Part shown: piece after piece, positions 1 to 64,000 of the stretch
Layout: each line of letters starts with the position of its first letter
Numbering within the stretch: the first letter of the stretch is position 1
Assembly: GCF_050299635.1 (NCBI RefSeq)
Contig: NZ_JBNKWF010000001.1
Location: 9,485-73,484, forward strand
Direction: 5' to 3'
Length of the DNA stretch: 64,000 nt
From: Altererythrobacter sp.
GTDB lineage: Bacteria; Pseudomonadota; Alphaproteobacteria; Sphingomonadales; Sphingomonadaceae
Translations under genes and position numbers: made by a program
Notes under the pieces: generated by a model
The model's database searches: none
The model's input: only the letters and a program-made list of their open reading frames with translations
What the model was told of the DNA's origin: nothing

Positions 1-25
1 CCTCGACGGGAAAGAGGCTCGTACA

Positions 26-472
26 GTGATCGCAACGCTCCATAAATCCGTGTCGCATGATCGGCGCCGCTCACAGCGGTACCACTTGCGCCTGGGCCTG
101 CGGACATCGTCCTCTGTCGGAGATAGCGTCGCCGTCGTCACCAATATCTCCAACGGCGGACTGAACCTGTTGTGCTCAGAGCCACCCGGAGTTGGCGAGA
201 CTATACTGGTGGAGTTTCCGGACAACCCTCCCATGGCAGCGCGAGTTATCTGGTCCGACGGACGATCGACGGGTTGCGAGTTCTCCTATGCGCTGACCGA
301 TCACCAGCTTTCGGCTATTCTCGAACTGGGAGAGGAAACGGAACCGCTGGCCCTCGCGGGTTTCGACGAAGCCGAAACAGTAGAGCGTTGGCCCGGTAGC
401 GTAAGGATCGCGCTGATCCTGTGCCTCGCGGCCCTGGGATGGATCTCCATTGCCTGGGCAATCTCTTCCTGA
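26..472 (+). CDS. PilZ-domain protein with C-terminal membrane anchor (putative c-di-GMP receptor)
   Basis: PilZ signature RRSQR ... NISNGG near the N-terminus. Hydrophobic tail IALILCLAALGWISIAWAI. GTG start. Confidence 0.6.
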   Translation: MIATLHKSVSHDRRRSQRYHLRLGLRTSSSVGDSVAVVTNISNGGLNLLCSEPPGVGETILVEFPDNPPMAARVIWSDGRSTGCEFSYALTDHQLSAILELGEETEPLALAGFDEAETVERWPGSVRIALILCLAALGWISIAWAISS

Positions 473-558
473 GAATTGCACCGCATTTCGTTTGACGGAT
501 TCATTGCAGAAAACCCATCGTCAGCACAGGCCGCCTCGCTGGCTCTGCCCTGCCCCGA

Positions 559-1872
559 TCAGACTGCCGAACTGAAGCGCCGCCCCGATTGCTGGCGATA
601 GGGATCGAACAAGGCCGCAACCGTGCGTGCATAGGGCAGCCCATGCTGGCGGATAATGACCGTGTCATCCTCGATCGCCGCGAGGCCGCGGCTGACGAAA
701 GGCTCCAGCGCGGGCTGGACTTCCGCCAGCAATTTGCCGCCAACCTTGGCCTTACCGCTGCATAGGAGCCGCTCGATCACTGCCCCTCGATAGCGGTCGT
801 CTGCGCTGCGCCAGATTCCCCTGTTGCCCACCAGCAGGCCTTGCGAGGCCACCATGCGATAACGCCCGCTATTCTTCTCGTTCTGAACCAGCAGGTCGGG
901 GAAGCTGCTGATCGCCGAACTTCCAAGCCCGATCAGGTTCGGCGCCGCGTCGTCGGTGAAGCCCTGGAAGTTGCGGTGTAGCGTCCCGTCCAGCGCCGCA
1001 TGAGCGAGAGGATCGCCGCCCGGCTTGGCGAAATGATCGAACCCTACCGGCGTATAGCCGTGGGTACATAGATAGGTGTAGCCCATGTCCGCCATCGCGA
1101 AGCGCTCTGCCTGATCGGGCAATCCAGTGGCGTCGATTGCCCGCTGACGCGGAACGAGATGAGGCACATGGGCATAGCCGAACAGCGCGACCCGGTCCGC
1201 CCCCAGCACACGTGTGCGGTGCAGCGTATCGAGCAGATCCTCGCGGGTCTGGCGCGGCAAGCCGTACATGAGATCGAAATTGAGCGAGGTGACGCCAGCA
1301 TCGCGCAGCCAATCGACCGTTCGCACGATCAGTTCTTCCGGCTGAACGCGGCCGATTGCCACCTGGCAATGCTCGGCAAAGGTCTGCACGCCCAGGCTGG
1401 CGCGTTCGATCCCGACCCTTGCGATGGCATCAGCCCACTCCTGTGTCATGGTGCGCGGATCGAGCTCGATGGAGGTGATGGGGTCCTGGCAGGCGAACCG
1501 GGCCTTAAGCAGACTGGCCAAGGCCACGAACTCGTCCGGCTGGATCGCATTGGGGCTGCCTCCACCGAAAGATATGCGCCGCACTTGCGCGTCTTGCGGG
1601 ACGAGCGCCGCAACCGTCTCGGTTTCCTGATGAAGCGCCGAGAGATATGAATCCAGCCGCTGCTTGCGGCCAGCCGCTCCGGTGTTGCAGCCGCAATAGA
1701 AGCAGATCTTCTCGCAAAAGGGGATGTGGACGTAGAGCGAAATATCGCCCTCGACCCGCTCAAGAGCTTTGCGATAGGCGAGCGGATCGATTTCGCCAAA
1801 CTCAGCCGCGGTCGGATAGCTGGTATAACGCGGAACCGGTGTTTCGAGCAGTTCTGGATAATAGGGCCACAT
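559..1872 (-). CDS. hemN: Oxygen-independent coproporphyrinogen III oxidase (radical SAM)
   Basis: N-terminal PRYTSYPTA motif and radical-SAM CxxxCxxC (CEKICFYCGC). 437 aa, typical HemN length. Sits next to the cco/fix genes. Confidence 0.9.
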   Translation of the reverse strand: MWPYYPELLETPVPRYTSYPTAAEFGEIDPLAYRKALERVEGDISLYVHIPFCEKICFYCGCNTGAAGRKQRLDSYLSALHQETETVAALVPQDAQVRRISFGGGSPNAIQPDEFVALASLLKARFACQDPITSIELDPRTMTQEWADAIARVGIERASLGVQTFAEHCQVAIGRVQPEELIVRTVDWLRDAGVTSLNFDLMYGLPRQTREDLLDTLHRTRVLGADRVALFGYAHVPHLVPRQRAIDATGLPDQAERFAMADMGYTYLCTHGYTPVGFDHFAKPGGDPLAHAALDGTLHRNFQGFTDDAAPNLIGLGSSAISSFPDLLVQNEKNSGRYRMVASQGLLVGNRGIWRSADDRYRGAVIERLLCSGKAKVGGKLLAEVQPALEPFVSRGLAAIEDDTVIIRQHGLPYARTVAALFDPYRQQSGRRFSSAV

Positions 1873-1907
1873 GCCCGGTTTCTTGTAGCGAAACCCGACG
1901 GGCGTCT

Positions 1908-1921
1908 TTGCGCTGGATCAA
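1908..1921. promoter_or_regulatory. Degenerate FNR/FixK box TTGCG-CTGG-ATCAA upstream of hemN
   Basis: The right half-site is perfect and the left half matches 3/5. The centre lies about 42 nt upstream of the hemN ATG. It overlaps the stop of the small ORF. Confidence 0.35.
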
Positions 1922-2115
1922 TTTCGCTTGCGCGAACAGCCCGCGTGGCATCCCTTCGTTTCGCATGGCACCGGTGCTTGATCGTCATCATTGCCGAGCG
2001 GAATCGACAGCGCGCCACCATTGCACAGCTTCAACGTCAGGCTTTCCTGTTGCGCAGGCAGCGGCCCGACCATGATCGGAAACAGTGCTGCAACGCCGAA
2101 CCAGAGCACGCTCAT
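1918..2115 (-). CDS. Small exported Cys-rich hypothetical protein, translationally coupled to ccoS
   Basis: 65 aa with an N-terminal hydrophobic signal-like segment (MSVLWFGVAALFPIMVGPLPAQQ) and four Cys, including CHAGC. Its ATG overlaps the ccoS stop (ATGA). Confidence 0.45.
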   Translation of the reverse strand: MSVLWFGVAALFPIMVGPLPAQQESLTLKLCNGGALSIPLGNDDDQAPVPCETKGCHAGCSRKRN

Positions 2116-2261
2116 TCTTCGTCTTCCTCATCGATCAGGATACGATTGGCTGCGCCATCCATATCTTCGAACTGACCGTCCTTCATCGCCCAGAAGAACA
2201 CCCCCAGCCCCAGCAATCCCATGCCCAGCGCTATCGGAATTAGGAAGGTGAGCCCGGTCAT
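2112..2261 (-). CDS. ccoS: cbb3 oxidase maturation protein CcoS/FixS (49 aa, below the ORF-track cutoff)
   Basis: Hand translation gives MTGLTFLIPIALGMGLLGLGVFFWAMKDGQFEDMDGAANRILIDEEDEE. That is one TM helix plus the GQFDD-like motif and acidic tail typical of CcoS. Its ATG overlaps the ccoI stop (ATGA). Confidence 0.8.
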   Translation of the reverse strand: MTGLTFLIPIALGMGLLGLGVFFWAMKDGQFEDMDGAANRILIDEEDEE

Positions 2262-4381
2262 CTTGCGGCCCTCGCAAGACGCAGCGAATTGCCGACAACC
2301 ACCAGCGAACTGATCGACATGGCAATCGCCGCGATCAGCGGAGTGACAAAGCCGAACAGTGCCAGCGGCACTGCCAGCACATTATAGCCGATCGCCAGGC
2401 GAAAGTTCTGCCGCACGATTGCCATTGTCCGCCGCGCGACCTGCACCGCGAGAGCCACAGGCATCAGCCTTTCACCGATGAAGACGGCATCGGCTGCCTG
2501 CTGGCTGGCATCGCTGGCCGTACCCGGCGCAATCGAAGCATGGGCGGAAGCGAGCGCAGGCCCATCGTTGAGTCCGTCCCCAACCATCAACGGCCAATGG
2601 CCTTCCTGCTTGAGCGCTTCCAGTTCATCGAGCTTTTCCTGCGGCTTCGCCGCTGATCGCGCATTGAGGCCGAGCCTCTGCGCGACTTGCTCCACCGCTT
2701 CGCTGCGGTCGCCCGACAGGATACGGCTGGAAATGCCGAACCCATTCAGCGAATCCAGCGTCTGCTGGGCGTCGGGCCGCAGCGGATCGCTGAAGTCGAG
2801 CGTCCAGCCATTGTCGCCAATCCGCAGATGCGTGGCCATGGCGGCGCTGTCGCCATCAGGACGTTGGAGCGCGATATTCCTGTCCTGCCAGCGCGCAGTG
2901 AGCCCGCTGCCCTGCTCTTCGCGGACGTCCTCGATCTCGGCCGGGGTTACACCTGCGGCTTGCAACGCATGCGCAAGCCCGCGACTGAGCGGGTGGCGAC
3001 TGGACTGGGCGAGCGCCAGCGCCACGCTCCGCGCCTCGTCATTCAGGGCGGAAATATCGGGGCGCGGCTCACCAAGAGTTAACGTGCCGGTCTTGTCGAA
3101 CAGCGCCACATCGACCTCCGCCAGGCGTTCGAGTGCACTGCCATCCTTCACCAGAAGCCCGCGCTTTATCAGCGCGCCGGACGCCACCACTTGCGCTGCC
3201 GGAACCGCCAGCCCCAGCGCACAAGGGCAAGTGATGATAAGCACGGCAATGGCAATCACCAGCGACTGGTGCCACCCGGCCCCTGCGATCATCCAGGCGA
3301 CGAATGCCAAGGCAGCGAGCGAATGCACGGCGGGCGCGTAGAGGCGCGAGGCACGGTCGGCGATGCGAACATAGCGGCTGCGCGACTGGCCCGCTTCGTC
3401 CATCAGCCGGGCGACCTCCGCAATGACCGTATCGCTCGCCACGGCTGTTATCCGGACGCGGAGCGGATCAAGCAGATTGATCGCGCCGGCATGGACCATC
3501 CCGCCCTTGTGTACCGCTTCTGGCGCGCTCTCGCCCGTAAGCATCGAATTGTCGATTGCGCCCTGCCCCTGCTCGATCACGCCGTCGGCAGCCAGCGCTT
3601 CGCCCGCTGCAACCAGCATGAGCATACCGGGCTCCAGCCGGTCAGCCTCGATCCTCTTGGTCGAACCGTCAGGCTGGATCACGCTGGCACTACGCCCCAT
3701 CCGGCCCAGCAAGGCGCCGATCCCGGCCCGTGTGCGCGAACGCATGCTGGCATCGAGCGCTCGCCCTGCAAGCAGGAAGAACAGCAGCATCACCGCGCTT
3801 TCGAAATAGGCATGCGCCCCGCCAGTTGCCGTCTCGTAAAGGCTCAAGCCGGTCGCCAGTATGACGCCGATGGAAATCGGCACATCCATATTGGTGCGGC
3901 GATAGCGCAGCGCCATCCACGCGGATGAAAAGAATGGACGCCCGGCATAGAGGATCACCGGCAAGGCGATCAGGCCCGATAGCCAGTGGAACATCTCACG
4001 CGTCGCACCGCCCGCGCCAGCCCAGACGCTGATTGACAGCAGCATGATATTCATCATGCCGAACCCAGCCACCGCCAGCGATCGCAGCAGTTGCTTCAGT
4101 TCCCTGTCGTCTTGCGCCAGCGGATTGGCCGCCACTGCCTGCGCCTCGAAGCCCAGCCGCCGCAGAGCTTCGACCAGATCGTCTTCTCCAAGCCGCGGGT
4201 CATGATGCACGGCCACACGCTTGTTCGAGAAATTGACGCGAGCGGCCTCTACCCCGTCCAGTTCGGAAAGTCCGCGCTCGATCTTCGCTATGCATCCGGC
4301 ACAGCGCATCCCGGGCACTGTGAAGCGCGTATCGGTCAGAGCAAATCCGGCCTTGTCATTCGAGATGACCGGAGCGTTCAT
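2258..4381 (-). CDS. ccoI: Cu(I)-translocating P1B-type ATPase for cbb3 oxidase assembly
   Basis: HMA motif GMRCAGC, the CPC motif (ITCPCALG), phosphorylation site DKTGTLT and hinge GDGLND. The start is placed at MNAPV (4381), giving an ATGA overlap with the ccoH stop. The ORF track extends to 4444. Confidence 0.9.
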   Translation of the reverse strand: MNAPVISNDKAGFALTDTRFTVPGMRCAGCIAKIERGLSELDGVEAARVNFSNKRVAVHHDPRLGEDDLVEALRRLGFEAQAVAANPLAQDDRELKQLLRSLAVAGFGMMNIMLLSISVWAGAGGATREMFHWLSGLIALPVILYAGRPFFSSAWMALRYRRTNMDVPISIGVILATGLSLYETATGGAHAYFESAVMLLFFLLAGRALDASMRSRTRAGIGALLGRMGRSASVIQPDGSTKRIEADRLEPGMLMLVAAGEALAADGVIEQGQGAIDNSMLTGESAPEAVHKGGMVHAGAINLLDPLRVRITAVASDTVIAEVARLMDEAGQSRSRYVRIADRASRLYAPAVHSLAALAFVAWMIAGAGWHQSLVIAIAVLIITCPCALGLAVPAAQVVASGALIKRGLLVKDGSALERLAEVDVALFDKTGTLTLGEPRPDISALNDEARSVALALAQSSRHPLSRGLAHALQAAGVTPAEIEDVREEQGSGLTARWQDRNIALQRPDGDSAAMATHLRIGDNGWTLDFSDPLRPDAQQTLDSLNGFGISSRILSGDRSEAVEQVAQRLGLNARSAAKPQEKLDELEALKQEGHWPLMVGDGLNDGPALASAHASIAPGTASDASQQAADAVFIGERLMPVALAVQVARRTMAIVRQNFRLAIGYNVLAVPLALFGFVTPLIAAIAMSISSLVVVGNSLRLARAAR

Positions 4382-4824
4382 GCGATCTTCTTTTCCTCGA
4401 TCCAGCTTGAATTGCCTGCGCGGATGATAACACGAATGGTCCAACGACCGTCGGCCAAAGGACTGGTGGATATGTAACGCCCATCACCATTTCCGGCGAA
4501 TTGCAGGATCTCTTCCTCATCATCGCCAAGCGGGCGTCGCGCGATCGCCGTCACTTCCGCAGTTGCAGGCACGCCCTGTGTGGTGACCAGCACCAGGCCC
4601 GCCTTGTCGCGCTCCAGCTCGGCCTGCCAGCCCAGCGCCTCCTGCTCCTTTTCCTGTTCGAGCCAGCCATTGTACTTCTGACTCGCGACGTAAGAGTTCT
4701 CGACCACCACGCCGTTGAACGAAGCGCGCGCCTCGTAGGCCATGTAGAAGTTTACGCCGACGACCACGCCGAACCCCAGGACCAGGATTGCCGCCATGTG
4801 CCAACCGGTGAACTTGTCCTTCAT
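4378..4824 (-). CDS. ccoH: cbb3 oxidase assembly protein CcoH/FixH
   Basis: 148 aa with a single N-terminal TM helix (WHMAAILVLGFGVVVGVNFYM). It occupies the conserved position between ccoG and ccoI. Confidence 0.8.
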   Translation of the reverse strand: MKDKFTGWHMAAILVLGFGVVVGVNFYMAYEARASFNGVVVENSYVASQKYNGWLEQEKEQEALGWQAELERDKAGLVLVTTQGVPATAEVTAIARRPLGDDEEEILQFAGNGDGRYISTSPLADGRWTIRVIIRAGNSSWIEEKKIA

Positions 4825-6281
4825 CAGGAACCTCCCGGCGCGGAGAACCGTGCCTCTGCCGTATCGCTTTCACCCTTCTCGTCGAGCGACATTACACCAA
4901 AATCGAAATCCCTGGTCGCCGAACCACTTGGCATGACGACATAGGCACGCATGATGAAGGTCTGGTCTGCCGGAACGGTCACTTTCTGCACGGTCGCCGC
5001 ATCGGATTGAAGCATGGTATCGGTCCAAAAGCGCCCACCCGGCAAGCCTTGAAGCGAAACCTCCATCTCGCGCGGGCGGCTTTCCATATTGCGCAGTTTG
5101 ACCGTGTAGGAATTGCGGATCGACCCGTCGCTCATCAGCATGAATGGCGGATTGCGATCAGGCGAGACGCTGATATCGGTATGGTTCCTTACGCCCAGCG
5201 CAAACAAAAGGCCCAAGCCGATAGCAGCCCACACCAGGAAATAGGCGATCGTGCGCAGTCGCAGCAACGCCTTCCATGCTGGTCGGGGTGCTTCACCGGC
5301 GGCTTCACGTTCGCAATCTTCAAGTGTGGCGTAGTCGATCAGCCCCCGGGGCCGACCGACATCCTTCATGACCTTATCGCAGGCATCGATGCACAATGCG
5401 CAAGTAATACAGCCGATCTGCGGACCTTCGCGTATGTCGATCCCCGTCGGACAGACCGCAACACATTGCATACAATCGATGCAATCGCCGAACGCCCCGG
5501 GATTCTTTTCGGCCTTCTTCACGCTGCCACGCGGTTCACCGCGCCAATCCTTATAAGTGACGATCAGCGAATTTTCGTCCAGCATCGCGGACTGGATCCG
5601 CGGCCAGGGGCACATATAAATGCAGACCTGTTCGCGCATGAAACCACCCAGCGCGAAGGTGGTGAACGTCAGGATGGCCACTGTCACATATGCGATGGGT
5701 GCTGCGTCGCCTGCCCAGAAATCGCGCGTCAGGGTCGGCGCGTCGGCAAAGTACATGATCCATGCGCCGCCGGTCCAGAAACTGATGACCAGATAGATTG
5801 TCCACTTGAACGCCCGCTTCGCGATCTTCCGGGGGCCCCACGGCGCGGCATCAAGCCGGATACGTGCATTGCGGTCGCCATCGACAAATCGGTCGATATG
5901 CTGGAACACATCGGTCCACACCGTCTGCGGGCAGGTATAGCCGCACCAGGCACGGCCGACGGCGCTGGTAACCAGAAACAGCCCGATTCCCGCCATGATC
6001 AGCAATCCGGCAACGAAATAGAATTCGTGCGGCCAGATCTCGATCCCGAACATGTAGAACCGCCGGTTGGCGAGATCGATCAGGACAGCCTGGTCAGGGG
6101 CGTAAGCCCCGCGGTCCCAGCGAATCCACGGCGTGCCGTAATAGATCGCCAGTGTGACGAACATGACGAGCCACTTGAAACGACGGAATGGCCCATCGAT
6201 CCGCTTGTTATGGACCTGTTTGCGTTTCTCGTAGAGGTGCGTCCCCTCTGAAGGGGTGGAAAGATTACTGGGTTTGTTCAT
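4824..6281 (-). CDS. ccoG: cbb3 oxidase accessory 4Fe-4S ferredoxin-type membrane protein CcoG/FixG
   Basis: Two ferredoxin Cys clusters (CIDCMQCVAVCP and CITCALCIDAC) and multiple TM helices. The likely start is MNKPSN at 6281; the ORF track extends to 6368. Confidence 0.9.
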   Translation of the reverse strand: MNKPSNLSTPSEGTHLYEKRKQVHNKRIDGPFRRFKWLVMFVTLAIYYGTPWIRWDRGAYAPDQAVLIDLANRRFYMFGIEIWPHEFYFVAGLLIMAGIGLFLVTSAVGRAWCGYTCPQTVWTDVFQHIDRFVDGDRNARIRLDAAPWGPRKIAKRAFKWTIYLVISFWTGGAWIMYFADAPTLTRDFWAGDAAPIAYVTVAILTFTTFALGGFMREQVCIYMCPWPRIQSAMLDENSLIVTYKDWRGEPRGSVKKAEKNPGAFGDCIDCMQCVAVCPTGIDIREGPQIGCITCALCIDACDKVMKDVGRPRGLIDYATLEDCEREAAGEAPRPAWKALLRLRTIAYFLVWAAIGLGLLFALGVRNHTDISVSPDRNPPFMLMSDGSIRNSYTVKLRNMESRPREMEVSLQGLPGGRFWTDTMLQSDAATVQKVTVPADQTFIMRAYVVMPSGSATRDFDFGVMSLDEKGESDTAEARFSAPGGS

Positions 6282-7194
6282 CGCTTCCAGCCGTCTGGTC
6301 ACCGGAAATCTCGTCCTGATCCCCCGAAACCTCTGCTGGATCCTCGCCTCCCCCAAGCGAATGCACATATGCTGTCAGCATCTTGATCGTCACAGGATCG
6401 AGCCTGTTCTGCCATGCCGGCATGATGCCCATGCGCGGATTCAGGATCTGCTGCTTGATCAATTCGCGGTTGCCGCCGTAAAGCCAGATGGCATCGTTCA
6501 GTGCGGGCGCACCTTGCGTGCGGTCGCCTTCGCCTGCAGGCCCGTGGCATACGGAGCAATTGTCCGCATAGAGCTGCGCACCGAGTTCGCTCGACTGGGC
6601 TTTGCCGGAAAAGGACAGAACCTGATCGGTCACGGCATCGAGCTGCTTCGCATCGAAAGCACCGTCGAATGTTGGCATCAGACTGTAACGGGTCAGATCG
6701 TGTTCCGGTTGGCGAATACCATTGGCAATCGTGTATTCGATCGTCTGGAAATCGCCTCCCCACAGCCAGTCATCATCGTTGAGGTTGGGATAGCCGGGGC
6801 CGCCGGCCGCACCCGCACCATGGCACTGCACGCAGTTCACGGTAAAGGCGGCACGTCCGCCCGCAACCGCCTGCTGTAGCAGCGCAGGATCGCCCGCAAC
6901 CTCTTCAATAGGCATCGAAGCCAGTTGCTGGCGGAAAGCCGCGCGACCCTCTTCCGCCGCCTTCATTTCCTGTGCCAGCTGGCCTCGGCTGGTCCAACCC
7001 AGATAGCCTTCGGTTGCCTTGCTCACCATGGGCCAGGCCGGGTAGAGCACCACATAGATGATGCCCCATACAATCGTGGCGTAATACAGGAACAGCCACC
7101 AGCGAGGCATCGGCGTATCGAGTTCTTCGATGCCATCCCATTCGTGACCAACGAAATCGGTACCTGTAGTCTCGTCGACGCGCTTATTGGCCAT
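6265..7194 (-). CDS. ccoP: cbb3-type cytochrome c oxidase subunit P (dihaem)
   Basis: Two CxxCH haem motifs (CVQCHG and CSVCHG) and an N-terminal TM helix. It follows ccoQ. Confidence 0.9.
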   Translation of the reverse strand: MANKRVDETTGTDFVGHEWDGIEELDTPMPRWWLFLYYATIVWGIIYVVLYPAWPMVSKATEGYLGWTSRGQLAQEMKAAEEGRAAFRQQLASMPIEEVAGDPALLQQAVAGGRAAFTVNCVQCHGAGAAGGPGYPNLNDDDWLWGGDFQTIEYTIANGIRQPEHDLTRYSLMPTFDGAFDAKQLDAVTDQVLSFSGKAQSSELGAQLYADNCSVCHGPAGEGDRTQGAPALNDAIWLYGGNRELIKQQILNPRMGIMPAWQNRLDPVTIKMLTAYVHSLGGGEDPAEVSGDQDEISGDQTAGSDEQTQ

Positions 7195-7348
7195 CGTCGG
7201 CCTCCTCGAAAATCGACATTGCTGCTGTGCGGTTTTGAGCCCTTGAACCGGGCCGGAACGGCCAGGCGCAAAGCACCGCGAACAGTATGAACATGATTGC
7301 CAGCCAATGGCTGTCGGCGAAATGGCGAATGGATTCGTACAGCGTCAT
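7184..7348 (-). CDS. ccoQ: cbb3-type cytochrome c oxidase subunit Q (54 aa, below the ORF-track cutoff)
   Basis: Hand translation gives [54 protein letters not shown], a single TM helix. Its ATG overlaps the ccoO stop (ATGA) and its stop overlaps the ccoP start. Confidence 0.6.
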
Positions 7349-8106
7349 CGGCCAGTCTCCGTCGCCAGCTCTTCCTGCGCCGCCGCGCTGCCGACATCGA
7401 CCAGCGTGCCCAGCATCTGGAGATAGGCGACCAGCGCGTCCATTTCAGTCACGCGGGTCGGATCGCCGTCATAATCGCGGATCTGCGCCTTGGGATAGCG
7501 TTCCGTCAGGTCGCCCGCATCGAGATCGGGATTGGCCTGAGCCATCAGATCGTCCGAAGCCTTCTCAATATCGGTTTCGCTATAAGGCACGCCGACCCGG
7601 CTCAACGCCGTGAGATTGGCTGACGGGTCCGCCAGTTCCAGCTTGGTCTCCGACAGGAAGCTGTAAGACGGCATGATGCTTTCCGGCACCACGCTTTGCG
7701 GGTTCTGAAGGTGCTGAACATGCCACTCGTCCGAATAGCGCCCGCCGACACGCGCCAGATCCGGCCCTGTCCGCTTGGAGCCCCACTGGAACGGGTGATC
7801 GTACATGCTTTCAGCCGCCAGACTGTAGTGGCCGTAGCGCTCCACTTCGTCACGGAAAGGGCGGATCATCTGGCTGTGACAGACATAGCACCCTTCGCGG
7901 ATGTAGATATCCCTGCCCGCCAGTTCGAGCGGGGTATAGGGACGCATTCCGTCCACCTTCTCGATCGTGTTGTCGATCCAGAACAGCGGAGCGATTTCCA
8001 CGATCCCGCCGATCATGACCGTCAGGAGCGTCGCCGCGCCGAGCAGCGTCACATTGCGTTCGAGCTTCTTGTGGCGCCCGAATGGTTGCTTGGCTTGATT
8101 GCTCAT
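7345..8106 (-). CDS. ccoO: cbb3-type cytochrome c oxidase subunit O (monohaem)
   Basis: Single CxxCH (CYVCHS) and an N-terminal TM anchor. 253 aa, located between ccoN and ccoQ. Confidence 0.9.
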
Positions 8107-8117
8107 CGTTCGGGCTC

Positions 8118-9776
8118 CTATTCGGCAGGGGTTGCTGCTGGGAGAGGGTGATCGGCGCCTTCATCGTAGCGCGCCTCGGACATCGGAGCTTCGCTACGCA
8201 GCCTGCCGGCGAGTGTTTGCCAGACGTTCCAGAGCATGATCAGGAAGCCGCTCAGGTAAAGGGCTCCGCCGAACGCACGCAACAGGAACATCGGCTTGAT
8301 CGCTTCCACCCCGTCGACGAACGACCAGATCAGGTAGCCATCGGGCCCGTATTCGGCCCACATCAGGCCCTGGGTGATACCCGCCACCCACATGCTGGAG
8401 GCGTAGAACACGATACCCAGCGTTGCGAGCCAGAAGTGCCAGTTAATCATGCGCAGCGAATACATCCGTTCCCGCTTCCACAGGCGCGGCACCAGGAAAT
8501 AGACGCAAGCGAAGGTGATCATGCCGTTCCAGCCCAGCGCACCCGAATGGACGTGACCGATGGTCCAGTCCGTATAGTGCGACAGGCTGTTGACCCATTT
8601 GATGCTCATCATCGGGCCTTCGAACGTGCTCATCCCGTAGAATGCGAGCGAGATCACCATCATGCGGATGATCGGATCGGTGCGGACCTTGTCCCACGCC
8701 CCGTTGAGCGTCATCAACCCGTTGATCATACCGCCCCAGCTGGGCATCCACAGGATCACGCTGAACACCATGCCTAGCGTCTGTGCCCAGTCGGGCAACG
8801 CCGTGTAGTGCAAGTGGTGCGGACCCGCCCAGATGTAGAGGAAGATCAGGCTCCAGAAGTGGATGATCGACAGGCGGTATGAATAGACCGGCCGCTCCGC
8901 CTGTTTCGGCACGAAGTAATACATCATCGCCAGGAAGCCTGCGGTCAGGAAGAAACCGACCGCGTTATGGCCATACCACCATTGCGTCAGCGCATCCTGC
9001 ACCCCGGCGAAAGCCGCATAGCTCCGGCTGCCCAGCAGGCTCACCGGCATCGCAAGGTTGTTCACCACATGCAGCATCGCGATCGTCACGATGAATGCGA
9101 GATAGAACCAGTTCGCGACGTAGATATGCGGTTCATGACGCCGGACGATAGTCCCCACGAACACGACCAGGTAAGCAACCCAGACGATCGTGAGCCACAG
9201 ATCGACATACCATTCCGGTTCGGCATATTCCTTCGATTGCGTTACGCCGAGCAGATAGCCGGTCGCAGCCAGCACGATAAACAGCTGGTATCCCCAGAAC
9301 ACGAACCGCGCGAGGCCGGGAAAGGCAAGCTGCGTACGGCATGTGCGCTGGACGACATAAAAGCTGGTCGCGATCAGCGCGTTGCCACCAAAAGCGAAGA
9401 TCACCGCGCTGGTATGAAGTGGCCGCAATCGGCCAAAATTGAGGTAGGGCTCGACGTTGAGTTCGGGGAATCGCATCTGCAGAGCGATCAGCAAACCGGC
9501 CAGGAAACCGGCCAGCCCCCAGAACAGGGTCGCGATAACGCCCCACCGAATGGGGTCGTCATCGTATTTCGACGGACCCGGCGGCATCCGGAAGATGCTC
9601 TGCGCACGCGCGAGCGGATTGTAGTTACTGGCAGTGACCCAGATCATCACGAAGGCCACGATCGCAATAATCGTGGCATGCGCGGCAAATCCGAAATCAT
9701 GCGCGCCTGCGATTGCGGCCAGTGCAAGCAAGAGCAAAAGCGCCCAAAGCCCGACTCTGCCTAATACAGCTTCCAT
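8118..9776 (-). CDS. ccoN: cbb3-type cytochrome c oxidase catalytic subunit N
   Basis: 552 aa polytopic haem-copper oxidase subunit I with His ligand regions (WAGPHHLHY and [11 protein letters not shown]). First gene of ccoNOQP. Confidence 0.9.
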
Positions 9777-9833
9777 GATGTTACCTTCCCCTGAATTGAG
9801 TCAGCGCGGTAGTGATTCACGTACCGCCCCACA

Positions 9834-9847
9834 TTGATTCACATCAA
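9834..9847. promoter_or_regulatory. Perfect FNR/FixK box TTGAT-TCAC-ATCAA upstream of ccoN
   Basis: Exact match to TTGAT-N4-ATCAA. The centre lies about 64 nt upstream of the ccoN ATG. Confidence 0.75.
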
Positions 9848-9874
9848 GTTTCGAATTTTCGGTCGTACCGTCAT

Positions 9875-10606
9875 TCAAAAATGTCCCGCCATGTCTGCCA
9901 GGGCAGCCGGGTCGCACAGGCGAACCCGCGACCTCCCGCCGGTCAGGACCAGACCGGCATCACGCAATTCGCCGAACTGCCGGCTTACGGTTTCAATCGT
10001 AAGCCCCAGGCTGTCCGCAATATCGCGGCGAGACATTGGCAAGTCCAATACCAACGCTTCTTCCTCCACAGACTCCATCCGTTCCGCCATGGATAGCAGA
10101 AAACTTGCGACCCTTTCGCGGGCATTCTTGCGCCCCAAGCCAACGGCCTTGTCTCTGCAACGATGAAGCGCGGTCTGTGCACGATCGAGCAGTGGCCGAA
10201 GGATTGCAGGTTCAGATGCCCCTCGATCATAGAACTCTCGCGATGGAAACACGATCAGTAAACTGTCCTTTAGGGCAACCAGGCTGCTCGCGTGCATGGC
10301 ATCGGCAGGCACGGAGATGATGTCGCCCCCGAAATGAAATGCGACGATCTGTTCGCGTCCACCCTTGGCATGCGCCACGAGCTTGGTGGCTCCGCTGGCG
10401 AGATAGACCGTCAGGTTGATCGAGTGATCCAGCGGAGCAGTCTTCCCCTTCTTCAGGGCAATTTCATTCGACAAATCGCGCAGCTCACGCCCAACATGGC
10501 TGCCTGGCTCGACACCAAAGGTCGATCTCAAGAATATATCGAGGGTGCCAGACGCTGCCATCAACGGATTCCATACGGGGCGGAGAATGGAACCGTGCTT
10601 CGCCAC
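9875..10606 (-). CDS. Crp/Fnr-family transcriptional regulator, FixK type (no N-terminal Cys cluster)
   Basis: cNMP-binding-like fold plus a C-terminal HTH (RRDIADSLGLTIETVSRQFGEL). It lacks the Fe-S Cys motif of FNR. FNR boxes flank it. Confidence 0.85.
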   Translation of the reverse strand: MAKHGSILRPVWNPLMAASGTLDIFLRSTFGVEPGSHVGRELRDLSNEIALKKGKTAPLDHSINLTVYLASGATKLVAHAKGGREQIVAFHFGGDIISVPADAMHASSLVALKDSLLIVFPSREFYDRGASEPAILRPLLDRAQTALHRCRDKAVGLGRKNARERVASFLLSMAERMESVEEEALVLDLPMSRRDIADSLGLTIETVSRQFGELRDAGLVLTGGRSRVRLCDPAALADMAGHF

Positions 10607-10623
10607 AAAGGCCCATAAAGTCT

Positions 10624-10637
10624 TTGATTGAGATCAA
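10624..10637. promoter_or_regulatory. Perfect FNR/FixK box TTGAT-TGAG-ATCAA between the fixK-like gene and ompW
   Basis: Exact TTGAT-N4-ATCAA. It lies about 24 nt upstream of the regulator ATG (10606) and about 98 nt upstream of the ompW ATG (10729). Confidence 0.75.
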
Positions 10638-10728
10638 TGAAGCATTGTCGCGCGAATCATACATGCGCCTCGACGTCGCACACAACTCGACTGCAAGGGG
10701 TGGTCGGTGCGGCGCAGGGAAACGAAAG

Positions 10729-11397
10729 ATGAAAGCGTATTTACTGGCCGGCTGCGTCGCACTTGCTTCCATTGCAGCACCCGCTTCCGCTCAGGATCGA
10801 GCTGGTTCGGTACAGGTCAAGCTCCTTGGCACCGGCGTCTTGCCCGATGGCAAGATCAAGTCGGTCAACGTCGATATCGTGGGTCTTCCCGCCGATACGC
10901 AGACCAAGGCGAACGACAATTTCGTTCCGACAGTCGCGATCGAGTATTTCGTTACCGACAATTTCTCGCTCGAAACGATCTGCTGCATGACCCAGCACGA
11001 TGTCGATGGAACGACGGGCCTTCCGGGGGCGGAACTTGTCTCCAACGCCAAACTAATCCCTGCGACCCTGACCGCGAAGTATCACTTCGACCTGGGCGCG
11101 GTGAAGCCCTATGTCGGCGCAGGACCAACCTACTTCCTGTGGATCAAGGACAAGCCGGGTGCAGCAACCATCCCGCTTGGAGTGACCAAGTTCGATCTTT
11201 CGGACGAGTTCGGCCTCGCGCTTCAGGCCGGTGTCGACATTCCTCTGAATGATAGCGGTTTCGGGCTTTCGCTCGATGCCAAGCGCTATTTCATCGACAC
11301 CAAAGCGCGCTGGTATGCGGGTGACGTGCTGGCGATTGAAACCAAGCACAAACTCGATCCCTGGGTCATCAGCGCAGGAGTTACCTACTCGTTCTGA
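10729..11397 (+). CDS. ompW: OmpW-family outer membrane protein
   Basis: Signal peptide MKAYLLAGCVALASIAAPASAQD, alternating beta-strand pattern and a C-terminal GVTYSF. The ORF track starts at 10624; MKAY at 10729 is the plausible start. Confidence 0.85.
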   Translation: MKAYLLAGCVALASIAAPASAQDRAGSVQVKLLGTGVLPDGKIKSVNVDIVGLPADTQTKANDNFVPTVAIEYFVTDNFSLETICCMTQHDVDGTTGLPGAELVSNAKLIPATLTAKYHFDLGAVKPYVGAGPTYFLWIKDKPGAATIPLGVTKFDLSDEFGLALQAGVDIPLNDSGFGLSLDAKRYFIDTKARWYAGDVLAIETKHKLDPWVISAGVTYSF

Positions 11398-11411
11398 GCC
11401 CATTCGGGTGA

Positions 11412-11497
11412 GAGCGGGCAAAACCCGCTCCGTCGCAAAAAGAACGATAAATGGAAATCCGCCGCGGGAAGCTCTGTGCTTCTCGCGGCGATTTCAT
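11412..11497 (+). terminator. Two tandem hairpins after ompW
   Basis: The first is GAGCGGG-caaaa-CCCGCTC (11412-11430). The second is CGCCGCGGGAAGC-tctgt-GCTTCTCGCGGCG (11460-11490, one mismatch), followed by ATTTCATTT. Confidence 0.45.
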
Positions 11498-11623
11498 TTG
11501 GCGCGGGAAACAGCCTTCAGGCCGAAACGCGAATGTGGCCTTATCGCCCGAAGGTCTAATTGGCGAGCCGATCACAAGGGAGCAGTTTGCCTCCAACGAA
11601 TCTTGTCGTGAGGAGAAGGTAAA

Positions 11624-13144
<1,521 letters not shown>

Positions 13145-13227
13145 TGCCGGTCTGCCTTACGGCAAGATCCCCATTCCCGTCCGGCTCCTCTCACCTCTCT
13201 CCACGCCGGACGGGATCGAATGGGAAA

Positions 13228-13257
13228 GGCAGGTTGGCTTCGGCCAGCCTGCCTTTT
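13228..13257 (+). terminator. Hairpin plus T-run between the aldehyde dehydrogenase and DUF779 genes
   Basis: GGCAGGTTGGC-ttcg-GCCAGCCTGCC followed by TTTT. Confidence 0.4.
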
Positions 13258-13277
13258 ACCCTATGTGAGAGAGAGAC

Positions 13278-13685
13278 GTGACCGCATCCCCTCCCCGAAT
13301 TCTTGCTACCCCCGAAGCAGAGCAATGGATCGCGCGGCTGACAGAAATGCACGGCCCGCTGATGTTCCATCAATCGGGCGGCTGCTGCGATGGCAGCGCC
13401 CCGATGTGCTTTGCGAGAGGGGAGTTCCGCGTAGGCGCGCAGGACGTGCTGCTCGGAATTCTAACCCAGGATACACCAGTCTGGATCGGCGCCGCGCAGT
13501 TCGAATACTGGCGGCACACGCAAGTCACGATCGACGTTGTGCCCGGACGTGGCTCCGGGATGAGCCTGGAAGCGCCTGAAGGTATTCGATTTATTGTCAG
13601 AAGCCGCGTCTTCACCGATCACGAGGCCGAACTGCTCGAAGCGGCAGGCGATCCGCCCCGTGGCGATAGCGTGGAGGCAGGCTGA
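13278..13685 (+). CDS. DUF779-family protein (commonly paired with aldehyde dehydrogenases)
   Basis: 135 aa with the HQSGGCCDGS motif. Conserved position downstream of an ALDH. Confidence 0.75.
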   Translation: MTASPPRILATPEAEQWIARLTEMHGPLMFHQSGGCCDGSAPMCFARGEFRVGAQDVLLGILTQDTPVWIGAAQFEYWRHTQVTIDVVPGRGSGMSLEAPEGIRFIVRSRVFTDHEAELLEAAGDPPRGDSVEAG

Positions 13686-13787
13686 CGGCACCAAATCGCT
13701 TGATTGCACGGACCGGCAGCGTAAGCTCGCCCGTTCGGGGATCGGGCCAAACTAGCGGACTGGATAAATCCGGCCGGGGAGAGGAGA

Positions 13788-14945
13788 TTGCACCAACCGC
13801 GTCAAAGCCAAGCCGGTGAATTGGTGTCTGCATCGTCGCATGCAGCAACACCGGGCGACGCAGTGGCTGAGATTGCGGAGCAGACCCGCGGCCTCGATAT
13901 TGCAGGTGGCGTTTTGTTTTGCGGCGACCGCTATGGCCGAGAGGAGCTTGCCGAAGCAATCCGGGAGCAACTTTCGGACTTTCCCCTGATTGGCTGCACC
14001 AGCGCAGGCGAATTGACATCTCGAGGTTATGACACAGAAAGCCTTCAGTTTATCGGGTTCCCCGCATCGAGCTTCACGATGTCCGTCTTGCCGGTGGCGG
14101 ATCTCGACGGCTTCGACCGCGATGAGGCGCGGCGGCAGATCAGGCATCTCGCCGCCAATGCCCGCGAAGAAGCGAGCCTGTTGTTGGGCGACAATCTCAA
14201 GCAGGTTGCGTTGTTCCTGGTCGACGGCCTGTCTCACCGCGAAGAGGTGCTGACGATGACCGCGCAAGACGCGCTGGGTGACATTGCACTGATCGGCGGA
14301 TCGAGCGGCGACGGCTTGACCTTCCTGGAAACCGGCGTGCTGTTCGATGGCGATTTTCACCAGGATGCAGCGGTTATCGCAATCCTGACCAGCACGCGGG
14401 CGCTGCATGTATTCTCGGCCAATCATTACCAGCCCGGACCGGCCAAGATGGTGGTGACTGAAGCGGATCCGGAAAAGCGCATCGTCTATGAAATCAACGC
14501 TGCGCCCGCTGCAGAGGAATACCGGCGGCTTTCGGGTAATCCTGTCGAACCCCTGGATACGGCCTTCTTTGCAGCACACCCACCGATGGTGCGGACGGGT
14601 GGGACCTACCACGTCCGCTCGATTCAAAGTGCGAACGAAGACGGCAGCCTGACCTTCTATTGCGCGGTCGACAACGGGATCGTGCTGACTATCGGAGAGC
14701 CGGTCGATCGTATCGTCCGGATGCAAGAGCTATTTAGCGAGATTGAGCGGCACGTCGGCGAAACGGACCTCATTCTCGGTTTCGACTGCGTTCTCAACCG
14801 GGTGGATGCGGATAGCCGCCAGCTGAGCCGCGAAATTTCGCAGCTTTATTCGGAGAACCGCATCGTCGGCTTCAACACTTATGGCGAGCAATTCCGCGCC
14901 GCCCATGTCAATCAGACGCTCAGCGGTCTGGCAATCGGCCGCTGA
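13788..14945 (+). CDS. FIST-domain signal-sensing protein
   Basis: N-terminal FIST-like pattern (LFCGDRY ... LIGCTSAGE) and a C-terminal FIST_C-like half. Its stop overlaps the start of the downstream kinase (TGATG). The TTG start is uncertain. Confidence 0.7.
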   Translation: MHQPRQSQAGELVSASSHAATPGDAVAEIAEQTRGLDIAGGVLFCGDRYGREELAEAIREQLSDFPLIGCTSAGELTSRGYDTESLQFIGFPASSFTMSVLPVADLDGFDRDEARRQIRHLAANAREEASLLLGDNLKQVALFLVDGLSHREEVLTMTAQDALGDIALIGGSSGDGLTFLETGVLFDGDFHQDAAVIAILTSTRALHVFSANHYQPGPAKMVVTEADPEKRIVYEINAAPAAEEYRRLSGNPVEPLDTAFFAAHPPMVRTGGTYHVRSIQSANEDGSLTFYCAVDNGIVLTIGEPVDRIVRMQELFSEIERHVGETDLILGFDCVLNRVDADSRQLSREISQLYSENRIVGFNTYGEQFRAAHVNQTLSGLAIGR

Positions 14946-17167
14946 TGGCCTCCACGACATCCTCTGGCGATGAACGCGAACGCGAGGCGGAAATCGAAGC
15001 GCTTAAGGAGCAGGTTCGCCGGCTCGAAAAGATCAACGCAGCCCTGGTCGACCGGGTCGAGCGTTCGACCGACATTCAGGGCGGTGCCTTTTCGATGTTC
15101 GAGAACGCGATCACGCTGGAAGCGATGGTCCGCGACCGGACAGCCGAATTGGAAGACGCGCTCGGCCAGCTCGCCAGCGCCAATGCCAAGCTCGAAGTTG
15201 CGCACCGCGATGCCGACGCCGCCCGGTCGCGGCTGCGCGACGCAATTGAATCGCTCAGCGATGGATTTGCGCTGTTTGACGCCAATGACCGCCTGTTGAT
15301 GTGCAATCGGGCATTTCTCAAGTTCTGGCCCGAGCTTGAAGATCTGTCGGAAAACAGCCCGGCCTTCGAAGATCTGGCTCAGCAACTTGCGCGCAGCGGG
15401 CGGACAATCGGCTCGCTGGTCTCTCCCGATCGCTGGATCAAGGATCGCATCGCCAGGCACAGCAAGGCCGACGGCGCGCATGTGCAGGCGCTCAGCGACG
15501 GGCGCTGGCTCCAGATCAACGAACTCCGCACCAGCGAAGGCGGTACCGTTGGCATCTACACCGACATCACCAGCGTCAAGGCAGAGGATGCGCGCGAACG
15601 GGCAAAGGAACTGGCGGTCCGAAACCTGGCCCTGCAGGCCACGCTCGATACGCTTTCCGAGGGCGCCTGCCTGTTTGGCAGCAACCGAAAGCTGCAAGCA
15701 TGGAACGATGGCTTTGCCGAGATGCTGATGCTGAAGGCAGGCGTGGAAAGCGTAATTGGCAGTCATGAAGACCTTGCCCGATATTGCGTGGAGGAGCGCG
15801 GCCTGGACCGGCCTCAGGCGGTCGAATGGCGCGATGGGCGTGGCCCCAGGATCAGCACCGAATGCACCATGGATGGCCGCCATTTCGTGGTCCGGTCAAC
15901 CACCCTGGCGACCGGCGGCATGGCCTTTGCCTTTGACGATGTGACAGACCGGCTGCGCTATCAGCAATCGCTCAAGGAAACGGCCGAGACACTTGAGAAA
16001 GCGGTCCAGCAACGAACCGCCGAGCTCAGTGAACTCAACAGCGAGCTGGAAGCCGCCAAGGACGAGGCCGAACAGGCAAATCGCTCCAAGACTAGTTTTA
16101 TTGCAGCGGCCAGCCACGATCTTCTGCAGCCGCTCAACGCGGCCCGGCTGTTCGTGTCCGCACTGGGCGAGCGAAGACTTGCGCCGGATTCTCGCGGGCT
16201 GGTTACGCGGGCATCGGTGGCTCTCGATTCAGTGGAGGAACTGCTCGAGGCGCTGTTCGAGATTTCCCGGCTCGATGCAGGGGCAAAGGAGCCGGAATTC
16301 GTTGCACTCGAACTCGACCGGATCTTTACGGCTCTGCGAATCGAATTCGGTCCTTCTGCCAAGTCCGCCGGGCTCGATTTCAACGTGGAAGAGTGCGGGC
16401 TGTGGGTCCGCAGCGACATGCACATGCTCCGCCGCATCCTGCAGAACCTGGTTTCCAACGCGATCCGCTATACCGAAAGGGGCAGCGTGTCCCTGTCCGC
16501 CAGGCGCGACGACGACCAGGTTCGCATCCTCGTCCGCGATACGGGTGTGGGAATCGCACCGGAAAAGCGCGAAGATATCTTCCACGAGTTCCGCCGCCTC
16601 AAGATCACCAGCCGCCAGCCGGGCCACGGGCTCGGCCTTGCAATCGTGCGACGAAGTTGCGTTGCACTCGGGCACGTCATCGAGATCGAGTCCGAAGTTG
16701 GCGAAGGGTCCGAGTTTGCGCTGATCCTTCCAGCCGAAGAGCCGGTCGAAGTCGTCGAAGCGGCGAAGCCAACTCGCGCGTCACGGCCTGCACGCGGCGG
16801 TGGGACGGCGATCATCATCGACAATGACAAGGCCATCCTGGAGGGCATGAGCGCACTGCTTTCCAATTGGGGGTTGCAGGTTTTTGCGGTCTCCGGGCTC
16901 AGCGATCAGGCTCTGGAAGGCGCGATCGCTGCAGGTCCGGATGTCCTGATCGCAGACTTCCATCTCGATGACGATCTGACCGGTGACAAGGCGATCGCAT
17001 CATTGCGGGACGCAATCGGAGAGCAGGTCCCCGCCCTCGTCATCACCGCCGATCGCACAGAGGAGGTCAAGGCGAGCCTTACCAAGCAGCAGCTTCCGAT
17101 GCTCACCAAACCGGTGAAGCCTGCGCAGCTGCGCGCCTTGCTGCGCCGACTGGGCGTCCTGCAATAG
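14945..17167 (+). CDS. Hybrid sensor histidine kinase / response regulator with PAS-like domains
   Basis: H-box SHDLLQPLNA, N-box LVSNAIRYT, G-boxes DTGVGI and GHGLGLAI. C-terminal receiver domain (IIIDND ... IADFHLDD ... LTKPV). Confidence 0.9.
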   Translation: MASTTSSGDEREREAEIEALKEQVRRLEKINAALVDRVERSTDIQGGAFSMFENAITLEAMVRDRTAELEDALGQLASANAKLEVAHRDADAARSRLRDAIESLSDGFALFDANDRLLMCNRAFLKFWPELEDLSENSPAFEDLAQQLARSGRTIGSLVSPDRWIKDRIARHSKADGAHVQALSDGRWLQINELRTSEGGTVGIYTDITSVKAEDARERAKELAVRNLALQATLDTLSEGACLFGSNRKLQAWNDGFAEMLMLKAGVESVIGSHEDLARYCVEERGLDRPQAVEWRDGRGPRISTECTMDGRHFVVRSTTLATGGMAFAFDDVTDRLRYQQSLKETAETLEKAVQQRTAELSELNSELEAAKDEAEQANRSKTSFIAAASHDLLQPLNAARLFVSALGERRLAPDSRGLVTRASVALDSVEELLEALFEISRLDAGAKEPEFVALELDRIFTALRIEFGPSAKSAGLDFNVEECGLWVRSDMHMLRRILQNLVSNAIRYTERGSVSLSARRDDDQVRILVRDTGVGIAPEKREDIFHEFRRLKITSRQPGHGLGLAIVRRSCVALGHVIEIESEVGEGSEFALILPAEEPVEVVEAAKPTRASRPARGGGTAIIIDNDKAILEGMSALLSNWGLQVFAVSGLSDQALEGAIAAGPDVLIADFHLDDDLTGDKAIASLRDAIGEQVPALVITADRTEEVKASLTKQQLPMLTKPVKPAQLRALLRRLGVLQ

Positions 17168-17199
17168 GTTTGAGGTGCCGTCTGACGGGCCTTACCAAC

Positions 17200-17850
17200 C
17201 TAGTTGGTAAAGCCGATCCGGTTGGCCAGGATCACCGCCTGCGTACGGCTGAAGACGTTGAGTTTCTGCAGAATCGCCGAGACATGGGCCTTGACCGTGG
17301 TCATCGACACATCGAGTTCAAATGCAATCTGCTTGTTGAGCCTGCCTGCCACCAGATGCCCCAGCACCACCCGCTGTTGCGGCGTGAGCGTGTCGATCTT
17401 CGACTGGATCGACCGTTCCTCTTCAGAGATCGGCTCGTCCTCCAGCGTTTCGGGAACGTAGATCTCGCCTTCCAGCACCTGATGCAGCGCATCCACGATC
17501 GCTTCGCGCTTGAGCGATTTCGGAACAAAGCCCGCCGCGCCGGCCGCAAGCGCATCGCGCACCGTCACCCGGTCATAGGTACCTGAAACCATGACCACAG
17601 GGATACTGGGGAAATCGTCCCTCAATTGCTGAAGACCGGAAAGCCGGGAAGTATCGGGGATATTGAGGTCGAGCAGAACAAGATCGACTTCGTCCAGTTC
17701 GCCAAGCTGATTGAGCGCCTCTTCGAAGTCCGCCGCTTCATAAAAATCGCATTTGGGGAAGCTGACTTGCAGCACGGAGCGCAGCCCGTCACGAACGAGC
17801 GCGTGATCGTCCACGATCAAAAGCCGCTCGGGAAGATAGGCGTCGGGCAT
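17200..17850 (-). CDS. LuxR/FixJ-family response regulator (ExaE/PedR-like)
   Basis: Receiver domain (LLIVDDH ... LLDLNIPD ... PKS) plus a LuxR HTH (LTPQQRVVLGHLVAGRLNKQIAFELDVSMTTVKAHVSAILQKL). The start is placed at MPDAYL (17850); the ORF track extends to 18141, overlapping the ADH. Confidence 0.9.
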   Translation of the reverse strand: MPDAYLPERLLIVDDHALVRDGLRSVLQVSFPKCDFYEAADFEEALNQLGELDEVDLVLLDLNIPDTSRLSGLQQLRDDFPSIPVVMVSGTYDRVTVRDALAAGAAGFVPKSLKREAIVDALHQVLEGEIYVPETLEDEPISEEERSIQSKIDTLTPQQRVVLGHLVAGRLNKQIAFELDVSMTTVKAHVSAILQKLNVFSRTQAVILANRIGFTN

Positions 17851-17932
17851 GGTTTCGCTCTCGTTTGATCCGAATATGGCAAATTCGCGGGGACGAACGC
17901 AAGTCTCAATCCGTCCCCGCGACATTACCATA

Positions 17933-19675
17933 TTACTGCTTGAGCTTGAACACCCAGAGCGCACCGCCCTGGCTGATGTCTTTGAATGTCTTGGCAACTT
18001 CGCCACCCCAGAGCGGAACTGCACCGCCCCAGCCAGACATGACGGCGACATATTGTTCGCCATCCTGGGTCCAGGTGACTGGAGATCCAACAACGCCCGA
18101 ACCGGTGTTGAACTTCCACAGCTCCTCGCCGGTCTTTGCATCGAACGCCTTGAGGTAGCCTTCAGGCGTACCGGTAAAGACGAGGTTGCCGCCGGTGGTC
18201 AGAACACCGCCCCATAGTGGAGCCTTGTTCTTGTACTCCCACACGATCTTGCCGGTCTTGGGGTCCATCGCGCGCAATGCACCGATGTGATCTTCCGCAA
18301 TCGGCCTGATTGTGAAGCCTGCACCCAGATAGGCCGCGCCCTTCTTGTAGGCGATGGGTTCGTTCCAGATGTCCATGCCCCAGTCATTCGAAGGGACGTA
18401 GAACAGGCCCGTATCCTGAGAATAGGCCATCGGCATCCAGTTCTTCCCGCCGAGGAAGGAAGGCGATGAGAACACGACGGTGCCCTTCTCGGTGCCCTGC
18501 GGCGGTCCGGGACGGTTGGCATCGACATAGTTCGGCCGGCCCGTCTTCAGGTTGATTCCGTCCGCCCATGTGGTCTGCATCACAAACTTGTGTGCACCCA
18601 TCAGCTTGCCGTTCGTGCGATCGAGTACGTAGAAATAGCCGTTGCGATCGGCCTTCGCGCCGAGCTTCATCGACTTCCCATTCAGCTTGGCATCGAAGGG
18701 AATGAACTCGTTCACGCCATCGAAGTCCCAGCCATCATGCGGGGTCGTCTGGTAATGCCACTTGATCTTGCCGGTGTCGGCATCGATCGCCAGCGTCGAG
18801 CTGGTGTAGAGGTTGTCGCCCGGGCGCAGGTGGCTGTTCCAGGGCGCCGGGTTGCCCGTGCCGAAATAGACCAGGTTCGTGCCCGGATCGTAGGTTCCGC
18901 CAAGCCAGGTCGCGCCGCCGCCGGTCTTCCACAGATCGCCCGGCCAGGTGGCATTGGTCTTGCCGGTAATGCCGTTGTCCTGGCCATTGAGGGTACCCAT
19001 GTGCCCTTCGATAACCGGGCGCCGCCAGACCAGCTCACCAGTGTCGACATTGCGCGCTTCCACTGCACCAACTGCACCGAATTCACCGCCTGAATTGCCG
19101 GTGATCACCATGTCCTTCACGATGATCGGCGCGGCCGTTGCGGAATAGCCTTCCTTGTAGTCCGCGATCTTCTTGTTCCAGATGACCTTGCCGGTTTCGC
19201 GGTTCAGCGCGACCAGGCGAGCATCGAGAGTAGCAAAGATGATCTTGTCGCCATGGATGGCGGCACCGCGGTTGACGACGTCACAGCAGGGCATGATGCC
19301 ATCGGGCAAGCGGGCGTTGTACTCCCACTTCTTTTCGCCGGTGCGCGAATCGAATGCGAACAGTCGTGAATAGGAACCGGTCACATAGATTGTACCGTCA
19401 TAGACGATCGGTTGCGCTTCCTGCCCGCGCTGCTTTTCGCCACCGAGCGAAGCGGCAAAGACCGGCACCAGATCGCCGACATTGCCGCTGTTGACCTGGT
19501 TGAGCTTGCTGAAACGCTGCTGCCACGGGCCCATGCCATAGGTCAGTACGTCATCCGGCGTGTTCGCGTCATTGACCAGATCGGCGCTTGTCGGCCCTTC
19601 GGCCTGCGCCGATGTAGCCAGTGCAGTGCCGGCCAGTGCCGTCGCTGCAATCAAAGTCTTGTAGAAACCCTTCAT
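17933..19675 (-). CDS. PQQ-dependent alcohol (ethanol/methanol-family) dehydrogenase, lanthanide-type signature
   Basis: Signal peptide, vicinal Cys pair ([11 protein letters not shown]) and W-rich propeller repeats. Catalytic region is [11 protein letters not shown], with Asp two residues after the catalytic Asp. Confidence 0.9.
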
Positions 19676-19696
19676 CCTTCCCTCCTGTATATTTTC

Positions 19697-19721
19697 GGTA
19701 CGAACCGAAGGTGTTCGGACC
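19697..19721. promoter_or_regulatory. Imperfect inverted repeat GGTACGAAC-N7-GTTCGGACC just upstream of the ADH RBS
   Basis: 8 of 9 positions are complementary. It lies 22-46 nt upstream of the ADH ATG at 19675. It could be a 5' UTR hairpin or an operator. Confidence 0.25.
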
Positions 19722-19825
19722 GATGGATGGCAATTATCGAAATGGAGCCTATCCTTTGCCGGTCGCCGGACAATTGAACCTTAGGCTTATGCGAAGCGCC
19801 CGAAACCTGTCCGGCCCCTTCCCAA

Positions 19826-20692
19826 TCAGCTATGCGGGGTCGCTGCCAGCGCCGGCTCCCAGGCCACGCCATGCGCCGCGAAGATCTCCGCCATTCGGCC
19901 GCTCTCGGTCATTTCGAGGATGACGTCTTCGATCGCGAAGCCGAGCGAGCGGCTGTTTTCCTTCACAGCCATGCCAATGTCCCAGCCATTGGACGGGATC
20001 ATTGGTAGCGGACTCTTGCGTAGCTGGCCCTTGGCCTCAGGATGATCCTTGATGACAGCTTCGATCTGCGCGCGGGTGGCCACGGCCATATCTGCGCCGC
20101 CAGTCTGAACCGCCAAGGCTGCTTCATAGCCGGTCGAGAAGTGTTCGACATCATTGCTCAGAATTCCGCCGAAGCCGCCCACAAGGTAGAAATCCGGGAT
20201 CGAGTCGAGCTCGGCAGCGACACGTTTGCCCTGGAAGAGCTGCGGAGGCGCGTCGCAATTCTTCGTCTGTGCACTGCAGATCGCCGTGAAATCTTCGCGA
20301 TAATAGGGCGCGACGAAAACGACCTTGTCCTCCTGCTTGGCGAACTCGAGATCGAAAGGAACGTGCAGCATCACGTCGCAACGCTGGAAGCCCAGCAATC
20401 CGCCGCGCCAAACGACATTGCGCAGATCGTCAGACACTTCTTCGTCTGCAGAGAACAGGGCAACGTCCGCCCTCACGCCCAGCGCCTCTGCAATCGCGCG
20501 CGCCAGATCGGCATCGATACCGGCAGGCTTGCCGCCTGATTCCCACGACCAGGGGCGATTGTTCGCATAGACACCGACCCGGAGAAAGCCGGTCTCGCGG
20601 ACTTTAGCCAGCGGCGCCGCGATCAAGGGGCTGGAGATTGCAGCTGCGCCGGTTGCACCGGCCAGCCCTGCGAGAAATCCTCTCCGGTTCAC
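19826..20692 (-). CDS. Quinoprotein dehydrogenase-associated periplasmic substrate-binding protein (MoxJ/XoxJ-like)
   Basis: Tat-like signal RRGFLAGLAG and a type-2 periplasmic binding fold. It lies between cytochrome c550 and the PQQ-ADH. GTG start. Confidence 0.75.
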   Translation of the reverse strand: MNRRGFLAGLAGATGAAAISSPLIAAPLAKVRETGFLRVGVYANNRPWSWESGGKPAGIDADLARAIAEALGVRADVALFSADEEVSDDLRNVVWRGGLLGFQRCDVMLHVPFDLEFAKQEDKVVFVAPYYREDFTAICSAQTKNCDAPPQLFQGKRVAAELDSIPDFYLVGGFGGILSNDVEHFSTGYEAALAVQTGGADMAVATRAQIEAVIKDHPEAKGQLRKSPLPMIPSNGWDIGMAVKENSRSLGFAIEDVILEMTESGRMAEIFAAHGVAWEPALAATPHS

Positions 20693-20694
20693 CC

Positions 20695-21129
20695 CTATTC
20701 GTCCGTGTACTTCGTTTCGAGCCAGCTCCTGATGGCCCAGCCGGCTTCCTGGCCAAGAACCTCGCCGAAGGGCGGCATATAGACCTTGCCGTCATGGCTC
20801 GATCCGTGGCGGTAACGCTCCACGAACCATTCATCGCCCGATGGGCCAAGCTCGAGATAGCGCAGATCGGGGGCGATGCCGCCCGAAATTGCCTGCAGTC
20901 CGTGGCAGCGAGCGCAGTTCTGGCCATAGGCCGATTCGCCGATCTCGATCGCCCGGGCGTTCCCCGAATAGGGATTTTCTTCAAGCCATTCCTCGCCGAT
21001 CTGCGGAAGGTCCGATGTGTCGACCGCCTGTGGCGTCACATCCCCGTGCGCAGCTACCTGCGAGCCAATTCCCACGGTAAGAGCGGCAGAAGCCAACCCC
21101 AAGACTATATGATTGCGAATCTTTTTCAT
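20695..21129 (-). CDS. Cytochrome c550 (ExaB/PedF-like electron acceptor of the PQQ-ADH)
   Basis: Signal peptide MKKIRNHIVLGLASAALT and a single haem motif CARCHG. The start is placed at 21129; the ORF track extends to 21213. Confidence 0.85.
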   Translation of the reverse strand: MKKIRNHIVLGLASAALTVGIGSQVAAHGDVTPQAVDTSDLPQIGEEWLEENPYSGNARAIEIGESAYGQNCARCHGLQAISGGIAPDLRYLELGPSGDEWFVERYRHGSSHDGKVYMPPFGEVLGQEAGWAIRSWLETKYTDE

Positions 21130-21264
21130 CTCAGCATCCTCGTGCGACCACGGCCCGGAAGGGGCCATTTCCCAATACATGCAGAATAGCGGCTGCATTG
21201 GGCGCGATCCCATTGTACTTTTGGCGAATGTTTTTGCTCGCCTGAGGGAAAGTAAGAGAACATC

Positions 21265-22242
21265 ATGAGGATGAGAATGTTTTTCTTCGCAGGCTTGCTC
21301 GGCTCCGCCGTGATTGCGTCTCCGTCAATGGCGCAGACTGCCTATGTCAGCAACGAGCGCTCTTCGACAGTGAGCGTGATCGATATCGCCAGTGGCGAAG
21401 TCATCGATACCTTCGATGTAGGTCAGCGACCGCGCGGCATCCTGCTGAGCAAGGACGGCAAATACCTCTATATCTGCGCCAGCCTGGACAATGCGGTTGA
21501 GGTCAGGGACCGCAAGACCGGGGTTTTGATCGCTACCCTTCCATCGGGCAACGACCCCGAACAGTTCTTCCTCTCCAACGACGGAAAACTGCTGTTCGTG
21601 GCGAATGAGGACAATGCCGCATCCACTGCCATCGATCTCGAATCGCAAAGGGTTGCCTGGCAGGTCGAGGTTGGCGAGGAGCCGGAAGGCATCGCCCAGA
21701 GCCCGGACGGAAAGTGGCTGCTGGTTACAAGCGAGGAAGACAACCTCATCTCATGGATCGACCTTGCTACACGTGAGGTCGTCCACGAAACAGAAACTGA
21801 CGTCCGCCCGCGTCACATCGAGTTCACGCCTGACGGCAAGGAGGCCTGGGTCGCCGCCGAAGTGGGGCAGAAGGTCCATGTGATCGACATGGCAAGCAAA
21901 GAGATCGTCTCGACGATCGAATTCGCTCCGCCCGGTGCGCTTCCCTACAAGGTCCTGCCTTGCGGCATCCGCTTCACGTCCGATGGGAAGACGGCGGTGG
22001 TCGCATTGGGGCGCGCCAACAACATTGCCCTGATCGACGCCTCCAGTCGCGAAGTGAGCGGATATGTCGAGGTCGGCAGCCGACCCTGGCATCTCGCGAT
22101 CACTCAGGACGACCGTCAAGCGATCGTTGCCAATGGCGGCAGCGACGACATCTCCATCGTCGACCTGGCAGCGATGAAAGTGGTCAAGACGATTCCGGGT
22201 GGCAATGGTCCCTGGGGCGTGGTGCTGGTCCCTTCGGAGTGA
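21265..22242 (+). CDS. YVTN-type beta-propeller repeat protein (PQQ-catabolism-associated)
   Basis: Signal peptide and about seven repeated blades (AYVSNERSSTVSVID, LYICASLDNAVEVRD, LFVANEDNAASTAIDL, LLVTSEEDNLISWID, ...). Confidence 0.8.
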   Translation: MRMRMFFFAGLLGSAVIASPSMAQTAYVSNERSSTVSVIDIASGEVIDTFDVGQRPRGILLSKDGKYLYICASLDNAVEVRDRKTGVLIATLPSGNDPEQFFLSNDGKLLFVANEDNAASTAIDLESQRVAWQVEVGEEPEGIAQSPDGKWLLVTSEEDNLISWIDLATREVVHETETDVRPRHIEFTPDGKEAWVAAEVGQKVHVIDMASKEIVSTIEFAPPGALPYKVLPCGIRFTSDGKTAVVALGRANNIALIDASSREVSGYVEVGSRPWHLAITQDDRQAIVANGGSDDISIVDLAAMKVVKTIPGGNGPWGVVLVPSE

Positions 22243-22251
22243 TCTGAAACA

Positions 22252-22269
22252 GGGTGCCGGTTGGCACCC
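22252..22269 (+). terminator. Hairpin GGGTGCC-ggtt-GGCACCC after the beta-propeller gene
   Basis: Perfect 7-bp GC-rich stem 10 nt after the stop codon, with a weak T tract. Confidence 0.4.
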
Positions 22270-22396
22270 GATTCTCAGCCATTCAGACCCTCATCCCAAA
22301 GTAGGACGACCATAGTCCAATTTCGGCAAACGAGCCGGCAGCGCATCTTTTCCCCACCGTAGAAAACGGAAAATCACCACAGAGGGGGGAAGGATA

Positions 22397-23815
22397 ATGG
22401 TCTCCAAACTATTCCTGCGTTGTGCCGTCGCCGCAGTGGCTCTCAGCGCCACCAGCGTACCGGCCTATGCACAAAGCAGCGGCACACAGGTGCTGCTGCA
22501 AAGGCTCCATGAAAAGGGCATCCTCACAGACGAGGAATATGCCGAAATCATGTCCGAGATGAAGACGGAAGCGCAGGCCGCGCCGCCGCCGCCGATGGAA
22601 AGGGCACAGGAAACGCTCGATTCAAGCCGCGTAGTCAAGATGACTGACAGCGGCATCGGCTTCGAAGTTGGCCCGGCAACCATCAAGTTCGGCGGCTCTG
22701 TCAATGGCTTCTATGTCCACGACAATCCCGACACGCCTTCCGCCACGACAGCAGTCACTGGCGGCATCGCCAGCGTTGGCACCAACAACAGCAGCGCGGT
22801 GCGCAACGGCTTGCTTCCGGGCTTCCTGACCGTGAGCGTCACTTCGCAGCAGGAAGGCTGGGACGTGGGCGCATTCTTCGGCATGTATCCCGGCATCAAC
22901 AGCACCGCCTGGGGCGCATTGGGCGCCAACAACGGCGGCCAGCCGACCGCGCTGGCAACGGCAGGGATCGACTTCCGCCAGGTCTATCTGACCTTCGGCA
23001 AGCCCAATGTCGGCACGGTCAAGATCGGGCGCGACATCGGCCTGTTCGCTTCGGAAGCCATCCTGAACGACATCACGCTGCTGTCTTCCGGCACGCCGGG
23101 CGGCAATGTCGCGCCTGGCAACACCACACTGGGCCGCATCGGCGTTGGATATATCTACACCGACTTCCAGCCGCAGATCACCTATACTTCGCCCAAGTTC
23201 GGCGGAGCGCAGATCTCTGCCGGTGTGTTCCAGCCGCTGTCTTCGCTGACCGCTCCAGGCCAGTCGAACCAGCAGCCCGGTTTCCAGGGCAAGATCACCT
23301 ATGACGGCAGCTTCGGCGACGTCTCGACGCGCCTGTGGGTCTCGGGTGTGACGCAGAAGCACGACACTGTCGGCGCTGGCACGGGTGGATTTACCTCCTA
23401 CACCGGTCGCGGCATCGATGTCGGCGGGAAGGTTACAGTCGGCCCTGTCACGGCCACCGGCTATTACTACACCGGCAAGGGCCTGGGTACGACCGTACTC
23501 AACCTGTTCGATACTGACGCATTCGGTAATCCGCGCAAGAGCGATGGCTTCTACGGACAGGCGCTGGCCACCTTCGGCAAGGTTTCGATTGGCGGCAGCT
23601 ACGGCGAAAGCTCGCTCAAGCATGCAAACGCCGCCGACGCGCTGGCTAACCCAACGCTGGTCAAGACCAATTCCAGCTGGGTCGGGCAGCTTCGCTACGG
23701 CCTGACCAGCTGGGTCACGCTGATTGGCGAATACGTCCACAGCGAGGCAAAGGCGCACAACGGCAATAAGGCTGAAAGCGATACGCTTGCAGTCGGAGGT
23801 ATCATGTTCTTCTGA
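22397..23815 (+). CDS. Outer membrane porin (OprO/P-like architecture)
   Basis: Signal peptide ending AYAQ, an N-terminal helical segment (LLQRLHEKGILTDEEYAEIM), a long beta-strand region and a C-terminal GGIMFF. Confidence 0.7.
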   Translation: MVSKLFLRCAVAAVALSATSVPAYAQSSGTQVLLQRLHEKGILTDEEYAEIMSEMKTEAQAAPPPPMERAQETLDSSRVVKMTDSGIGFEVGPATIKFGGSVNGFYVHDNPDTPSATTAVTGGIASVGTNNSSAVRNGLLPGFLTVSVTSQQEGWDVGAFFGMYPGINSTAWGALGANNGGQPTALATAGIDFRQVYLTFGKPNVGTVKIGRDIGLFASEAILNDITLLSSGTPGGNVAPGNTTLGRIGVGYIYTDFQPQITYTSPKFGGAQISAGVFQPLSSLTAPGQSNQQPGFQGKITYDGSFGDVSTRLWVSGVTQKHDTVGAGTGGFTSYTGRGIDVGGKVTVGPVTATGYYYTGKGLGTTVLNLFDTDAFGNPRKSDGFYGQALATFGKVSIGGSYGESSLKHANAADALANPTLVKTNSSWVGQLRYGLTSWVTLIGEYVHSEAKAHNGNKAESDTLAVGGIMFF

Positions 23816-23854
23816 GGTTGATCGGAAGCGACACGATATCGTAGTACTCTCCCT

Positions 23855-23894
23855 GAGCCGGTGGCGGTCGCAAGACATCCACCGGCTCTCTTTT
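23855..23894 (+). terminator. Strong hairpin plus T tract between the porin and the TonB-dependent receptor
   Basis: GAGCCGGTGG-N14-CCACCGGCTC (perfect 10-bp stem) followed by TCTTTT. It ends 23 nt before the receptor ATG. Confidence 0.6.
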
Positions 23895-23916
23895 CCCCAG
23901 GCGCAAGAAGGGTCCG

Positions 23917-25983
23917 ATGAGGAACACAAACACTAAGAGCTCGCACGGCATTGCACTGATCGCATTGGCTATTTCGCTGGCGTCAACGCCCGCGGCAGCA
24001 CAGGAAAGCGGCGCGCAGGAGGGGGACGAGCCCGCGCAAGAAGATCGGGCTCCTGTTCCAATCCTGGTAACTGGCCACGGGCTTGAGCAAACGCCAGCTT
24101 CAGTCGCATATGGTTCGCAGGAGATCGACCGCGAAGCGATCGTATCGACCGGCTCAGGCCGGATCGAGGATGCGCTTTCCTCCGTCGCCGGTTTCCAGCA
24201 GTTCCGCCGGTCTGACAGCCGCTCCTCCAATCCCTCTGCTCAAGGCGCGACCTTGCGCGCATTGGGCGGCAACGCCACCAGCCGCGCCCTCGTCCTGCTC
24301 GATGGCGTGCCGATGAGTGACCCCTTCTTCGGCTATATCCCGTTTGGTGCGATCGCTCCCGAACGGTTGGGCCAGGCACGCGTAACACGCGGCGGCGGAT
24401 CCGGTCCGTTTGGCGCGGGTGCGCTTGCAGGCACGATCGAACTCACCAGTGCCGATGCTGATACGCTGGGCCTCTTCAGTGGTAGCCTATTGGGCAACAA
24501 TCGCGGCGAAACCGAAGCGAATGCGACAGTGGCGGGCAATCTGGGTGCGGGATTCGCAGCCATTTCCGGCCGTTGGGACCGCGGCAAGGGCTTCTACACT
24601 ACGCCGGAGGACCAGCGCGCACCGCTTAGCGCACGCGCGGCCTATGACAGCTGGTCGGTCCAACTCCGCGGCGTCGCCCCGCTGACCGATACAATCGAGC
24701 TGCAAGCGCGCGGGCTGGTCTATGATGACAATCGCACGCTCCGCTTCGATGGCGCGGACAGCAGCAGCGAAGCGCAGGACGCAAGCCTGCGCCTGGTAGG
24801 GCGTGGCGAGTGGCAGTTCGACTTGCTGGGCTATATCCAGGCGCGCAATTTCTCCAACGTTGTCATAAGCTCGACCCGTTTTGTTCCGGTGCTGGACCAG
24901 CGCAACACGCCTTCCACCGGGATCGGCGGCAAGTTCGAACTGCGCCCGCCAGTGGGCGAGGCGCATGTGCTCAGGCTCGGTGTCGATTATCGCCGGTCAG
25001 ACGGAGAACTGTTCGAGACGGCGATCAGCGCTTTCAGCGGCAATGTCACCGCACGCCGCAATGCCGGCGGGACCAATACCGATCTTGGCTTCTTCCTTGA
25101 GGATGACTGGAGCATCGGCCCGGTCACGCTAACCGTCGGGGCCCGCGCGGATCGATATACCATTCGCGACGGATTCTACCACGCGGTCGATGGATCGGGC
25201 GCGTTGCTCGACGATAATCGGTTTGCCAACCGCTCGGGCTGGGAAGGTTCGTTCCGTGGCGGTGCTGTCGTGAGGCTGAGCGAGGGACTGCGGCTACGCG
25301 GCGCGGCCTACACAGGCCTGCGCCTGCCCACGCTCAACGAGCTCTATCGGCCCTTCGTGGTGTTCCCAGTGGTCACGCAGGCCAATGCCGAGTTGAAGAA
25401 CGAGCGGCTCGAAGGATTCGAAGCCGGCCTCGACTTCACCAGCGGCGATAGCGTCAACCTTGCGCTGACACTGTTCGACAACAAGGTGAAAGACGCGATC
25501 GCCAATGTCACCATCGGCACCAACCTGCGTCAGCGCCGCAATATCGATGCGATCCACGCACGCGGAGTCGAAGCCAGCGCCGGTATCGCCTTGGGTCCGG
25601 TAAGATTCGATGGATCACTCGCCTATGTCGATGCCGAAGCGCAGGGTTCGGGCTTTGCCGCCGCGCTTGACGGAAACCGCCCTTCGCAAACGCCAAAATG
25701 GGTTGGCAGCGCGACGCTGAGCTATCGCCCGGCCGATAACTGGCTGGTCGCTGCAACAGTGCGCCACGTGGGTGCACAGTTCGAAGACGACCTCGAGACC
25801 AATGTGCTGAAATCGGCAACCACGCTCGGCGCCTATGCCCAGATCCCGCTTGCCGGGCCGGTTGCAATAGTCTTGCGAGGTGAGAACCTCACTGACGAGA
25901 CGATCATCACTCGCAATCAGCGCGGCTCGATCGATTTGGGCGTGCCACGTACCGTATGGGCGGGTATCAAAGTCGGACTGTGA
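23917..25983 (+). CDS. TonB-dependent outer membrane receptor
   Basis: Signal peptide, TonB-box-like PILVTG, a plug domain (ALGGNATSRALVLLDGVPMSDPFFG) and a 22-strand-type barrel region. 688 aa. Confidence 0.9.
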   Translation: MRNTNTKSSHGIALIALAISLASTPAAAQESGAQEGDEPAQEDRAPVPILVTGHGLEQTPASVAYGSQEIDREAIVSTGSGRIEDALSSVAGFQQFRRSDSRSSNPSAQGATLRALGGNATSRALVLLDGVPMSDPFFGYIPFGAIAPERLGQARVTRGGGSGPFGAGALAGTIELTSADADTLGLFSGSLLGNNRGETEANATVAGNLGAGFAAISGRWDRGKGFYTTPEDQRAPLSARAAYDSWSVQLRGVAPLTDTIELQARGLVYDDNRTLRFDGADSSSEAQDASLRLVGRGEWQFDLLGYIQARNFSNVVISSTRFVPVLDQRNTPSTGIGGKFELRPPVGEAHVLRLGVDYRRSDGELFETAISAFSGNVTARRNAGGTNTDLGFFLEDDWSIGPVTLTVGARADRYTIRDGFYHAVDGSGALLDDNRFANRSGWEGSFRGGAVVRLSEGLRLRGAAYTGLRLPTLNELYRPFVVFPVVTQANAELKNERLEGFEAGLDFTSGDSVNLALTLFDNKVKDAIANVTIGTNLRQRRNIDAIHARGVEASAGIALGPVRFDGSLAYVDAEAQGSGFAAALDGNRPSQTPKWVGSATLSYRPADNWLVAATVRHVGAQFEDDLETNVLKSATTLGAYAQIPLAGPVAIVLRGENLTDETIITRNQRGSIDLGVPRTVWAGIKVGL

Positions 25984-26504
25984 GTGAAGACACGATTCGA
26001 TATAATCGCGGCGCGCAAGCCCTGCACTGGATCATCGCGCTGCTGATAATCGCCAATCTGGCGACAGGTTTGCTGCACGATCCGCTGGAGGACTATGTCC
26101 GGCTGATGCCGCTTCACAAGTCGACCGGCATCACCATCCTGCTGCTTTCGCTTGCTCGTATCGCCTGGCGCTTCACCTGGACGCGGCCACCCTACCCGGA
26201 CAGCATGAGCGCGAAGGAAGTGGCGCTAGCGAAGGCAGTTCAGGCGCTTTTCTACGTAATGATGGTGCTAATGCCCGTGACGGGCTGGATCACGACTTCT
26301 GCCGGCAAATATCCGCTCACATGGTTCGGCCTGGTTGATATTCCGAAGTTCTCCGTCACTCGCGACAGCGCGACTTATGCCTTCAACCACGAAGCGCATG
26401 AAGTCATGGGCTTCGTCTTCCTCGCGCTGGTTGCGCTGCATGTCGGCGCAGCCTTGCGCCACCAATTCCTGCTCAAGGATGGAATCCTGCGCCGGATGGT
26501 GTGA
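25956..26504 (+). CDS. Cytochrome b561-family membrane protein
   Basis: Four TM helices with conserved His (ALHW, PLHKSTG, HEAHEVMG, LHVGAALRH). An alternative GTG start at 25980 would overlap the receptor stop (GTGA). Confidence 0.8.
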   Translation: MGGYQSRTVSEDTIRYNRGAQALHWIIALLIIANLATGLLHDPLEDYVRLMPLHKSTGITILLLSLARIAWRFTWTRPPYPDSMSAKEVALAKAVQALFYVMMVLMPVTGWITTSAGKYPLTWFGLVDIPKFSVTRDSATYAFNHEAHEVMGFVFLALVALHVGAALRHQFLLKDGILRRMV

Positions 26505-26511
26505 TGCGGCG

Positions 26512-27456
26512 TTATTCGTTGAGGAGCGGGAACAGCTCGGCCTCATAGCGCGGATAGAAATGCGAGACGCTGCGCTGCAGTTCGTAGCGGGCGGCATGCA
26601 TTCCGGCGAAGCGTTCGGGGATAGCAATCTCGCCTGCCTCGGTCATGTCTAAACCATTCGTAACGGCTTCGCGCAATGAGCGTTCCAGCCAGTTGATCCA
26701 GTCACGCGTCTGGCGAATGCCCTCCCCCTCGCTGTCGAGCGGACCATGGCCAGGCACAAGCTGAGCTAAATCCATGCTCTCGATCCGATCGAGCGAAGCA
26801 TTCCATGCTGCAAAATCGGCATTCGGCGTCGCGGGCGCGCGATTGTGAAACACCACGTCGCCCGCAATGAGCGTGCCCGTCGCGTGGTCGAGGATCGCGA
26901 GATCGGCTTCGCTGTGGCCGGAAAGCGCAAGGACCTCCAGCTTGCGGCCGCCGATCTCAAGCGGCCCTTCCGCCAGATCGCCTCGTGGCAAAACCAGTTC
27001 GCTGCCCGTCATCCACCCGGCAAGCAGGCGGTACATGGAATCCGAATAGCCTTCCCCATCGCGCTCGATGCCCATGCGAGTGCCGGGCAATGCGCGGAAC
27101 TCCGCCCCGGCAAAAGCGCCGGCGGCAAAGGCATGATCGGGATGGAGGTGGGTCAGGAAAACATGGGACACTGGCGCGCCCGAAACCTGATTCGCAAGCT
27201 CCGACAGGACCAGCCCGAAGGAATATGAAGGTCCGGGATCAACTACGATTGTACCGGCGTCGCTCGCCAGGATCACCGCGTTGGCGATGGCCCCTCCATT
27301 GGCGAATCCGATGGCTTCATCCTCGCCGCGCACCAACCAGATACCTTCGCCGATCGCCACCGCGCCGGGCTTATATGTTCCCGAGAATTGTTGCGCCTTG
27401 AGCGCCATTGGCGTCGCCAGCGCAGCGGCCAGGACTGTACGCCGGGTGAGCTTCAC
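26512..27456 (-). CDS. MBL-fold metallohydrolase (quinoprotein relay system zinc metallohydrolase type)
   Basis: Signal peptide and the metallo-beta-lactamase motif THLHPDH. ATGA coupling with the upstream SoxYZ-like gene. Confidence 0.75.
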   Translation of the reverse strand: MKLTRRTVLAAALATPMALKAQQFSGTYKPGAVAIGEGIWLVRGEDEAIGFANGGAIANAVILASDAGTIVVDPGPSYSFGLVLSELANQVSGAPVSHVFLTHLHPDHAFAAGAFAGAEFRALPGTRMGIERDGEGYSDSMYRLLAGWMTGSELVLPRGDLAEGPLEIGGRKLEVLALSGHSEADLAILDHATGTLIAGDVVFHNRAPATPNADFAAWNASLDRIESMDLAQLVPGHGPLDSEGEGIRQTRDWINWLERSLREAVTNGLDMTEAGEIAIPERFAGMHAARYELQRSVSHFYPRYEAELFPLLNE

Positions 27457-28256
27457 TGCACCGCAGCTGCCAGCCTGCGCCCGTTAGAAGCGCCGATCGT
27501 TCCACCAAACTCCAGCCCGCCGCTGTCGTGCGCGGAAATGCGGAACGCTCGCCCCGCCGAAGCGCCAACGACCAGCGTGAATGCCGGATCTTCCGACACA
27601 GAACCGTAAATCGTCATCTCTCCCAGCACGACTCCAGCATCATCAGCCAAGCTCAAGGTGTCGATGTTGTAAGCCGGTATGTTCTCGACCAGGCCAGTAT
27701 CCATCGGATGGCGAAATCCGAAGCGGATGCGGGTTTCGCCCTGTCCAGCCCAGGCCGCACCGCGCATTTCGCCAAGATGATCCGCCCAATCGCCCTTCAC
27801 CCGGCTGACCGGAGGTGCAGAGCATCCACCGCCCGCCGCATCGACCCATTCGCCGGACATGTGCCAAACGCCGTCGGATGTGAGCACAGCAGCGCGCACG
27901 GGCGTACGTTGATCGAGCTTGATCCTCGTCGCGACGAAGGCTTGCGCGCGCAGTGGCCTGTAATCGACTGCAATGGGAATGGGATTGAGATCGGCGAACA
28001 GTACGATCCGCTCGACGCTATCAAGCGCGCGCGCATCAACCGTCACGGGCAAGGCATGCTGGTTTTCCGCAATCATCGGGACTGAGAGCGAAACAGCTTC
28101 GTCAAATACAACCGGCGCGCCATCGAATATCTGCCCTGCGCGATATTCCCACATGGGCGACCCGAGAGGATCGGCAGGCAATTCGCCCGCCATCGCTGCG
28201 GATGGGGCGACGAACATCGCAAGGGCAAACAAGGATCGCATCATACCAATGGGCAA
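27453..28256 (-). CDS. Quinoprotein dehydrogenase-associated SoxYZ-like carrier
   Basis: Signal peptide, an internal SoxY-like GGGC motif (AAGGGCSAPP) and a SoxZ-like C-terminal half (RHPMDTGLVENIPAYNIDTL ... SVSEDPAF). Confidence 0.6.
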   Translation of the reverse strand: MPIGMMRSLFALAMFVAPSAAMAGELPADPLGSPMWEYRAGQIFDGAPVVFDEAVSLSVPMIAENQHALPVTVDARALDSVERIVLFADLNPIPIAVDYRPLRAQAFVATRIKLDQRTPVRAAVLTSDGVWHMSGEWVDAAGGGCSAPPVSRVKGDWADHLGEMRGAAWAGQGETRIRFGFRHPMDTGLVENIPAYNIDTLSLADDAGVVLGEMTIYGSVSEDPAFTLVVGASAGRAFRISAHDSGGLEFGGTIGASNGRRLAAAVQ

Positions 28257-28309
28257 TGTACCCCTGCCTAACGGTCTCTCACATTGAACTTTCGGATGAA
28301 AGGTATGCG

Positions 28310-28894
28310 ATGGCGTTCAGTTTGCGCAAGACCTGTGCTCACGCGCTTCTCGGCGCTGTATTGCTGACGGTCCCGGCGGCGGCTCAGCAATCGGTCGACC
28401 TGTTCGATCAGGACGGATACCGCAGCGCTCGATTTCGCGCGCCAATCAGGATCGATCCCGCCCCGGCCGTACATATTGCTCCAAGCGTTGCGCTCACCCT
28501 CGATCCTGCGCGCGATGCACTGTTCATCGATGTCATGCCGGTGGAAGGCGGCGTGCGCGACCCGCGCACGGGACAATGGCGCCTATCGCAGGATCACCTG
28601 ACGATCCCCGGTTCCCAATGGCATCCCGAAACCGGCCGCGCACCAGTCGACAAACATTTGTGGCAAGGGCTCGAACGTGCGATCTCGGTTGCCCGAAACC
28701 GCAAGCCCGGCCTGCCGGTCGTCATCTATTGCCGCGCCGATTGCTGGATGAGCTGGAACGTCGCGCGCCGTCTGGCAAAGAGCGGAATGAAAAACATCTG
28801 GTGGTTCGCTGAGGGAACCGACGGATGGCACGGGGCAGGCCGCCAATTGATCGCCGCCAGACCAGTCACAATCAAAGGCAAGAACAATCATTAA
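28310..28894 (+). CDS. Rhodanese-like periplasmic protein with CRADCW motif (PQQ-catabolism-associated CXXCW family type)
   Basis: Signal peptide MAFSLRKTCAHALLGAVLLTVPAAAQQ and a rhodanese-like active-site loop (VVIYCRADCWMSWN). The start is placed at 28310; the ORF track starts at 28202. Confidence 0.6.
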   Translation: MAFSLRKTCAHALLGAVLLTVPAAAQQSVDLFDQDGYRSARFRAPIRIDPAPAVHIAPSVALTLDPARDALFIDVMPVEGGVRDPRTGQWRLSQDHLTIPGSQWHPETGRAPVDKHLWQGLERAISVARNRKPGLPVVIYCRADCWMSWNVARRLAKSGMKNIWWFAEGTDGWHGAGRQLIAARPVTIKGKNNH

Positions 28895-28907
28895 GGAGAG
28901 TAACGCA

Positions 28908-29201
28908 ATGCCCAACATCGTGGTGAGCTATCCCAAGAGCGAAGGCGCGAGCTTCGACGCCGACTATTACCGAGACACCCATATTCCACTGGCGGAACGT
29001 ACCTGGGCACCGCACGGGTTGTCCGGTGCCGATATCCTCTGGCCTGCAGACGACGCCCAGCCCTTTGCCGCCATGGTCGTACTCGCCTTCGAGAGCGACG
29101 CAGCGATCGACGCAGCGATGGGTGACCCCGGCACCGCCGAGGTCATGGGCGATGTGCCCAGGTTCACGAATATCCAGCCGACGATCTACCGCACGGCCTA
29201 G
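28908..29201 (+). CDS. EthD-family small protein
   Basis: 97 aa with an N-terminal pattern (SFDADYYRDTHIPL) and overall ferredoxin-like dimeric alpha-beta-barrel size, typical of the EthD/TIGR02118-type family. Confidence 0.65.
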   Translation: MPNIVVSYPKSEGASFDADYYRDTHIPLAERTWAPHGLSGADILWPADDAQPFAAMVVLAFESDAAIDAAMGDPGTAEVMGDVPRFTNIQPTIYRTA

Positions 29202-29214
29202 GATCGGGACCAGA

Positions 29215-29240
29215 GGGAGGGCACCGCCAGGTGCCCTCCC
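29215..29240. terminator. Bidirectional hairpin between convergent EthD and cytochrome c genes
   Basis: GGGAGGGCACC-gcca-GGTGCCCTCCC, a perfect 11-bp stem. Confidence 0.55.
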
Positions 29241-29246
29241 GCCCGG

Positions 29247-29840
29247 CTATTTCTGTTGCTTGAGATAGTCGATGATTTCCTGGCGCTTCGCAGCATCCTT
29301 GAGGCCAGGGAAACTCATACGATTGCCCGGTACCAGCTTGCGCGGGTTCTCCAGCCATTGATGGAGAGTAGCCTCATCCATTGTCAGGCCAGCGCCCTTG
29401 AACGCTTCGGAGTAGGAAAAGCTGCCTTCCGCGGCGGGCTTGCCATAAACACCGAACAGGTTCGGCCCCAGCTTGTCTTCGCCGCCCTTGTTGGCGGTGT
29501 GACAGAGGGCGCAGCGCTGCGTGAAGATCTTCGGAGGCTCGTTGGCCGCAATCTTGGGCTCTTCTGCGGGGGCCACGGTTGGAGTTGCGGTTGGCGTGGG
29601 AGTTGGGGTGGGCTCAGGCTCAGCCGCTTTTTCCTCGGTCGCCGCCTCTTCGGGAGCTTTCTCGGCCTCTTTTGCCGCATCTGCCGCATCGTCAGTTGCA
29701 GGTTCCACTGCGGCTTCATCAGTTGCGACAGTTTCCGCCGTTGCATCCTGAGCCGCAGTTGTTTCCTCTTCGCTACCGCCTGAACAGGCCGCCAGCGCAA
29801 GGGTCAGGGCCGTACCAGCAAGAATTGTGCGTAACCTCAT
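29247..29840 (-). CDS. Lipoprotein-anchored class I cytochrome c with low-complexity A/E/T/P linker
   Basis: Lipobox LALAAC, a linker of about 90 aa rich in Ala/Glu/Thr/Pro, and a C-terminal cytochrome c domain with CALCHT and a downstream Met (PGNRMSFPG). Confidence 0.85.
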   Translation of the reverse strand: MRLRTILAGTALTLALAACSGGSEEETTAAQDATAETVATDEAAVEPATDDAADAAKEAEKAPEEAATEEKAAEPEPTPTPTPTATPTVAPAEEPKIAANEPPKIFTQRCALCHTANKGGEDKLGPNLFGVYGKPAAEGSFSYSEAFKGAGLTMDEATLHQWLENPRKLVPGNRMSFPGLKDAAKRQEIIDYLKQQK

Positions 29841-30020
29841 GATTCATGCTCCCAAGGATTCGATCTATCACTTTTATTGTGGATCGCACCTGACGCCGCA
29901 AGTGAACATTGCACCTTCGTCCAAGCAGCAGTTCTGGCAGAGCCCATCCTGCAAAAGTGCAATGGCGGATCATCTGGCATTGGCTAGTTACGAGCGCAAA
30001 CATGACATGGGAGACCTTCG

Positions 30021-31931
<1,911 letters not shown>

Positions 31932-31947
31932 TCGCTGAGGTATAGGT

Positions 31948-32622
31948 CTATTCCTTGTGCGTTTCGCTATCGGAGCGTGCGGCTGCGAGCAGGTCCACGA
32001 CCTCGTTGTCGCTCGTCTGGCTGAAATCGCGGTAATGCGCACCGACAGCGTAGAAGGGTTCCGGCATTGCCAGACAGACGATGTCGTCGCACCATTGCCT
32101 CAGTTCGGCAATCGCTGAGCGGGGGGCGACCGGCACCGCCAGGATAACCCGTGATACGCCTGTCTTGCGGAGTGCTTTCAAGGCGGCCTTCACCGTGCCG
32201 CCGGTCGCTATCCCGTCATCCACGACGATCGCGGTCCGGTATTCGAGAGGAATGGCGAGACCTGATCCATAGGCGGTCCTGCGCCGCTCGATCTCTGCCA
32301 GCTGGCGCTGGACTTCGCGATCAATGTAGTCGGGGCTGGCGCCCACCATTCGCACGATCTCGTCGTCCAGCACCACTTGCGGCGAAGCGCCATCGACGAT
32401 TGCCCCGATGCCGTATTCCTCGTGGCCAGGAGCCCCGAGTTTGCGAACCAGAATGATGTCGAGCGGTGCATCGAGCGCTGTCGCAACTTCATATCCGATT
32501 GGCACGCCGCCACGCGGCAAGGCCAGGATCACCGGGTTCGCATTCTTGAATTCGGCCAGAGCAACTGCGAGCGATCGCCCGGCTTCGCGCCGGTCGGAAA
32601 ATTGCACTTGTCGAAGCATCAT
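31948..32622 (-). CDS. Phosphoribosyltransferase-family protein
   Basis: PRPP-binding loop AIVVDDGIATGGT. The start is placed at MMLRQVQF; the ORF track extends to 32655. Confidence 0.75.
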   Translation of the reverse strand: MMLRQVQFSDRREAGRSLAVALAEFKNANPVILALPRGGVPIGYEVATALDAPLDIILVRKLGAPGHEEYGIGAIVDGASPQVVLDDEIVRMVGASPDYIDREVQRQLAEIERRRTAYGSGLAIPLEYRTAIVVDDGIATGGTVKAALKALRKTGVSRVILAVPVAPRSAIAELRQWCDDIVCLAMPEPFYAVGAHYRDFSQTSDNEVVDLLAAARSDSETHKE

Positions 32623-32732
32623 GGCGCTACCTCCCGCAGGCGATCGAGGAGCCATTCGCGCACCAGCTTGTAACGATGACTACGCCCCAGCTGGCAAGCA
32701 TATCACGCTTTTTCGAAGTTAGGCCGCTCGGC

Positions 32733-34085
32733 CTAGTTTGAAAAGGCTGCAGCCAATGCTTCATAGCCCGGCCAAAGCGGTGGTTCTGCTCCACCGCCTC
32801 CGAAACAACGCGCAATAACCGCTTCGCGCCCTTGCGAGAGCACCAGTCCGGCCAATTCATCGCCATGCGGATCGTCGATGAAGCGCCCGTCTTCCAGGTG
32901 CCACAGCCAGGCATCGAACGCTTCGCCAATCGCCGATGCTTCCTGCCCTTCGTTCATACGCGCCAGCGCCGTGTCGAGCCAGCGCTGCGGAATCTTCTGC
33001 GTCCCGTCCATGGCAATCTGGCTCAACCGATGGCGCAGTGCCGGATCGGCGAAACGTTCCAGCAAACGGCCAGCATAGGCACCCAAATCCTGATCGGGAG
33101 CGGGCGCGATAGTGGGCGCTGCCTCCTCGCGCATCACTTTCTCGGCAAGCGCGCCGATCTCCGCATCCGCCACGGCTTCGTGAACGAACTCATAGCCTGA
33201 CCTCAGCCCACAATAGGCCAGCAGCGAATGCGCTCCGTTGAGCATCCGCAGCTTGGCCGTCTCGTATGGGGCAACATCGCTGACCAATTGCGCCCCATGC
33301 GCCTCCCAAGCCGGACGTGGGCCCGCGAAGTTGTCCTCGATCACCCATTGGCTGAAGCGTTCTGTGAAGACCGCACCGCGATCTTCCATTCCCAGCTGCG
33401 TCTCTAGGGCGTTTAGGTCCCCTTCAGTGCTGCGCGGAACGATCCGGTCGATCATGGATGAAGGCGTGGTGCATTCGCTCTCGAACCAGTCGAGGAGTTG
33501 CGGCGCTTCGACTGACAGCCATTCGCGCATCAGCGCGCCCAGCACCCGTCCGTTATCGGCAAGATTGTCGCACGGCAGCAAGGTGATACCTGCCAGCCCG
33601 CGCTCGCGCCGCCGCTCAAGCCCGGTGGCAAGCAGGGGATAGAAGCTCGCGCGCGCCTTTCCCAAATCGAGGCCGGTTTCGCCACGGGCATAGCCCTTCT
33701 CCGTCACGGTAAAGCTGACGATGTGGCAATCGGGTGAAGCGATCCTCTCTATCACTTCCTCTCCCTGCTCCGGCGCGAACAGCACTTCGCGCACGGCGCC
33801 GATCAGCTTGGTGCAAGCGGTATCTCCACTCCGTTCGGTCAGCGTGTAGAGCCCATCTTGCGGATTGAGCTGGTCCGGGACCGATTGCGAACGCATGGAA
33901 ACGCCAGTGATTGCCCAATCGCTTTCACCCGCATCCATCGCGAGATCGGTGTACCAGGCCTGATGCGCGCGGTGAAAAGCGCCAAGCCCGAAATGGACGA
34001 TGCCGGTCTTTTGCGCACTCCGGTCATACGATGGGCGGGCAATGTCGGCGGGCAGCTGGCTTGCCGTTTCGGAAGAGAGCCTCAC
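32733..34085 (-). CDS. Mannitol dehydrogenase-family oxidoreductase (fructuronate/tagaturonate reductase type)
   Basis: N-terminal dinucleotide motif IVHFGLGAFHRAHQAWY. The GTG start overlaps the uxaC stop (GTGA). Hexuronate gene context. Confidence 0.8.
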   Translation of the reverse strand: MRLSSETASQLPADIARPSYDRSAQKTGIVHFGLGAFHRAHQAWYTDLAMDAGESDWAITGVSMRSQSVPDQLNPQDGLYTLTERSGDTACTKLIGAVREVLFAPEQGEEVIERIASPDCHIVSFTVTEKGYARGETGLDLGKARASFYPLLATGLERRRERGLAGITLLPCDNLADNGRVLGALMREWLSVEAPQLLDWFESECTTPSSMIDRIVPRSTEGDLNALETQLGMEDRGAVFTERFSQWVIEDNFAGPRPAWEAHGAQLVSDVAPYETAKLRMLNGAHSLLAYCGLRSGYEFVHEAVADAEIGALAEKVMREEAAPTIAPAPDQDLGAYAGRLLERFADPALRHRLSQIAMDGTQKIPQRWLDTALARMNEGQEASAIGEAFDAWLWHLEDGRFIDDPHGDELAGLVLSQGREAVIARCFGGGGAEPPLWPGYEALAAAFSN

Positions 34086-35497
34086 AGGCGGTATGCCTTC
34101 TTGACCAGATTGTAGGCCAGATCTTGTGCGACTTCCGCCGCTTCCCAGTCTTCCAGCCGGTGCTCGGCCACCAGTTGCGCCAGAAAACCGCAGTCCACGC
34201 GCCGCGCGACATCGTGCCGTGCCGGGATCGACAGGAATGCGCGTGTATCGTCGTTGAAGCCGACGGTGTTGTAGAAGCCCGCCGTTTCCGTCGTCATCAG
34301 GCGGAAGCGGCGCATGCCTTCGGGGCTATCATGGAACCACCAGGCGGGGCCGAGCTTCAGGCAGGGATAGTGCCCAGCCAGCGGAGCAAGTTCGCGCGCA
34401 TAGCTGCTCTCGTCCAGCGTGAAGAGGATGATCGAGAGATCCGCCTCATTGCCATAGCGGTCGAGCAGCGGTTTCAACGCATGGACATAGTCTGTGCGCA
34501 TGGGAATATCCGCACCCTTGTCGCGCCCGAAACGTTCGAACAATTGCTGATTGTGGTTGCGGAACGATCCCGGGTGGATCTGCATCACCAGCCCGTCATC
34601 AAGGCTCATGCCCGCCATTTCGGTGAGCATTTGCGCGCGGAACAGTTCGGCATCTTCAGCGCTGGCAGCGCCGGTTTTCACCCGGTCGAACAGAGCTTCC
34701 GCTTCACCGGCGGTCAAGTTGGCGGTTGCCGCAGTGGGGTGCCCGTGGTCAGTCGAAGTCGCGCCCATTTCCGCGAAGAAAGCGCGCCGCTTGCGATGCG
34801 CGGCGAGGTAGCCGCTCCAGCTCTGGCAGTCCTCGCCGGTCAGTTGGGAAAATTGTGCAAGATTGTCCGCGAAGCCCTCGAACTCGGGATCCACGACCAG
34901 GTCGGGTCGGTAGGCGGTGACGACCCTTCCCTGCCACCCGCTCTCTTGAATAGTGCGATGGTGTTCGAGCGTGTCGAGCGGACTTTCCGTCGTCGCCAGC
35001 AGTTCGATTCCATAGCGTTCGAACAGAGCGCGGGGCCTGAAGTCCTTGCGCTGCAGCATCTCGGTAATGGTGTCGAAATAATAGTCGCTGGTTTCGGCCT
35101 CCAGCCGAACGTCGATCGCAAATGCCTCGGCAAAAACCCAATCGAGCCACATTCGCGAAGGCGTGCCGCGAAACAGGTGATAGTTCTCTGCCAGAACACG
35201 CCAGGCCGCACGCGGATCGGCAGGGTGACCGCCAATCCCCAGCCCTTCCAGCCGCACGCCCTGCGAATAGAGCATACGAAACAGGTAGTGGTCAGGCACC
35301 AGCAGCAGTTCGGCCGCATTGCCGAACGGATCATCCTTGGCGAACCATTCCGGATCTGTGTGGCCGTGGGGGCTAATGATCGGGAGCCCGGCGACTGAAC
35401 GATACAGATCGCGAGCAATGTCGCGCGTTTTGGGATCGGCCGGCAGCAGCCGGTCGGGGTTCAGAATAAGGCGCCTTGGCATCTTGCTCGCTTTCAA
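34082..35497 (-). CDS. uxaC: Glucuronate isomerase
   Basis: 471 aa with a UxaC-like N-terminus (IARDLY ... PIISPHGH) and length. It neighbours kdgK and a mannonate-type reductase. The start could be 35482. Confidence 0.9.
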   Translation of the reverse strand: MKASKMPRRLILNPDRLLPADPKTRDIARDLYRSVAGLPIISPHGHTDPEWFAKDDPFGNAAELLLVPDHYLFRMLYSQGVRLEGLGIGGHPADPRAAWRVLAENYHLFRGTPSRMWLDWVFAEAFAIDVRLEAETSDYYFDTITEMLQRKDFRPRALFERYGIELLATTESPLDTLEHHRTIQESGWQGRVVTAYRPDLVVDPEFEGFADNLAQFSQLTGEDCQSWSGYLAAHRKRRAFFAEMGATSTDHGHPTAATANLTAGEAEALFDRVKTGAASAEDAELFRAQMLTEMAGMSLDDGLVMQIHPGSFRNHNQQLFERFGRDKGADIPMRTDYVHALKPLLDRYGNEADLSIILFTLDESSYARELAPLAGHYPCLKLGPAWWFHDSPEGMRRFRLMTTETAGFYNTVGFNDDTRAFLSIPARHDVARRVDCGFLAQLVAEHRLEDWEAAEVAQDLAYNLVKKAYRL

Positions 35498-35544
35498 ATT
35501 CTCATGGCCGTGGGGAGGCTATCCACTACCCGCATTGCTGCTCA

Positions 35545-35555
35545 ATGTAGTACAT
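35545..35555. promoter_or_regulatory. Short palindrome ATGTA-G-TACAT upstream of uxaC (candidate LacI-family operator core)
   Basis: Perfect 5-1-5 palindrome about 50 nt upstream of the uxaC ATG. Confidence 0.2.
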
Positions 35556-35794
35556 AGTAACCGGTGTCATTCATGAAAATCGCACGGTTGCGGCCGCAAA
35601 TCAACCTCTCTGAAAAGTGCCATCGCACAAGGACGAGATGGATCCATTTCAAGCCCGTTTCCGCCTCCAAAGCGGCTTGGGTATGCCACGAGGCTGACAG
35701 CGTCGCGATATTACCCGCCGATCATCCAAAGGCTGCGCGATTGACCCGCTTGGCGAACGGATCTGCCATGACGAAGTGTACTTTGGCCGCTCCG

Positions 35795-36805
35795 TCAGCG
35801 ACGGACATCCAGCCCGCCAGCCATGAAGGCGTCGATATCGGCCTGGCCAAACAGGCTCGCATCGCCGGGCAGTGAATGCTTGAGACAGGTCAGCGCCAAA
35901 CCGCTTTCCGCCATCGCCTTGGCATCGCCCCCATTCAGCCAGCCATGGAGCACGCCGGCTGCAAAGGCGTCGCCCGCTCCGATCCGGTCGACAATACCCG
36001 TTACCTCCACATCGGCAGTCTGATGAGAATCGCCGGGACAATCGACGCGTGCGGCGATCCTGTGATGATTGGCAGTCAGTACGTGGCGCGCCGTGGAAGC
36101 GATCAACTTGAGCGAAGGGAAAGCAGCAAAGCCCGCCTCTGCAGCTTCGCGGCGGCGATCTTCGCCATCGCCAGAGAAATCCCGGCCTAACACCAGGGAG
36201 AGATCGCGGTGGTTGCCGAACAATATGTCGGCGCTCCCGATCAGCTCGGACAGGATCGTCTTGGGGTCGCTGTCCCACGCTTCCCACAGCATAGCGCGGT
36301 AATTGCCGTCAAAGGATACCGGCACGCCCAGACGCTTCGCTGCACGCGCCGCCGCCAGAGTGTGGTCTGCCATGCCCGGCCCCAATGCAGGCGTGATGCC
36401 GGATAGATGCAGCAGTCCTGTTCCATCCAGCAGCGAGTCCCAGTCAAAGGCATCAGCTGCGCATTCGGCAAATGACGAACCGGCGCGATCGTAGACAATC
36501 TGCGATGCGCGCAGCCCCGCGCCGACTTCAAGGAAATAGAGCCCCATCCGGCCCGGCGCGAGGTCTACGTCCGAACAATCAACCCCATGCGACCGGACCG
36601 AGGCCAGGGCCCCGCGTCCAAGCGCATTGTCGGGCAGGCGGCTCACCATGCGGCAGGAATGGCCGAGATGCGCCAGACCGATTGCGACATTGGCTTCCGC
36701 GCCGCCGACGTGCAGATTCAACCGCGGCTCCTGCATCAGTAGGCTGTTGCCCGGTGCAGTCAGCCGCAGCAGTAACTCTCCGAAAAAGACGATAGGCTTG
36801 TTCAT
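35795..36805 (-). CDS. kdgK: 2-dehydro-3-deoxygluconokinase (PfkB family)
   Basis: PfkB sugar-kinase motifs (GGAEANVAIGLA and DRIGAGDAFAAG). 336 aa. Hexuronate context. Confidence 0.85.
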   Translation of the reverse strand: MNKPIVFFGELLLRLTAPGNSLLMQEPRLNLHVGGAEANVAIGLAHLGHSCRMVSRLPDNALGRGALASVRSHGVDCSDVDLAPGRMGLYFLEVGAGLRASQIVYDRAGSSFAECAADAFDWDSLLDGTGLLHLSGITPALGPGMADHTLAAARAAKRLGVPVSFDGNYRAMLWEAWDSDPKTILSELIGSADILFGNHRDLSLVLGRDFSGDGEDRRREAAEAGFAAFPSLKLIASTARHVLTANHHRIAARVDCPGDSHQTADVEVTGIVDRIGAGDAFAAGVLHGWLNGGDAKAMAESGLALTCLKHSLPGDASLFGQADIDAFMAGGLDVRR

Positions 36806-36814
36806 GCGGCGGGC

Positions 36815-36907
36815 TTACCGCGCCAGCCAGCCGCCGTCGACTGCAAGAATATGCCCCTGCACATAATCGGCAGCCTCGCTGTCCATTGTGATCGGCGCAA
36901 TCTTCAT
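36815..36907 (-). pseudogene. C-terminal remnant of an SDR gene (KduD-like)
   Basis: Hand translation gives MKIAPITMDSEAADYVQGHILAVDGGWLAR*. The ending AVDGGWLAR is the typical SDR/KduD C-terminus. Only about 175 nt exist between the lacI stop and the kdgK start, so roughly 220 codons are missing. Confidence 0.55.
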
Positions 36908-36980
36908 TGGCCCACTTTGCGGCTCGAGCAGTGCCGATTTTCGGATACTCCTAAACGCGTGCTGGAACTGACCAGAAATT

Positions 36981-38006
36981 TCAAATGTCGCTGCGCGGCG
37001 GTGCGACCGAGTCCCTCAGCACCAGCCGGGACGGAAACTCACAAGGTCTTGCTCCCTCGTCATTCGGCGCAACCAGTTTGATCGCGGCTGCCTTCGCCAT
37101 TTGGCGGATCGGCCAGCCCACGGTCGTCATCGGCGGCCAGATATGAGCCGCAATCGGCGAATCGTCGAAGCCGATCAGCGAAAGATCCTCGGGCACACTC
37201 AGTTTCCTGCGCCTGGCGGCATGAAGCGCACCGGCTGCCATTTCGTCATTGCAGGCAAAGATCGCCGTTGGCCGCGGCGCGACATCGAGCAAATGGTTGC
37301 CGGCTGCGATTCCCGAATCGAAACGATAGGTGCCTTGCGCCATCGCTTTCGGCGGGACTTCCAATCCGTGCCGCTTCATCGCCGCAAGAAAACCTTCACG
37401 CCTTTCGTGCGCGGAACGAAATCCCTCAGGCCCTTCGATAATCGCTATGCGCCGGTGTCCGATCTCGACCAGATAGTCGACCGCACGCTCCACGGATTCG
37501 CGATCATTCGATTCGACCAGATGCTCTGGGGCATCCAGTTCTGCCGAACCCATTCGCACATAGCCGCAGTTCAATTCCCGGCAGATCTTCGCGATCTCGT
37601 CGTTCTCGGAAATCGGCGGCAGGATCATGACGCCGTAGAGCCGCTGTTTCTCGAGGAAGTCACGAATGTCCGCCAGCATATCCGGCGAATGGCGATCGAC
37701 CGGCCGCACCACCAGCGCAAACTCGGTGTTACGGATAGCGTCGAGAACGCCTTCCTGAAAATTGAGCACGGTCTGCGCATTGGGGTTGTCGTGAAGCAGG
37801 CCAAGCAGGAAGTTGCGCCGCAAAGCCAGCGCGCGCGCCTGGGGATTGGGGACATATCCAAGCTCTGCGATGACCGCCTCGACCTTCTCGCGCGTATCCT
37901 TTTTCAGGAGCGCCGAACGGTTGATGACTCGGCTAACGGTCTTCTTGGAAACACCAGCAGCACGAGCAACATCGTTGATGGTCGGTGCCTTGTTTTTTTC
38001 GGCCAT
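36981..38006 (-). CDS. LacI-family transcriptional regulator
   Basis: N-terminal HTH TINDVARAAGVSKKTVSRVIN plus a periplasmic-binding-like sugar domain. The start is placed at MAEKNK. Confidence 0.9.
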   Translation of the reverse strand: MAEKNKAPTINDVARAAGVSKKTVSRVINRSALLKKDTREKVEAVIAELGYVPNPQARALALRRNFLLGLLHDNPNAQTVLNFQEGVLDAIRNTEFALVVRPVDRHSPDMLADIRDFLEKQRLYGVMILPPISENDEIAKICRELNCGYVRMGSAELDAPEHLVESNDRESVERAVDYLVEIGHRRIAIIEGPEGFRSAHERREGFLAAMKRHGLEVPPKAMAQGTYRFDSGIAAGNHLLDVAPRPTAIFACNDEMAAGALHAARRRKLSVPEDLSLIGFDDSPIAAHIWPPMTTVGWPIRQMAKAAAIKLVAPNDEGARPCEFPSRLVLRDSVAPPRSDI

Positions 38007-38069
38007 GCAGACGCGTCCATCCCTCAATTCGGAAGCTCCTGCTTCCAGTCTATGGCGTGCCCCACATTG

Positions 38070-39386
38070 TCAGCGTTGCCCGCGGGTGATCGACAAGAGA
38101 ATCAAGCCCGACGACGCGGCCAAGACACAAAGAAGCGCAAACAGTCCCTCAAAACCAAATACAGGGACCAGCAGCAATGTGAGCCCGGGCATGATCATCG
38201 ACGGGATCGTATTGGTCAAATTGAAGAAGCCCAGATCGCGCGCCCTCGTTTTCGGGTTTGGCAGGACGCGCAATGTCTGCGCAGCATGAAGCGAGAGGAA
38301 GACCGTCGCGGCCAATCCGAACAGAACATACCCCACGATTGCGATGACAAGGCCAGGTGCCATCGCCATCACAGCAAGTCCGCCTGCCGCAATTGCGGCG
38401 CAAATGACGAGCGGCATGATCGGCCTGTCCCTCCGGTCGGCCCAGCGCCCCGTCAGCATCGCCAGAGGGATCGCAAGCACCAGCATGATGCTGAAGATTC
38501 GCGCCGTGTCATTGTCGGCTATCGAAGGGGAGATCGATCGGAACCAGAGCAGGAGATAGGCAAACAGCGCCGACTCCGCGACCTGCAGCAGCAGTCTCGC
38601 AATCCACATGCGGCCCACTGCGTGGTGCGGCGCGGATTGAGAGGCGGCGGTATCGAAACGCGAATCCCGTTCTTGCATCAACTCGGGAAAAGGCCTCGGA
38701 TTGCCGAACAGCATGACTGGAAGGACACAGGCCGCCACAAACAGCGCCACCAGCCATATCCGCTCGTCTCCACTCGCAAGTCCGGGCACCGTTACCAGCG
38801 CTCCTGACAAGGCCCCGATCGCCGGAGCAAAGGCGAGGGATCCGCCCAGCGTGCCCTTTTGCCTGTCCGGAATGCAATCGCCCGCCCATGCGGCAAGCGG
38901 AGCAAGCATCATATTGATTGCGCACTGCCAGGCGACAATCATCGCCAACATCTGGCCCAGCGTTTCGGTCAAAGTTGCTGTCAGAAGCAAAGCGCAAGAC
39001 AGGGCCAGCCCCGCCATGATCCAACCACGACGATTGCGAGTCACATCGCTCAACCAGCCGAAGAGGATATTGGCAAGGCTGGCGGAAATTGCGCCGGCGA
39101 AAGCGATATAGGCAAGCCAGCGAACCGCTTCGTCTCCAGCCAGATCGGCGACTCGCGCAGGCAGAAGGATCGTCAGGAACGGGACATAGCTGATCGATCC
39201 GCCGGCCCATGCAAGGGCATAGAGCAGCATGAAACGTCCACTTTGCCTGGCTACCGGTCCGGATGCTTCCACCGGCCTATGCCTCAATGTTTCCGAATGA
39301 CGGGCGCCGGACCGGCCAAGTTGGGCCGGCCATGATTTTGACCGCTTGCCGCAGTATTGCCATCGCCCAGCCATCCCCTTGATCAC
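38070..39386 (-). CDS. MFS transporter (possible hexuronate/sugar-acid transporter)
   Basis: About 12 predicted TM helices. Adjacent to the hexuronate genes. The true start is probably internal (for example M at 39230). Confidence 0.7.
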   Translation of the reverse strand: MIKGMAGRWQYCGKRSKSWPAQLGRSGARHSETLRHRPVEASGPVARQSGRFMLLYALAWAGGSISYVPFLTILLPARVADLAGDEAVRWLAYIAFAGAISASLANILFGWLSDVTRNRRGWIMAGLALSCALLLTATLTETLGQMLAMIVAWQCAINMMLAPLAAWAGDCIPDRQKGTLGGSLAFAPAIGALSGALVTVPGLASGDERIWLVALFVAACVLPVMLFGNPRPFPELMQERDSRFDTAASQSAPHHAVGRMWIARLLLQVAESALFAYLLLWFRSISPSIADNDTARIFSIMLVLAIPLAMLTGRWADRRDRPIMPLVICAAIAAGGLAVMAMAPGLVIAIVGYVLFGLAATVFLSLHAAQTLRVLPNPKTRARDLGFFNLTNTIPSMIMPGLTLLLVPVFGFEGLFALLCVLAASSGLILLSITRGQR

Positions 39387-39509
39387 AAGGACATATCGCT
39401 AGCGCCTTCGGCTGTACATTGCCATATGCATGCCCATTCGATCCGCAGAGATCTCGGGAACGGCAGACGCGAATCTATGGCGGACGCAGCGATCGGGTTA
39501 GCGAAGGAT

Positions 39510-40595
39510 TCAGGGGCGAACGTTCGGCCAGCATTGGTGCGGTTCGCCCGTTTTCTCGGTGGGCCAGGTCAATTCATAGACCACCAAAAATCCGTCGTGA
39601 TCGGACAGAGCCGGGCTGCCGGGCCTGCCGTCGAACATCGCCTCGACCCGCACAGGCCGAACGGAAATGCGCTCCCCATCCGCGAAATATTGAAGGTCCT
39701 GCGTATCCATCCAGGGCTCGTCGCCATCCCAGGAAATCTGCACATCGCAAGTGGCATCGTGTTCAAGGCAATATTCGTGGACCAGGATCGTTCCGTCATC
39801 GGGCCTTGAGAAATCGAACCGAATGTCGCTGCCCCGCATATTGAAATCCCCGCCAGCAATAAACGGATTGCGAAGATCGCTGACGGATGATGCGAAGGCC
39901 CTCAGCTCAAGCGTCTGGAGCGCGTGAGCGGAGTTCTGCCGCTCGACACTGACCTTTGAGGCCCTTTGCGAGTTCATGTGGCTGGTCAGCAGTTCCACGG
40001 GATCAGGCAGGCCAGGCAGGGCGATGCGCGCGAAAAGGACGCCCTTGTTGCTAAGGCAGTCGATACCCGCGCAGGCATATTTGCTGAAAGGTTCCGACGC
40101 ATGGAACACGATCGGATACTCGCTTGCGATCGCCAGACCACCGCTCATGAGATGGATGCCCGCCTCCCCTTTGAACAGGTTTCGGCGGCCCTTGGTCTGC
40201 CCGGCGGGTTCAAGCTTGCGGGACTGCGTTCTTGACGGACCCACGGCGAGCGAAGGATAGGTGCTCCCGATTACCGCATCAATGGCAGCCTGGCTGAACA
40301 TCTCCTGGAAGAGGACGACATCGGGTGCGGTTCCGCTGGCGCGAATATCTGCAAGGGCCCGTTCGATCTGTTTAAGGGAAGGTGCGCGATTCTTGCGCGC
40401 TGGCCAGGGCAATCCTTCGATATTGTATGTTAGAACTGTCAGCGTTGTGCGCGCCTGCTTCCCGTCAGGCGAAACAGTGATCTCCGGCGTTTGAGATGTC
40501 GCGCAATCGGCACTGTATGGTTTGGGAAGGCTGGCGCACCCGGCCAGCAGGGGCAGCAACAGCAACTGCCGGAAATGGCCTGCACGCGCGCTCAT
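39510..40595 (-). CDS. Endonuclease/exonuclease/phosphatase (EEP) family lipoprotein, sphingomyelinase-like
   Basis: Lipobox LLAGCAS and EEP motifs (LTYNIEG, VVLFQEMF, GGDFNM, SDHDG). Confidence 0.8.
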   Translation of the reverse strand: MSARAGHFRQLLLLPLLAGCASLPKPYSADCATSQTPEITVSPDGKQARTTLTVLTYNIEGLPWPARKNRAPSLKQIERALADIRASGTAPDVVLFQEMFSQAAIDAVIGSTYPSLAVGPSRTQSRKLEPAGQTKGRRNLFKGEAGIHLMSGGLAIASEYPIVFHASEPFSKYACAGIDCLSNKGVLFARIALPGLPDPVELLTSHMNSQRASKVSVERQNSAHALQTLELRAFASSVSDLRNPFIAGGDFNMRGSDIRFDFSRPDDGTILVHEYCLEHDATCDVQISWDGDEPWMDTQDLQYFADGERISVRPVRVEAMFDGRPGSPALSDHDGFLVVYELTWPTEKTGEPHQCWPNVRP

Positions 40596-40630
40596 GTCCC
40601 GACATGCTCGAACGTGGGAACCATAATTGG

Positions 40631-41263
40631 TTACATCCCCGCTTCGACTGCCAGGCGGATCGCTTCGGCATTGGTCGCTGCGCCGATCGATTTCAGCATG
40701 GCGGCGCGATGCATCTTCACCGTTCGCTCACTCAGCCCGAGTTCGAATGCAACCTGCTTGGTCAGCTTGCCCTCCGCAATTCCGCGAAGCACTTCGACCT
40801 GGCGAGGAGTCAGCTTACTGACCGCTTCCTTCGCCTTTCGGCGCCGCTCGCCGAGCAAGCTCGTGGCATTCCCATTGGCCGCGCGATGGCCAGGCACAGA
40901 GGTTTCGACATGCGAACCGAGGATCCCGCTGACATTGCCCCTGTCGTCATAGACAGGCGCTGTCATGATCGCGTTCATGAAAGACGATCCGTCTTTCCTG
41001 TAACAAAGGAGCTCGACCATGACCGGCCGGAGACTGTCGATCCCCTCCTGTAATTGCCTGACCTTCTCCAGATCGGTTCCCGGACCAATCAGGAACTGCC
41101 AGTTGCGGCCCACGACTTCGTGGCGCTGATAGCCGGTCAGCTCCAGAAAACAGTCGTTACAGTCCATGATGGGGTTGCCGGCATGGTATGGATTCCTGAC
41201 TGTGAAACCGATCCGGTTCAGCGAATCAAGATTGGATAGCGTCATGGAATTGTCCAAGACCAA
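40631..41263 (-). CDS. LOV-like PAS domain + LuxR-type HTH regulator with degenerate flavin-adduct site (Cys->Trp)
   Basis: EL222-like architecture. The LOV core reads GRNWQFLIGPGTD instead of GxNCRFLxG. C-terminal HTH LTPRQVEVLRGIAEGKLTKQVAFELGLSERTVKMHRAAMLKSIG. Confidence 0.85.
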   Translation of the reverse strand: MVLDNSMTLSNLDSLNRIGFTVRNPYHAGNPIMDCNDCFLELTGYQRHEVVGRNWQFLIGPGTDLEKVRQLQEGIDSLRPVMVELLCYRKDGSSFMNAIMTAPVYDDRGNVSGILGSHVETSVPGHRAANGNATSLLGERRRKAKEAVSKLTPRQVEVLRGIAEGKLTKQVAFELGLSERTVKMHRAAMLKSIGAATNAEAIRLAVEAGM

Positions 41264-41442
41264 CGCATATTGGTTTCGCCCCTTTTATGGGCCGAGCCTA
41301 AGAGCAACCCGCTCGGTTTCGTTGATGTGTGCCCCAGCGTCACGACCTGCCCTTTGGTGCGCCTCCAAATACGTACAATAGTGCGGTCAGTGATGGCCAT
41401 TGGAGCATGTTTTAGAGGATGCTCGCGGTACAATTGGCGAAC

Positions 41443-41464
41443 AACCCGTCCCAAGGGGCAGGTT
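41443..41464. promoter_or_regulatory. Palindrome family site C: AACCCGT-CCCAAGGG-GCAGGTT
   Basis: About 190 nt upstream of the degenerate LOV-HTH ATG. It shares 19 contiguous nt with site D. Confidence 0.4.
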
Positions 41465-41536
41465 GCAAAAGCATATCTAATTTTCGAGGGAATCTACCGG
41501 ATTGCCCGACCGCGATGCAGGCTATTGGAATCGGGC

Positions 41537-42781
41537 CTAAAATGCCTCGCCAAGCGATAGATAGAGCGCTTGCGAATCCTTGCCCCAGGCAAGATCGATC
41601 CGTGCATTTATCCGGTACTCAGGTGCAATTTCGTATCGCAATCCGATCCCTGCTGAAGGAAGATGATTGCTATCCCTGAGCTGTCCCAGGCCGCTTGCGA
41701 TACCGCCCGTGCCCGCAAACACGACAGCACCCAATCGACCGGCGATCTTTTGCCGAATCTCTGCCTGGATCGCCCAGGCCGCCCGGTCGCGATAACGCCC
41801 GCCGGAATAGCCGCGCAGATCCGCCGAATCTCCGTATCGGCACAGGCTGTGAAACGGCGCATCGCGCCCTTTCGCGCAAAGCGAAACGCGCATGGCAAGG
41901 ACACTGTCCGGGCCCAGCGGATGATAGGCATTGGCGGCCAGTCGCAGCGAGTAATAGGAAAGATCGCTGCCCAGCGCAGGCGTAGCATGGAGATACTGCC
42001 CTTCCAGCAATACTCCCCTGCTGGGATTGAACTGATTGTCGCGCAGGTCGAACTGAAACAGCGGACCAACCGCAACGATACGGTTGGAAAGTTCGCCTGA
42101 TGAAAGCGGAATGTCCGGCTCCACCTCATCACCGGAAGGCGTGCTGCGGGTCGTGTCGACATCCAGAATATCAAGCTTTCCGCCTACAAACAGGTCCGGC
42201 GCGATTTCCACCAGGCCTTGTAGGTCGAGGTAGAAGCTCTTCTGCCGCAAGCTGATTGAAAGCCCGGCATCGCCCGCCTCTGCCCCGATCCCGTAAAATT
42301 GCACCTCGGTGGAGGAATAGCCCCCCAGAACGAATATCCGCTTGCGATCATTGTCGAGCGACATTCTCTGAAAGGCACCAAGCTCCAGATTACCCTTGTC
42401 GGTGTAGAGCCCACCGATCCCGCTGGTCCAGGGCGCACCCGCTCCCTTTGGCTGGTAGAAGCGGATCAGCCCAAGACCGAGTCCTGTACCCAGGGTCGGA
42501 TCAATCACTGGCAAAGGAATCATCAACCGCTTCGCCGCCCGCGCGGCAAGCTCCGCCTGGCTGGCGACGCTGAAATTTCCCTGGGCGGTCTCGGCCTGTG
42601 GAAGCGGAACGATCGCTTTCTCCGGCCTGTCTCCAGACAGGCTTGTTTCATGTTCGGCCGCTGCAACCTGCCCGCTATTATCTTGAGCCGTTGACGTGTT
42701 TGGCGCCGCCGCAGCCAGGGCCGCGACTATGCAACACGACCCGAACCGGCCACTCCGGGTTCTGCCGGTGCGCACCGCCAC
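41537..42781 (-). CDS. Omp85/BamA-TamA-family outer membrane barrel without obvious POTRA domains
   Basis: Signal-like N-terminus, a surface-antigen (D15)-type barrel pattern and the C-terminal YLSLGEAF. Confidence 0.7.
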   Translation of the reverse strand: MAVRTGRTRSGRFGSCCIVAALAAAAPNTSTAQDNSGQVAAAEHETSLSGDRPEKAIVPLPQAETAQGNFSVASQAELAARAAKRLMIPLPVIDPTLGTGLGLGLIRFYQPKGAGAPWTSGIGGLYTDKGNLELGAFQRMSLDNDRKRIFVLGGYSSTEVQFYGIGAEAGDAGLSISLRQKSFYLDLQGLVEIAPDLFVGGKLDILDVDTTRSTPSGDEVEPDIPLSSGELSNRIVAVGPLFQFDLRDNQFNPSRGVLLEGQYLHATPALGSDLSYYSLRLAANAYHPLGPDSVLAMRVSLCAKGRDAPFHSLCRYGDSADLRGYSGGRYRDRAAWAIQAEIRQKIAGRLGAVVFAGTGGIASGLGQLRDSNHLPSAGIGLRYEIAPEYRINARIDLAWGKDSQALYLSLGEAF

Positions 42782-42784
42782 GGA

Positions 42785-43414
42785 TCAGACCAGCGTCACT
42801 TCGGGGACGAGATCCAGCCGTGCCAGCGCCACCAGGATCGTGTCGATCGCCAGGGCCACCTGCATGAAGATCAGCACGGAGGCCACAATCTTGAGGATCA
42901 ACAACAGGCTGGGCAGGCGCAGTATCTGCGAGTTGTAATACATCACCGCCAGATTCATCGGTACGATCAGCGCCAGAGCGCCGGCCACGTTAAACGGCAT
43001 GTGCGGGTATTCCGATGCCAGCATCATGAAGATGAGGATTGAGGCGATCGTTGGCGGGGTAACGATCAGCTTTGTTGCGACATGTGCGAAGGAGAAATCC
43101 AGCGCACTAATCTCGCTTGGCTTGGCAGGCTGCGGTGGCTTCTTGCCGATCAAGCCATTGAGCGCCGTCAGCAACAGGACCACACCACCCGCCAGCATCA
43201 ATGCTTCGATCGAGACCTGATATTCATAGAGCAGGAGCGGCGCACAGAGCGCCACCGCTGTTACGGTCGCTCCGGAAATGAGCGTCGAGCGGAGCGCCAC
43301 TGCGCGTTTGAATGACTCGTCATAGCCTTCGGTCTCGCTGGCGAAGTACACGATCAGCTTCACTGGCCCCATCAGCGAGAAGAAGATCGTAAAAACGAAA
43401 GTGAAGTCGTCCAT
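42785..43414 (-). CDS. MarC-family (UPF0056) integral membrane protein
   Basis: About six TM helices with an N-terminal FTFVFTIFFSLMGPVKLIVYFA pattern. The start is placed at MDDF; the ORF track extends to 43510. Confidence 0.75.
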   Translation of the reverse strand: MDDFTFVFTIFFSLMGPVKLIVYFASETEGYDESFKRAVALRSTLISGATVTAVALCAPLLLYEYQVSIEALMLAGGVVLLLTALNGLIGKKPPQPAKPSEISALDFSFAHVATKLIVTPPTIASILIFMMLASEYPHMPFNVAGALALIVPMNLAVMYYNSQILRLPSLLLILKIVASVLIFMQVALAIDTILVALARLDLVPEVTLV

Positions 43415-43535
43415 GAATGCCGTGCCCTGTGTTCCTGCGCTCCCTTGCGGCACGGGTGGCATCGGCCGGAGCGGGCCGTCCCGACTGAACCTGGGAGGGG
43501 TTTCGACCATTTACCAAGGTGTCTGCACTCATCCG

Positions 43536-43557
43536 AACCTGCACATTGGGGCAGGTT
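43536..43557. promoter_or_regulatory. Palindrome family site B: AACCTGC-ACATTGGG-GCAGGTT (perfect 7-bp arms)
   Basis: Lies in the divergent intergenic region between marC-like (ATG 43414) and tamA (ATG 43650 or 43608). Confidence 0.5.
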
Positions 43558-43649
43558 GTGGAGCGTGAGGCCAGCGCTCATGATTCGAGACATATTGGCG
43601 AAGTCGCATGGCGCGTGCCGCCTCACGCGGCACGGACGGATTGCACGAA

Positions 43650-45806
43650 ATGTTTCGTTGGCAGAATGCCTTACGCGGCCAGTTCCACCACCTTCTTGCC
43701 CTCGGTACCCTTCCGGCAATCGTATCTCTATGCCCGCTCGCATTTGCCCCATCGGCGTCGGCTCAGACGCTCGACGAACTCGTCCCGCCTGACGCCGCCC
43801 GGGACCCTGAAGGCTGGGTTGAAGACGGGATTGCTGGCGACCAGAGGGCAGAGCCAGATCAACCCGCAGATGAATCGCGCGCGCGCGGTGAGACTGACCT
43901 CCCCTGGCCCGGAGAAGGCGAACTCGACCTACCCCCTCCCCTCCAGCCCGATGAAACGCTCGTATTCGACGATGGCTGGTTGGACGAACAGGGGCCGGAG
44001 AGCGAGCTGGAAATCCTGACGATTGCTGAGGGGTTGGAACTGGACCTGCCCGAAAGCCTTCTCGCCCGACCCGAATGGGACGATATCCTGCGGCGGTTCA
44101 ACTCACTTTCGAATGTCGTCACGCTTTCCTCAGAAAAGGAAAACTTTGCGCAATTGGCGGTAAGAGCCAGCCATGACGAGGAACTGCTCGGCCAGCTCCT
44201 GCGCATTCACGGCTACTACGATGCACGCGTTTCACATTCGCTGGAGGCGCAATCGCTCATTGAAGATGATGCTGCTGCCGAAGTCTGGCCCTCTGTCCGA
44301 TTTCGTATTCTCCCCGGCGACCAATTCCGCTTCGGTTCGATCGATCTCGGTCAACTTGAGCAGACCGGCCAGGACTATCCAGCCCTGCGTGAAGGCTTCG
44401 AGATTGAGCCCGGCGATCCGGTCCTTTCGGATGTTATCGAGCAGGAACGTGCAGATCTGGAAGAGGTGCTTGGTGAAGCCGGCTATCCCTTCGCCGCGAT
44501 CGACGAGCCGCATCTGCTGATCCATTCCGATCGCAGCGAAGCCGATCTGACAATGCAGGTTGAACCGGGAGGCAAATATGTCGTCGGATCGATCGCAAGT
44601 CTCCAGCCCGATTTCCTCTCGTCGCGCCATCTCGCGAGGCTGGCGCGCTTCCAGACCGGCGAACTGGTCAGGCAATCGAGCATGCTCGATTTGCGGCGCG
44701 CCATATTGGCCACCGGGCTCGTCTCCAATGTCGACATCACACCAAAAGAGGCGAACGCCCCTGTTGGCGAAATCCCCGGCGTGGCTGATCTGGAAATCGA
44801 CATGACCGAAGCACCGCTGCGCAGCATAGAGCTGGGCGCGGGCTATGGCACCGACCGGGGCTATCAACTCTCCGGCAGTTGGGAGCACCGCAATCTCTTC
44901 CCACCGGAAGGCATGTTGCGCCTGCACGGAATTCTGGGAACCCGCGAGCAGGAAGCGGGTGTCACCTTCAGGCGTAGCAATCTGGGTGGGCGCGACCGGA
45001 TACTGACCGTTGGCCTCAACGGCGACATCCAGAAACGCAATGCCTACAAGGCCCGGCGAGCGACCTTCACCGCTTCTTTCGAGAAGAAGAGCACAATCCT
45101 CTATCAGAAAGGGTTCGCCTGGGGAGCAGGGATCGAAGCGACGATTTCCGAGGAGGCCGAAAAGACCGCCTCGGGCAAATTGGGCGAGCGCAAGACATAC
45201 AAGGTCGGAGCAATCCCGCTCCATGGACTTTACGATACCACCACCGACCTGCTCGATCCGGTCAGCGGCTTCAAGCTCGCCTTGCAGCTCTCCCCTGAGA
45301 TCTCGCTCGAAAGCGGGAACGCCCCGGCCTATCTTTGGGGGCGGATCGACGCTTCGACCTATTTCAGCATTGGCGAACGATCGATCCTGGCGCTGCGCGG
45401 GGCAATTGGCAGCATCGTTGGGACCGAACTGGACAAGGTCGCCCCATCGCGGAGGATGTATGCCGGGGGTGGCCATTCGGTTCGTGGCTATGGCTATGAA
45501 TCAATTGGGAAAAGCTCTGTTCCAGGCCAGCCAAATGGCGGCAGGTCGCTGGCCGAATTCTCGATCGAGGCACGGATTCAGACATCCATGCTCGATGGCG
45601 CACTGTCCGTGGTGCCATTCATCGATGCCGGGACGGTTGGGCCGGATTCCACGCCAAATTTCAAAGAGATCCGCTACGGTGCAGGGGTAGGCCTGAGGTA
45701 CCAGACCGACATAGGGCCGCTGAGGCTCGATCTTGCCACACCGATCAACCCACGTCCCCAGGATGGCTGGCTGGCGGTCTATGCCTCGCTTGGGCAGGCG
45801 TTCTGA
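43650..45806 (+). CDS. tamA: Translocation and assembly module outer membrane component TamA
   Basis: Signal peptide ending PSASAQ, a POTRA-like N-terminal region and an Omp85 barrel ending SLGQAF. A tamB-like giant gene follows directly (TGATG overlap). Confidence 0.85.
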   Translation: MFRWQNALRGQFHHLLALGTLPAIVSLCPLAFAPSASAQTLDELVPPDAARDPEGWVEDGIAGDQRAEPDQPADESRARGETDLPWPGEGELDLPPPLQPDETLVFDDGWLDEQGPESELEILTIAEGLELDLPESLLARPEWDDILRRFNSLSNVVTLSSEKENFAQLAVRASHDEELLGQLLRIHGYYDARVSHSLEAQSLIEDDAAAEVWPSVRFRILPGDQFRFGSIDLGQLEQTGQDYPALREGFEIEPGDPVLSDVIEQERADLEEVLGEAGYPFAAIDEPHLLIHSDRSEADLTMQVEPGGKYVVGSIASLQPDFLSSRHLARLARFQTGELVRQSSMLDLRRAILATGLVSNVDITPKEANAPVGEIPGVADLEIDMTEAPLRSIELGAGYGTDRGYQLSGSWEHRNLFPPEGMLRLHGILGTREQEAGVTFRRSNLGGRDRILTVGLNGDIQKRNAYKARRATFTASFEKKSTILYQKGFAWGAGIEATISEEAEKTASGKLGERKTYKVGAIPLHGLYDTTTDLLDPVSGFKLALQLSPEISLESGNAPAYLWGRIDASTYFSIGERSILALRGAIGSIVGTELDKVAPSRRMYAGGGHSVRGYGYESIGKSSVPGQPNGGRSLAEFSIEARIQTSMLDGALSVVPFIDAGTVGPDSTPNFKEIRYGAGVGLRYQTDIGPLRLDLATPINPRPQDGWLAVYASLGQAF

Positions 45807-48800
45807 TGGCTGCGCGGGCGCCAGATGAGAACGGGGCAGAGGAGGCCCTCAAAAGAACTCAGGCAGGGTTTTGGCTGCGATGGAGTCTGCGAGCCCTTGC
45901 CGGATTGCTGGCCGCAATCGTCGCATTGGCAATTTTGATCGATACGCCAATCGGCCACCGCGCAGTGGCGAATTACGTCGAAGGTTTGCGCCCACAATCC
46001 GGGCTGCGGATCAAGATAGGGGAGATCACGGGATCGCTCTACGGCAAGTCCGCGTTCCACCGGGTTGCGATCGGCGATCCGCAAGGCGATTTCTTGCATG
46101 TACCAATCGCAGAGCTGGATTGGCGCCCGCTCAGCTGGCTCTATTCGGGGCTCGACATTCGCAGCCTTGCCTTGCGCCATGGCCGATTGCATCGTGTGCC
46201 GGCCTTCGACAGTTCCGCTCCCAGCCAGCTCTCATTGCCCGAATTCGATCTCCGTATCGACCGGCTGGAGATCGATGGCCTAGAGATTGCCAAAGGGATC
46301 GCGGGTGACATGCGCAGAATCGATTTTCTCGTCAGCGGCGCCTTGCGTGACGATGCGGTGATGCTTGCGGCAAAGGGGCAACTCGGCGGGACTGACAGGC
46401 TGGCCCTCTCGCTCGACGCCGAACCGGAACAGGACCGTTTCGACATCCATCTTGATTATGTCGCTCCGGCAGGCGGGCTGCTTGCGGGGCTCACAGGCGC
46501 AGAAGAGGAATGGATTGCCCGCGCCAACGGCGATGGCAATTGGGCAAGCTGGAACGGCTCGATCGAAATGGTCCGGTCAGGGTCGCAGTTCGCCGAAGCA
46601 GCCCTCACAAATCGCGCTGGCCTGTTCGATCTGAAAGGAACGATCCGCCCTGCACCATTGCTCGAGGGGCTGGCAAAGCGGGTGGCAGGTGATGCACCGG
46701 CCATCTCCGCACGCGGACGCTTCGACGATCGTATCTACACAGGACTGCTCTCGTTCAAGTCGGACGCCGCCGATATGCAAGGCGAAGGCTCCATCGATCT
46801 GGCCGGAGATCGCTTCGAGCGGTTCGCCGTCAACCTCGCATTGCTCGACCCGGCACTGTTTGGCCCGGCCCTCACGCTTGAAGGGGCACGCCTCGACGCG
46901 ACGCTGAATGGCCCATTCGAAGCGCTCGACATCGATCATCGCCTCACCGTCGACCGGCTGGCTGCGAATTCGATCGAAGCGCAAAATCTGGCACAGAAGG
47001 GAATTGCACGGCCTGGCAAGCAAGGCTGGCAAGTCCCGCTGGATCTGAGCATCGGAAAAATCCGGTCCGGCACTGAAGCCCGAGGCGCGGAACTTTCGGC
47101 AATGCGAATGAATGGCGTGCTGGTTCTCGCCGTGAATGACGGGGACGCGCAGCCCTGGTCGCTCAAGGCGAATGTCAAAGGAATTGCCGGTCGTCTCGAA
47201 GACACATTGATGCAAGGCATCGCTGGACCGCAGATCACATTTTCCGGAAAGCTTAGCGGCGGCCAGTATGGGCCTTGGCGACTGGCCGATGGCGCGTTTA
47301 CCAGCTCTCGCCTGGCGCTTGCGATCGACGCGCAACTGGATGACGGCGATGCCAGCTTCACCGCTAGCGGCAGGCATCGTGAATATGGGAAGTTCTCGTT
47401 TCAGGGATCCATGGCGAACAAGAATCTTGCAGCCACCGCCAGGTTCGAACGCCCCTACGCACCAGCAGGTATCGAAGACGCCCGCATTTCGCTGAAATCG
47501 ATCCCAGGCGGATATGCGCTGGAGGCGGCGAGCGATTCAATGCTGGGCCCTGTCGAAGGCGAGGCCCGGCTGCTGACGGCAAGGGGGGGCCAGCCGCGGC
47601 TGCATGTGGACCGGCTAAACGTCTGGGACACAAGGGTCAGCGGAGAAGTTCGGTTCGATGACGGCGTGTTACTGGGCGAACTCGATATGGCCGGCGGCGG
47701 CCTCTCCGGCCAGGTCGCGTTTTCGCAGGGAAACGGGAAAAACCAGGCCTATTCCGCCGACCTGACAATGAGCGACTTGCAGTTTGGCGGCGACGGGGCA
47801 CTTTCGATCACGCGCGGAACGCTCGCGGCAAAGGGACAATTGATGGGCGAGCGCAGCACGCTCGACGCACTGCTGGATGCACAGGGCGTAGGCTATGGCG
47901 AGCTCTACTTCGGTAGGATGGACGCAAGGGCAGTATTGGCGGAAGGGCGCGGCACGGCCAGCGCCAATCTCGCGGGATATGGCGGCAGCAAGTCCGCGCT
48001 GCAGATCAGGGCTGAACTTACGCCCGGACAAGCGCTGATCGCTGCCCGCGGCCGGTATGACGGCGACAAAATCACTATGCCCCGTCGCGCGCGGCTTTTG
48101 TGGAATGGTGACGGGAGCTGGAGCCTGCGTGAGGCGCAGCTCGATTTCAGCGATGGCTATTTGCAGGTGGAAGCTGGAGCCGAAGCCAGTGGCACCACGC
48201 ACGGCACACTCAGCCTGTCAGGCATGCCGATCGGGATTCTCGATCTGGGTTTGAGGCAGGAAGGCTTGAATGGAACCGCCTCGGGCAAGATCGAATGGTC
48301 TTCGCACGGAGCGGAACCGTTAGAGGGAACCATGCGCCTCGATGTGAAGCGCTTCAGCCGATCCGGCCTTATCCTTACGTCTCAGCCGGTGGACCTGGCG
48401 CTCAATGCCAAACTCACGGCGAGCGGGTTGCAAGCCAAGGCCAATGCAAGGAGTGAAGGCGCGCAATTGGGCCAGATGGCGCTCCGCGTCGACGATCTGC
48501 CTGATGCAGGCACTCTCATCGAGCGGATCGCGCGCGGAAGCCTGTCCGGCTCCGTGAACTATTCAGGCCCCGCCTCGGCGATCTGGCGGCTCGCCGCTAT
48601 CGACGCATTCGACTTCACAGGCCCGATATCGATAGATGCCCGAATGGGGGGCACGCTAGACGGTCCACAGATCGACGGCAGCCTGCGGGGTGACGGGCTG
48701 CGCATGCAAAGTACAATCACCGGTACAGACCTGCGGAATATGGCCGTGCGCGGCTCGTTTACAGGCTCGAGGCTGAATCTGACGCGTTTCAGCGGAACCG

Positions 48801-49825
48801 CCGGTGAGTCCGGCAGGATCAGCGGCAAGGGCACGATCGATCTGGCGGAAACCCTCGATCACGCTCCACGCATCGACATAAGGCTCGCTGCAAAGGACGC
48901 GCGGCTGTTCGACCGTTCCGACATCGCTGCAACGGTTAGCGGCCCCATGCGGATCTATTCGGATGGGCGAACCGGAACGATCGCGGGGCGATTGAGCATT
49001 GAACGGGCGGACTGGCAGCTCGGCAATGCCGACGCGGCGGAAGCATTGCCCCTGATCGATTATAGCTACGCTGGTGAGACAAATGCGCGTGCCATCCCGG
49101 TGAGGCGCAAAGCCAACTGGCGATATCTGGTCGATATTCAGGCCGACGACCATTTGCACGTTGAGGGTCTTGGGCTGATGAGCGAGTGGAGCGCCGATAT
49201 CCGGCTCAGGGGATCGGTGCAGGATCCGCGGATTGGCGGTCGTACCAACTTGCGCCGCGGGGACTTTGCCTTTGCCGGAACGCGGTTCGACATCAAGCGC
49301 GGGAAGATCGAGTTCGACGAGGCAACCGCCCCCGATCCCATCCTGGACATTCAGGCGGAATCGCTGGTCGATGAGCTCAATGTGCAGGTGTCCGTTTCCG
49401 GCAATGCCTCTTCGCCGGAAATTGCCTTCCGCTCTACGCCCGGTCTGCCAGAGGAAGAGATCGTTTCGCGGCTGTTGTTCGGCGACGGATCGGACGGTCT
49501 TTCGACCGGCAACGCCCTGCAACTTGGCGCGGCGGTATCGGCGCTCCGATCCGGCGGCGGACTTGGCCCGATAAATGGCCTTCGCGGGATGCTCGGGATC
49601 GACCGGTTGAGGCTGCTTGCGCCCAATCCTTCGATCGAGCGCGAAACGGCAATCGCAGTCGGCAAGCATTTCACCCGTCGGCTCTATGCCGAACTGATCA
49701 CTGACGGGCAGAGATACAGCGCCACCCAGTTGGAGTTCCGCCTGACCAATTGGCTGTCACTGTTCGCGCATACCTCGTCGATCAGGCAGAACCACGCCAG
49801 CCTGGAATATCGCAAGGACTATTGA
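45806..49825 (+). CDS. tamB: Translocation and assembly module inner membrane component TamB
   Basis: 1339 aa with an N-terminal signal anchor (LRALAGLLAAIVALAILI), a long beta-rich body and a DUF490-like C-terminus. Confidence 0.85.
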   Translation: MAARAPDENGAEEALKRTQAGFWLRWSLRALAGLLAAIVALAILIDTPIGHRAVANYVEGLRPQSGLRIKIGEITGSLYGKSAFHRVAIGDPQGDFLHVPIAELDWRPLSWLYSGLDIRSLALRHGRLHRVPAFDSSAPSQLSLPEFDLRIDRLEIDGLEIAKGIAGDMRRIDFLVSGALRDDAVMLAAKGQLGGTDRLALSLDAEPEQDRFDIHLDYVAPAGGLLAGLTGAEEEWIARANGDGNWASWNGSIEMVRSGSQFAEAALTNRAGLFDLKGTIRPAPLLEGLAKRVAGDAPAISARGRFDDRIYTGLLSFKSDAADMQGEGSIDLAGDRFERFAVNLALLDPALFGPALTLEGARLDATLNGPFEALDIDHRLTVDRLAANSIEAQNLAQKGIARPGKQGWQVPLDLSIGKIRSGTEARGAELSAMRMNGVLVLAVNDGDAQPWSLKANVKGIAGRLEDTLMQGIAGPQITFSGKLSGGQYGPWRLADGAFTSSRLALAIDAQLDDGDASFTASGRHREYGKFSFQGSMANKNLAATARFERPYAPAGIEDARISLKSIPGGYALEAASDSMLGPVEGEARLLTARGGQPRLHVDRLNVWDTRVSGEVRFDDGVLLGELDMAGGGLSGQVAFSQGNGKNQAYSADLTMSDLQFGGDGALSITRGTLAAKGQLMGERSTLDALLDAQGVGYGELYFGRMDARAVLAEGRGTASANLAGYGGSKSALQIRAELTPGQALIAARGRYDGDKITMPRRARLLWNGDGSWSLREAQLDFSDGYLQVEAGAEASGTTHGTLSLSGMPIGILDLGLRQEGLNGTASGKIEWSSHGAEPLEGTMRLDVKRFSRSGLILTSQPVDLALNAKLTASGLQAKANARSEGAQLGQMALRVDDLPDAGTLIERIARGSLSGSVNYSGPASAIWRLAAIDAFDFTGPISIDARMGGTLDGPQIDGSLRGDGLRMQSTITGTDLRNMAVRGSFTGSRLNLTRFSGTAGESGRISGKGTIDLAETLDHAPRIDIRLAAKDARLFDRSDIAATVSGPMRIYSDGRTGTIAGRLSIERADWQLGNADAAEALPLIDYSYAGETNARAIPVRRKANWRYLVDIQADDHLHVEGLGLMSEWSADIRLRGSVQDPRIGGRTNLRRGDFAFAGTRFDIKRGKIEFDEATAPDPILDIQAESLVDELNVQVSVSGNASSPEIAFRSTPGLPEEEIVSRLLFGDGSDGLSTGNALQLGAAVSALRSGGGLGPINGLRGMLGIDRLRLLAPNPSIERETAIAVGKHFTRRLYAELITDGQRYSATQLEFRLTNWLSLFAHTSSIRQNHASLEYRKDY

Positions 49826-50102
49826 TTGCCCTCAGTAAGGCGTAGCCGGGCGCGCAAGGTCGATTGAATGGTTTGGGTCGCACGAGACTTGCCGACTTAA
49901 CTTGTTCAAAGAAAAGCCCGACATGTGGTTACATGCCGGGCCGCAAGAGTTTTGGGGTGTCTAGCAGAGTGCAAGTAGATTTAGGGCCAGGTCCCGTTGG
50001 CCACCTGGAAGGCCCGACTGACCCTGCCCGGAGCTTCGTCTCGCGCTCCGTCTTCCGGGCAGCGCCGGATCAGGCCCCGGCCATGCCTGACGGCTTCCGG
50101 CT

Positions 50103-50747
50103 TTAGAACCTTCCGACGAGAGCGATCACGCCCTGATGCCGCTTTGTCTTGAGGCCGGTATCAACCTTCATGTACTCGTATTTTCCATAGTTCGAGTAAC
50201 GGTATTCGGCGCGGATGGCGAAACCCTTGGACAGGCCAACTTCAACGCCGGGGCCCATGCGAAAGCCCTTCTGCCTGCTGCTGATGGACGTAAGACCATT
50301 GGTCTCGTCGAAAGCTTCAAGCCCAACCTTGGCCGAAGTGTAGCCTGCCTTGAAATAGACCAGGGAACTGCTTCCAACATTGATGCCGGCCCGGGCACCG
50401 ATATAGAAATCGCTCTTCGCCTTGAACTGAGTCAGTTCGGCTGGCTCTGTGGTCTGCGGAATGGCGACCAGCGGCGGTGTCGTGGAGTTCACCTTCTTCT
50501 TGCCACCTGTGCCGGTGTATTCGACTTCAACGCCCAGAATGCCTCCGCCCAGGTCCGCGTCATATCCGGCCGTAACGCCGTAGAGCAGGCTCGATTTCTT
50601 CGCTTTCTCGGTTCCGTCGCTGACACGCACGGAATCCGCGCCCATCACGACGCCAGCCTTGAAGCCACCCGTGCCACCGTCCTGCGCCAATGCAGGAGAT
50701 GCCATGGCTGTCATCGTAGCCGCCCCCATTATTAGAACCTTTTTCAT
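50103..50747 (-). CDS. Small outer membrane beta-barrel protein (OmpA-like barrel/porin family)
   Basis: Signal peptide MKKVLIMGAATMTAMASPALAQD, alternating strands and a C-terminal ALVGRF. Confidence 0.75.
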   Translation of the reverse strand: MKKVLIMGAATMTAMASPALAQDGGTGGFKAGVVMGADSVRVSDGTEKAKKSSLLYGVTAGYDADLGGGILGVEVEYTGTGGKKKVNSTTPPLVAIPQTTEPAELTQFKAKSDFYIGARAGINVGSSSLVYFKAGYTSAKVGLEAFDETNGLTSISSRQKGFRMGPGVEVGLSKGFAIRAEYRYSNYGKYEYMKVDTGLKTKRHQGVIALVGRF

Positions 50748-50776
50748 AAAAGACCTCCAAAATATCTAAAATCTCT

Positions 50777-50795
50777 ATATTACTTTGTGTAATAT
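50777..50795. promoter_or_regulatory. AT-rich inverted repeat ATATTAC-TTTGT-GTAATAT upstream of the OMP gene
   Basis: Perfect 7-bp arms 30-48 nt upstream of the ATG at 50747. It lies inside an unusually AT-rich stretch. Confidence 0.25.
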
Positions 50796-50935
50796 TCTAT
50801 ACGCCTGTCGGAATTGTCCGTTTTTATTTACAAAACGTCATTTTTACATTCCCGTTGGAAAAAAGCGCTGACCCTTACAACAATCCTTTTGGCCGACGCT
50901 TGAAGATGAGGCTTGCACCAAGGCAAACCTCATTC

Positions 50936-50957
50936 AACCTGCCCAAACGGGTATATT
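50936..50957. promoter_or_regulatory. Palindrome family site F: AACCTGC-CCAAACGG-GTATATT (left arm perfect, right arm degenerate)
   Basis: 18 of 22 positions are identical to site E. It lies in the divergent region between the OMP gene (ATG 50747) and the gene starting at 51067. Confidence 0.3.
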
Positions 50958-51066
50958 GCGGAGGGTTCTTGGAGGCTTAGTCTTCACCGCATCGACAGCG
51001 ATGAAACCGGGTTCCGAAACAATCATTTCCAGCCAGCAAGGTCTGGACAATTCGCCCGGATCGAGG

Positions 51067-51789
51067 ATGAAGACCATGATTATCGGCAAATACCGCATCA
51101 TCGGCGGCGCAATCCTGGGACTATGTGCAATCCCCATTGCCGCACCCGCATTGGGCCACGTGGATACCAGCTGGGACGGCCTGGTGCAGGTGGAATCCAA
51201 AAAGATGGATACCGTCTATCTTGAACCCTATGCGGACTTCAGCGGCTATCGCAAGGTGATGTTCGACAAGCCGGAAATCACTTTCAAGAAGAATTGGCGA
51301 CGCAACCAGAACCGCTCCGCGCTGAGCCTTGGCGGAAGGGTGAACGAGCGGCAGGCCCAAAGGATTCTGGAAGGGGCACGTGACCTGCTCGACGAAGCTT
51401 TCCGCAAACAGTTTTCGGAAGCCGGGTATCAGGTCGTGACAGCCCCGGGGCCAGATGTCATGCGGATCACGCTTGAGATCTTCGACCTCGATGTAACGGC
51501 GCCGGAGAATAATTCTCCGGGTATTTCATATACCTATGTGCAGGAATCCGGAAAGGCCACGCTCGCTCTGGAAGTGCGCGATTCCGAGACCGGCGACTTG
51601 CTCGGGCGCACGGTGGACAAGGGCAGGACGGGCAGTCGCGGCGGGGATTTCATCCTCGCAAACAATGTCAGCACAGCGGCGGACTTCAATCGACTCTTTT
51701 CGCGCTGGGCCAGGATCTGCGCGGCTGGCCTGAATGAGTTAAAGACACTCTCACCCATCGACGAAGCCGGGCAGCACAAGAAAGATTGA
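51067..51789 (+). CDS. Exported hypothetical protein (DUF3313-like)
   Basis: N-terminal signal-like MKTMIIGKYRIIGGAILGLCAIPIAAPALG. No catalytic motif was recognised, and the family assignment is from memory only. Confidence 0.45.
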   Translation: MKTMIIGKYRIIGGAILGLCAIPIAAPALGHVDTSWDGLVQVESKKMDTVYLEPYADFSGYRKVMFDKPEITFKKNWRRNQNRSALSLGGRVNERQAQRILEGARDLLDEAFRKQFSEAGYQVVTAPGPDVMRITLEIFDLDVTAPENNSPGISYTYVQESGKATLALEVRDSETGDLLGRTVDKGRTGSRGGDFILANNVSTAADFNRLFSRWARICAAGLNELKTLSPIDEAGQHKKD

Positions 51790-51851
51790 TCCGCATCAGG
51801 CTGCGAAGCGTTCCGCTCCTGGTCTGCGGGCGCAATCCGTCTGCCCGGAAT

Positions 51852-53099
51852 TTAGATATGAACTCTGGCGCGGATCGTGAGGATTACCGCGTCCTTCTTC
51901 TCCGTTTCGAATGGCTTGAGCCATTGCAGATCGCCGGTCAGTTGCAGCCACGGAGCAGGACTGTAGTTGTAGAAGCCTTCGATCCCGGATTCATCCCGGC
52001 GGTTAATGCCCAGCTGGTTCAACCCGTCCAGTAGGTCCCTGCTGAACCCGTTCTTGAAGTAGGCCAGGCCCCATTTGTCTTGCGGCCGCCCGGGCGTGTT
52101 GCCGCCCAGACCAGCATAGAAACCCCACGCCAGCGGATTGGGGTTGGCATCGGATGCCCCGAGATAGCCAAACACGCCCCAACCCGCACCGGGCGTAGTC
52201 GGGTCGACATGCAGGAACTGCTGCGCCTGCACATTCACATACCATTTGCCCTTCTTCTGAAGGAACTCTTCCGACCCCGGTGGCAGTTCCGCAAAATCCG
52301 GTATCCGGGTTAGATCGAAACCTTTCGAGCTGCTGGCAACGCCGCGTACCGAATAGAATCCCGGCAATCCGCCGATTTTCGCCAGGAAGGTCAGATTCAA
52401 TGCGCCGGTCACTCCTGTCTCGAACGGGTGGGAAAAGACCCGCCAATCCTGCGCATTGCGCGGATCGAACACCATCAGTGTGGCAATCACCGGCTTAGTC
52501 TCAACCTTCATGATGGCACCGCCGACATAGGGCGTAATGATGCCGGTGACCGGTCCAGCAATCGCGGTGTGCAGGAAGGTTTCTTCCGTCCCGCCGCCCA
52601 CCAGCGGAGCCGCTCTGGCCGAATGCAACAGGTTGAACTTGCCAATGCTGAGCGTGGCCTTCGAAGCGATCTTCTGCGTCAGCACAAAGGAAGTGTCGTG
52701 ATCCTTCCCCCCCAGTCGCGGGAACGCAATGGTCCCAAAGGGGAGCAACAGGCCGGACTCTTCGTTCAGCAGATCCTTGCCATAGACGAACTCCTGAGCG
52801 ACCCTGAACGAACCTCCTTCCCACAAACCCAGTCGGCCAAGATCGGCATCCGCGATCAGCGTGGTCTTGCCGCCCAGCTTCCATTCGCGCGATGCATCGC
52901 CCGCTACGAAGCCGGTCAGGGAATGGGTGAACCAGGCCTCCAGTTCGACGGGCTTACGTTCCTTGTCTGCGGCTGGCGGAGCGGGCGGCGGTGGCCCCAC
53001 AGGCTCAGCTTCCTCTTGCTCTGGGTCAGCACCATCCTGCGCGATCGCCGCGCCGCATGGGAGGGCCGCCAAGCACAAGAGTGACGTGGAACAGGCCAT
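51852..53099 (-). CDS. Putative outer membrane porin/beta-barrel protein
   Basis: Signal peptide MACSTSLLCLAALPCGAAIAQD, a Pro/Ala/Glu-rich spacer and a long amphipathic beta pattern. The ORF track extends to 53177. Confidence 0.5.
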   Translation of the reverse strand: MACSTSLLCLAALPCGAAIAQDGADPEQEEAEPVGPPPPAPPAADKERKPVELEAWFTHSLTGFVAGDASREWKLGGKTTLIADADLGRLGLWEGGSFRVAQEFVYGKDLLNEESGLLLPFGTIAFPRLGGKDHDTSFVLTQKIASKATLSIGKFNLLHSARAAPLVGGGTEETFLHTAIAGPVTGIITPYVGGAIMKVETKPVIATLMVFDPRNAQDWRVFSHPFETGVTGALNLTFLAKIGGLPGFYSVRGVASSSKGFDLTRIPDFAELPPGSEEFLQKKGKWYVNVQAQQFLHVDPTTPGAGWGVFGYLGASDANPNPLAWGFYAGLGGNTPGRPQDKWGLAYFKNGFSRDLLDGLNQLGINRRDESGIEGFYNYSPAPWLQLTGDLQWLKPFETEKKDAVILTIRARVHI

Positions 53100-53238
53100 T
53101 CGCAACAGCTTGCATTTTGAGATGGAAATCAAGAACTTCCTCCGGCGTATCGGGCCAAGTTCTGTCTGCTCGAACACGGGTGGAATGCGTATCTCCCACT
53201 CCGGAGCAGCCAGGGTGCTGGACGAAGACCGATCGGAT

Positions 53239-53258
53239 TATCAACGGGTCGATTGATA
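53239..53258. promoter_or_regulatory. Inverted repeat TATCAA-CGGGTCGA-TTGATA in a divergent promoter region
   Basis: Perfect 6-bp arms with an 8-nt spacer, between the porin-like gene (ATG 53099) and the barrel gene (ATG 53426). Confidence 0.3.
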
Positions 53259-53425
53259 GTGGAGGAGGGTGAGCTCCATCCTAACCGGTTCGCCCAGCAT
53301 GGAAACAGTCACAGCTAAGCCAGAGTGGAACAATATGCCCATTGGGGTAGGTAACCGCCCCCTCATCGCAATGATATCCGAAGCTTGGCTCCAAATTGGC
53401 GGGCCCGCAGCGGAAGGAATGCATC

Positions 53426-54259
53426 ATGGCTATTCAGCGCAGAAGAACGGTTCACTGCGTTGCAACGATCCTGGCCGTTTCATTGCCCATGCCAGCGGCC
53501 GCGCAATCCCTGGATGACGATTTCTGGATCGAAGCTGGGGTCTATTTCCCAAAGCTCGATACGGACATTTCTGCAACGTCGAAGGAGTACGACTTCATCG
53601 GGACGGAAATCGATCTCGAAAAAGACCTGGGGCTGAAGACTTCTTCCAACCTAATAACAGCTACGGCCGGCGCACGGTTATCGAACTCGATCAGTCTGGT
53701 TGCCGATTATTACAAGATTGGTCGAAAGGGAGAGATCGGCATCGCGCGCGAACTGATCTATGACGATGTGACCTATCCGGTCGCGGCCAGCCTCAAGACC
53801 ACATTCGACAGCGACATCTACCGCCTGACGTTGAACTATTCCTTCATCCGCAATGACGCGCTTGAAATCGGCATTGGCGGCGGCGCGCATGTAACCGACT
53901 TTTCCGTCCAGCTTTCAGGCGAAGGACGCGTCGGCAACGAGTCCCTGGTGCAGTTCGAAACGCGCAAGGAAAAGCTGACCGCCCCCTTGCCTACGATCGG
54001 TGTCTATGCGGCTGGCAAGATTACACCGCGCCTGACGCTTGGAGCCAGGGCGGAATATCTTTCGCTCAAGGTCGGTGACTATAAAGGCCGGCTCGCCAAT
54101 ACGCAGGTTGCGCTGACCTATCGCCTGTTCGATCATGTCGGCTTGGGGATCGCTTTTCGCCGGGTCGACTACCGATTGAAGATCGACAAGCGCGACTGGT
54201 TCGGACGATACGACTATCGTTTCAATGGACCTGAAATCTTCCTGAAAGCAGGGTTTTAG
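53426..54259 (+). CDS. Hypothetical outer membrane beta-barrel protein
   Basis: Signal peptide ending PAAAQS, alternating strands and a C-terminal FLKAGF. Confidence 0.55.
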   Translation: MAIQRRRTVHCVATILAVSLPMPAAAQSLDDDFWIEAGVYFPKLDTDISATSKEYDFIGTEIDLEKDLGLKTSSNLITATAGARLSNSISLVADYYKIGRKGEIGIARELIYDDVTYPVAASLKTTFDSDIYRLTLNYSFIRNDALEIGIGGGAHVTDFSVQLSGEGRVGNESLVQFETRKEKLTAPLPTIGVYAAGKITPRLTLGARAEYLSLKVGDYKGRLANTQVALTYRLFDHVGLGIAFRRVDYRLKIDKRDWFGRYDYRFNGPEIFLKAGF

Positions 54260-55125
54260 AACAACAAGCTCACGCCGAACTTGAGCTGGCGATCGGCCGC
54301 TCCCTTCGGGGTCGAGACATTCCAGTAATAGCCCAGGCTCACATCCAGCGATGTGCCGCTCTGCTCGTTCAGCAGGATCGTCCTGCCGCCCGTCAGCCCA
54401 AGCGGAACCGACCAGCCAGTGGTGTCTTTCGGCGCGCTCCAGTTATAGGCGACCGTATTGTTGTATCCGCCGTACCAGCCTCCGCCGAATCCATAGATCA
54501 GGATTGGCTGCATGGTGGTGACACTGAAACCATCCTGCCCCCACAGGTGCCCGATCACCCCGCCCCATGACAGATCTCCCGATTGTCCGAATACGACCGC
54601 GGTTGGCCCTGCACCCATGCTTGGCCCTTCCAGGGCGGGCTTGGAATGCGTCGGAAGCGAGACCTGCAGCCCGAAGCCATAGGCCAGTTTCCCACCGGTG
54701 GGCGAATAGATCATCTGCACGATCGTATCGCCGATGCCCCATTCCATCGTAGTGTTCGGCGTCGGGTCTGGCAGGATCGGCGGCACAGCGGCATCAGGCT
54801 GCACACCCTGCACCGGAATCACGCCGCGCATGATCAAGTTGGCGCCATCAAGCGGAACAGAAAAGACCGGCTGGATCTGGAAATTGTAGCTATCCTGATC
54901 GTTGGTGCCGGTCTTATAGGCGATCGTGTTGTCGGTCATGATCGCAGCGATGTCCCCCAGCGGATTGGCCGCCTTGCGCGCCGCCTGGCAGGCCGCATCG
55001 CAATTGGGATCCACCGCTTCAGGCTCCTGCGCGATCTCATCCTGTGCAAAGGCAATGTTGGCTGGGGCTGCTAGTGCCAATGCGACAATGAATCCCGCCA
55101 GCGACCGGTTGATGTTTCGGTTCAT
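54256..55125 (-). CDS. Hypothetical outer membrane beta-barrel (transporter-like) protein
   Basis: Signal peptide MNRNINRSLAGFIVALALAAPANIAFAQD and a C-terminal GVSLLF. Last gene of a three-gene minus-strand operon. Confidence 0.55.
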   Translation of the reverse strand: MNRNINRSLAGFIVALALAAPANIAFAQDEIAQEPEAVDPNCDAACQAARKAANPLGDIAAIMTDNTIAYKTGTNDQDSYNFQIQPVFSVPLDGANLIMRGVIPVQGVQPDAAVPPILPDPTPNTTMEWGIGDTIVQMIYSPTGGKLAYGFGLQVSLPTHSKPALEGPSMGAGPTAVVFGQSGDLSWGGVIGHLWGQDGFSVTTMQPILIYGFGGGWYGGYNNTVAYNWSAPKDTTGWSVPLGLTGGRTILLNEQSGTSLDVSLGYYWNVSTPKGAADRQLKFGVSLLF

Positions 55126-55132
55126 CGCAGGA

Positions 55133-55315
55133 TCAATCGCGTCCGAACAGGTCGACGACCGCGCCAGCAGTTGCGCCCACCGCAGCCCCCGTCCGCGCAT
55201 CGCCCGCCAGGGCGCCGATACCCGCGCCGACCACGCTTCCGCCCACTGTGGCGCAGGCCGCTAGCGGCAGCAGCACCGCTGCGCAGGCCAGCACGATTTT
55301 TCCGTTACGTGTCAT
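55133..55315 (-). CDS. Glycine-zipper small lipoprotein
   Basis: Lipobox LAAC followed by a Gly-zipper (GGSVVGAGIGALAGDARTGAAVGATAGAV). Its ATG overlaps the upstream stop (ATGA). Confidence 0.6.
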   Translation of the reverse strand: MTRNGKIVLACAAVLLPLAACATVGGSVVGAGIGALAGDARTGAAVGATAGAVVDLFGRD

Positions 55316-55695
55316 TGCTTCTTCTCCACGTAGATCAGCCAGAGAACATCCAGCACCGTGTCGCCCGTCTTGTCGGGATGGGCGGCGAAATAGGCGTCCA
55401 CCGCGTCGACCATGCCTTCCAGCGTGGCCCCCTTCAGGGCGGCATACATTTCTGGAACCGCCGATTGCTTGTCGTTCGGCGGATTGGCGCTGGCGGCCTG
55501 GACTTCATGTTCCGCATTTACCGTGTTGGCGATGCCCATGGTGTAGGCGAGTTTCTCGTTCTCGGTGGATTGCTTCCACACGGTGCCCGTCACATAGGAA
55601 CTGGATGCCGATGCGACGCTGGCACTCAAGAGAATCCCAAGCGCTGCAGCCACGCCCAAAAACCGTCTCGATCTCATCTCAGCACCTCTTGTCAT
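55312..55695 (-). CDS. Exported hypothetical protein
   Basis: Signal peptide RRFLGVAAALGILLSASVASA and a helical mature part. No recognised motif. The start could be 55677. Confidence 0.45.
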   Translation of the reverse strand: MTRGAEMRSRRFLGVAAALGILLSASVASASSSYVTGTVWKQSTENEKLAYTMGIANTVNAEHEVQAASANPPNDKQSAVPEMYAALKGATLEGMVDAVDAYFAAHPDKTGDTVLDVLWLIYVEKKQ

Positions 55696-55817
55696 TGCAG
55701 TACGCAGTCCACGATCCGGAGTGTCCGGGCGGAAGCGAATGCACCGATCGAGTCGCCATCCAGCCCCAATTCCTTGATCTGTTGGCTGAAACCTGCCTCT
55801 CCAGGCCTACCGCCAGC

Positions 55818-55839
55818 AACCTGTATCAATGGACAGGTT
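55818..55839. promoter_or_regulatory. Palindrome family site A: AACCTGT-ATCAATGG-ACAGGTT (perfect lux-box-type dyad)
   Basis: ACCTGT-N8-ACAGGT has the same arms and spacing as the V. fischeri lux box. It lies in the divergent region about 125 nt upstream of the canonical LOV-HTH ATG and about 133 nt upstream of the minus-strand operon ATG. Confidence 0.5.
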
Positions 55840-55855
55840 TCACTGGGGGGCCGGT

Positions 55856-55878
55856 CAATCGGCAAGCAATGCCGATTG
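55856..55878. promoter_or_regulatory. Second palindrome CAATCGGCA-AGCAA-TGCCGATTG upstream of LOV-HTH
   Basis: Perfect 9-bp arms, 76-98 nt upstream of the ATG at 55954. Confidence 0.35.
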
Positions 55879-55953
55879 CTCAAGCCGGGATTGGACAAGC
55901 TGTCCTTTGGGGCATAATCTTTCCCTGGAAGATGCACTTGGGGGCATTCGTAT

Positions 55954-56544
55954 ATGACTTTAACCAGGCTCGAATCCCTGGATGATGTCGCATTCATCGC
56001 GACCGATCCGCGCTTGCCGGACAATCCGATCGTCGATTGCAATGACAGTTTTCTGAAACTGACAGGCTATGAGCGCGACGAGGTTATCGGCCATAACTGC
56101 CGCTTGCTGGCGGGGCCCGGAACCGATCCGGAAAAACGGCGGCAACTGCGCGAAGCGATCGCTGATGAGCAGCCGATCATGGTCAAGCTGCTCAATTACA
56201 AGAAGGACGGCACACCCTTCATGAACGCCGTGATGGTCGTGCCGATCTATGGCGACGACCGCGAGTTGATCGGCTATCTCGGCTCGCAGCTCGACGTAAG
56301 CTCTTCAAGCGACATTTCCCTGGAAGAACGCACAGCCAAGGCACGCAAGGCTATGGCCAGGCTCAGCCCGCGCCAGGCTCAGGTTCTCAACGGTCTGGTG
56401 GATGGCAAACTCATCAAACAACTCGCCTATGACCTCGACTTGAGCGAACGGACCATCAAGATGCACCGCGCCGCCATGCTGAAATCGATCGGCGCGTCGA
56501 ACAATGCAGAAGCGATCCGGATAGCAGTCGAAGCGGGGCTTTAG
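55954..56544 (+). CDS. LOV-HTH blue-light-regulated transcription factor (EL222-like)
   Basis: Canonical LOV core GHNCRLLAGPGTD with NYKKDGTPFMNAV and LGSQLDV. C-terminal LuxR-type HTH LSPRQAQVLNGLVDGKLIKQLAYDLDLSERTIKMHRAAMLKSIG ... RIAVEAGL. Confidence 0.9.
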   Translation: MTLTRLESLDDVAFIATDPRLPDNPIVDCNDSFLKLTGYERDEVIGHNCRLLAGPGTDPEKRRQLREAIADEQPIMVKLLNYKKDGTPFMNAVMVVPIYGDDRELIGYLGSQLDVSSSSDISLEERTAKARKAMARLSPRQAQVLNGLVDGKLIKQLAYDLDLSERTIKMHRAAMLKSIGASNNAEAIRIAVEAGL

Positions 56545-56664
56545 CCTGCCCCTACGGGAGCTTGCTCCTGGGACATGCCCCCACGTCCATGTTGCTCCAG
56601 CCTGCAAGAGCGGGCTGATACGGCGAGCATGGCACGAGGCGAGAGCATAATCGGGCGGGCTACA

Positions 56665-57945
56665 ATGCGGCCGGGGCCCCGTGCCGCGCGACAGGCTGCT
56701 CTGCTCCTCTCGCTGGCCGCTCTCTCCCCATGCGGCGCATTTGCCCAGGATTCCGGTGAAGTCACGACCCCCTCCAGCGATACGGAAGACAAACCCAGTG
56801 CGGAGGAGGTGCGAGAAAACGTGGTGTCTGCCGGGGAAGACCCGCTGCAGAAATGGCATGCCGAAACGCAAACTGACGAGATCGATGAACGAGTGGGAAG
56901 GCCGCTCAAGGTACTGCTCTATGGTAGCGCGCGGCTTGACTACACCATCGCCAATTCCACCGGAAAGCTGGGCGATGCGGGATCCAGGTTCGGAGCATTT
57001 GGCGAATGGGCGCCAAGCAATAGATTGTTGCTGTTCGCTCGCGCCGAGGCAGGTCTCGACCTGATCGAAGGTTTCAGCGATTTGTCCAAGAGCGGCTCGA
57101 AGAAGAGCGAAGACGACGATTCCAAGGTATTCGACCGCTTGCTCTATGGCGGCATTGAGACGCGGCGCTTCCTGCTCGTATTCGGCAAGAACTGGTCTAC
57201 CTACTACCAGGTCTCCGGTTTCACCGACGAGTTCGACAGCACCGGGGGCGATGCATCGGGGACCTACAATGCCGGCACCGATGGCGGCCCAACAGGGACC
57301 GGACGCGCCGACCTTGCGCTGCAGGCGCATATCTCGCTCAAAGGACTGGCCGAAAGGATTGGCGCGCAATCGCTTCACCTTAACCTGCAGGCACAAGATG
57401 GCCGCCCGATCCCCGGCTTTGATGATGCAAAATACGGCGTTTCAATCGGAACGAGCGGGATCATCCGCTTTTCGAAGAATGTCGAATTGGGCCTCGCCTA
57501 TAATTTCGCGGAAATTCAGCTGGCCGATCGCCCTGCCCTCGCGGCGGTCGGCATCAATGGCAATGCGCATGCGGCCCTACTTGGCGTGCGCTGGATCGAC
57601 AATGACTGGTATCTTGCGACGACAGTCGCGCGGCTGGTCAATCACGAAGCGACGGACGGATTGAACTATTTCGATGGCTGGGGCTGGGAGGTATATGCGC
57701 GCCGCCAGATCACAACCCGATTCTCGATTGTTGGCGGCTGGAACTGGTTGAAGCCCGACGCAGATGAGATCCAGGCGAACGACTATCGCCAGCGCTATGG
57801 TGTGATCGGCGCGCGCTATGCGCTGAGCCGGGAGAACGGGCTGGAACGCTATGCCTATGTCGAATGGCGGATCGACGACAGCCGCGAGGAGAATGGCGAT
57901 AAGGTCGGCAACAGCATCGTGCTGGGCCTGCGCATGGACCTATAG
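56665..57945 (+). CDS. Gram-negative porin-family outer membrane protein
   Basis: Signal peptide (AALLLSLAALSPCGAFAQD) and a porin-like pattern (YGSARLDY ... GSRFGAFGEW ... LYGGIETRRFLLVFGKNWSTYY). The ORF track starts at 56575. Confidence 0.7.
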   Translation: MRPGPRAARQAALLLSLAALSPCGAFAQDSGEVTTPSSDTEDKPSAEEVRENVVSAGEDPLQKWHAETQTDEIDERVGRPLKVLLYGSARLDYTIANSTGKLGDAGSRFGAFGEWAPSNRLLLFARAEAGLDLIEGFSDLSKSGSKKSEDDDSKVFDRLLYGGIETRRFLLVFGKNWSTYYQVSGFTDEFDSTGGDASGTYNAGTDGGPTGTGRADLALQAHISLKGLAERIGAQSLHLNLQAQDGRPIPGFDDAKYGVSIGTSGIIRFSKNVELGLAYNFAEIQLADRPALAAVGINGNAHAALLGVRWIDNDWYLATTVARLVNHEATDGLNYFDGWGWEVYARRQITTRFSIVGGWNWLKPDADEIQANDYRQRYGVIGARYALSRENGLERYAYVEWRIDDSREENGDKVGNSIVLGLRMDL

Positions 57946-58013
57946 ACGACCGCTCGCTTGCTGCGGATCGGAACGCCTGAGCGCCCCGACACCGCAGCTA
58001 GCGGTAAGTCCTC

Positions 58014-59219
58014 CTAATAGCCGTAATCCCCGAAATCATCGAAGCCGTCGAAGCTTTCGGCGTCAAAATCGAAACCCAGATCCATGGTCCCAAAATCCTC
58101 ACCGAAATCGTCCATCGCATAGTCTTCAAACGACTCGATTTCGGCCTCCGAACCCATATCGAACGGCACTTCCTCGAAATTGTGCTCGACCATGTCCTGA
58201 ATATCGAGCCCGTCCTGGGTCTGTACATCGTCCCAGCCAAGATCGAGCTCGTCGGTCATGGCGACCAGATCACCGTCATTGATGTCGAATTCCTGATCGA
58301 TCAGGTAGTCGTCTGCTGCGATCAGATCGGCATCGGAGATATCCAGAGTGCCCATATCGAGCTCGAGCGCGACGTAGTCGATATCGATCGCCACATCGAC
58401 ATATCCCCAATCATAGGGCACCGCATCAATCCAGCCATCCCAGATGATGATGTTGATGTCGATCCAGCCTGGGCACCATGCTCCCCACGGCCCCCACCAC
58501 CAGTGCCAGCCCCACATCCAGCTCGACATGATCCGCGAAGCGATGAAGCCATCGACAAAGCCCGATGACGTATAGCCCGCCCGGCGGATCTTCTCTGCTT
58601 CCCGGCGAATCTTCTTGATGCCTTCCTGCATCTTCTTGTTGTTCTTCGCCGCGTTGCGCTCGACCTGGTCGAGCTTCGCCATTATCTCCTTTTGCTGCTT
58701 CTTGAGCTCGTCGAGCTGGCGGCGTTCCTCCTTGGTCAGCTCGCCGCCTTTTCTGAGGCGAGCGGCCTCCTTGCTGTAATTCTGGTCGAGAGTAGTCACG
58801 AGACCGGTCAGCGTCTGCATCGCCTTGGTCAGCGCGGCATTGTTTGCACCGCTCATGGTGATCGCCACATCGGCCTGGATCACCTGGCCATGCGCCGAGG
58901 CCAATCCGGTGAAGAAGGTATCGTCCTTCAGCGTCATGCCCGTCTGCGCCTTGTCGAGCGCTTCGTTCAGCTCCTTCATCGCCTTCCAGAATGGCTTGGC
59001 TTCAGATTTGGAACTGTCGAGTTGCGGCGCGGCGCGCGCGGCTCTTACAACCGCACCAACAGCGCGCTGGGCCCTGGTGATGAGCTCAGCAGCGTCCATC
59101 TGGCCGGGCTGGCTCGTAGCCACAGCAGCCATTTGCTGGGGCTGGCTTTGCGCCGAGCAGGCTACCGGAACCAAGCCAATACAGCTTGCCAGCAGGACGG
59201 CTTTGAATGTGTGTTTCAT
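58014..59219 (-). CDS. Exported hypothetical protein: helical/coiled-coil N-half, Trp-cluster segment, extremely acidic C-terminal third
   Basis: Signal peptide and a Lys/Glu-rich coiled region. A WMWGWHWWWGPWGAWCPGW segment is followed by about 150 aa dominated by Asp/Glu/Phe/Gly and ending FDDFGDYGY. Confidence 0.6.
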   Translation of the reverse strand: MKHTFKAVLLASCIGLVPVACSAQSQPQQMAAVATSQPGQMDAAELITRAQRAVGAVVRAARAAPQLDSSKSEAKPFWKAMKELNEALDKAQTGMTLKDDTFFTGLASAHGQVIQADVAITMSGANNAALTKAMQTLTGLVTTLDQNYSKEAARLRKGGELTKEERRQLDELKKQQKEIMAKLDQVERNAAKNNKKMQEGIKKIRREAEKIRRAGYTSSGFVDGFIASRIMSSWMWGWHWWWGPWGAWCPGWIDINIIIWDGWIDAVPYDWGYVDVAIDIDYVALELDMGTLDISDADLIAADDYLIDQEFDINDGDLVAMTDELDLGWDDVQTQDGLDIQDMVEHNFEEVPFDMGSEAEIESFEDYAMDDFGEDFGTMDLGFDFDAESFDGFDDFGDYGY

Positions 59220-59312
59220 GTCGACTTGCTCCCCGGAAGAACGCGATGAATTTCAAGGGCGCAACACCGGTCACGCCATGCATAAAGGCTCCGCATTTTG
59301 GGTGTGGGCTTC

Positions 59313-59334
59313 AACCCGTCCCAAGGGGCAAGTC
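59313..59334. promoter_or_regulatory. Palindrome family site D: AACCCGT-CCCAAGGG-GCAAGTC
   Basis: About 104 nt upstream of the acidic-protein ATG. Its left 19 nt (with the 5' C) are identical to site C. Confidence 0.35.
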
Positions 59335-59362
59335 CGTGCCGGCAACTACTCCCGGCACGGAC
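59332..59362 (-). terminator. Hairpin after the amidohydrolase gene
   Basis: GTCCGTGCCGG-N9-CCGGCACGGAC, a perfect 11-bp stem 28 nt downstream of the stop. There is no clear U tract. Confidence 0.5.
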
Positions 59363-59389
59363 CCTCGCTGACGGTAGATCGGGAGTGGA

Positions 59390-61177
59390 TCAGATCCCGT
59401 CGCGATGACGAACCTTGCCATCCATGATCGTGAAGAGGATCTTCACTTGATCGATCTTGTGCGGGTCGACCTCGAACAGATTTTGATCGAGCACGACCAT
59501 GTCGGCCATCTTGCCGACCTCCAGAGAACCGATCTTGTCGTCCAAACCTCTGCCCTTCGCCGCGCCCAGGGTTTGCGCGTAGATCGCCATGTCGAGAGGA
59601 ACACGTGCCTCCTCGCCCCCAAGCGGCGGAACATTGTCGCGACCCGGCAGTTGACGGGTCACAGCGGTGCGGATGGAAAGTAGGGGCTTGTATTCAGAAA
59701 GATATCCCGACGCCGGCCAGTCTGAGCCGAGGGATATGTTTCCGCCGGCCTCCCTGATTTTCTTCATCGGGAACATGGCCTGGACGCGGGCAGCGCCAAA
59801 GCGCTCGGTGGTAATGCTCTGGAGGAGTGGATCAAAACTCATCCAGAAACCGGTCGTGTCATAGGTCACCCCGACCTTGGCGAGGCGGGGAATATCCTGC
59901 GGGCTGACCAGGACGGCATGCGAGACGGCGAAATGGCTTTCCGTCGCGGGATTGGCCTTCCTTGCCGCCTCGGTTGCGTCAATCAACTTGCGTACGGCGA
60001 GATCGCCAAAGCAATGACAGGTGACATTCAGCCCCTTGGCGGCGGCTTCGGCTACAACCTTGTTGAGGATGTCATAGGGAATGATCGGATCGGGCTTGGC
60101 ATCCGGCTTGTCGGCATAGGGCTCGGTCAGGAGCGCACTCCACTTTTCGTCGCCGCCGTCGAGATTGATCTTGAGGGTGTCAACTTCAACCAGTTCGGAT
60201 TTGTACTTTTCCTTCAGCTTGAGGAGCGGCGCTATCGGATCGATCTTGGGATCGTTCCAGTAATAGGATCCCTGCAGGCGGATCGGAAGCCCGCCCTCCT
60301 TTTCGCGGTTCAGAACCCATTCGAAGGCTTCTTCGTTGGTCACGCCCTGGACGCCGTAATCGAATACCGTGGTGATCCCTGCGGCAGAGAATTTGGGCAG
60401 CCAATCCTTGACGCCTTCCAGGACGGTGTCGGCGTTGAACGTCCTCAGCTTGGTCAGCACCTGCAATTGTGCGGGCACTTCGATGATGAAACCGGTTGGA
60501 TTTCCATCCGCATCCTTATCGAAGAACGAATAGCCGGGAACAGTCTCGGGCGTATCCTTGTCGACCCCGGCAATCTCCAGTGCCTTGGAATTTACAAAGG
60601 CGCTATGGCCGTCGACCGTCCAGAGATAGATTGGACGTTCGGATTCGACCTCGTCGAACATGGCCTTTGTCGGCAAACCATCCGAGAAGGTGCTGAGGCG
60701 CACGCCGTAGCCCTCAATAACCTCGAGATCGGGATTGTCCTTCACATACTGGCGAAGCTTTTCGAACACCTCGTCCTTGTCGTCGGTTTGCAGGTCCACA
60801 CCTTGGGCTACGATGCCCCCGGCAATCATATGAAAATGCCCTTCGACAAAGCCGGGGACCACCATCTTGCCTTCGAGGTCAACGACATTGGTCGCAATGC
60901 CGATCTGGTCCTTGAGGCCTTGGGCATCGCCGACATAAGTGATCTTGTTGTCCTCGACCACGATCGCCGAAGCCCAGGGCTGCTTCGGATTCATCGTATA
61001 GATCTTGCCGTTGATCAGTGCCCAGTCCGAGCGCGGATTGGCGCGGTTGGAGATGCCCTTATCAAACGACAGTGCGTTTCCATTCGGCGTGGTAGGCGCG
61101 GTAGTCTGCGCGAGCACCATCTGTGAGGCAGCGGCGATCGAAACCGCCGCGAATGGTGCCAGGAACTTGCTGTACAT
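59390..61177 (-). CDS. Exported amidohydrolase-family (Amidohydro_3-like) metal-dependent hydrolase
   Basis: Signal peptide and the HxH metal motif (GFVEGHFHMIAGG). 595 aa TIM-barrel-type hydrolase pattern (HCFGD, SDWP). Confidence 0.8.
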   Translation of the reverse strand: MYSKFLAPFAAVSIAAASQMVLAQTTAPTTPNGNALSFDKGISNRANPRSDWALINGKIYTMNPKQPWASAIVVEDNKITYVGDAQGLKDQIGIATNVVDLEGKMVVPGFVEGHFHMIAGGIVAQGVDLQTDDKDEVFEKLRQYVKDNPDLEVIEGYGVRLSTFSDGLPTKAMFDEVESERPIYLWTVDGHSAFVNSKALEIAGVDKDTPETVPGYSFFDKDADGNPTGFIIEVPAQLQVLTKLRTFNADTVLEGVKDWLPKFSAAGITTVFDYGVQGVTNEEAFEWVLNREKEGGLPIRLQGSYYWNDPKIDPIAPLLKLKEKYKSELVEVDTLKINLDGGDEKWSALLTEPYADKPDAKPDPIIPYDILNKVVAEAAAKGLNVTCHCFGDLAVRKLIDATEAARKANPATESHFAVSHAVLVSPQDIPRLAKVGVTYDTTGFWMSFDPLLQSITTERFGAARVQAMFPMKKIREAGGNISLGSDWPASGYLSEYKPLLSIRTAVTRQLPGRDNVPPLGGEEARVPLDMAIYAQTLGAAKGRGLDDKIGSLEVGKMADMVVLDQNLFEVDPHKIDQVKILFTIMDGKVRHRDGI

Positions 61178-61260
61178 GTGAACTCCCTCGATCAGGATAC
61201 CGGGCCGATTGATCCGGCAAATGCTGAGGAGCTAGGCTCCCACCCGGAGTAGGCACGGAC

Positions 61261-61282
61261 AACCTGCCCATGCGGGCATGTT
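61261..61282. promoter_or_regulatory. Palindrome family site E: AACCTGCCC-ATGC-GGGCATGTT (8 of 9 arm positions complementary)
   Basis: About 94 nt upstream of the amidohydrolase ATG (61177). Confidence 0.45.
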
Positions 61283-61395
61283 CCGGGCCGTCAACAGATG
61301 GCCATGCGAGGGCATCCGAGCCTGCATAAGCAGTCGAAGTTCCCGATAGGGTATCCCATCACCAGGGCTCGGCGAGGTTCACGGATTGTCTGACT

Positions 61396-62385
61396 TCAGG
61401 ATGCAGCACTCGGCTCAGACAGGTCGCGTTGCTTCCGGAACTCGCTCGCCGTTCGCCCTGTCATCTTCTTGAAGAATCGCGCGAAATAGGCGGGGTCGGA
61501 GAAACCGAGCCGCGCCGCGATTTCCTTCACGCTCGCTCCGGAAAAGCTGAGATAGCGCATGGCTTCAAGCAACAGTCGCTCGTGAATGACTGCGCCTGGC
61601 GGCTTGGCCAGGATGGAATGGCAGGCACGGTTAAGGGTCTGTTCCGTGGTTGCAAGCTGCCTGGCGTAATCCGCAACTGTCCAGCCATGAGCGAAGTGAT
61701 CGTCCACCAACACGCGAAAGCGGTCCACCACTTGCCGCCGCCGGTTTGCGGCAACTCCTTTCGAGCTTTCTCCAAGAAGATCGTCCGCGCAGGCCAGCAA
61801 TAAGGAGAGTTGTGCCGCCCTGACATCGGTCATCCGGGCGGCATGTCCATCGGCCTGCCCAGCCCCCAGATCCGCCAGCAGCCAGACAAGCCGGGCAAGT
61901 TCGGGCGAACCGGGCTGCAGTCCGGACTGAGACACGCGGCGCCTGCGAAAGAGCGAAAGCTGTCGTGCCGCTGCAAGCCGGGGATCGTGCAACATATCTT
62001 CTGCGATCGACACCACCCATCCCTCCGATCCCGGATCGAAGGCGAAAGCATGGACGCACAGGCTGGGCACGGCCACCAGAGTGAGCTGCGAGAGCGGCTC
62101 TTCGTCGCCATCGGCAGCAATGCGTCCGGATCCCCGCTCCAGCAGAAGCAATTGGTGAATATGCGGATGGCTATGGGGAGAGATGTTCCAATCGTGCAAG
62201 CGAGATCGAGCAGAAACAGTCTCGATATGAAGGAATTCAGGTGCGCCTTCCGCCCATTCCTCTCCATAAAGGCTGAACTTTCGCCACTCTTCACCGGTTC
62301 GATCCATCGACAATGGATGCACCAGTTTGATAGAAATGTCCAAGTCTATGCAGGGATCGTGCATCGCCTGATATGCGCCCGGCAT
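61396..62385 (-). CDS. AraC-family transcriptional regulator with cupin-like N-domain
   Basis: C-terminal AraC HTH (SVKEIAARLGFSDPAYFARFFKKMTGRTASEFR) and an N-terminal His-rich cupin motif (HSHPHIHQLLLLERG). The start may be internal (M at 62307). Confidence 0.85.
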   Translation of the reverse strand: MPGAYQAMHDPCIDLDISIKLVHPLSMDRTGEEWRKFSLYGEEWAEGAPEFLHIETVSARSRLHDWNISPHSHPHIHQLLLLERGSGRIAADGDEEPLSQLTLVAVPSLCVHAFAFDPGSEGWVVSIAEDMLHDPRLAAARQLSLFRRRRVSQSGLQPGSPELARLVWLLADLGAGQADGHAARMTDVRAAQLSLLLACADDLLGESSKGVAANRRRQVVDRFRVLVDDHFAHGWTVADYARQLATTEQTLNRACHSILAKPPGAVIHERLLLEAMRYLSFSGASVKEIAARLGFSDPAYFARFFKKMTGRTASEFRKQRDLSEPSAAS

Positions 62386-62417
62386 GGCAATGTCTCTTCA
62401 ACAGTTGGAGGGAGAGA

Positions 62418-63608
62418 ATGGCTACCGATTCGATACTGGCGGAGGATTTCCGCTTTGACCCCTATTCGCCGCAGAATGACGCAGATCCGTATCCCGCTTA
62501 CGAGCGACTGCGCGAGGAATTCCCACTTTTCTGGTGCGAGGAAGCGGGCATGTGGGTGCTCAGCCGCTACGACGACATCCTGCGCGCGTTGCAGGATTGG
62601 CGGACCTATTCCTCGGCCAAAGGCAATCTGGTCGATGAATTGCCGGGCCGCGCCGGTGCGACGCTAGGCTCAACCGATCCGCCCCGGCATGACCGCCTGC
62701 GCGGACTGATCCAGAAGGCCATGCTCAAGAGCGCATTGCAGGAAACGGTTGAGCCATTGAGGCTGGCTGCAAGGGGCCACCTCGAAGCGCTCAGGGAGAA
62801 GGACCAATTCGACTATGTCGCCGAGTTTTCCTCTCGCGTGACGCTGGACCTCATCTTTGCCCTGTTCCGTCTGCCCCAGGAAGGGCGCGAGGAAGTGCGC
62901 ACCAAGGCTGTCTTGATGACACAGACCGACCCGGTTCTGCGCAGCAAGAACGACGATCAGCTGGAAGCCTATCGCTGGATGTCCGACTATGCCGAAGCGC
63001 TGGTCCAGGAACGCAAGAAAGCGCCGGGCGATGATCTGTTGTCGAACTTCATCACCGCCGAAATCGATGGTGAAAAACTGCGCGACGAGGAAGTCCGCTT
63101 GACCGTGACCACGCTTATCATGGCGGGGATCGAGAGCCTCTCCGGCTTCCTCTCCATGCTCGGGCTCAATCTGGCGCAATTCCCGGACGCAAGGCGTGCG
63201 CTGGCGGCAGATCCCGCGCTGATCCCCGATGCGATCGAGGAAAGCCTGCGCTTCAACACCTCCGCCCAGCGTTTCCGTCGCTGCATCGCGCAGGAAACGG
63301 AGTTACATGGCAAGGTGATGAAGCCGGGCGATTTCGTGATGCTGTGCTACGGCTCAGCCAACCGCGATGCTCGCAAATTCGAGAATCCGGACGTTTACGA
63401 CATTACCCGCAAGCCCAAGGGGCATCTCGGTTTCGGTGGAGGCGTTCATGCCTGCCTCGGTTCCGCATTGGCGCGGCTCGCATGCCAGGTATCGGCCGAG
63501 GAGTTGCTCGCTACGATCCCCGATTTCTCCGTGGCAGAGGAAGACTTCCCCTGGATCCCCTCATCCAATTTCCGCAGCCCGCAGAGATTGGTTCTGGCAA
63601 GGGGCTGA
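62418..63608 (+). CDS. Cytochrome P450
   Basis: Haem-thiolate loop FGGGVHACLG, ExxR (EESLRF) and an I-helix-like MAGIESLS. The start is placed at MATDS; the ORF track starts at 62373. Confidence 0.9.
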   Translation: MATDSILAEDFRFDPYSPQNDADPYPAYERLREEFPLFWCEEAGMWVLSRYDDILRALQDWRTYSSAKGNLVDELPGRAGATLGSTDPPRHDRLRGLIQKAMLKSALQETVEPLRLAARGHLEALREKDQFDYVAEFSSRVTLDLIFALFRLPQEGREEVRTKAVLMTQTDPVLRSKNDDQLEAYRWMSDYAEALVQERKKAPGDDLLSNFITAEIDGEKLRDEEVRLTVTTLIMAGIESLSGFLSMLGLNLAQFPDARRALAADPALIPDAIEESLRFNTSAQRFRRCIAQETELHGKVMKPGDFVMLCYGSANRDARKFENPDVYDITRKPKGHLGFGGGVHACLGSALARLACQVSAEELLATIPDFSVAEEDFPWIPSSNFRSPQRLVLARG

Positions 63609-63674
63609 GACAGGGGACCGGACCGGCACCATAACCATCACCGCATTGGATCGCGGGGCATGGGCAGGACCGAA

Positions 63675-63709
63675 CTCGGCAGGGCGGCTGAACGCCAAGC
63701 CCTGCCGAG
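63675..63709. terminator. Bidirectional hairpin between the P450 and the convergent glycosidase gene
   Basis: CTCGGCAGGGC-N13-GCCCTGCCGAG, a perfect 11-bp stem. Confidence 0.6.
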
Positions 63710-63739
63710 AGCGTGGTTCGGAGAATTAGTGGTCCCGCC

Positions 63740-64000
63740 TCAAGCCAGCCGAAGCAGGCGCGATCCGTGCGGAGGAACCGTGCGATCGATACGGCCCGTG
63801 GCGGTTCCGTCAGCCTGGCGGGCCCACAGATCCCTTACTGTGACCGATCCATGGATACCCAGCAGATCCAGATCAATGCCGACCGTGCGTTCGCTTTCGC
63901 CAGTATTGAACAGCGCCAGATAGCGATCGCCATTCGCGGCACGGGCCGACCAGATACGCGTTAGGTCTTCAAGGAAGTGAGGCCGGTTTCCGGATGAAGC
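63740..64000 (-). CDS. Partial CDS (3' end): glycoside hydrolase C-terminal domain, alpha-galactosidase (GH27)-like
   Basis: Hand translation of the minus strand is open to the window edge: ...IWSARAANGDRYLALFNTGESERTVGIDLDLLGIHGSVTVRDLWARQADGTATGRIDRTVPPHGSRLLRLA*. This pattern (ALFN ... VRDLW ... PPHG ... LLRL) is typical of GH27-type C-terminal beta-sandwich domains. Confidence 0.45.
   Translation of the reverse strand, partial: ASSGNRPHFLEDLTRIWSARAANGDRYLALFNTGESERTVGIDLDLLGIHGSVTVRDLWARQADGTATGRIDRTVPPHGSRLLRLA

Follow-up and report, generated by a model that had tools for sequence, protein, structure and literature searches.

A LOV-derived PAS-HTH protein with a remodelled flavin pocket, encoded alongside a canonical LOV-HTH paralogue in Altererythrobacter sp.

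EL222-type LOV-HTH proteins underlie widely used optogenetic tools, and little is known of their natural biology. Degenerate sensors are familiar from elsewhere, examples being pseudo-receiver domains and catalytically dead GGDEF and EAL domains, where a signalling domain deprived of its defining chemistry survives as scaffold or interaction module and the output domain is conserved; their likeness to the protein described here (hereafter the variant) is one of analogy only. EL222 itself, from Erythrobacter litoralis HTCC2594 (PDB 3P7N and 8A5R), is the top PDB match of the variant (phmmer E 7e-42) and resembles it in architecture and length, and both proteins have an AVEAG motif in the C-terminal helix and a K-MHR recognition helix. 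At the flavin site they differ, as EL222 has GRNCRFL, both phosphate arginines, both asparagines and the glutamine, whereas five of these positions are occupied by W, Q, Q, C and H in the variant. LOV receptors without a cysteine for adduct formation can still signal via the flavin neutral semiquinone, and about 70 natural Cys-less LOV-like proteins, termed LOV*, were found by a search that required other conserved residues (Yee et al., 2015; PMC4682037). Membership of this class requires that at least nine of ten other conserved residues be kept, those listed being YtvA G59, N61, R63, F64, L65, Q66, N94, N104 and Q123; the Cys replacements named in the main text are Ala, His and Pro, and the GerE/LuxR architecture is absent from the supplementary architecture list (PMC4682037). 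Exchange of the active-site Gln for His in YF1, AsLOV2 and PAL leaves the flavin bound and abolishes both adduct formation and the light response, PAL Q347H being locked lit-like and YF1 Q123H dark-like (Dietler et al., 2022; PMC9098866). These engineered receptors have His in place of the active-site Gln, as does the variant, but retain the Cys and the remaining pocket; in the variant, the Cys, both Arg and one Asn are gone in addition to the Gln-to-His exchange. Crystal structures are also known for CagFbFP Q148H and for miniSOG R57Q, the latter residue being at the R467-equivalent position, i.e. Gln66 of the variant; together with the binding seen in Q-to-H receptors, these structures indicate that such single substitutions alone do not expel flavin. 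Finally, crystals of a LOV protein in its apo form have been described (PMC5314338). Natural Cys-less LOV proteins, Gln-less LOV proteins and degenerate sensor domains are, as such, already known.

The variant is encoded on the minus strand of the 64,000 nt stretch of Altererythrobacter sp. DNA analysed here (the window). An ORF occupies 40631..41263, and translation from TTG 41263, the start chosen in the original prediction, would give a product of 210 aa. This start lies 18 nt too far out: it adds six codons that have no counterpart in relatives, and ATG 41245 is the more probable start, as it aligns with Met1 of both the canonical paralogue and P0002, a relative from a metagenome contig, and matches the 204-aa product of public assemblies. 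The variant CDS (40631..41245, minus strand) thereby comprises 204 codons, beginning MTLSNL, plus a TAA stop, and residues are numbered accordingly below. Pfam detects PAS_9 and GerE domains in the variant and the canonical paralogue alike. In the variant, the LOV-derived PAS core (residues 12-116; 40898..41212, minus strand; PAS_9 6.9e-16), whose fold is kept and whose flavin pocket is remodelled, is joined by a linker (residues 117-127; 40865..40897, minus strand) to the J-alpha helix, and a LuxR/GerE-type HTH (residues 145-204; 40634..40813, minus strand; GerE 1.1e-15) forms the C-terminal part. The GerE match scores 57.4 bits against a curated cut-off of 23.5 and covers residues 144-199, or 150-205 in the 210-aa translation from TTG. 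Moreover, 138 LOV chains in the PDB match the variant at E<=1e-5.

An AF2 model of the variant, built from a 76-sequence alignment, reached a pLDDT of 86.9 and comprises a PAS core, a J-alpha helix and a four-helix HTH. Within the core the pLDDT is ~90-93, and this part superposes on LOV crystal structures at ~1 A; residues 118-127, in the linker, are the sole low-confidence part. The best full-length structural matches of the model are the EL222 structures 8A5R and 3P7N, with 41 % identity in the Foldseek alignment. Pfam, PDB matches and the AF2 superposition all identify a PAS fold with LOV-type similarity, and the protein as a whole has the EL222-type architecture of an N-terminal LOV/PAS domain, a J-alpha linker and a C-terminal LuxR/GerE HTH within ~200 aa. 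When the same alignment was used for both paralogues, the TM-score to dark-state EL222 was 0.62-0.64 for the variant model and 0.81-0.83 for the canonical one, a weak hint that the LOV and HTH domains may be packed differently in the variant.

The canonical LOV-HTH paralogue is encoded at 55954..56544 on the plus strand, and its 196-aa product carries the adduct motif GHNCRLLAG. The original prediction that the two proteins align along their whole length holds, with 54 % identity and 73 % positives (E 2e-81), and the shared segments that it quoted are all present in the variant and canonical products, respectively: NPIMDCNDCFLELTGY / NPIVDCNDSFLKLTGY, YRKDGSSFMNAIM / YKKDGTPFMNAVM and ERTVKMHRAAMLKSIGA / ERTIKMHRAAMLKSIGA, followed by AVEAG in both. 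The sole indel between the paralogues is an in-frame gap of eight residues in the linker. In the DNA-binding half, the HTH domains are 72 % identical, and the recognition helices (ERTVKMHRAAMLKSIGA in the variant, ERTIKMHRAAMLKSIGA in the canonical copy) match almost completely, as do the C-terminal helices (AEAIRLAVEAG and AEAIRIAVEAG, respectively), the latter of which we take to serve dimerisation. At the nucleotide level the last ~100 nt of the two genes are 83-87 % identical, codons 180-188 are the same in both, and identical codons are in excess in this 3' stretch (p = 0.017), possibly as a result of gene conversion.

Each of the two genes is preceded by a 22-bp palindrome. The one that had been proposed upstream of the variant (site C) is real: it lies at 41443..41464, 198 bp upstream of the variant ATG, reads AACCCGTCCCAAGGGGCAGGTT, differs by one mismatch from AACCTG-N10-CAGGTT and is a candidate operator. 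It was recovered by a pattern search, whilst an inverted-repeat finder run upstream of the variant returned nothing, owing to the imperfect arms of the site. The canonical gene has a perfect copy, AACCTGTATCAATGGACAGGTT, at 55818..55839, 115 bp upstream of its ATG. With up to one mismatch allowed, the window contains four such sites compared with 0.05 expected; of the other two, at 43536..43557 and 61261..61282, one is in the divergent MarC/TamA intergenic region and one precedes an amidohydrolase gene, 84 bp upstream of it. The Vibrio fischeri lux box is ACCTGT...ACAGGT, which the palindrome arms resemble, and this fits an HTH of the LuxR type. Across 386 kb surrounding 35 LOV-HTH genes from other sphingomonads, no palindrome with at most one mismatch was found, so that the operator assignment draws on association in this one genome, and the link between palindrome and LOV-HTH protein is circumstantial. 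On the other side of the variant, an Exo_endo_phos-family gene (39510..40595, minus strand), whose product has an N-terminus resembling a lipoprotein signal, begins 35 nt past the variant stop; given this spacing and the common strand, the two genes are probably co-transcribed.

The adduct motif of the variant reads GRNWQFLIG, as originally predicted, where the canonical copy has GHNCRLLAG and relatives have GxNCRFL. The Trp codon TGG is at 41101-41099 and is followed by the Gln codon CAG at 41098-41096, so that the reported replacement of the adduct Cys by Trp, and of the adjacent Arg by Gln, is confirmed. The changes extend beyond that argument, to Gln66, Cys81 and His112. We aligned the variant with 119 LOV-HTH relatives, EL222 and AsLOV2, took 19 positions to be flavin contacts from general knowledge of LOV2 structures, and scored the columns that are >=90 % conserved in the family. 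In this position-by-position check, which the original prediction had proposed, the variant departs from the family in 7 of the 13 conserved columns that contact flavin and in only 6 of the remaining 62 (Fisher one-sided p = 9e-4). The canonical paralogue keeps 12 of the 13 contact residues, departing at a single one of them and at 9 of the 62 others. In the variant, Trp49-Gln50 (codons TGG CAG, 41096..41101, minus strand) replace the adduct Cys and the first FMN-phosphate Arg, corresponding to AsLOV2 C450 and R451, at which Cys and Arg are each found in 119/119 relatives. Gln66 (CAG, 41048..41050, minus strand) stands in for the second FMN-phosphate Arg (AsLOV2 R467; Arg in 115/119 relatives), and Cys81 (TGT, 41003..41005, minus strand) for the flavin-ring Asn (AsLOV2 N482; Asn in 118/119), an exchange that is two nucleotide changes away from AAY. 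His112 (CAT, 40910..40912, minus strand) takes the place of the signalling Gln (AsLOV2 Q513), which is present in 119/119 relatives. Two hydrophobic positions are also altered, Ile93 replacing the family Val at the AsLOV2 F494 position and Ile108 the family Phe at the F509 position. Retained in the pocket are Asn48, Leu52, Ile69, Asn91 (the N492 equivalent) and Gly110, among others. What a LOV photosensor would be expected to carry is therefore lacking in the adduct Cys, in both phosphate-clamping Arg and in two of the N482/N492/Q513 set, from which N492 alone is retained.

Further changes confined to the variant surround these sites. The loop at residues 20-23 reads YHAG in place of RLPD, and position 17 has Arg instead of Ser/Thr. 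An Ala-to-Cys exchange at position 32 creates a CxxC motif, C29-N-D-C32 (41150..41161, minus strand), that is unique to the variant: Cys29 is conserved across the family, whilst Cys32 occurs in 0/121 relatives. Several side chains in the pocket have grown in size, namely Cys to Trp, Ala/Thr to Ile, Val to Ile and Ser/Thr to Arg, and the pocket may accordingly be filled by the protein itself.

At the level of sequence, the gene thus specifies an intact and conserved LOV-derived PAS-HTH protein that lacks the residues which the LOV photocycle needs and those which clamp the FMN phosphate. The account that we consider probable is that the variant is a selected, photochemically dead and probably FMN-free LOV-derived PAS-LuxR regulator, which would act on the same palindromes as its paralogue and do so independently of light. 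It would be a functional one-component transcription regulator descended from an EL222-type LOV-HTH photoreceptor. Its LOV domain could form no cysteinyl-flavin adduct and would probably no longer hold FMN at all, and its DNA binding would not be gated by blue light, so that blue-light-induced dimerisation and DNA binding are predicted to be absent. Since the two paralogues hardly differ in their recognition and C-terminal helices, the variant most likely binds the AACCTG-N10-CAGGTT palindromes as the canonical protein would. On these shared sites it may hold regulation at a level that does not depend on light, whether as a competitor of the photoreceptor or as its partner in mixed dimers; a constitutive mode of action is a further possibility. 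Because flavin is tolerated by Q-to-H variants, CagFbFP Q148H and miniSOG R57Q, some flavin, e.g. riboflavin, could still bind.

A broader alternative, which we regard as possible albeit doubtful, has two branches. In the first, the pocket, equipped with Trp49, His112, Cys81 and C29-x-x-C32, would have been converted to thiol redox, metal or non-flavin ligand sensing, or to light sensing through a Trp-flavin radical pair; in the second, the variant would be a dedicated pseudo-photoreceptor subunit, pairing with the canonical LOV-HTH protein in mixed dimers on the shared palindromes and thereby tuning the light response.

That the variant is still a flavoprotein with non-canonical chemistry we hold to be unlikely. 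It would then sense light or redox state via flavin reduction, with an electron supplied, for instance, by Trp49, and might carry riboflavin rather than FMN since both phosphate-clamp arginines are Gln. In its favour are the photoreductive signalling of Cys-less LOV proteins and the existence of some 70 natural examples (PMC4682037), the retention of flavin by Q-to-H variants (PMC9098866) and the miniSOG structures with Gln at the R467-equivalent position and with riboflavin (7qf2, 7qf3, 7qf4), to which can be added the kept residues Asn48, Leu52, Ile69, Asn91 and Gly110. Against it, five polar flavin contacts are gone jointly in the variant (R451, R467, N482, Q513 and the Cys), and the indole at the Cys position would probably clash with the isoalloxazine ring. 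Although its lack of the Cys is shared with natural LOV* proteins such as the halobacterial BAT LOV*, which binds flavin, the variant keeps only five of the nine listed residues (G, N, F, L and N104), compared with the at least nine of ten demanded of that class; on the same list the canonical paralogue keeps seven of nine and EL222 departs at the Q66 position only. Even where flavin is bound, moreover, the Q-to-H variants have neither a photocycle nor a light response (PMC9098866).

Quite improbable, in our estimate, is that the pocket has been repurposed and now responds to a different small molecule, to a metal or to thiol redox state by means of His112, Cys81, Trp49 and C29-x-x-C32, this signal gating the HTH. 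Diverse ligands are common among PAS domains, and the substitutions in the variant are non-random and concentrated in the pocket; Cys32, which makes the CxxC, is unique among 121 relatives, Asn-to-Cys takes two nucleotide changes, and the loop at 20-23 is altered. Against this, the residue set is common to no relative, so that there is no sign of conservation of the new residues, and no ligand-related genes are evident nearby.

The distribution of the variant is narrow. In a search of 5.8 billion proteins we found no orthologue outside the species and nothing between 56 % and 100 % identity, and a search of 185,579 GTDB species-representative genomes likewise gave no orthologue, the 37 loci recovered all being <=51 % identical. 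Where the matched gene at these loci was translated, the Cys was present in 34/34, and the signalling Gln was found wherever the motif pattern could be read. The nearest relatives are P0002 (56 %) and P0003 (53 %), both from short metagenome contigs and with 73 % identity between them; a further protein search that started from P0002 yielded P0003 as its sole addition. Both lack the adduct Cys, with Pro and Gly, respectively, in its place, and share with the variant the Gln-to-His exchange and a Thr at the V416 position. Unlike the variant they retain both arginines and both asparagines. As natural LOV homologues without the adduct Cys, they resemble the LOV* class. Their contigs, of 2.0 and 1.1 kb, revealed no shared neighbours and no palindrome. 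All of the ~210 other nearest LOV-HTH proteins have the Cys. In a neighbour-joining tree the variant, the canonical copy of the window, P0002 and P0003 cluster together, with bootstrap values of 41 % for joining the variant to the canonical paralogue and of 10 % for a clade of the three Cys-less proteins, so that the Cys may have been lost either once or twice. A profile search of 1.84 billion cluster representatives, seeded with these three proteins, was dominated by multi-PAS proteins and returned few LOV-HTH-like matches, among which were four further, more distant Cys-less representatives: P0199 (Leu), P0201 (Pro), P0238 (His) and P0249 (Ala). P0238 is comparably degenerate, with changes of C to H, R to H, R to G, N to S and Q to Y. 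Proteins of the LOV-HTH kind without the Cys therefore recur.

We next consider whether the variant might be a decaying relic, i.e. a duplicate whose cofactor site is gone and which is on its way to becoming a functionless pseudogene, a scenario that we find very unlikely. Mean identity to 117 relatives is 67.5 % for the HTH of the variant compared with 58.9 % for that of the canonical paralogue, 50 % compared with 55 % for the non-contact LOV scaffold, and 33 % compared with 71 % for the 19 contact positions. The slightly lower conservation of the scaffold would agree with decay, as would a singleton lineage restricted to one species, for which recent relaxation of selection is possible, and the fact that the sole difference within the species (L59P, below) is nonsynonymous. 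Decay is nonetheless made unlikely by the HTH, which is better conserved than that of the canonical copy, and by departures that gather at flavin contacts instead of being evenly spread (p = 9e-4). In addition, all 204 codons stand in an unbroken frame, which the single indel against the paralogue preserves, codon usage is native (GC3 of 0.71 compared with 0.72 for the canonical gene), and the gene is accompanied by a palindrome of its own upstream and by a probable operon partner. Pairwise dN/dS between variant and canonical gene is ~0.23, and 0.16 for the HTH, at a dS that is near saturation. For P0002 and P0003 the ratio is 0.20 (0.19 in the LOV core) at a dS of 0.89, which indicates that Cys-less, His-bearing LOV-HTH proteins are kept by purifying selection. 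The pocket losses, the conservation of the HTH and the focus of departures on contact positions together support the original view of a light-blind or differently gated paralogue as opposed to a decaying one.

The locus is known from several assemblies. The original prediction was staked on TGG, and not TGC or TGT, being read at codon 49 on resequencing, and TGG is what the window and four other assemblies hold (GCA_050302055.1, GCA_050305155.1, GCA_050299355.1 and the Logan assembly of SRR36185849). An identical variant protein is encoded in GCA_050305155.1, GCA_050299355.1 and the Logan assembly, whilst that of GCA_050302055.1 differs by one residue, L59P, this being the only nucleotide difference found in the variant gene within the species. 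As a 20.6-kb locus from GCA_050302055.1 is 99.5 % identical to the window, we consider the assemblies to be strains of one species. The variant lineage is a singleton, known from draft assemblies only. A single base separates TGG from TGC or TGT, but an error of sequencing or assembly at this codon is effectively refuted by the presence of TGG in five independent assemblies and by the four other key pocket residues that also differ.

The reading that we favour, that of a selected regulator without LOV photochemistry, has no described counterpart that we could find. In the literature searched there was no example of a degenerate or flavin-free LOV-HTH paralogue, no description of Trp at the LOV Cys site, none of the joint loss of five flavin-site residues in an otherwise conserved EL222-type regulator, and none of such a degenerate LOV-HTH protein co-residing with a canonical paralogue. 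The variant extends the natural variation of the LOV active site to Trp and to the combined loss of Cys, Arg, Arg, Asn and Gln. A new ligand in the pocket would make this an instance of sensor repurposing; without one, it would be an ordinary degenerate sensor domain. In either event, this genome offers a natural pair, consisting of a canonical photoreceptor and a second copy whose flavin site is dismantled and whose DNA-binding domain is highly conserved, with a palindrome of the same type upstream of each gene. Such a pair allows one to ask how the LOV scaffold is stabilized without a chromophore, what the natural operator of the EL222-type LOV-HTH family may be, and whether light-blind paralogues compete or heterodimerize with photoreceptors and thereby set dark-state expression.

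We compared AlphaFold2 (AF2) models (m265eff8d26ab and ma9b77d07f74e) of the Cys-less LOV-HTH variant (204 aa, 41245–40631, minus strand, with Trp49 in place of the adduct Cys) and its canonical, EL222-like paralogue (55954–56544, plus strand), using the same alignment for both. Against dark-state EL222 crystal structures the canonical model reached TM-scores of 0.81–0.83, whilst the variant reached only 0.62–0.64; the LOV core was fitted at 0.6–0.7 Å for the canonical paralogue vs ∼1.0 Å for the variant. The variant alone carries a CxxC sequence, C29-N-D-C32 (41150–41161, minus strand), whose Cys32 is found in 0 of 121 relatives, and in the loop beside it (residues 20–23) RLPD is changed to YHAG. 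The canonical paralogue is atypical too: its adduct motif reads GHNCRLL (Phe to Leu), a Tyr occupies the F509 position and its HTH is less similar to the family than that of the variant (58.9 vs 67.5 %). No close relative of it was found, the nearest proteins being ∼57–60 % identical.

At their 3′ ends, the two genes share 83–87 % nucleotide identity across the recognition and C-terminal helices (40634–40740 in the variant, 56441–56541 in the canonical gene), including a run of nine identical codons, and identical synonymous codons are in excess there (P = 0.017). Judged from these matching sequences, gene conversion may have occurred between the paralogues.

A pattern count over the window returned four sites matching the 22 bp palindrome AACCTG-N10-CAGGTT with ≤ 1 mismatch, against 0.05 expected. 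These lie upstream of the variant gene (41443–41464), in the divergent MarC/TamA intergenic region (43536–43557), upstream of the canonical gene (55818–55839) and, at a distance of 84 bp, upstream of a gene for an amidohydrolase (site at 61261–61282; gene at 59390–61177, minus strand). The arms are lux-box-like, and at the same threshold no such site was detected in 386 kb around LOV-HTH genes at 35 other sphingomonad loci. Between the 55818–55839 site and the canonical start codon sits a second, perfect palindrome, CAATCGGCA-N5-TGCCGATTG (55856–55878). This palindrome is present at a single place in the window, and the region upstream of the variant contains no equivalent of it.

Beginning 35 nt past the stop codon of the variant is a gene for an Exo_endo_phos-family protein (39510–40595, minus strand), the N-terminus of which resembles a lipoprotein signal (LAGC). 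This gene is probably co-transcribed with the variant and is therefore a candidate regulated target. Directly upstream of the variant is a second, shorter Omp85-family gene (41537–42523 or 42781, minus strand), with an annotated start that varies by assembly (328 or 414 aa), and the TamA (Omp85) and TamB pair (43650–49825) adjoins the locus.

The nearest relatives of the variant, P0002 and P0003, are LOV-HTH proteins forming a small metagenomic clade (genes at 1415–2017 of contig L002 and 306–908 of contig L003, respectively), in which the Cys is replaced by Pro or Gly and the Gln by His, a Cys-Cys pair is present at the C-terminus and the remaining flavin site is intact. Their dN/dS of 0.20, at a dS of 0.89, shows that these proteins are functional, and we consider them candidate LOV* regulators of the photoreduction or redox type. 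P0238, a LOV-HTH-like cluster representative from a wider profile search, is strongly degenerate (C to H, R to H, R to G, N to S and Q to Y); thus, dismantling of the flavin site has taken place more than once in the LOV-HTH architecture.

What the first reader, a model, noticed from the sequence alone, without database searches (positions are those of the whole stretch)
41443..61282. Family of 22-bp lux-box-like palindromes in six promoter-type regions around the two LOV-LuxR-HTH genes
I found six related 22-mers, all intergenic. A is 55818 AACCTGT-ATCAATGG-ACAGGTT, with perfect arms. B is 43536 AACCTGC-ACATTGGG-GCAGGTT, with perfect arms. E is 61261 AACCTGC-CCATGCGG-GCATGTT. C is 41443 AACCCGT-CCCAAGGG-GCAGGTT. 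D is 59313 AACCCGT-CCCAAGGG-GCAAGTC. F is 50936 AACCTGC-CCAAACGG-GTATATT. Positions 1-4 (AACC), 6 (G), 14-15 (GG), 18 (A) and 21 (T) are invariant. In C-F the dyad extends to CC/GG, giving AACCTGCCC-N4-GGGCAGGTT. A weaker look-alike, AGCCTGC-AAGAGCGG-GCTGATA, sits at 56599 upstream of the porin gene. The arms and spacing (ACCTG-N10-CAGGT) match the classical V. fischeri lux box ACCTGTAGGATCGTACAGGT, which LuxR-type HTH dimers bind. The window encodes no AHL-type LuxR. It does encode two LOV + LuxR-type HTH proteins, and sites A and C lie upstream of them. Sites A, B and F lie in divergent promoter regions with no gene 3' end nearby, so they cannot be terminators. The flanked genes are mostly envelope-related: marC/Omp85-like, tamAB, small OMPs, the glycine-zipper operon, the acidic exported protein and an exported amidohydrolase. 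My hypothesis is a previously undescribed light-responsive (LOV-HTH-controlled) envelope regulon that uses a lux-box-type operator.
Basis: partly seen in the sequence, partly recalled or inferred. Interest (0 to 1): 0.8.

Follow-up and report, generated by a model that had tools for sequence, protein, structure and literature searches.

The report
Operator boxes of a blue-light regulator
A 22-bp palindrome sits in every promoter region of a 20-kb cluster of cell-envelope genes in an Altererythrobacter genome, and it is most likely the DNA docking site of a blue-light-sensing transcription factor related to the optogenetic tool EL222, so it points to a native light regulon for this protein family.

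Summary
All six 22-mers are at the stated coordinates. A scoring matrix adds a seventh strong box at 53332 and weaker ones at 41344, 41390, 55897, 55929 and 56572. Every box is intergenic. All 8 promoter-bearing gaps between 41.2 and 61.4 kb carry one; the 3 convergent gaps carry none.

They are not terminators, REP elements or chance. The best reading is that they are operators of the EL222-family LOV-HTH protein encoded at 55954-56544:
- The same palindrome lies 31-50 nt upstream of LOV-HTH homologues in unrelated metagenome contigs: 45% of loci against 0.6% of background segments.
- In those contigs, further boxes flank carotenoid, photolyase-related (DPRP), fasciclin, SDR and outer-membrane genes.
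- The only sphingomonad hit of an unbiased genome scan lies 49 nt upstream of a photolyase gene.
- EL222's published consensus, RGNCY-WW-RGNCY, fits concentrically, though imperfectly.

- The second "LOV" protein (40631-41263) has lost the photoactive cysteine.
- The look-alike at 56599 does not score.
- The envelope part of the regulon was not found at tamA in two reference genomes.

No binding or light response has been measured. I rate it a new variant of a known kind, of moderate-to-high interest.

The parts
55954..56544 (+). LOV-HTH2: EL222-family blue-light photoreceptor and transcription factor (LOV domain plus GerE/LuxR-type HTH). It is the proposed binder of the boxes.
   Evidence: Pfam PAS_9 and GerE. 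GHNCRLL motif with the adduct cysteine, and GSQ. Full-length match to EL222 structures 8a5r and 3p7n, E=2e-51.
40631..41263 (-). LOV-HTH1: a paralogue with a degenerate LOV-like PAS domain (NWQFL, LCY, GSH) and a nearly identical recognition helix. The likely start is the ATG at 41245. It is a possible light-independent partner or competitor on the same boxes.
   Evidence: Pfam PAS_9 and GerE. Alignment A1. It is the only NWQ variant among 240 retrieved homologues.
41443..41464 (.). Box C, AACCCGTCCCAAGGGGCAGGTT. It lies upstream of LOV-HTH1 and 73 nt 3' of the Omp85-like gene.
41344..41411 (.). Two weak boxes (41344-41365 and 41390-41411) in the LOV-HTH1 upstream region.
   Evidence: Family matrix scores 11.5 and 13.1.
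43536..43557 (.). Box B, AACCTGCACATTGGGGCAGGTT, in the marC / tamA divergent promoter gap.
   Evidence: gene map
50936..50957 (.). Box F, AACCTGCCCAAACGGGTATATT, in the OMP beta-barrel / DUF3313 divergent gap.
   Evidence: genes
53332..53353 (.). Box G (new), AATATGCCCATTGGGGTAGGTA, in the OprB / OMP beta-barrel divergent gap.
   Evidence: Found by a matrix that was not trained on it; score 20.4. Genes.
55818..55839 (.). Box A, AACCTGTATCAATGGACAGGTT, in the divergent gap between the small exported-protein operon and LOV-HTH2.
   Evidence: 15/20 identical to the lux box
55897..55918 (.). Box a2, AAGCTGTCCTTTGGGGCATAAT, centred 46.5 nt before the LOV-HTH2 ATG. It is the positional equivalent of the autoregulatory box conserved in homologues. 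A still weaker box lies at 55929-55950.
56572..56593 (.). Box w, GACATGCCCCCACGTCCATGTT, between the LOV-HTH2 stop codon and the 426-aa exported protein. Homologue loci have a box at the same relative place.
59313..59334 (.). Box D, AACCCGTCCCAAGGGGCAAGTC, upstream of the 401-aa lipoprotein-like gene. It abuts a GC-rich hairpin 3' of the amidohydrolase gene.
61261..61282 (.). Box E, AACCTGCCCATGCGGGCATGTT, upstream of the exported amidohydrolase gene.
41537..43510 (-). Candidate target operon: marC and an Omp85-like gene that lacks a POTRA domain.
   Evidence: Pfam MarC and Omp85.
43608..49825 (+). Candidate target operon: tamA-tamB. NCBI places the tamA start at 43650.
   Evidence: Pfam Omp85/POTRA and TamB
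50103..54259 (.). Candidate targets: OMP beta-barrel 50103-50747 (-), DUF3313 51076-51789 (+), OprB porin 51852-53132 (-), OMP beta-barrel 53426-54259 (+).
54256..55677 (-). Candidate target operon of three exported proteins of unknown function (121, 60 and 289 aa). The 60-aa product is a glycine-rich lipoprotein.
   Evidence: Gene calls. Signal peptides read from the translations. No Pfam hit.
56665..61177 (.). Candidate targets: 426-aa exported protein (+), 401-aa lipoprotein-like protein 58014-59219 (-), exported amidohydrolase 59390-61177 (-).

Best explanation
The 22-bp palindromes have the consensus AACCTGCCC-N4-GGGCAGGTT, with a conserved core TGnCC-N4-GGnCA. I read them as operators for dimers of the EL222-family LOV-HTH protein encoded among them, LOV-HTH2 at 55954-56544.

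The mechanism is inferred from what is established for EL222. In the dark the LOV domain holds the HTH inactive. Blue light forms the cysteine-flavin adduct, frees the HTH, and drives dimerisation and binding to the palindrome.

In this genome the boxes sit in all eight promoter-bearing gaps of a 20-kb block. That block encodes TamAB, an Omp85-like protein, MarC, porins and small outer-membrane proteins, DUF3313, several exported proteins of unknown function, an exported amidohydrolase, and the two regulator genes. The block would therefore be one light-controlled envelope regulon with feedback onto the regulators.

Boxes with one A/T-rich arm (a2 = ...CATAAT, F = ...TATATT, G = AATATG..., and AACATG... 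upstream of homologues) probably overlap a -10 element. There the protein would act by occlusion, giving autorepression. Symmetric boxes further upstream may act as LuxR-type activator sites. The sign of regulation is not established.

The cysteine-less paralogue LOV-HTH1 keeps the same recognition helix. It probably binds the same boxes independently of light, or forms heterodimers.

Shown here: the boxes, their restriction to promoter gaps, their conservation upstream of homologues, their association with light-response genes, and the family membership of LOV-HTH2. Inferred: who binds, the light dependence, and the direction of regulation.
For: 1. The boxes are specific and tied to promoters.
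- There are 7 strong and about 5 weak boxes, all intergenic.
- All 8 promoter-bearing gaps have one; the 3 convergent gaps have none.

2. The box is conserved upstream of the regulator gene.
- In 74 metagenome loci encoding 50-57% identical LOV-HTH homologues with no other shared synteny, 45% have a box scoring at least 10 in the 150 nt upstream of the gene. The figure for 3784 background segments is 0.6%.
- The best-scoring boxes cluster 31-50 nt before the start codon.
- There are 31 distinct sequences, with the invariant pattern AACATGnCC-N4-GGGCA.
- The closest homologues (60% identity) have a box centred at -54.5.

3. Other boxes in those loci lie in gaps flanked by light-response genes.
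- A crtI-like desaturase divergent from an IspH-polyprenyl synthase fusion, in 3 loci.
- A photolyase-related DPRP gene, with a photolyase ORF running up to the other side of that box.
- Fasciclin genes in two clades, an SDR gene, and an outer-membrane beta-barrel gene.

4. There is unbiased support. The only sphingomonad hit of a genome-collection scan for the perfect consensus lies 49 nt upstream of a DNA photolyase gene.

5. The box links to the characterised family member.
- LOV-HTH2 matches EL222 over its full length, E=2e-51, with a conserved ERT(V/I)KMHR recognition helix.
- EL222's consensus RGNCY-WW-RGNCY (PMC10521638, PMC4428443) fits positions 6-17 of the boxes at 5-8 of 10 positions, against a random mean of 4.0. 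The best register is position 6 for seven of nine boxes.
- The reverse complement of the SELEX site C120 scores above the 99.9th percentile of a null distribution on the family matrix. It is 15/20 identical to one homologue's autoregulatory box.

6. Published transcriptomics fit. In Sphingomonas glacialis, a fasciclin/NAD(P)-binding operon and carotenoid genes next to an EL222-like gene are induced by light (PMC9897461).

7. The window holds only three LuxR-type HTH proteins: the two PAS/LOV-HTH proteins and one response regulator with a different recognition helix.
Against: - There is no experimental binding or expression data for this organism.
- The strong window boxes match EL222's published consensus only partly. 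Positions 7 and 16 differ, and C120 scores -9.5 on the window-only matrix.
- Upstream of EL222 itself there is no such box.
- The envelope targets are not conserved. The window's envelope genes are absent from the homologue loci. tamA in two reference Erythrobacteraceae genomes has no box, and the two nearest TamA homologues have only half-site-like matches.
- The rest of the source genome could not be scanned, so another LuxR-type regulator encoded elsewhere cannot be excluded.
- The recognition helix is too conserved to allow a test of protein/site covariation.
Confidence: 0.75

Rival explanations
1. The boxes are operators of a different LuxR-type regulator encoded elsewhere. Candidates are an AHL-responsive LuxR solo or pair, or the NarL-type response regulator at 17209-17850. 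On this view the LOV-HTH genes are simply members of that regulator's regulon.
For: The arms ACCTG-N10-CAGGT are those of the lux box; site A is 15/20 identical to it. The strong boxes fit EL222's consensus only partly. The rest of the genome is unseen. A GerE-type response regulator is present in the window.
Against: The box is conserved directly upstream of LOV-HTH homologues in contigs that share no other synteny. It accompanies light-response genes rather than quorum-sensing genes. No AHL-binding LuxR is encoded in the window, and the response regulator's recognition helix (TTVKAHVSAILQKL) differs.
Confidence: 0.12
2. The palindromes act as RNA or DNA hairpins: transcription terminators, RNA-stability elements or REP-like repeats.
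For: The 22-mers fold into hairpins of -5.5 to -9.4 kcal/mol. Boxes C, D and E each also lie 3' of a minus-strand gene. In other phyla the perfect 22-mer is the stem of intrinsic terminators, flanked by an A-run and a T-run.
Against: No window box has a T-run, and the terminator scan flagged none of the seven strong boxes. Boxes A, B, F and G lie in divergent gaps with no 3' end nearby, while the three convergent gaps have none. In the homologues the arms are conserved as sequence and do not covary: position 7 with 16, and position 4 with 19, are often unpaired. There is no Rfam match.
Confidence: 0.04
3. The motif is a promoter for an alternative (ECF-type) sigma factor, with an AAC -35 element and a GTT-like -10 element, rather than an operator.
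For: AAC at the left end and GTT at the right end, about 15 nt apart, loosely recall the alphaproteobacterial GGAAC-N16-17-CGTT promoter (from my own knowledge). The envelope gene content would suit an envelope-stress sigma factor.
Against: GG does not precede AAC, and the spacing is too short. The motif is a true dyad that serves genes on both strands. The conserved core in homologues is the inner TGnCC-N4-GGnCA, not the outer ends. No sigma or anti-sigma gene was noted among the proteins scanned in the block.
Confidence: 0.03

Closest known systems
EL222 (Erythrobacter litoralis LOV-HTH) and its operator, RGNCY-WW-RGNCY, including the SELEX site C120
   Same: LOV-HTH2 has the same two-domain architecture, matches EL222 over its full length (E=2e-51), keeps the adduct cysteine and has a conserved recognition helix. 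The operator is a dyad on the same centre. The consensus fits positions 6-17, and C120 resembles the homologues' autoregulatory boxes at 15 of 20 positions.
   Different: LOV-HTH2 belongs to a sister clade of about 196 residues that is roughly 50% identical to EL222. Its operator is longer (22 bp), has inner half-sites TGCCC/GGGCA separated by 4 bp, and has lux-box-like outer arms AACCTG/CAGGTT. Positions 7 and 16 disagree with RGNCY. EL222's own locus has exact consensus sites 3' of the gene, not upstream.
The lux box and las box, operators of AHL-dependent LuxR-family activators
   Same: Both are roughly 20-bp inverted repeats of the form ACCTG-N10-CAGGT bound by a dimeric GerE/LuxR-type HTH. 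Site A is 15/20 identical to the V. fischeri lux box. EL222 can functionally replace LuxR at a luxI promoter when the box is swapped (PMC5001607).
   Different: The sensor domain is a LOV photoreceptor, not an AHL-binding domain. No AHL-type LuxR is encoded in the window. The gene context is light-related and envelope-related, not quorum sensing.
The LOV-HTH-linked, light-induced locus of Sphingomonas glacialis AAP5 (xanthorhodopsin, NAD(P)-binding/fasciclin operon, carotenoid genes)
   Same: An EL222-like gene sits next to genes induced by light. I find fasciclin, SDR and carotenoid genes next to boxes in homologue loci.
   Different: That study defined no operator, and its regulator is closer to EL222 (66% identity). 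The window has no rhodopsin, carotenoid or photolyase genes next to the boxes; it has outer-membrane biogenesis and porin genes instead.

Membership tests
EL222-family LOV-HTH photoreceptor transcription factor (LOV-HTH2) | LOV core with the GXNCRFLQ-type motif, including the adduct-forming cysteine and the conserved glutamine | tested here: met
   GHNCRLLAG and GSQ are present. The motif definition is from PMC4428443.
EL222-family LOV-HTH photoreceptor transcription factor (LOV-HTH2) | C-terminal GerE/LuxR-type HTH, and full-length homology to EL222 | tested here: met
   Pfam GerE, 2.9e-14. phmmer against 8a5r/3p7n gives E=2e-51 over residues 10-196.
EL222-family LOV-HTH photoreceptor transcription factor (LOV-HTH2) | Flavin binding, photocycle, and light-dependent dimerisation and DNA binding | not testable with these tools
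   This needs purified protein, spectroscopy and EMSA in light versus dark.
EL222-family LOV-HTH photoreceptor transcription factor (LOV-HTH1) | GXNCRFLQ motif with the adduct cysteine | tested here: not met
   GRNWQFL, plus LNY>LCY and GSQ>GSH. It is the only 'WQ' among 240 homologues. The HTH is intact.
EL222 operator (two RGNCY motifs separated by two A/T base pairs) | A match to RGNCYWWRGNCY | tested here: inconclusive
   5-8 of 10 specified positions match at box positions 6-17. The best register is concentric with the palindrome, but no window box matches exactly. The reverse complement of C120 scores in the top 0.1% on the family matrix, but scores -9.5 on the window-only matrix.
Autoregulated transcription-factor operator (comparative-genomics criterion) | The motif is conserved upstream of orthologous regulator genes in divergent genomes | tested here: met
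   45% of 74 loci against 0.6% of background segments at a score of 10 or more. The best-scoring boxes cluster 31-50 nt before the start codon, with 31 distinct sequences.
Lux box (AHL-LuxR operator) | A 20-bp dyad ACCTG-N10-CAGGT | tested here: met
   Boxes A and B match exactly, C and E with 1 mismatch. Box A is 15/20 identical to the lux box.
Lux box (AHL-LuxR operator) | A cognate regulator with an AHL-binding (Autoind_bind) domain | tested here: not met
   The window has only three LuxR-type HTH proteins: two PAS/LOV proteins and one receiver-domain protein. The rest of the genome was not available.
Lux box (AHL-LuxR operator) | The box is centred about 42 nt upstream of the transcription start | not testable with these tools
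   No transcription start data exist. The E. coli-type promoter scan was uninformative.
Intrinsic terminator or REP-like element | A hairpin followed by a T-run, or enrichment at gene 3' ends | tested here: not met
   The boxes have no T-run and the terminator scan flagged none of the seven strong boxes. The convergent gaps have none. The true terminator versions in other phyla do carry A-runs and T-runs.

The most novel reading that the evidence does not exclude
A blue-light photoreceptor directly controls outer-membrane biogenesis and composition (TamAB, an Omp85-like protein, MarC, porins and small outer-membrane proteins). It does so through a two-regulator switch. The photoactive LOV-HTH2 and a cysteine-less 'pseudo-LOV' paralogue share one lux-box-like operator, and the blind paralogue sets the dark state or forms heterodimers. 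This would be a native light-to-envelope circuit. It would also supply a natural operator/regulator pair orthogonal to EL222/C120.
Probability: 0.3. Interest if true: 0.75.

Novelty: new variant of a known kind. Interest (0 to 1): 0.6.

Why it matters
EL222 is one of the most widely used optogenetic transcription factors. Even so, I found no paper in the searched library that defines what its family does in its native hosts or which natural operators it uses.

This finding gives three things:
- A conserved natural operator for a large sister clade. More than 2000 homologues scored E<=1e-20.
- A testable core regulon of photolyase, carotenoid, fasciclin, SDR and outer-membrane genes.
- In this genome, an unexpected extension to outer-membrane assembly genes, together with a light-blind paralogue.

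It also suggests new operator/regulator pairs for optogenetics.

Tried and rejected
1. Scan of the genome collection for the perfect consensus. No LOV-HTH gene lay nearby. Only the Novosphingobium hit was informative.

2. Synteny test. None of the window's envelope genes occurs near LOV-HTH homologues.

3. Conservation upstream of tamA. Reference Erythrobacteraceae have no box; the two nearest homologues have only half-site-like matches.

4. A box upstream of EL222 itself. There is none, because the gene follows a GGDEF-EAL gene after 47 nt. Exact consensus sites lie 3' of the gene instead.

5. Covariation between the recognition helix and the box. The helix is too conserved to test this.

6. 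E. coli-type promoter scan. It was uninformative for this organism.

7. Original papers. Rivera-Cancel 2012, Nash 2011 and Zoltowski 2013 are not held, so the natural ChIP peaks of EL222 could not be compared, apart from 'peak B' as quoted in PMC10521638. Peak B scores poorly.

8. ECF-promoter and PpsR (TGT-N12-ACA) readings. I rejected both on spacing and symmetry.

Full report
**Source and gene map**

The window is from an Altererythrobacter sp. draft genome, GCA_050305155.1, contig JBNLEU010000132.1. Its GC content is 60.2%. Pfam scans and the assembly's own gene calls give this map for 40.6-62.4 kb:

| Coordinates | Strand | Feature |
|---|---|---|
| 40631-41263 | - | LOV-HTH1 |
| 41537-42781 | - | Omp85-like |
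| 42785-43510 | - | MarC |
| 43608 (or 43650)-45806 | + | TamA |
| 45806-49825 | + | TamB |
| 50103-50747 | - | outer-membrane beta-barrel protein |
| 51076-51789 | + | DUF3313 |
| 51852-53132 | - | OprB porin |
| 53426-54259 | + | outer-membrane beta-barrel protein |
| 54256-55677 | - | three exported proteins of unknown function |
| 55954-56544 | + | LOV-HTH2 |
| 56665-57945 | + | 426-aa exported protein of unknown function |
| 58014-59219 | - | 401-aa lipoprotein-like protein |
| 59390-61177 | - | exported amidohydrolase |
| 61396-62385 | - | AraC-type regulator |

**The observation**

The idealised palindrome AACCTGCCC-N4-GGGCAGGTT with up to 3 mismatches is a fairer test: it hits 4 times against 0.03 expected.

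A symmetrised matrix built from the six sites picks out an untrained seventh strong box at 53332, in the OprB/OMP divergent gap. It also finds weaker boxes at 55897 and 56572. A matrix enlarged with homologue sites adds 41344, 41390 and 55929.

Between 40.6 and 62.4 kb there are 11 real intergenic gaps, plus two of under 10 nt inside operons; together they total 2252 nt, 10% of the DNA. The eight gaps that must contain a promoter each have a box. The three convergent gaps have none. No box occurs in the other 40 kb, except a weak coding hit at 10260 inside a Crp/FNR gene. None occurs in the 2.5 kb of contig beyond the window.

**Not hairpin elements**

- The boxes lack T-runs, and the terminator scan flagged none of the seven strong boxes.
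- There is no Rfam match.
- The perfect 22-mer does occur in many phyla, but there it is plainly a bidirectional intrinsic terminator flanked by an A-run and a T-run. That makes a useful contrast.
- In the homologues' boxes the arms are conserved as sequence and do not covary.

**Who binds**

LOV-HTH2 is a full-length relative of EL222 (E=2e-51). It has the NCR motif, the conserved glutamine and an ERTIKMHR recognition helix.

I fetched 80 metagenome loci that encode 50-57% identical homologues. They share no synteny with the window's envelope genes. Even so, the window-derived matrix finds a box scoring at least 10 in the 150 nt upstream of the homologue in 45% of 74 loci, against 0.6% of 3784 background segments. 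The best-scoring boxes cluster 31-50 nt before the start codon. Most of the remaining loci show a recognisable weaker version.

The 31 distinct sequences give the invariant pattern AACATGnCC-N4-GGGCA. The window's own equivalent is box a2 at 55897, centred at -46.5. The two closest homologues (60% identity) have a box at -54.5. Conservation of a palindrome upstream of an HTH regulator gene across unrelated contexts is the standard signature of that regulator's own operator.

**What else carries the box**

In the homologue loci, further boxes lie in these places:
- Between a crtI-like desaturase gene and a divergent IspH-polyprenyl synthase fusion gene, in three loci.
- Upstream of a photolyase-related DPRP gene, with a photolyase ORF running up to the other side of the box.
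- Next to fasciclin genes, in two clades.
- Upstream of an SDR gene.
- Upstream of an outer-membrane beta-barrel gene immediately 3' of the regulator gene.

Photolyase, GTP cyclohydrolase I and SDR genes are also recurrent neighbours of the homologues.

Independently, the single sphingomonad hit of the unbiased consensus scan is in a Novosphingobium MAG. It has no T-run and lies 49 nt upstream of a DNA photolyase gene.

Published transcriptomics in Sphingomonas glacialis show light induction of a fasciclin/NAD(P)-binding operon and of carotenoid genes next to an EL222-like gene. The authors proposed that gene as the regulator (PMC9897461). The box is therefore the mark of a light regulon.

**Relation to EL222's known sites**

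EL222 binds two RGNCY motifs separated by two A/T base pairs. C120 is its optimised site (PMC10521638, PMC4428443).

- That 12-mer fits positions 6-17 of the boxes at 5-8 of 10 positions, against a random mean of 4.0. The best register is position 6 for seven of the nine boxes tested.
- The reverse complement of C120 is 15/20 identical to one homologue's autoregulatory box. It scores in the top 0.1% on the family matrix, but not on the window-only matrix.
- In E. litoralis no box precedes EL222. Two exact consensus sites lie just 3' of the gene, and the first of them aligns in register with the 22-mer.

The two clades therefore use related but distinct dyads. EL222's reads CATGGnCC-AA-GGnCCATG. 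This clade's reads AAC(C/A)TGnCC-N4-GGnCA(G/T)GTT, and its outer arms coincide with the lux box (15/20 for box A).

**Mechanism**

My best-supported reading is that light-activated LOV-HTH2 dimers occupy the boxes.

Several boxes have one A/T-rich arm that looks like a -10 hexamer: CATAAT in a2, TATATT in F, AATATG in G. In many homologues a TTGCAT or TTGCGG hexamer lies 17-18 nt before CAACAT. This suggests promoter occlusion, and so autorepression, at those sites. Symmetric upstream boxes could act as LuxR-type activator sites, as EL222 does at an engineered luxI promoter (PMC5001607). The sign of regulation is inference only.

**The second regulator**

LOV-HTH1 is not a normal LOV protein. 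It has NWQFL in place of NCRFL, LCY in place of LNY and GSH in place of GSQ, a combination unique among 240 retrieved homologues. Its recognition helix is nearly identical to that of LOV-HTH2. It is probably a light-blind partner or competitor on the same boxes.

**Limits**

- The envelope content of the regulon appears lineage-specific. tamA in two reference Erythrobacteraceae genomes has no box, and the two nearest TamA homologues show only half-site-like matches.
- The rest of the source genome could not be scanned.
- A regulator encoded elsewhere cannot be formally excluded, and nothing has been measured.

**Verdict**

The feature is real and non-random. It is a new variant of a known kind: EL222-family operators and light regulons. 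I found no paper in the searched library that describes this operator or an envelope regulon for the family.

Noticed in passing
window 40631-41263 (-): LOV-HTH1 has a degenerate flavin pocket: GRNWQFL for GXNCRFL, LCY for LNY and GSH for GSQ.
   Followed up: partly
window 55856-55878: A perfect palindrome with a 9-bp stem, CAATCGGCA-agcaa-TGCCGATTG, lies between box A and box a2 upstream of LOV-HTH2. It could be a second operator or an RNA hairpin.
   Followed up: no
window 59335-59359: An 8-bp GC-rich hairpin, CGTGCCGG-N9-CCGGCACG, directly abuts box D, 3' of the amidohydrolase gene. It is probably that gene's terminator stem, although it has no clear T-run.
   Followed up: no
L020, L027, L011, L024, L005 and many other loci: The perfect 22-mer AACCTGCCC-N4-GGGCAGGTT recurs in Streptococcus, Cupriavidus, Rhizobiaceae, Planctomycetes and Bacteroidota as an intrinsic terminator flanked by an A-run and a T-run. 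This is a convergent hairpin, unrelated to the operator.
   Followed up: partly
L202 10726-10737 and 10759-10770 (E. litoralis CP000157): Two exact matches to EL222's RGNCYWWRGNCY consensus lie 33 bp apart just 3' of the EL222 gene, in a gap between convergent genes. A similar AAGGTCCA half-site follows EL222 orthologues in Citromicrobium (L210) and Sphingomicrobium flavum (L211). Why the sites sit downstream of the gene is unexplained.
   Followed up: partly
L147 6698-8575 (-); also L197 2787-4658: A single ORF fuses IspH (LytB) to a polyprenyl (GGPP-type) synthase. It is divergent from a crtI-like gene, with a box between them, next to a LOV-HTH gene.
   Followed up: no
L043 2404-2425 (Novosphingobium MAG DASTGC010000143.1): A perfect box, AACCTGCCCCTTGGGGCAGGTT, lies 49 nt upstream of a DNA photolyase gene (2475-3857).
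   Followed up: yes
L175 about 10500-10950: One homologue locus encodes a second LOV-HTH paralogue about 4.5 kb downstream of the first. Paralogue pairs are therefore not unique to the window.
   Followed up: no
window 41443-41460 and 59313-59330: Boxes C and D share an identical 18-nt stretch, AACCCGTCCCAAGGGGCA, although their flanks are unrelated.
   Followed up: no
window 9875-10606 (-) and 17209-17850 (-): The box-free part of the window encodes a Crp/FNR-type regulator and a receiver-domain plus GerE response regulator. The weak matrix hit at 10260 lies inside the Crp/FNR gene.
   Followed up: partly
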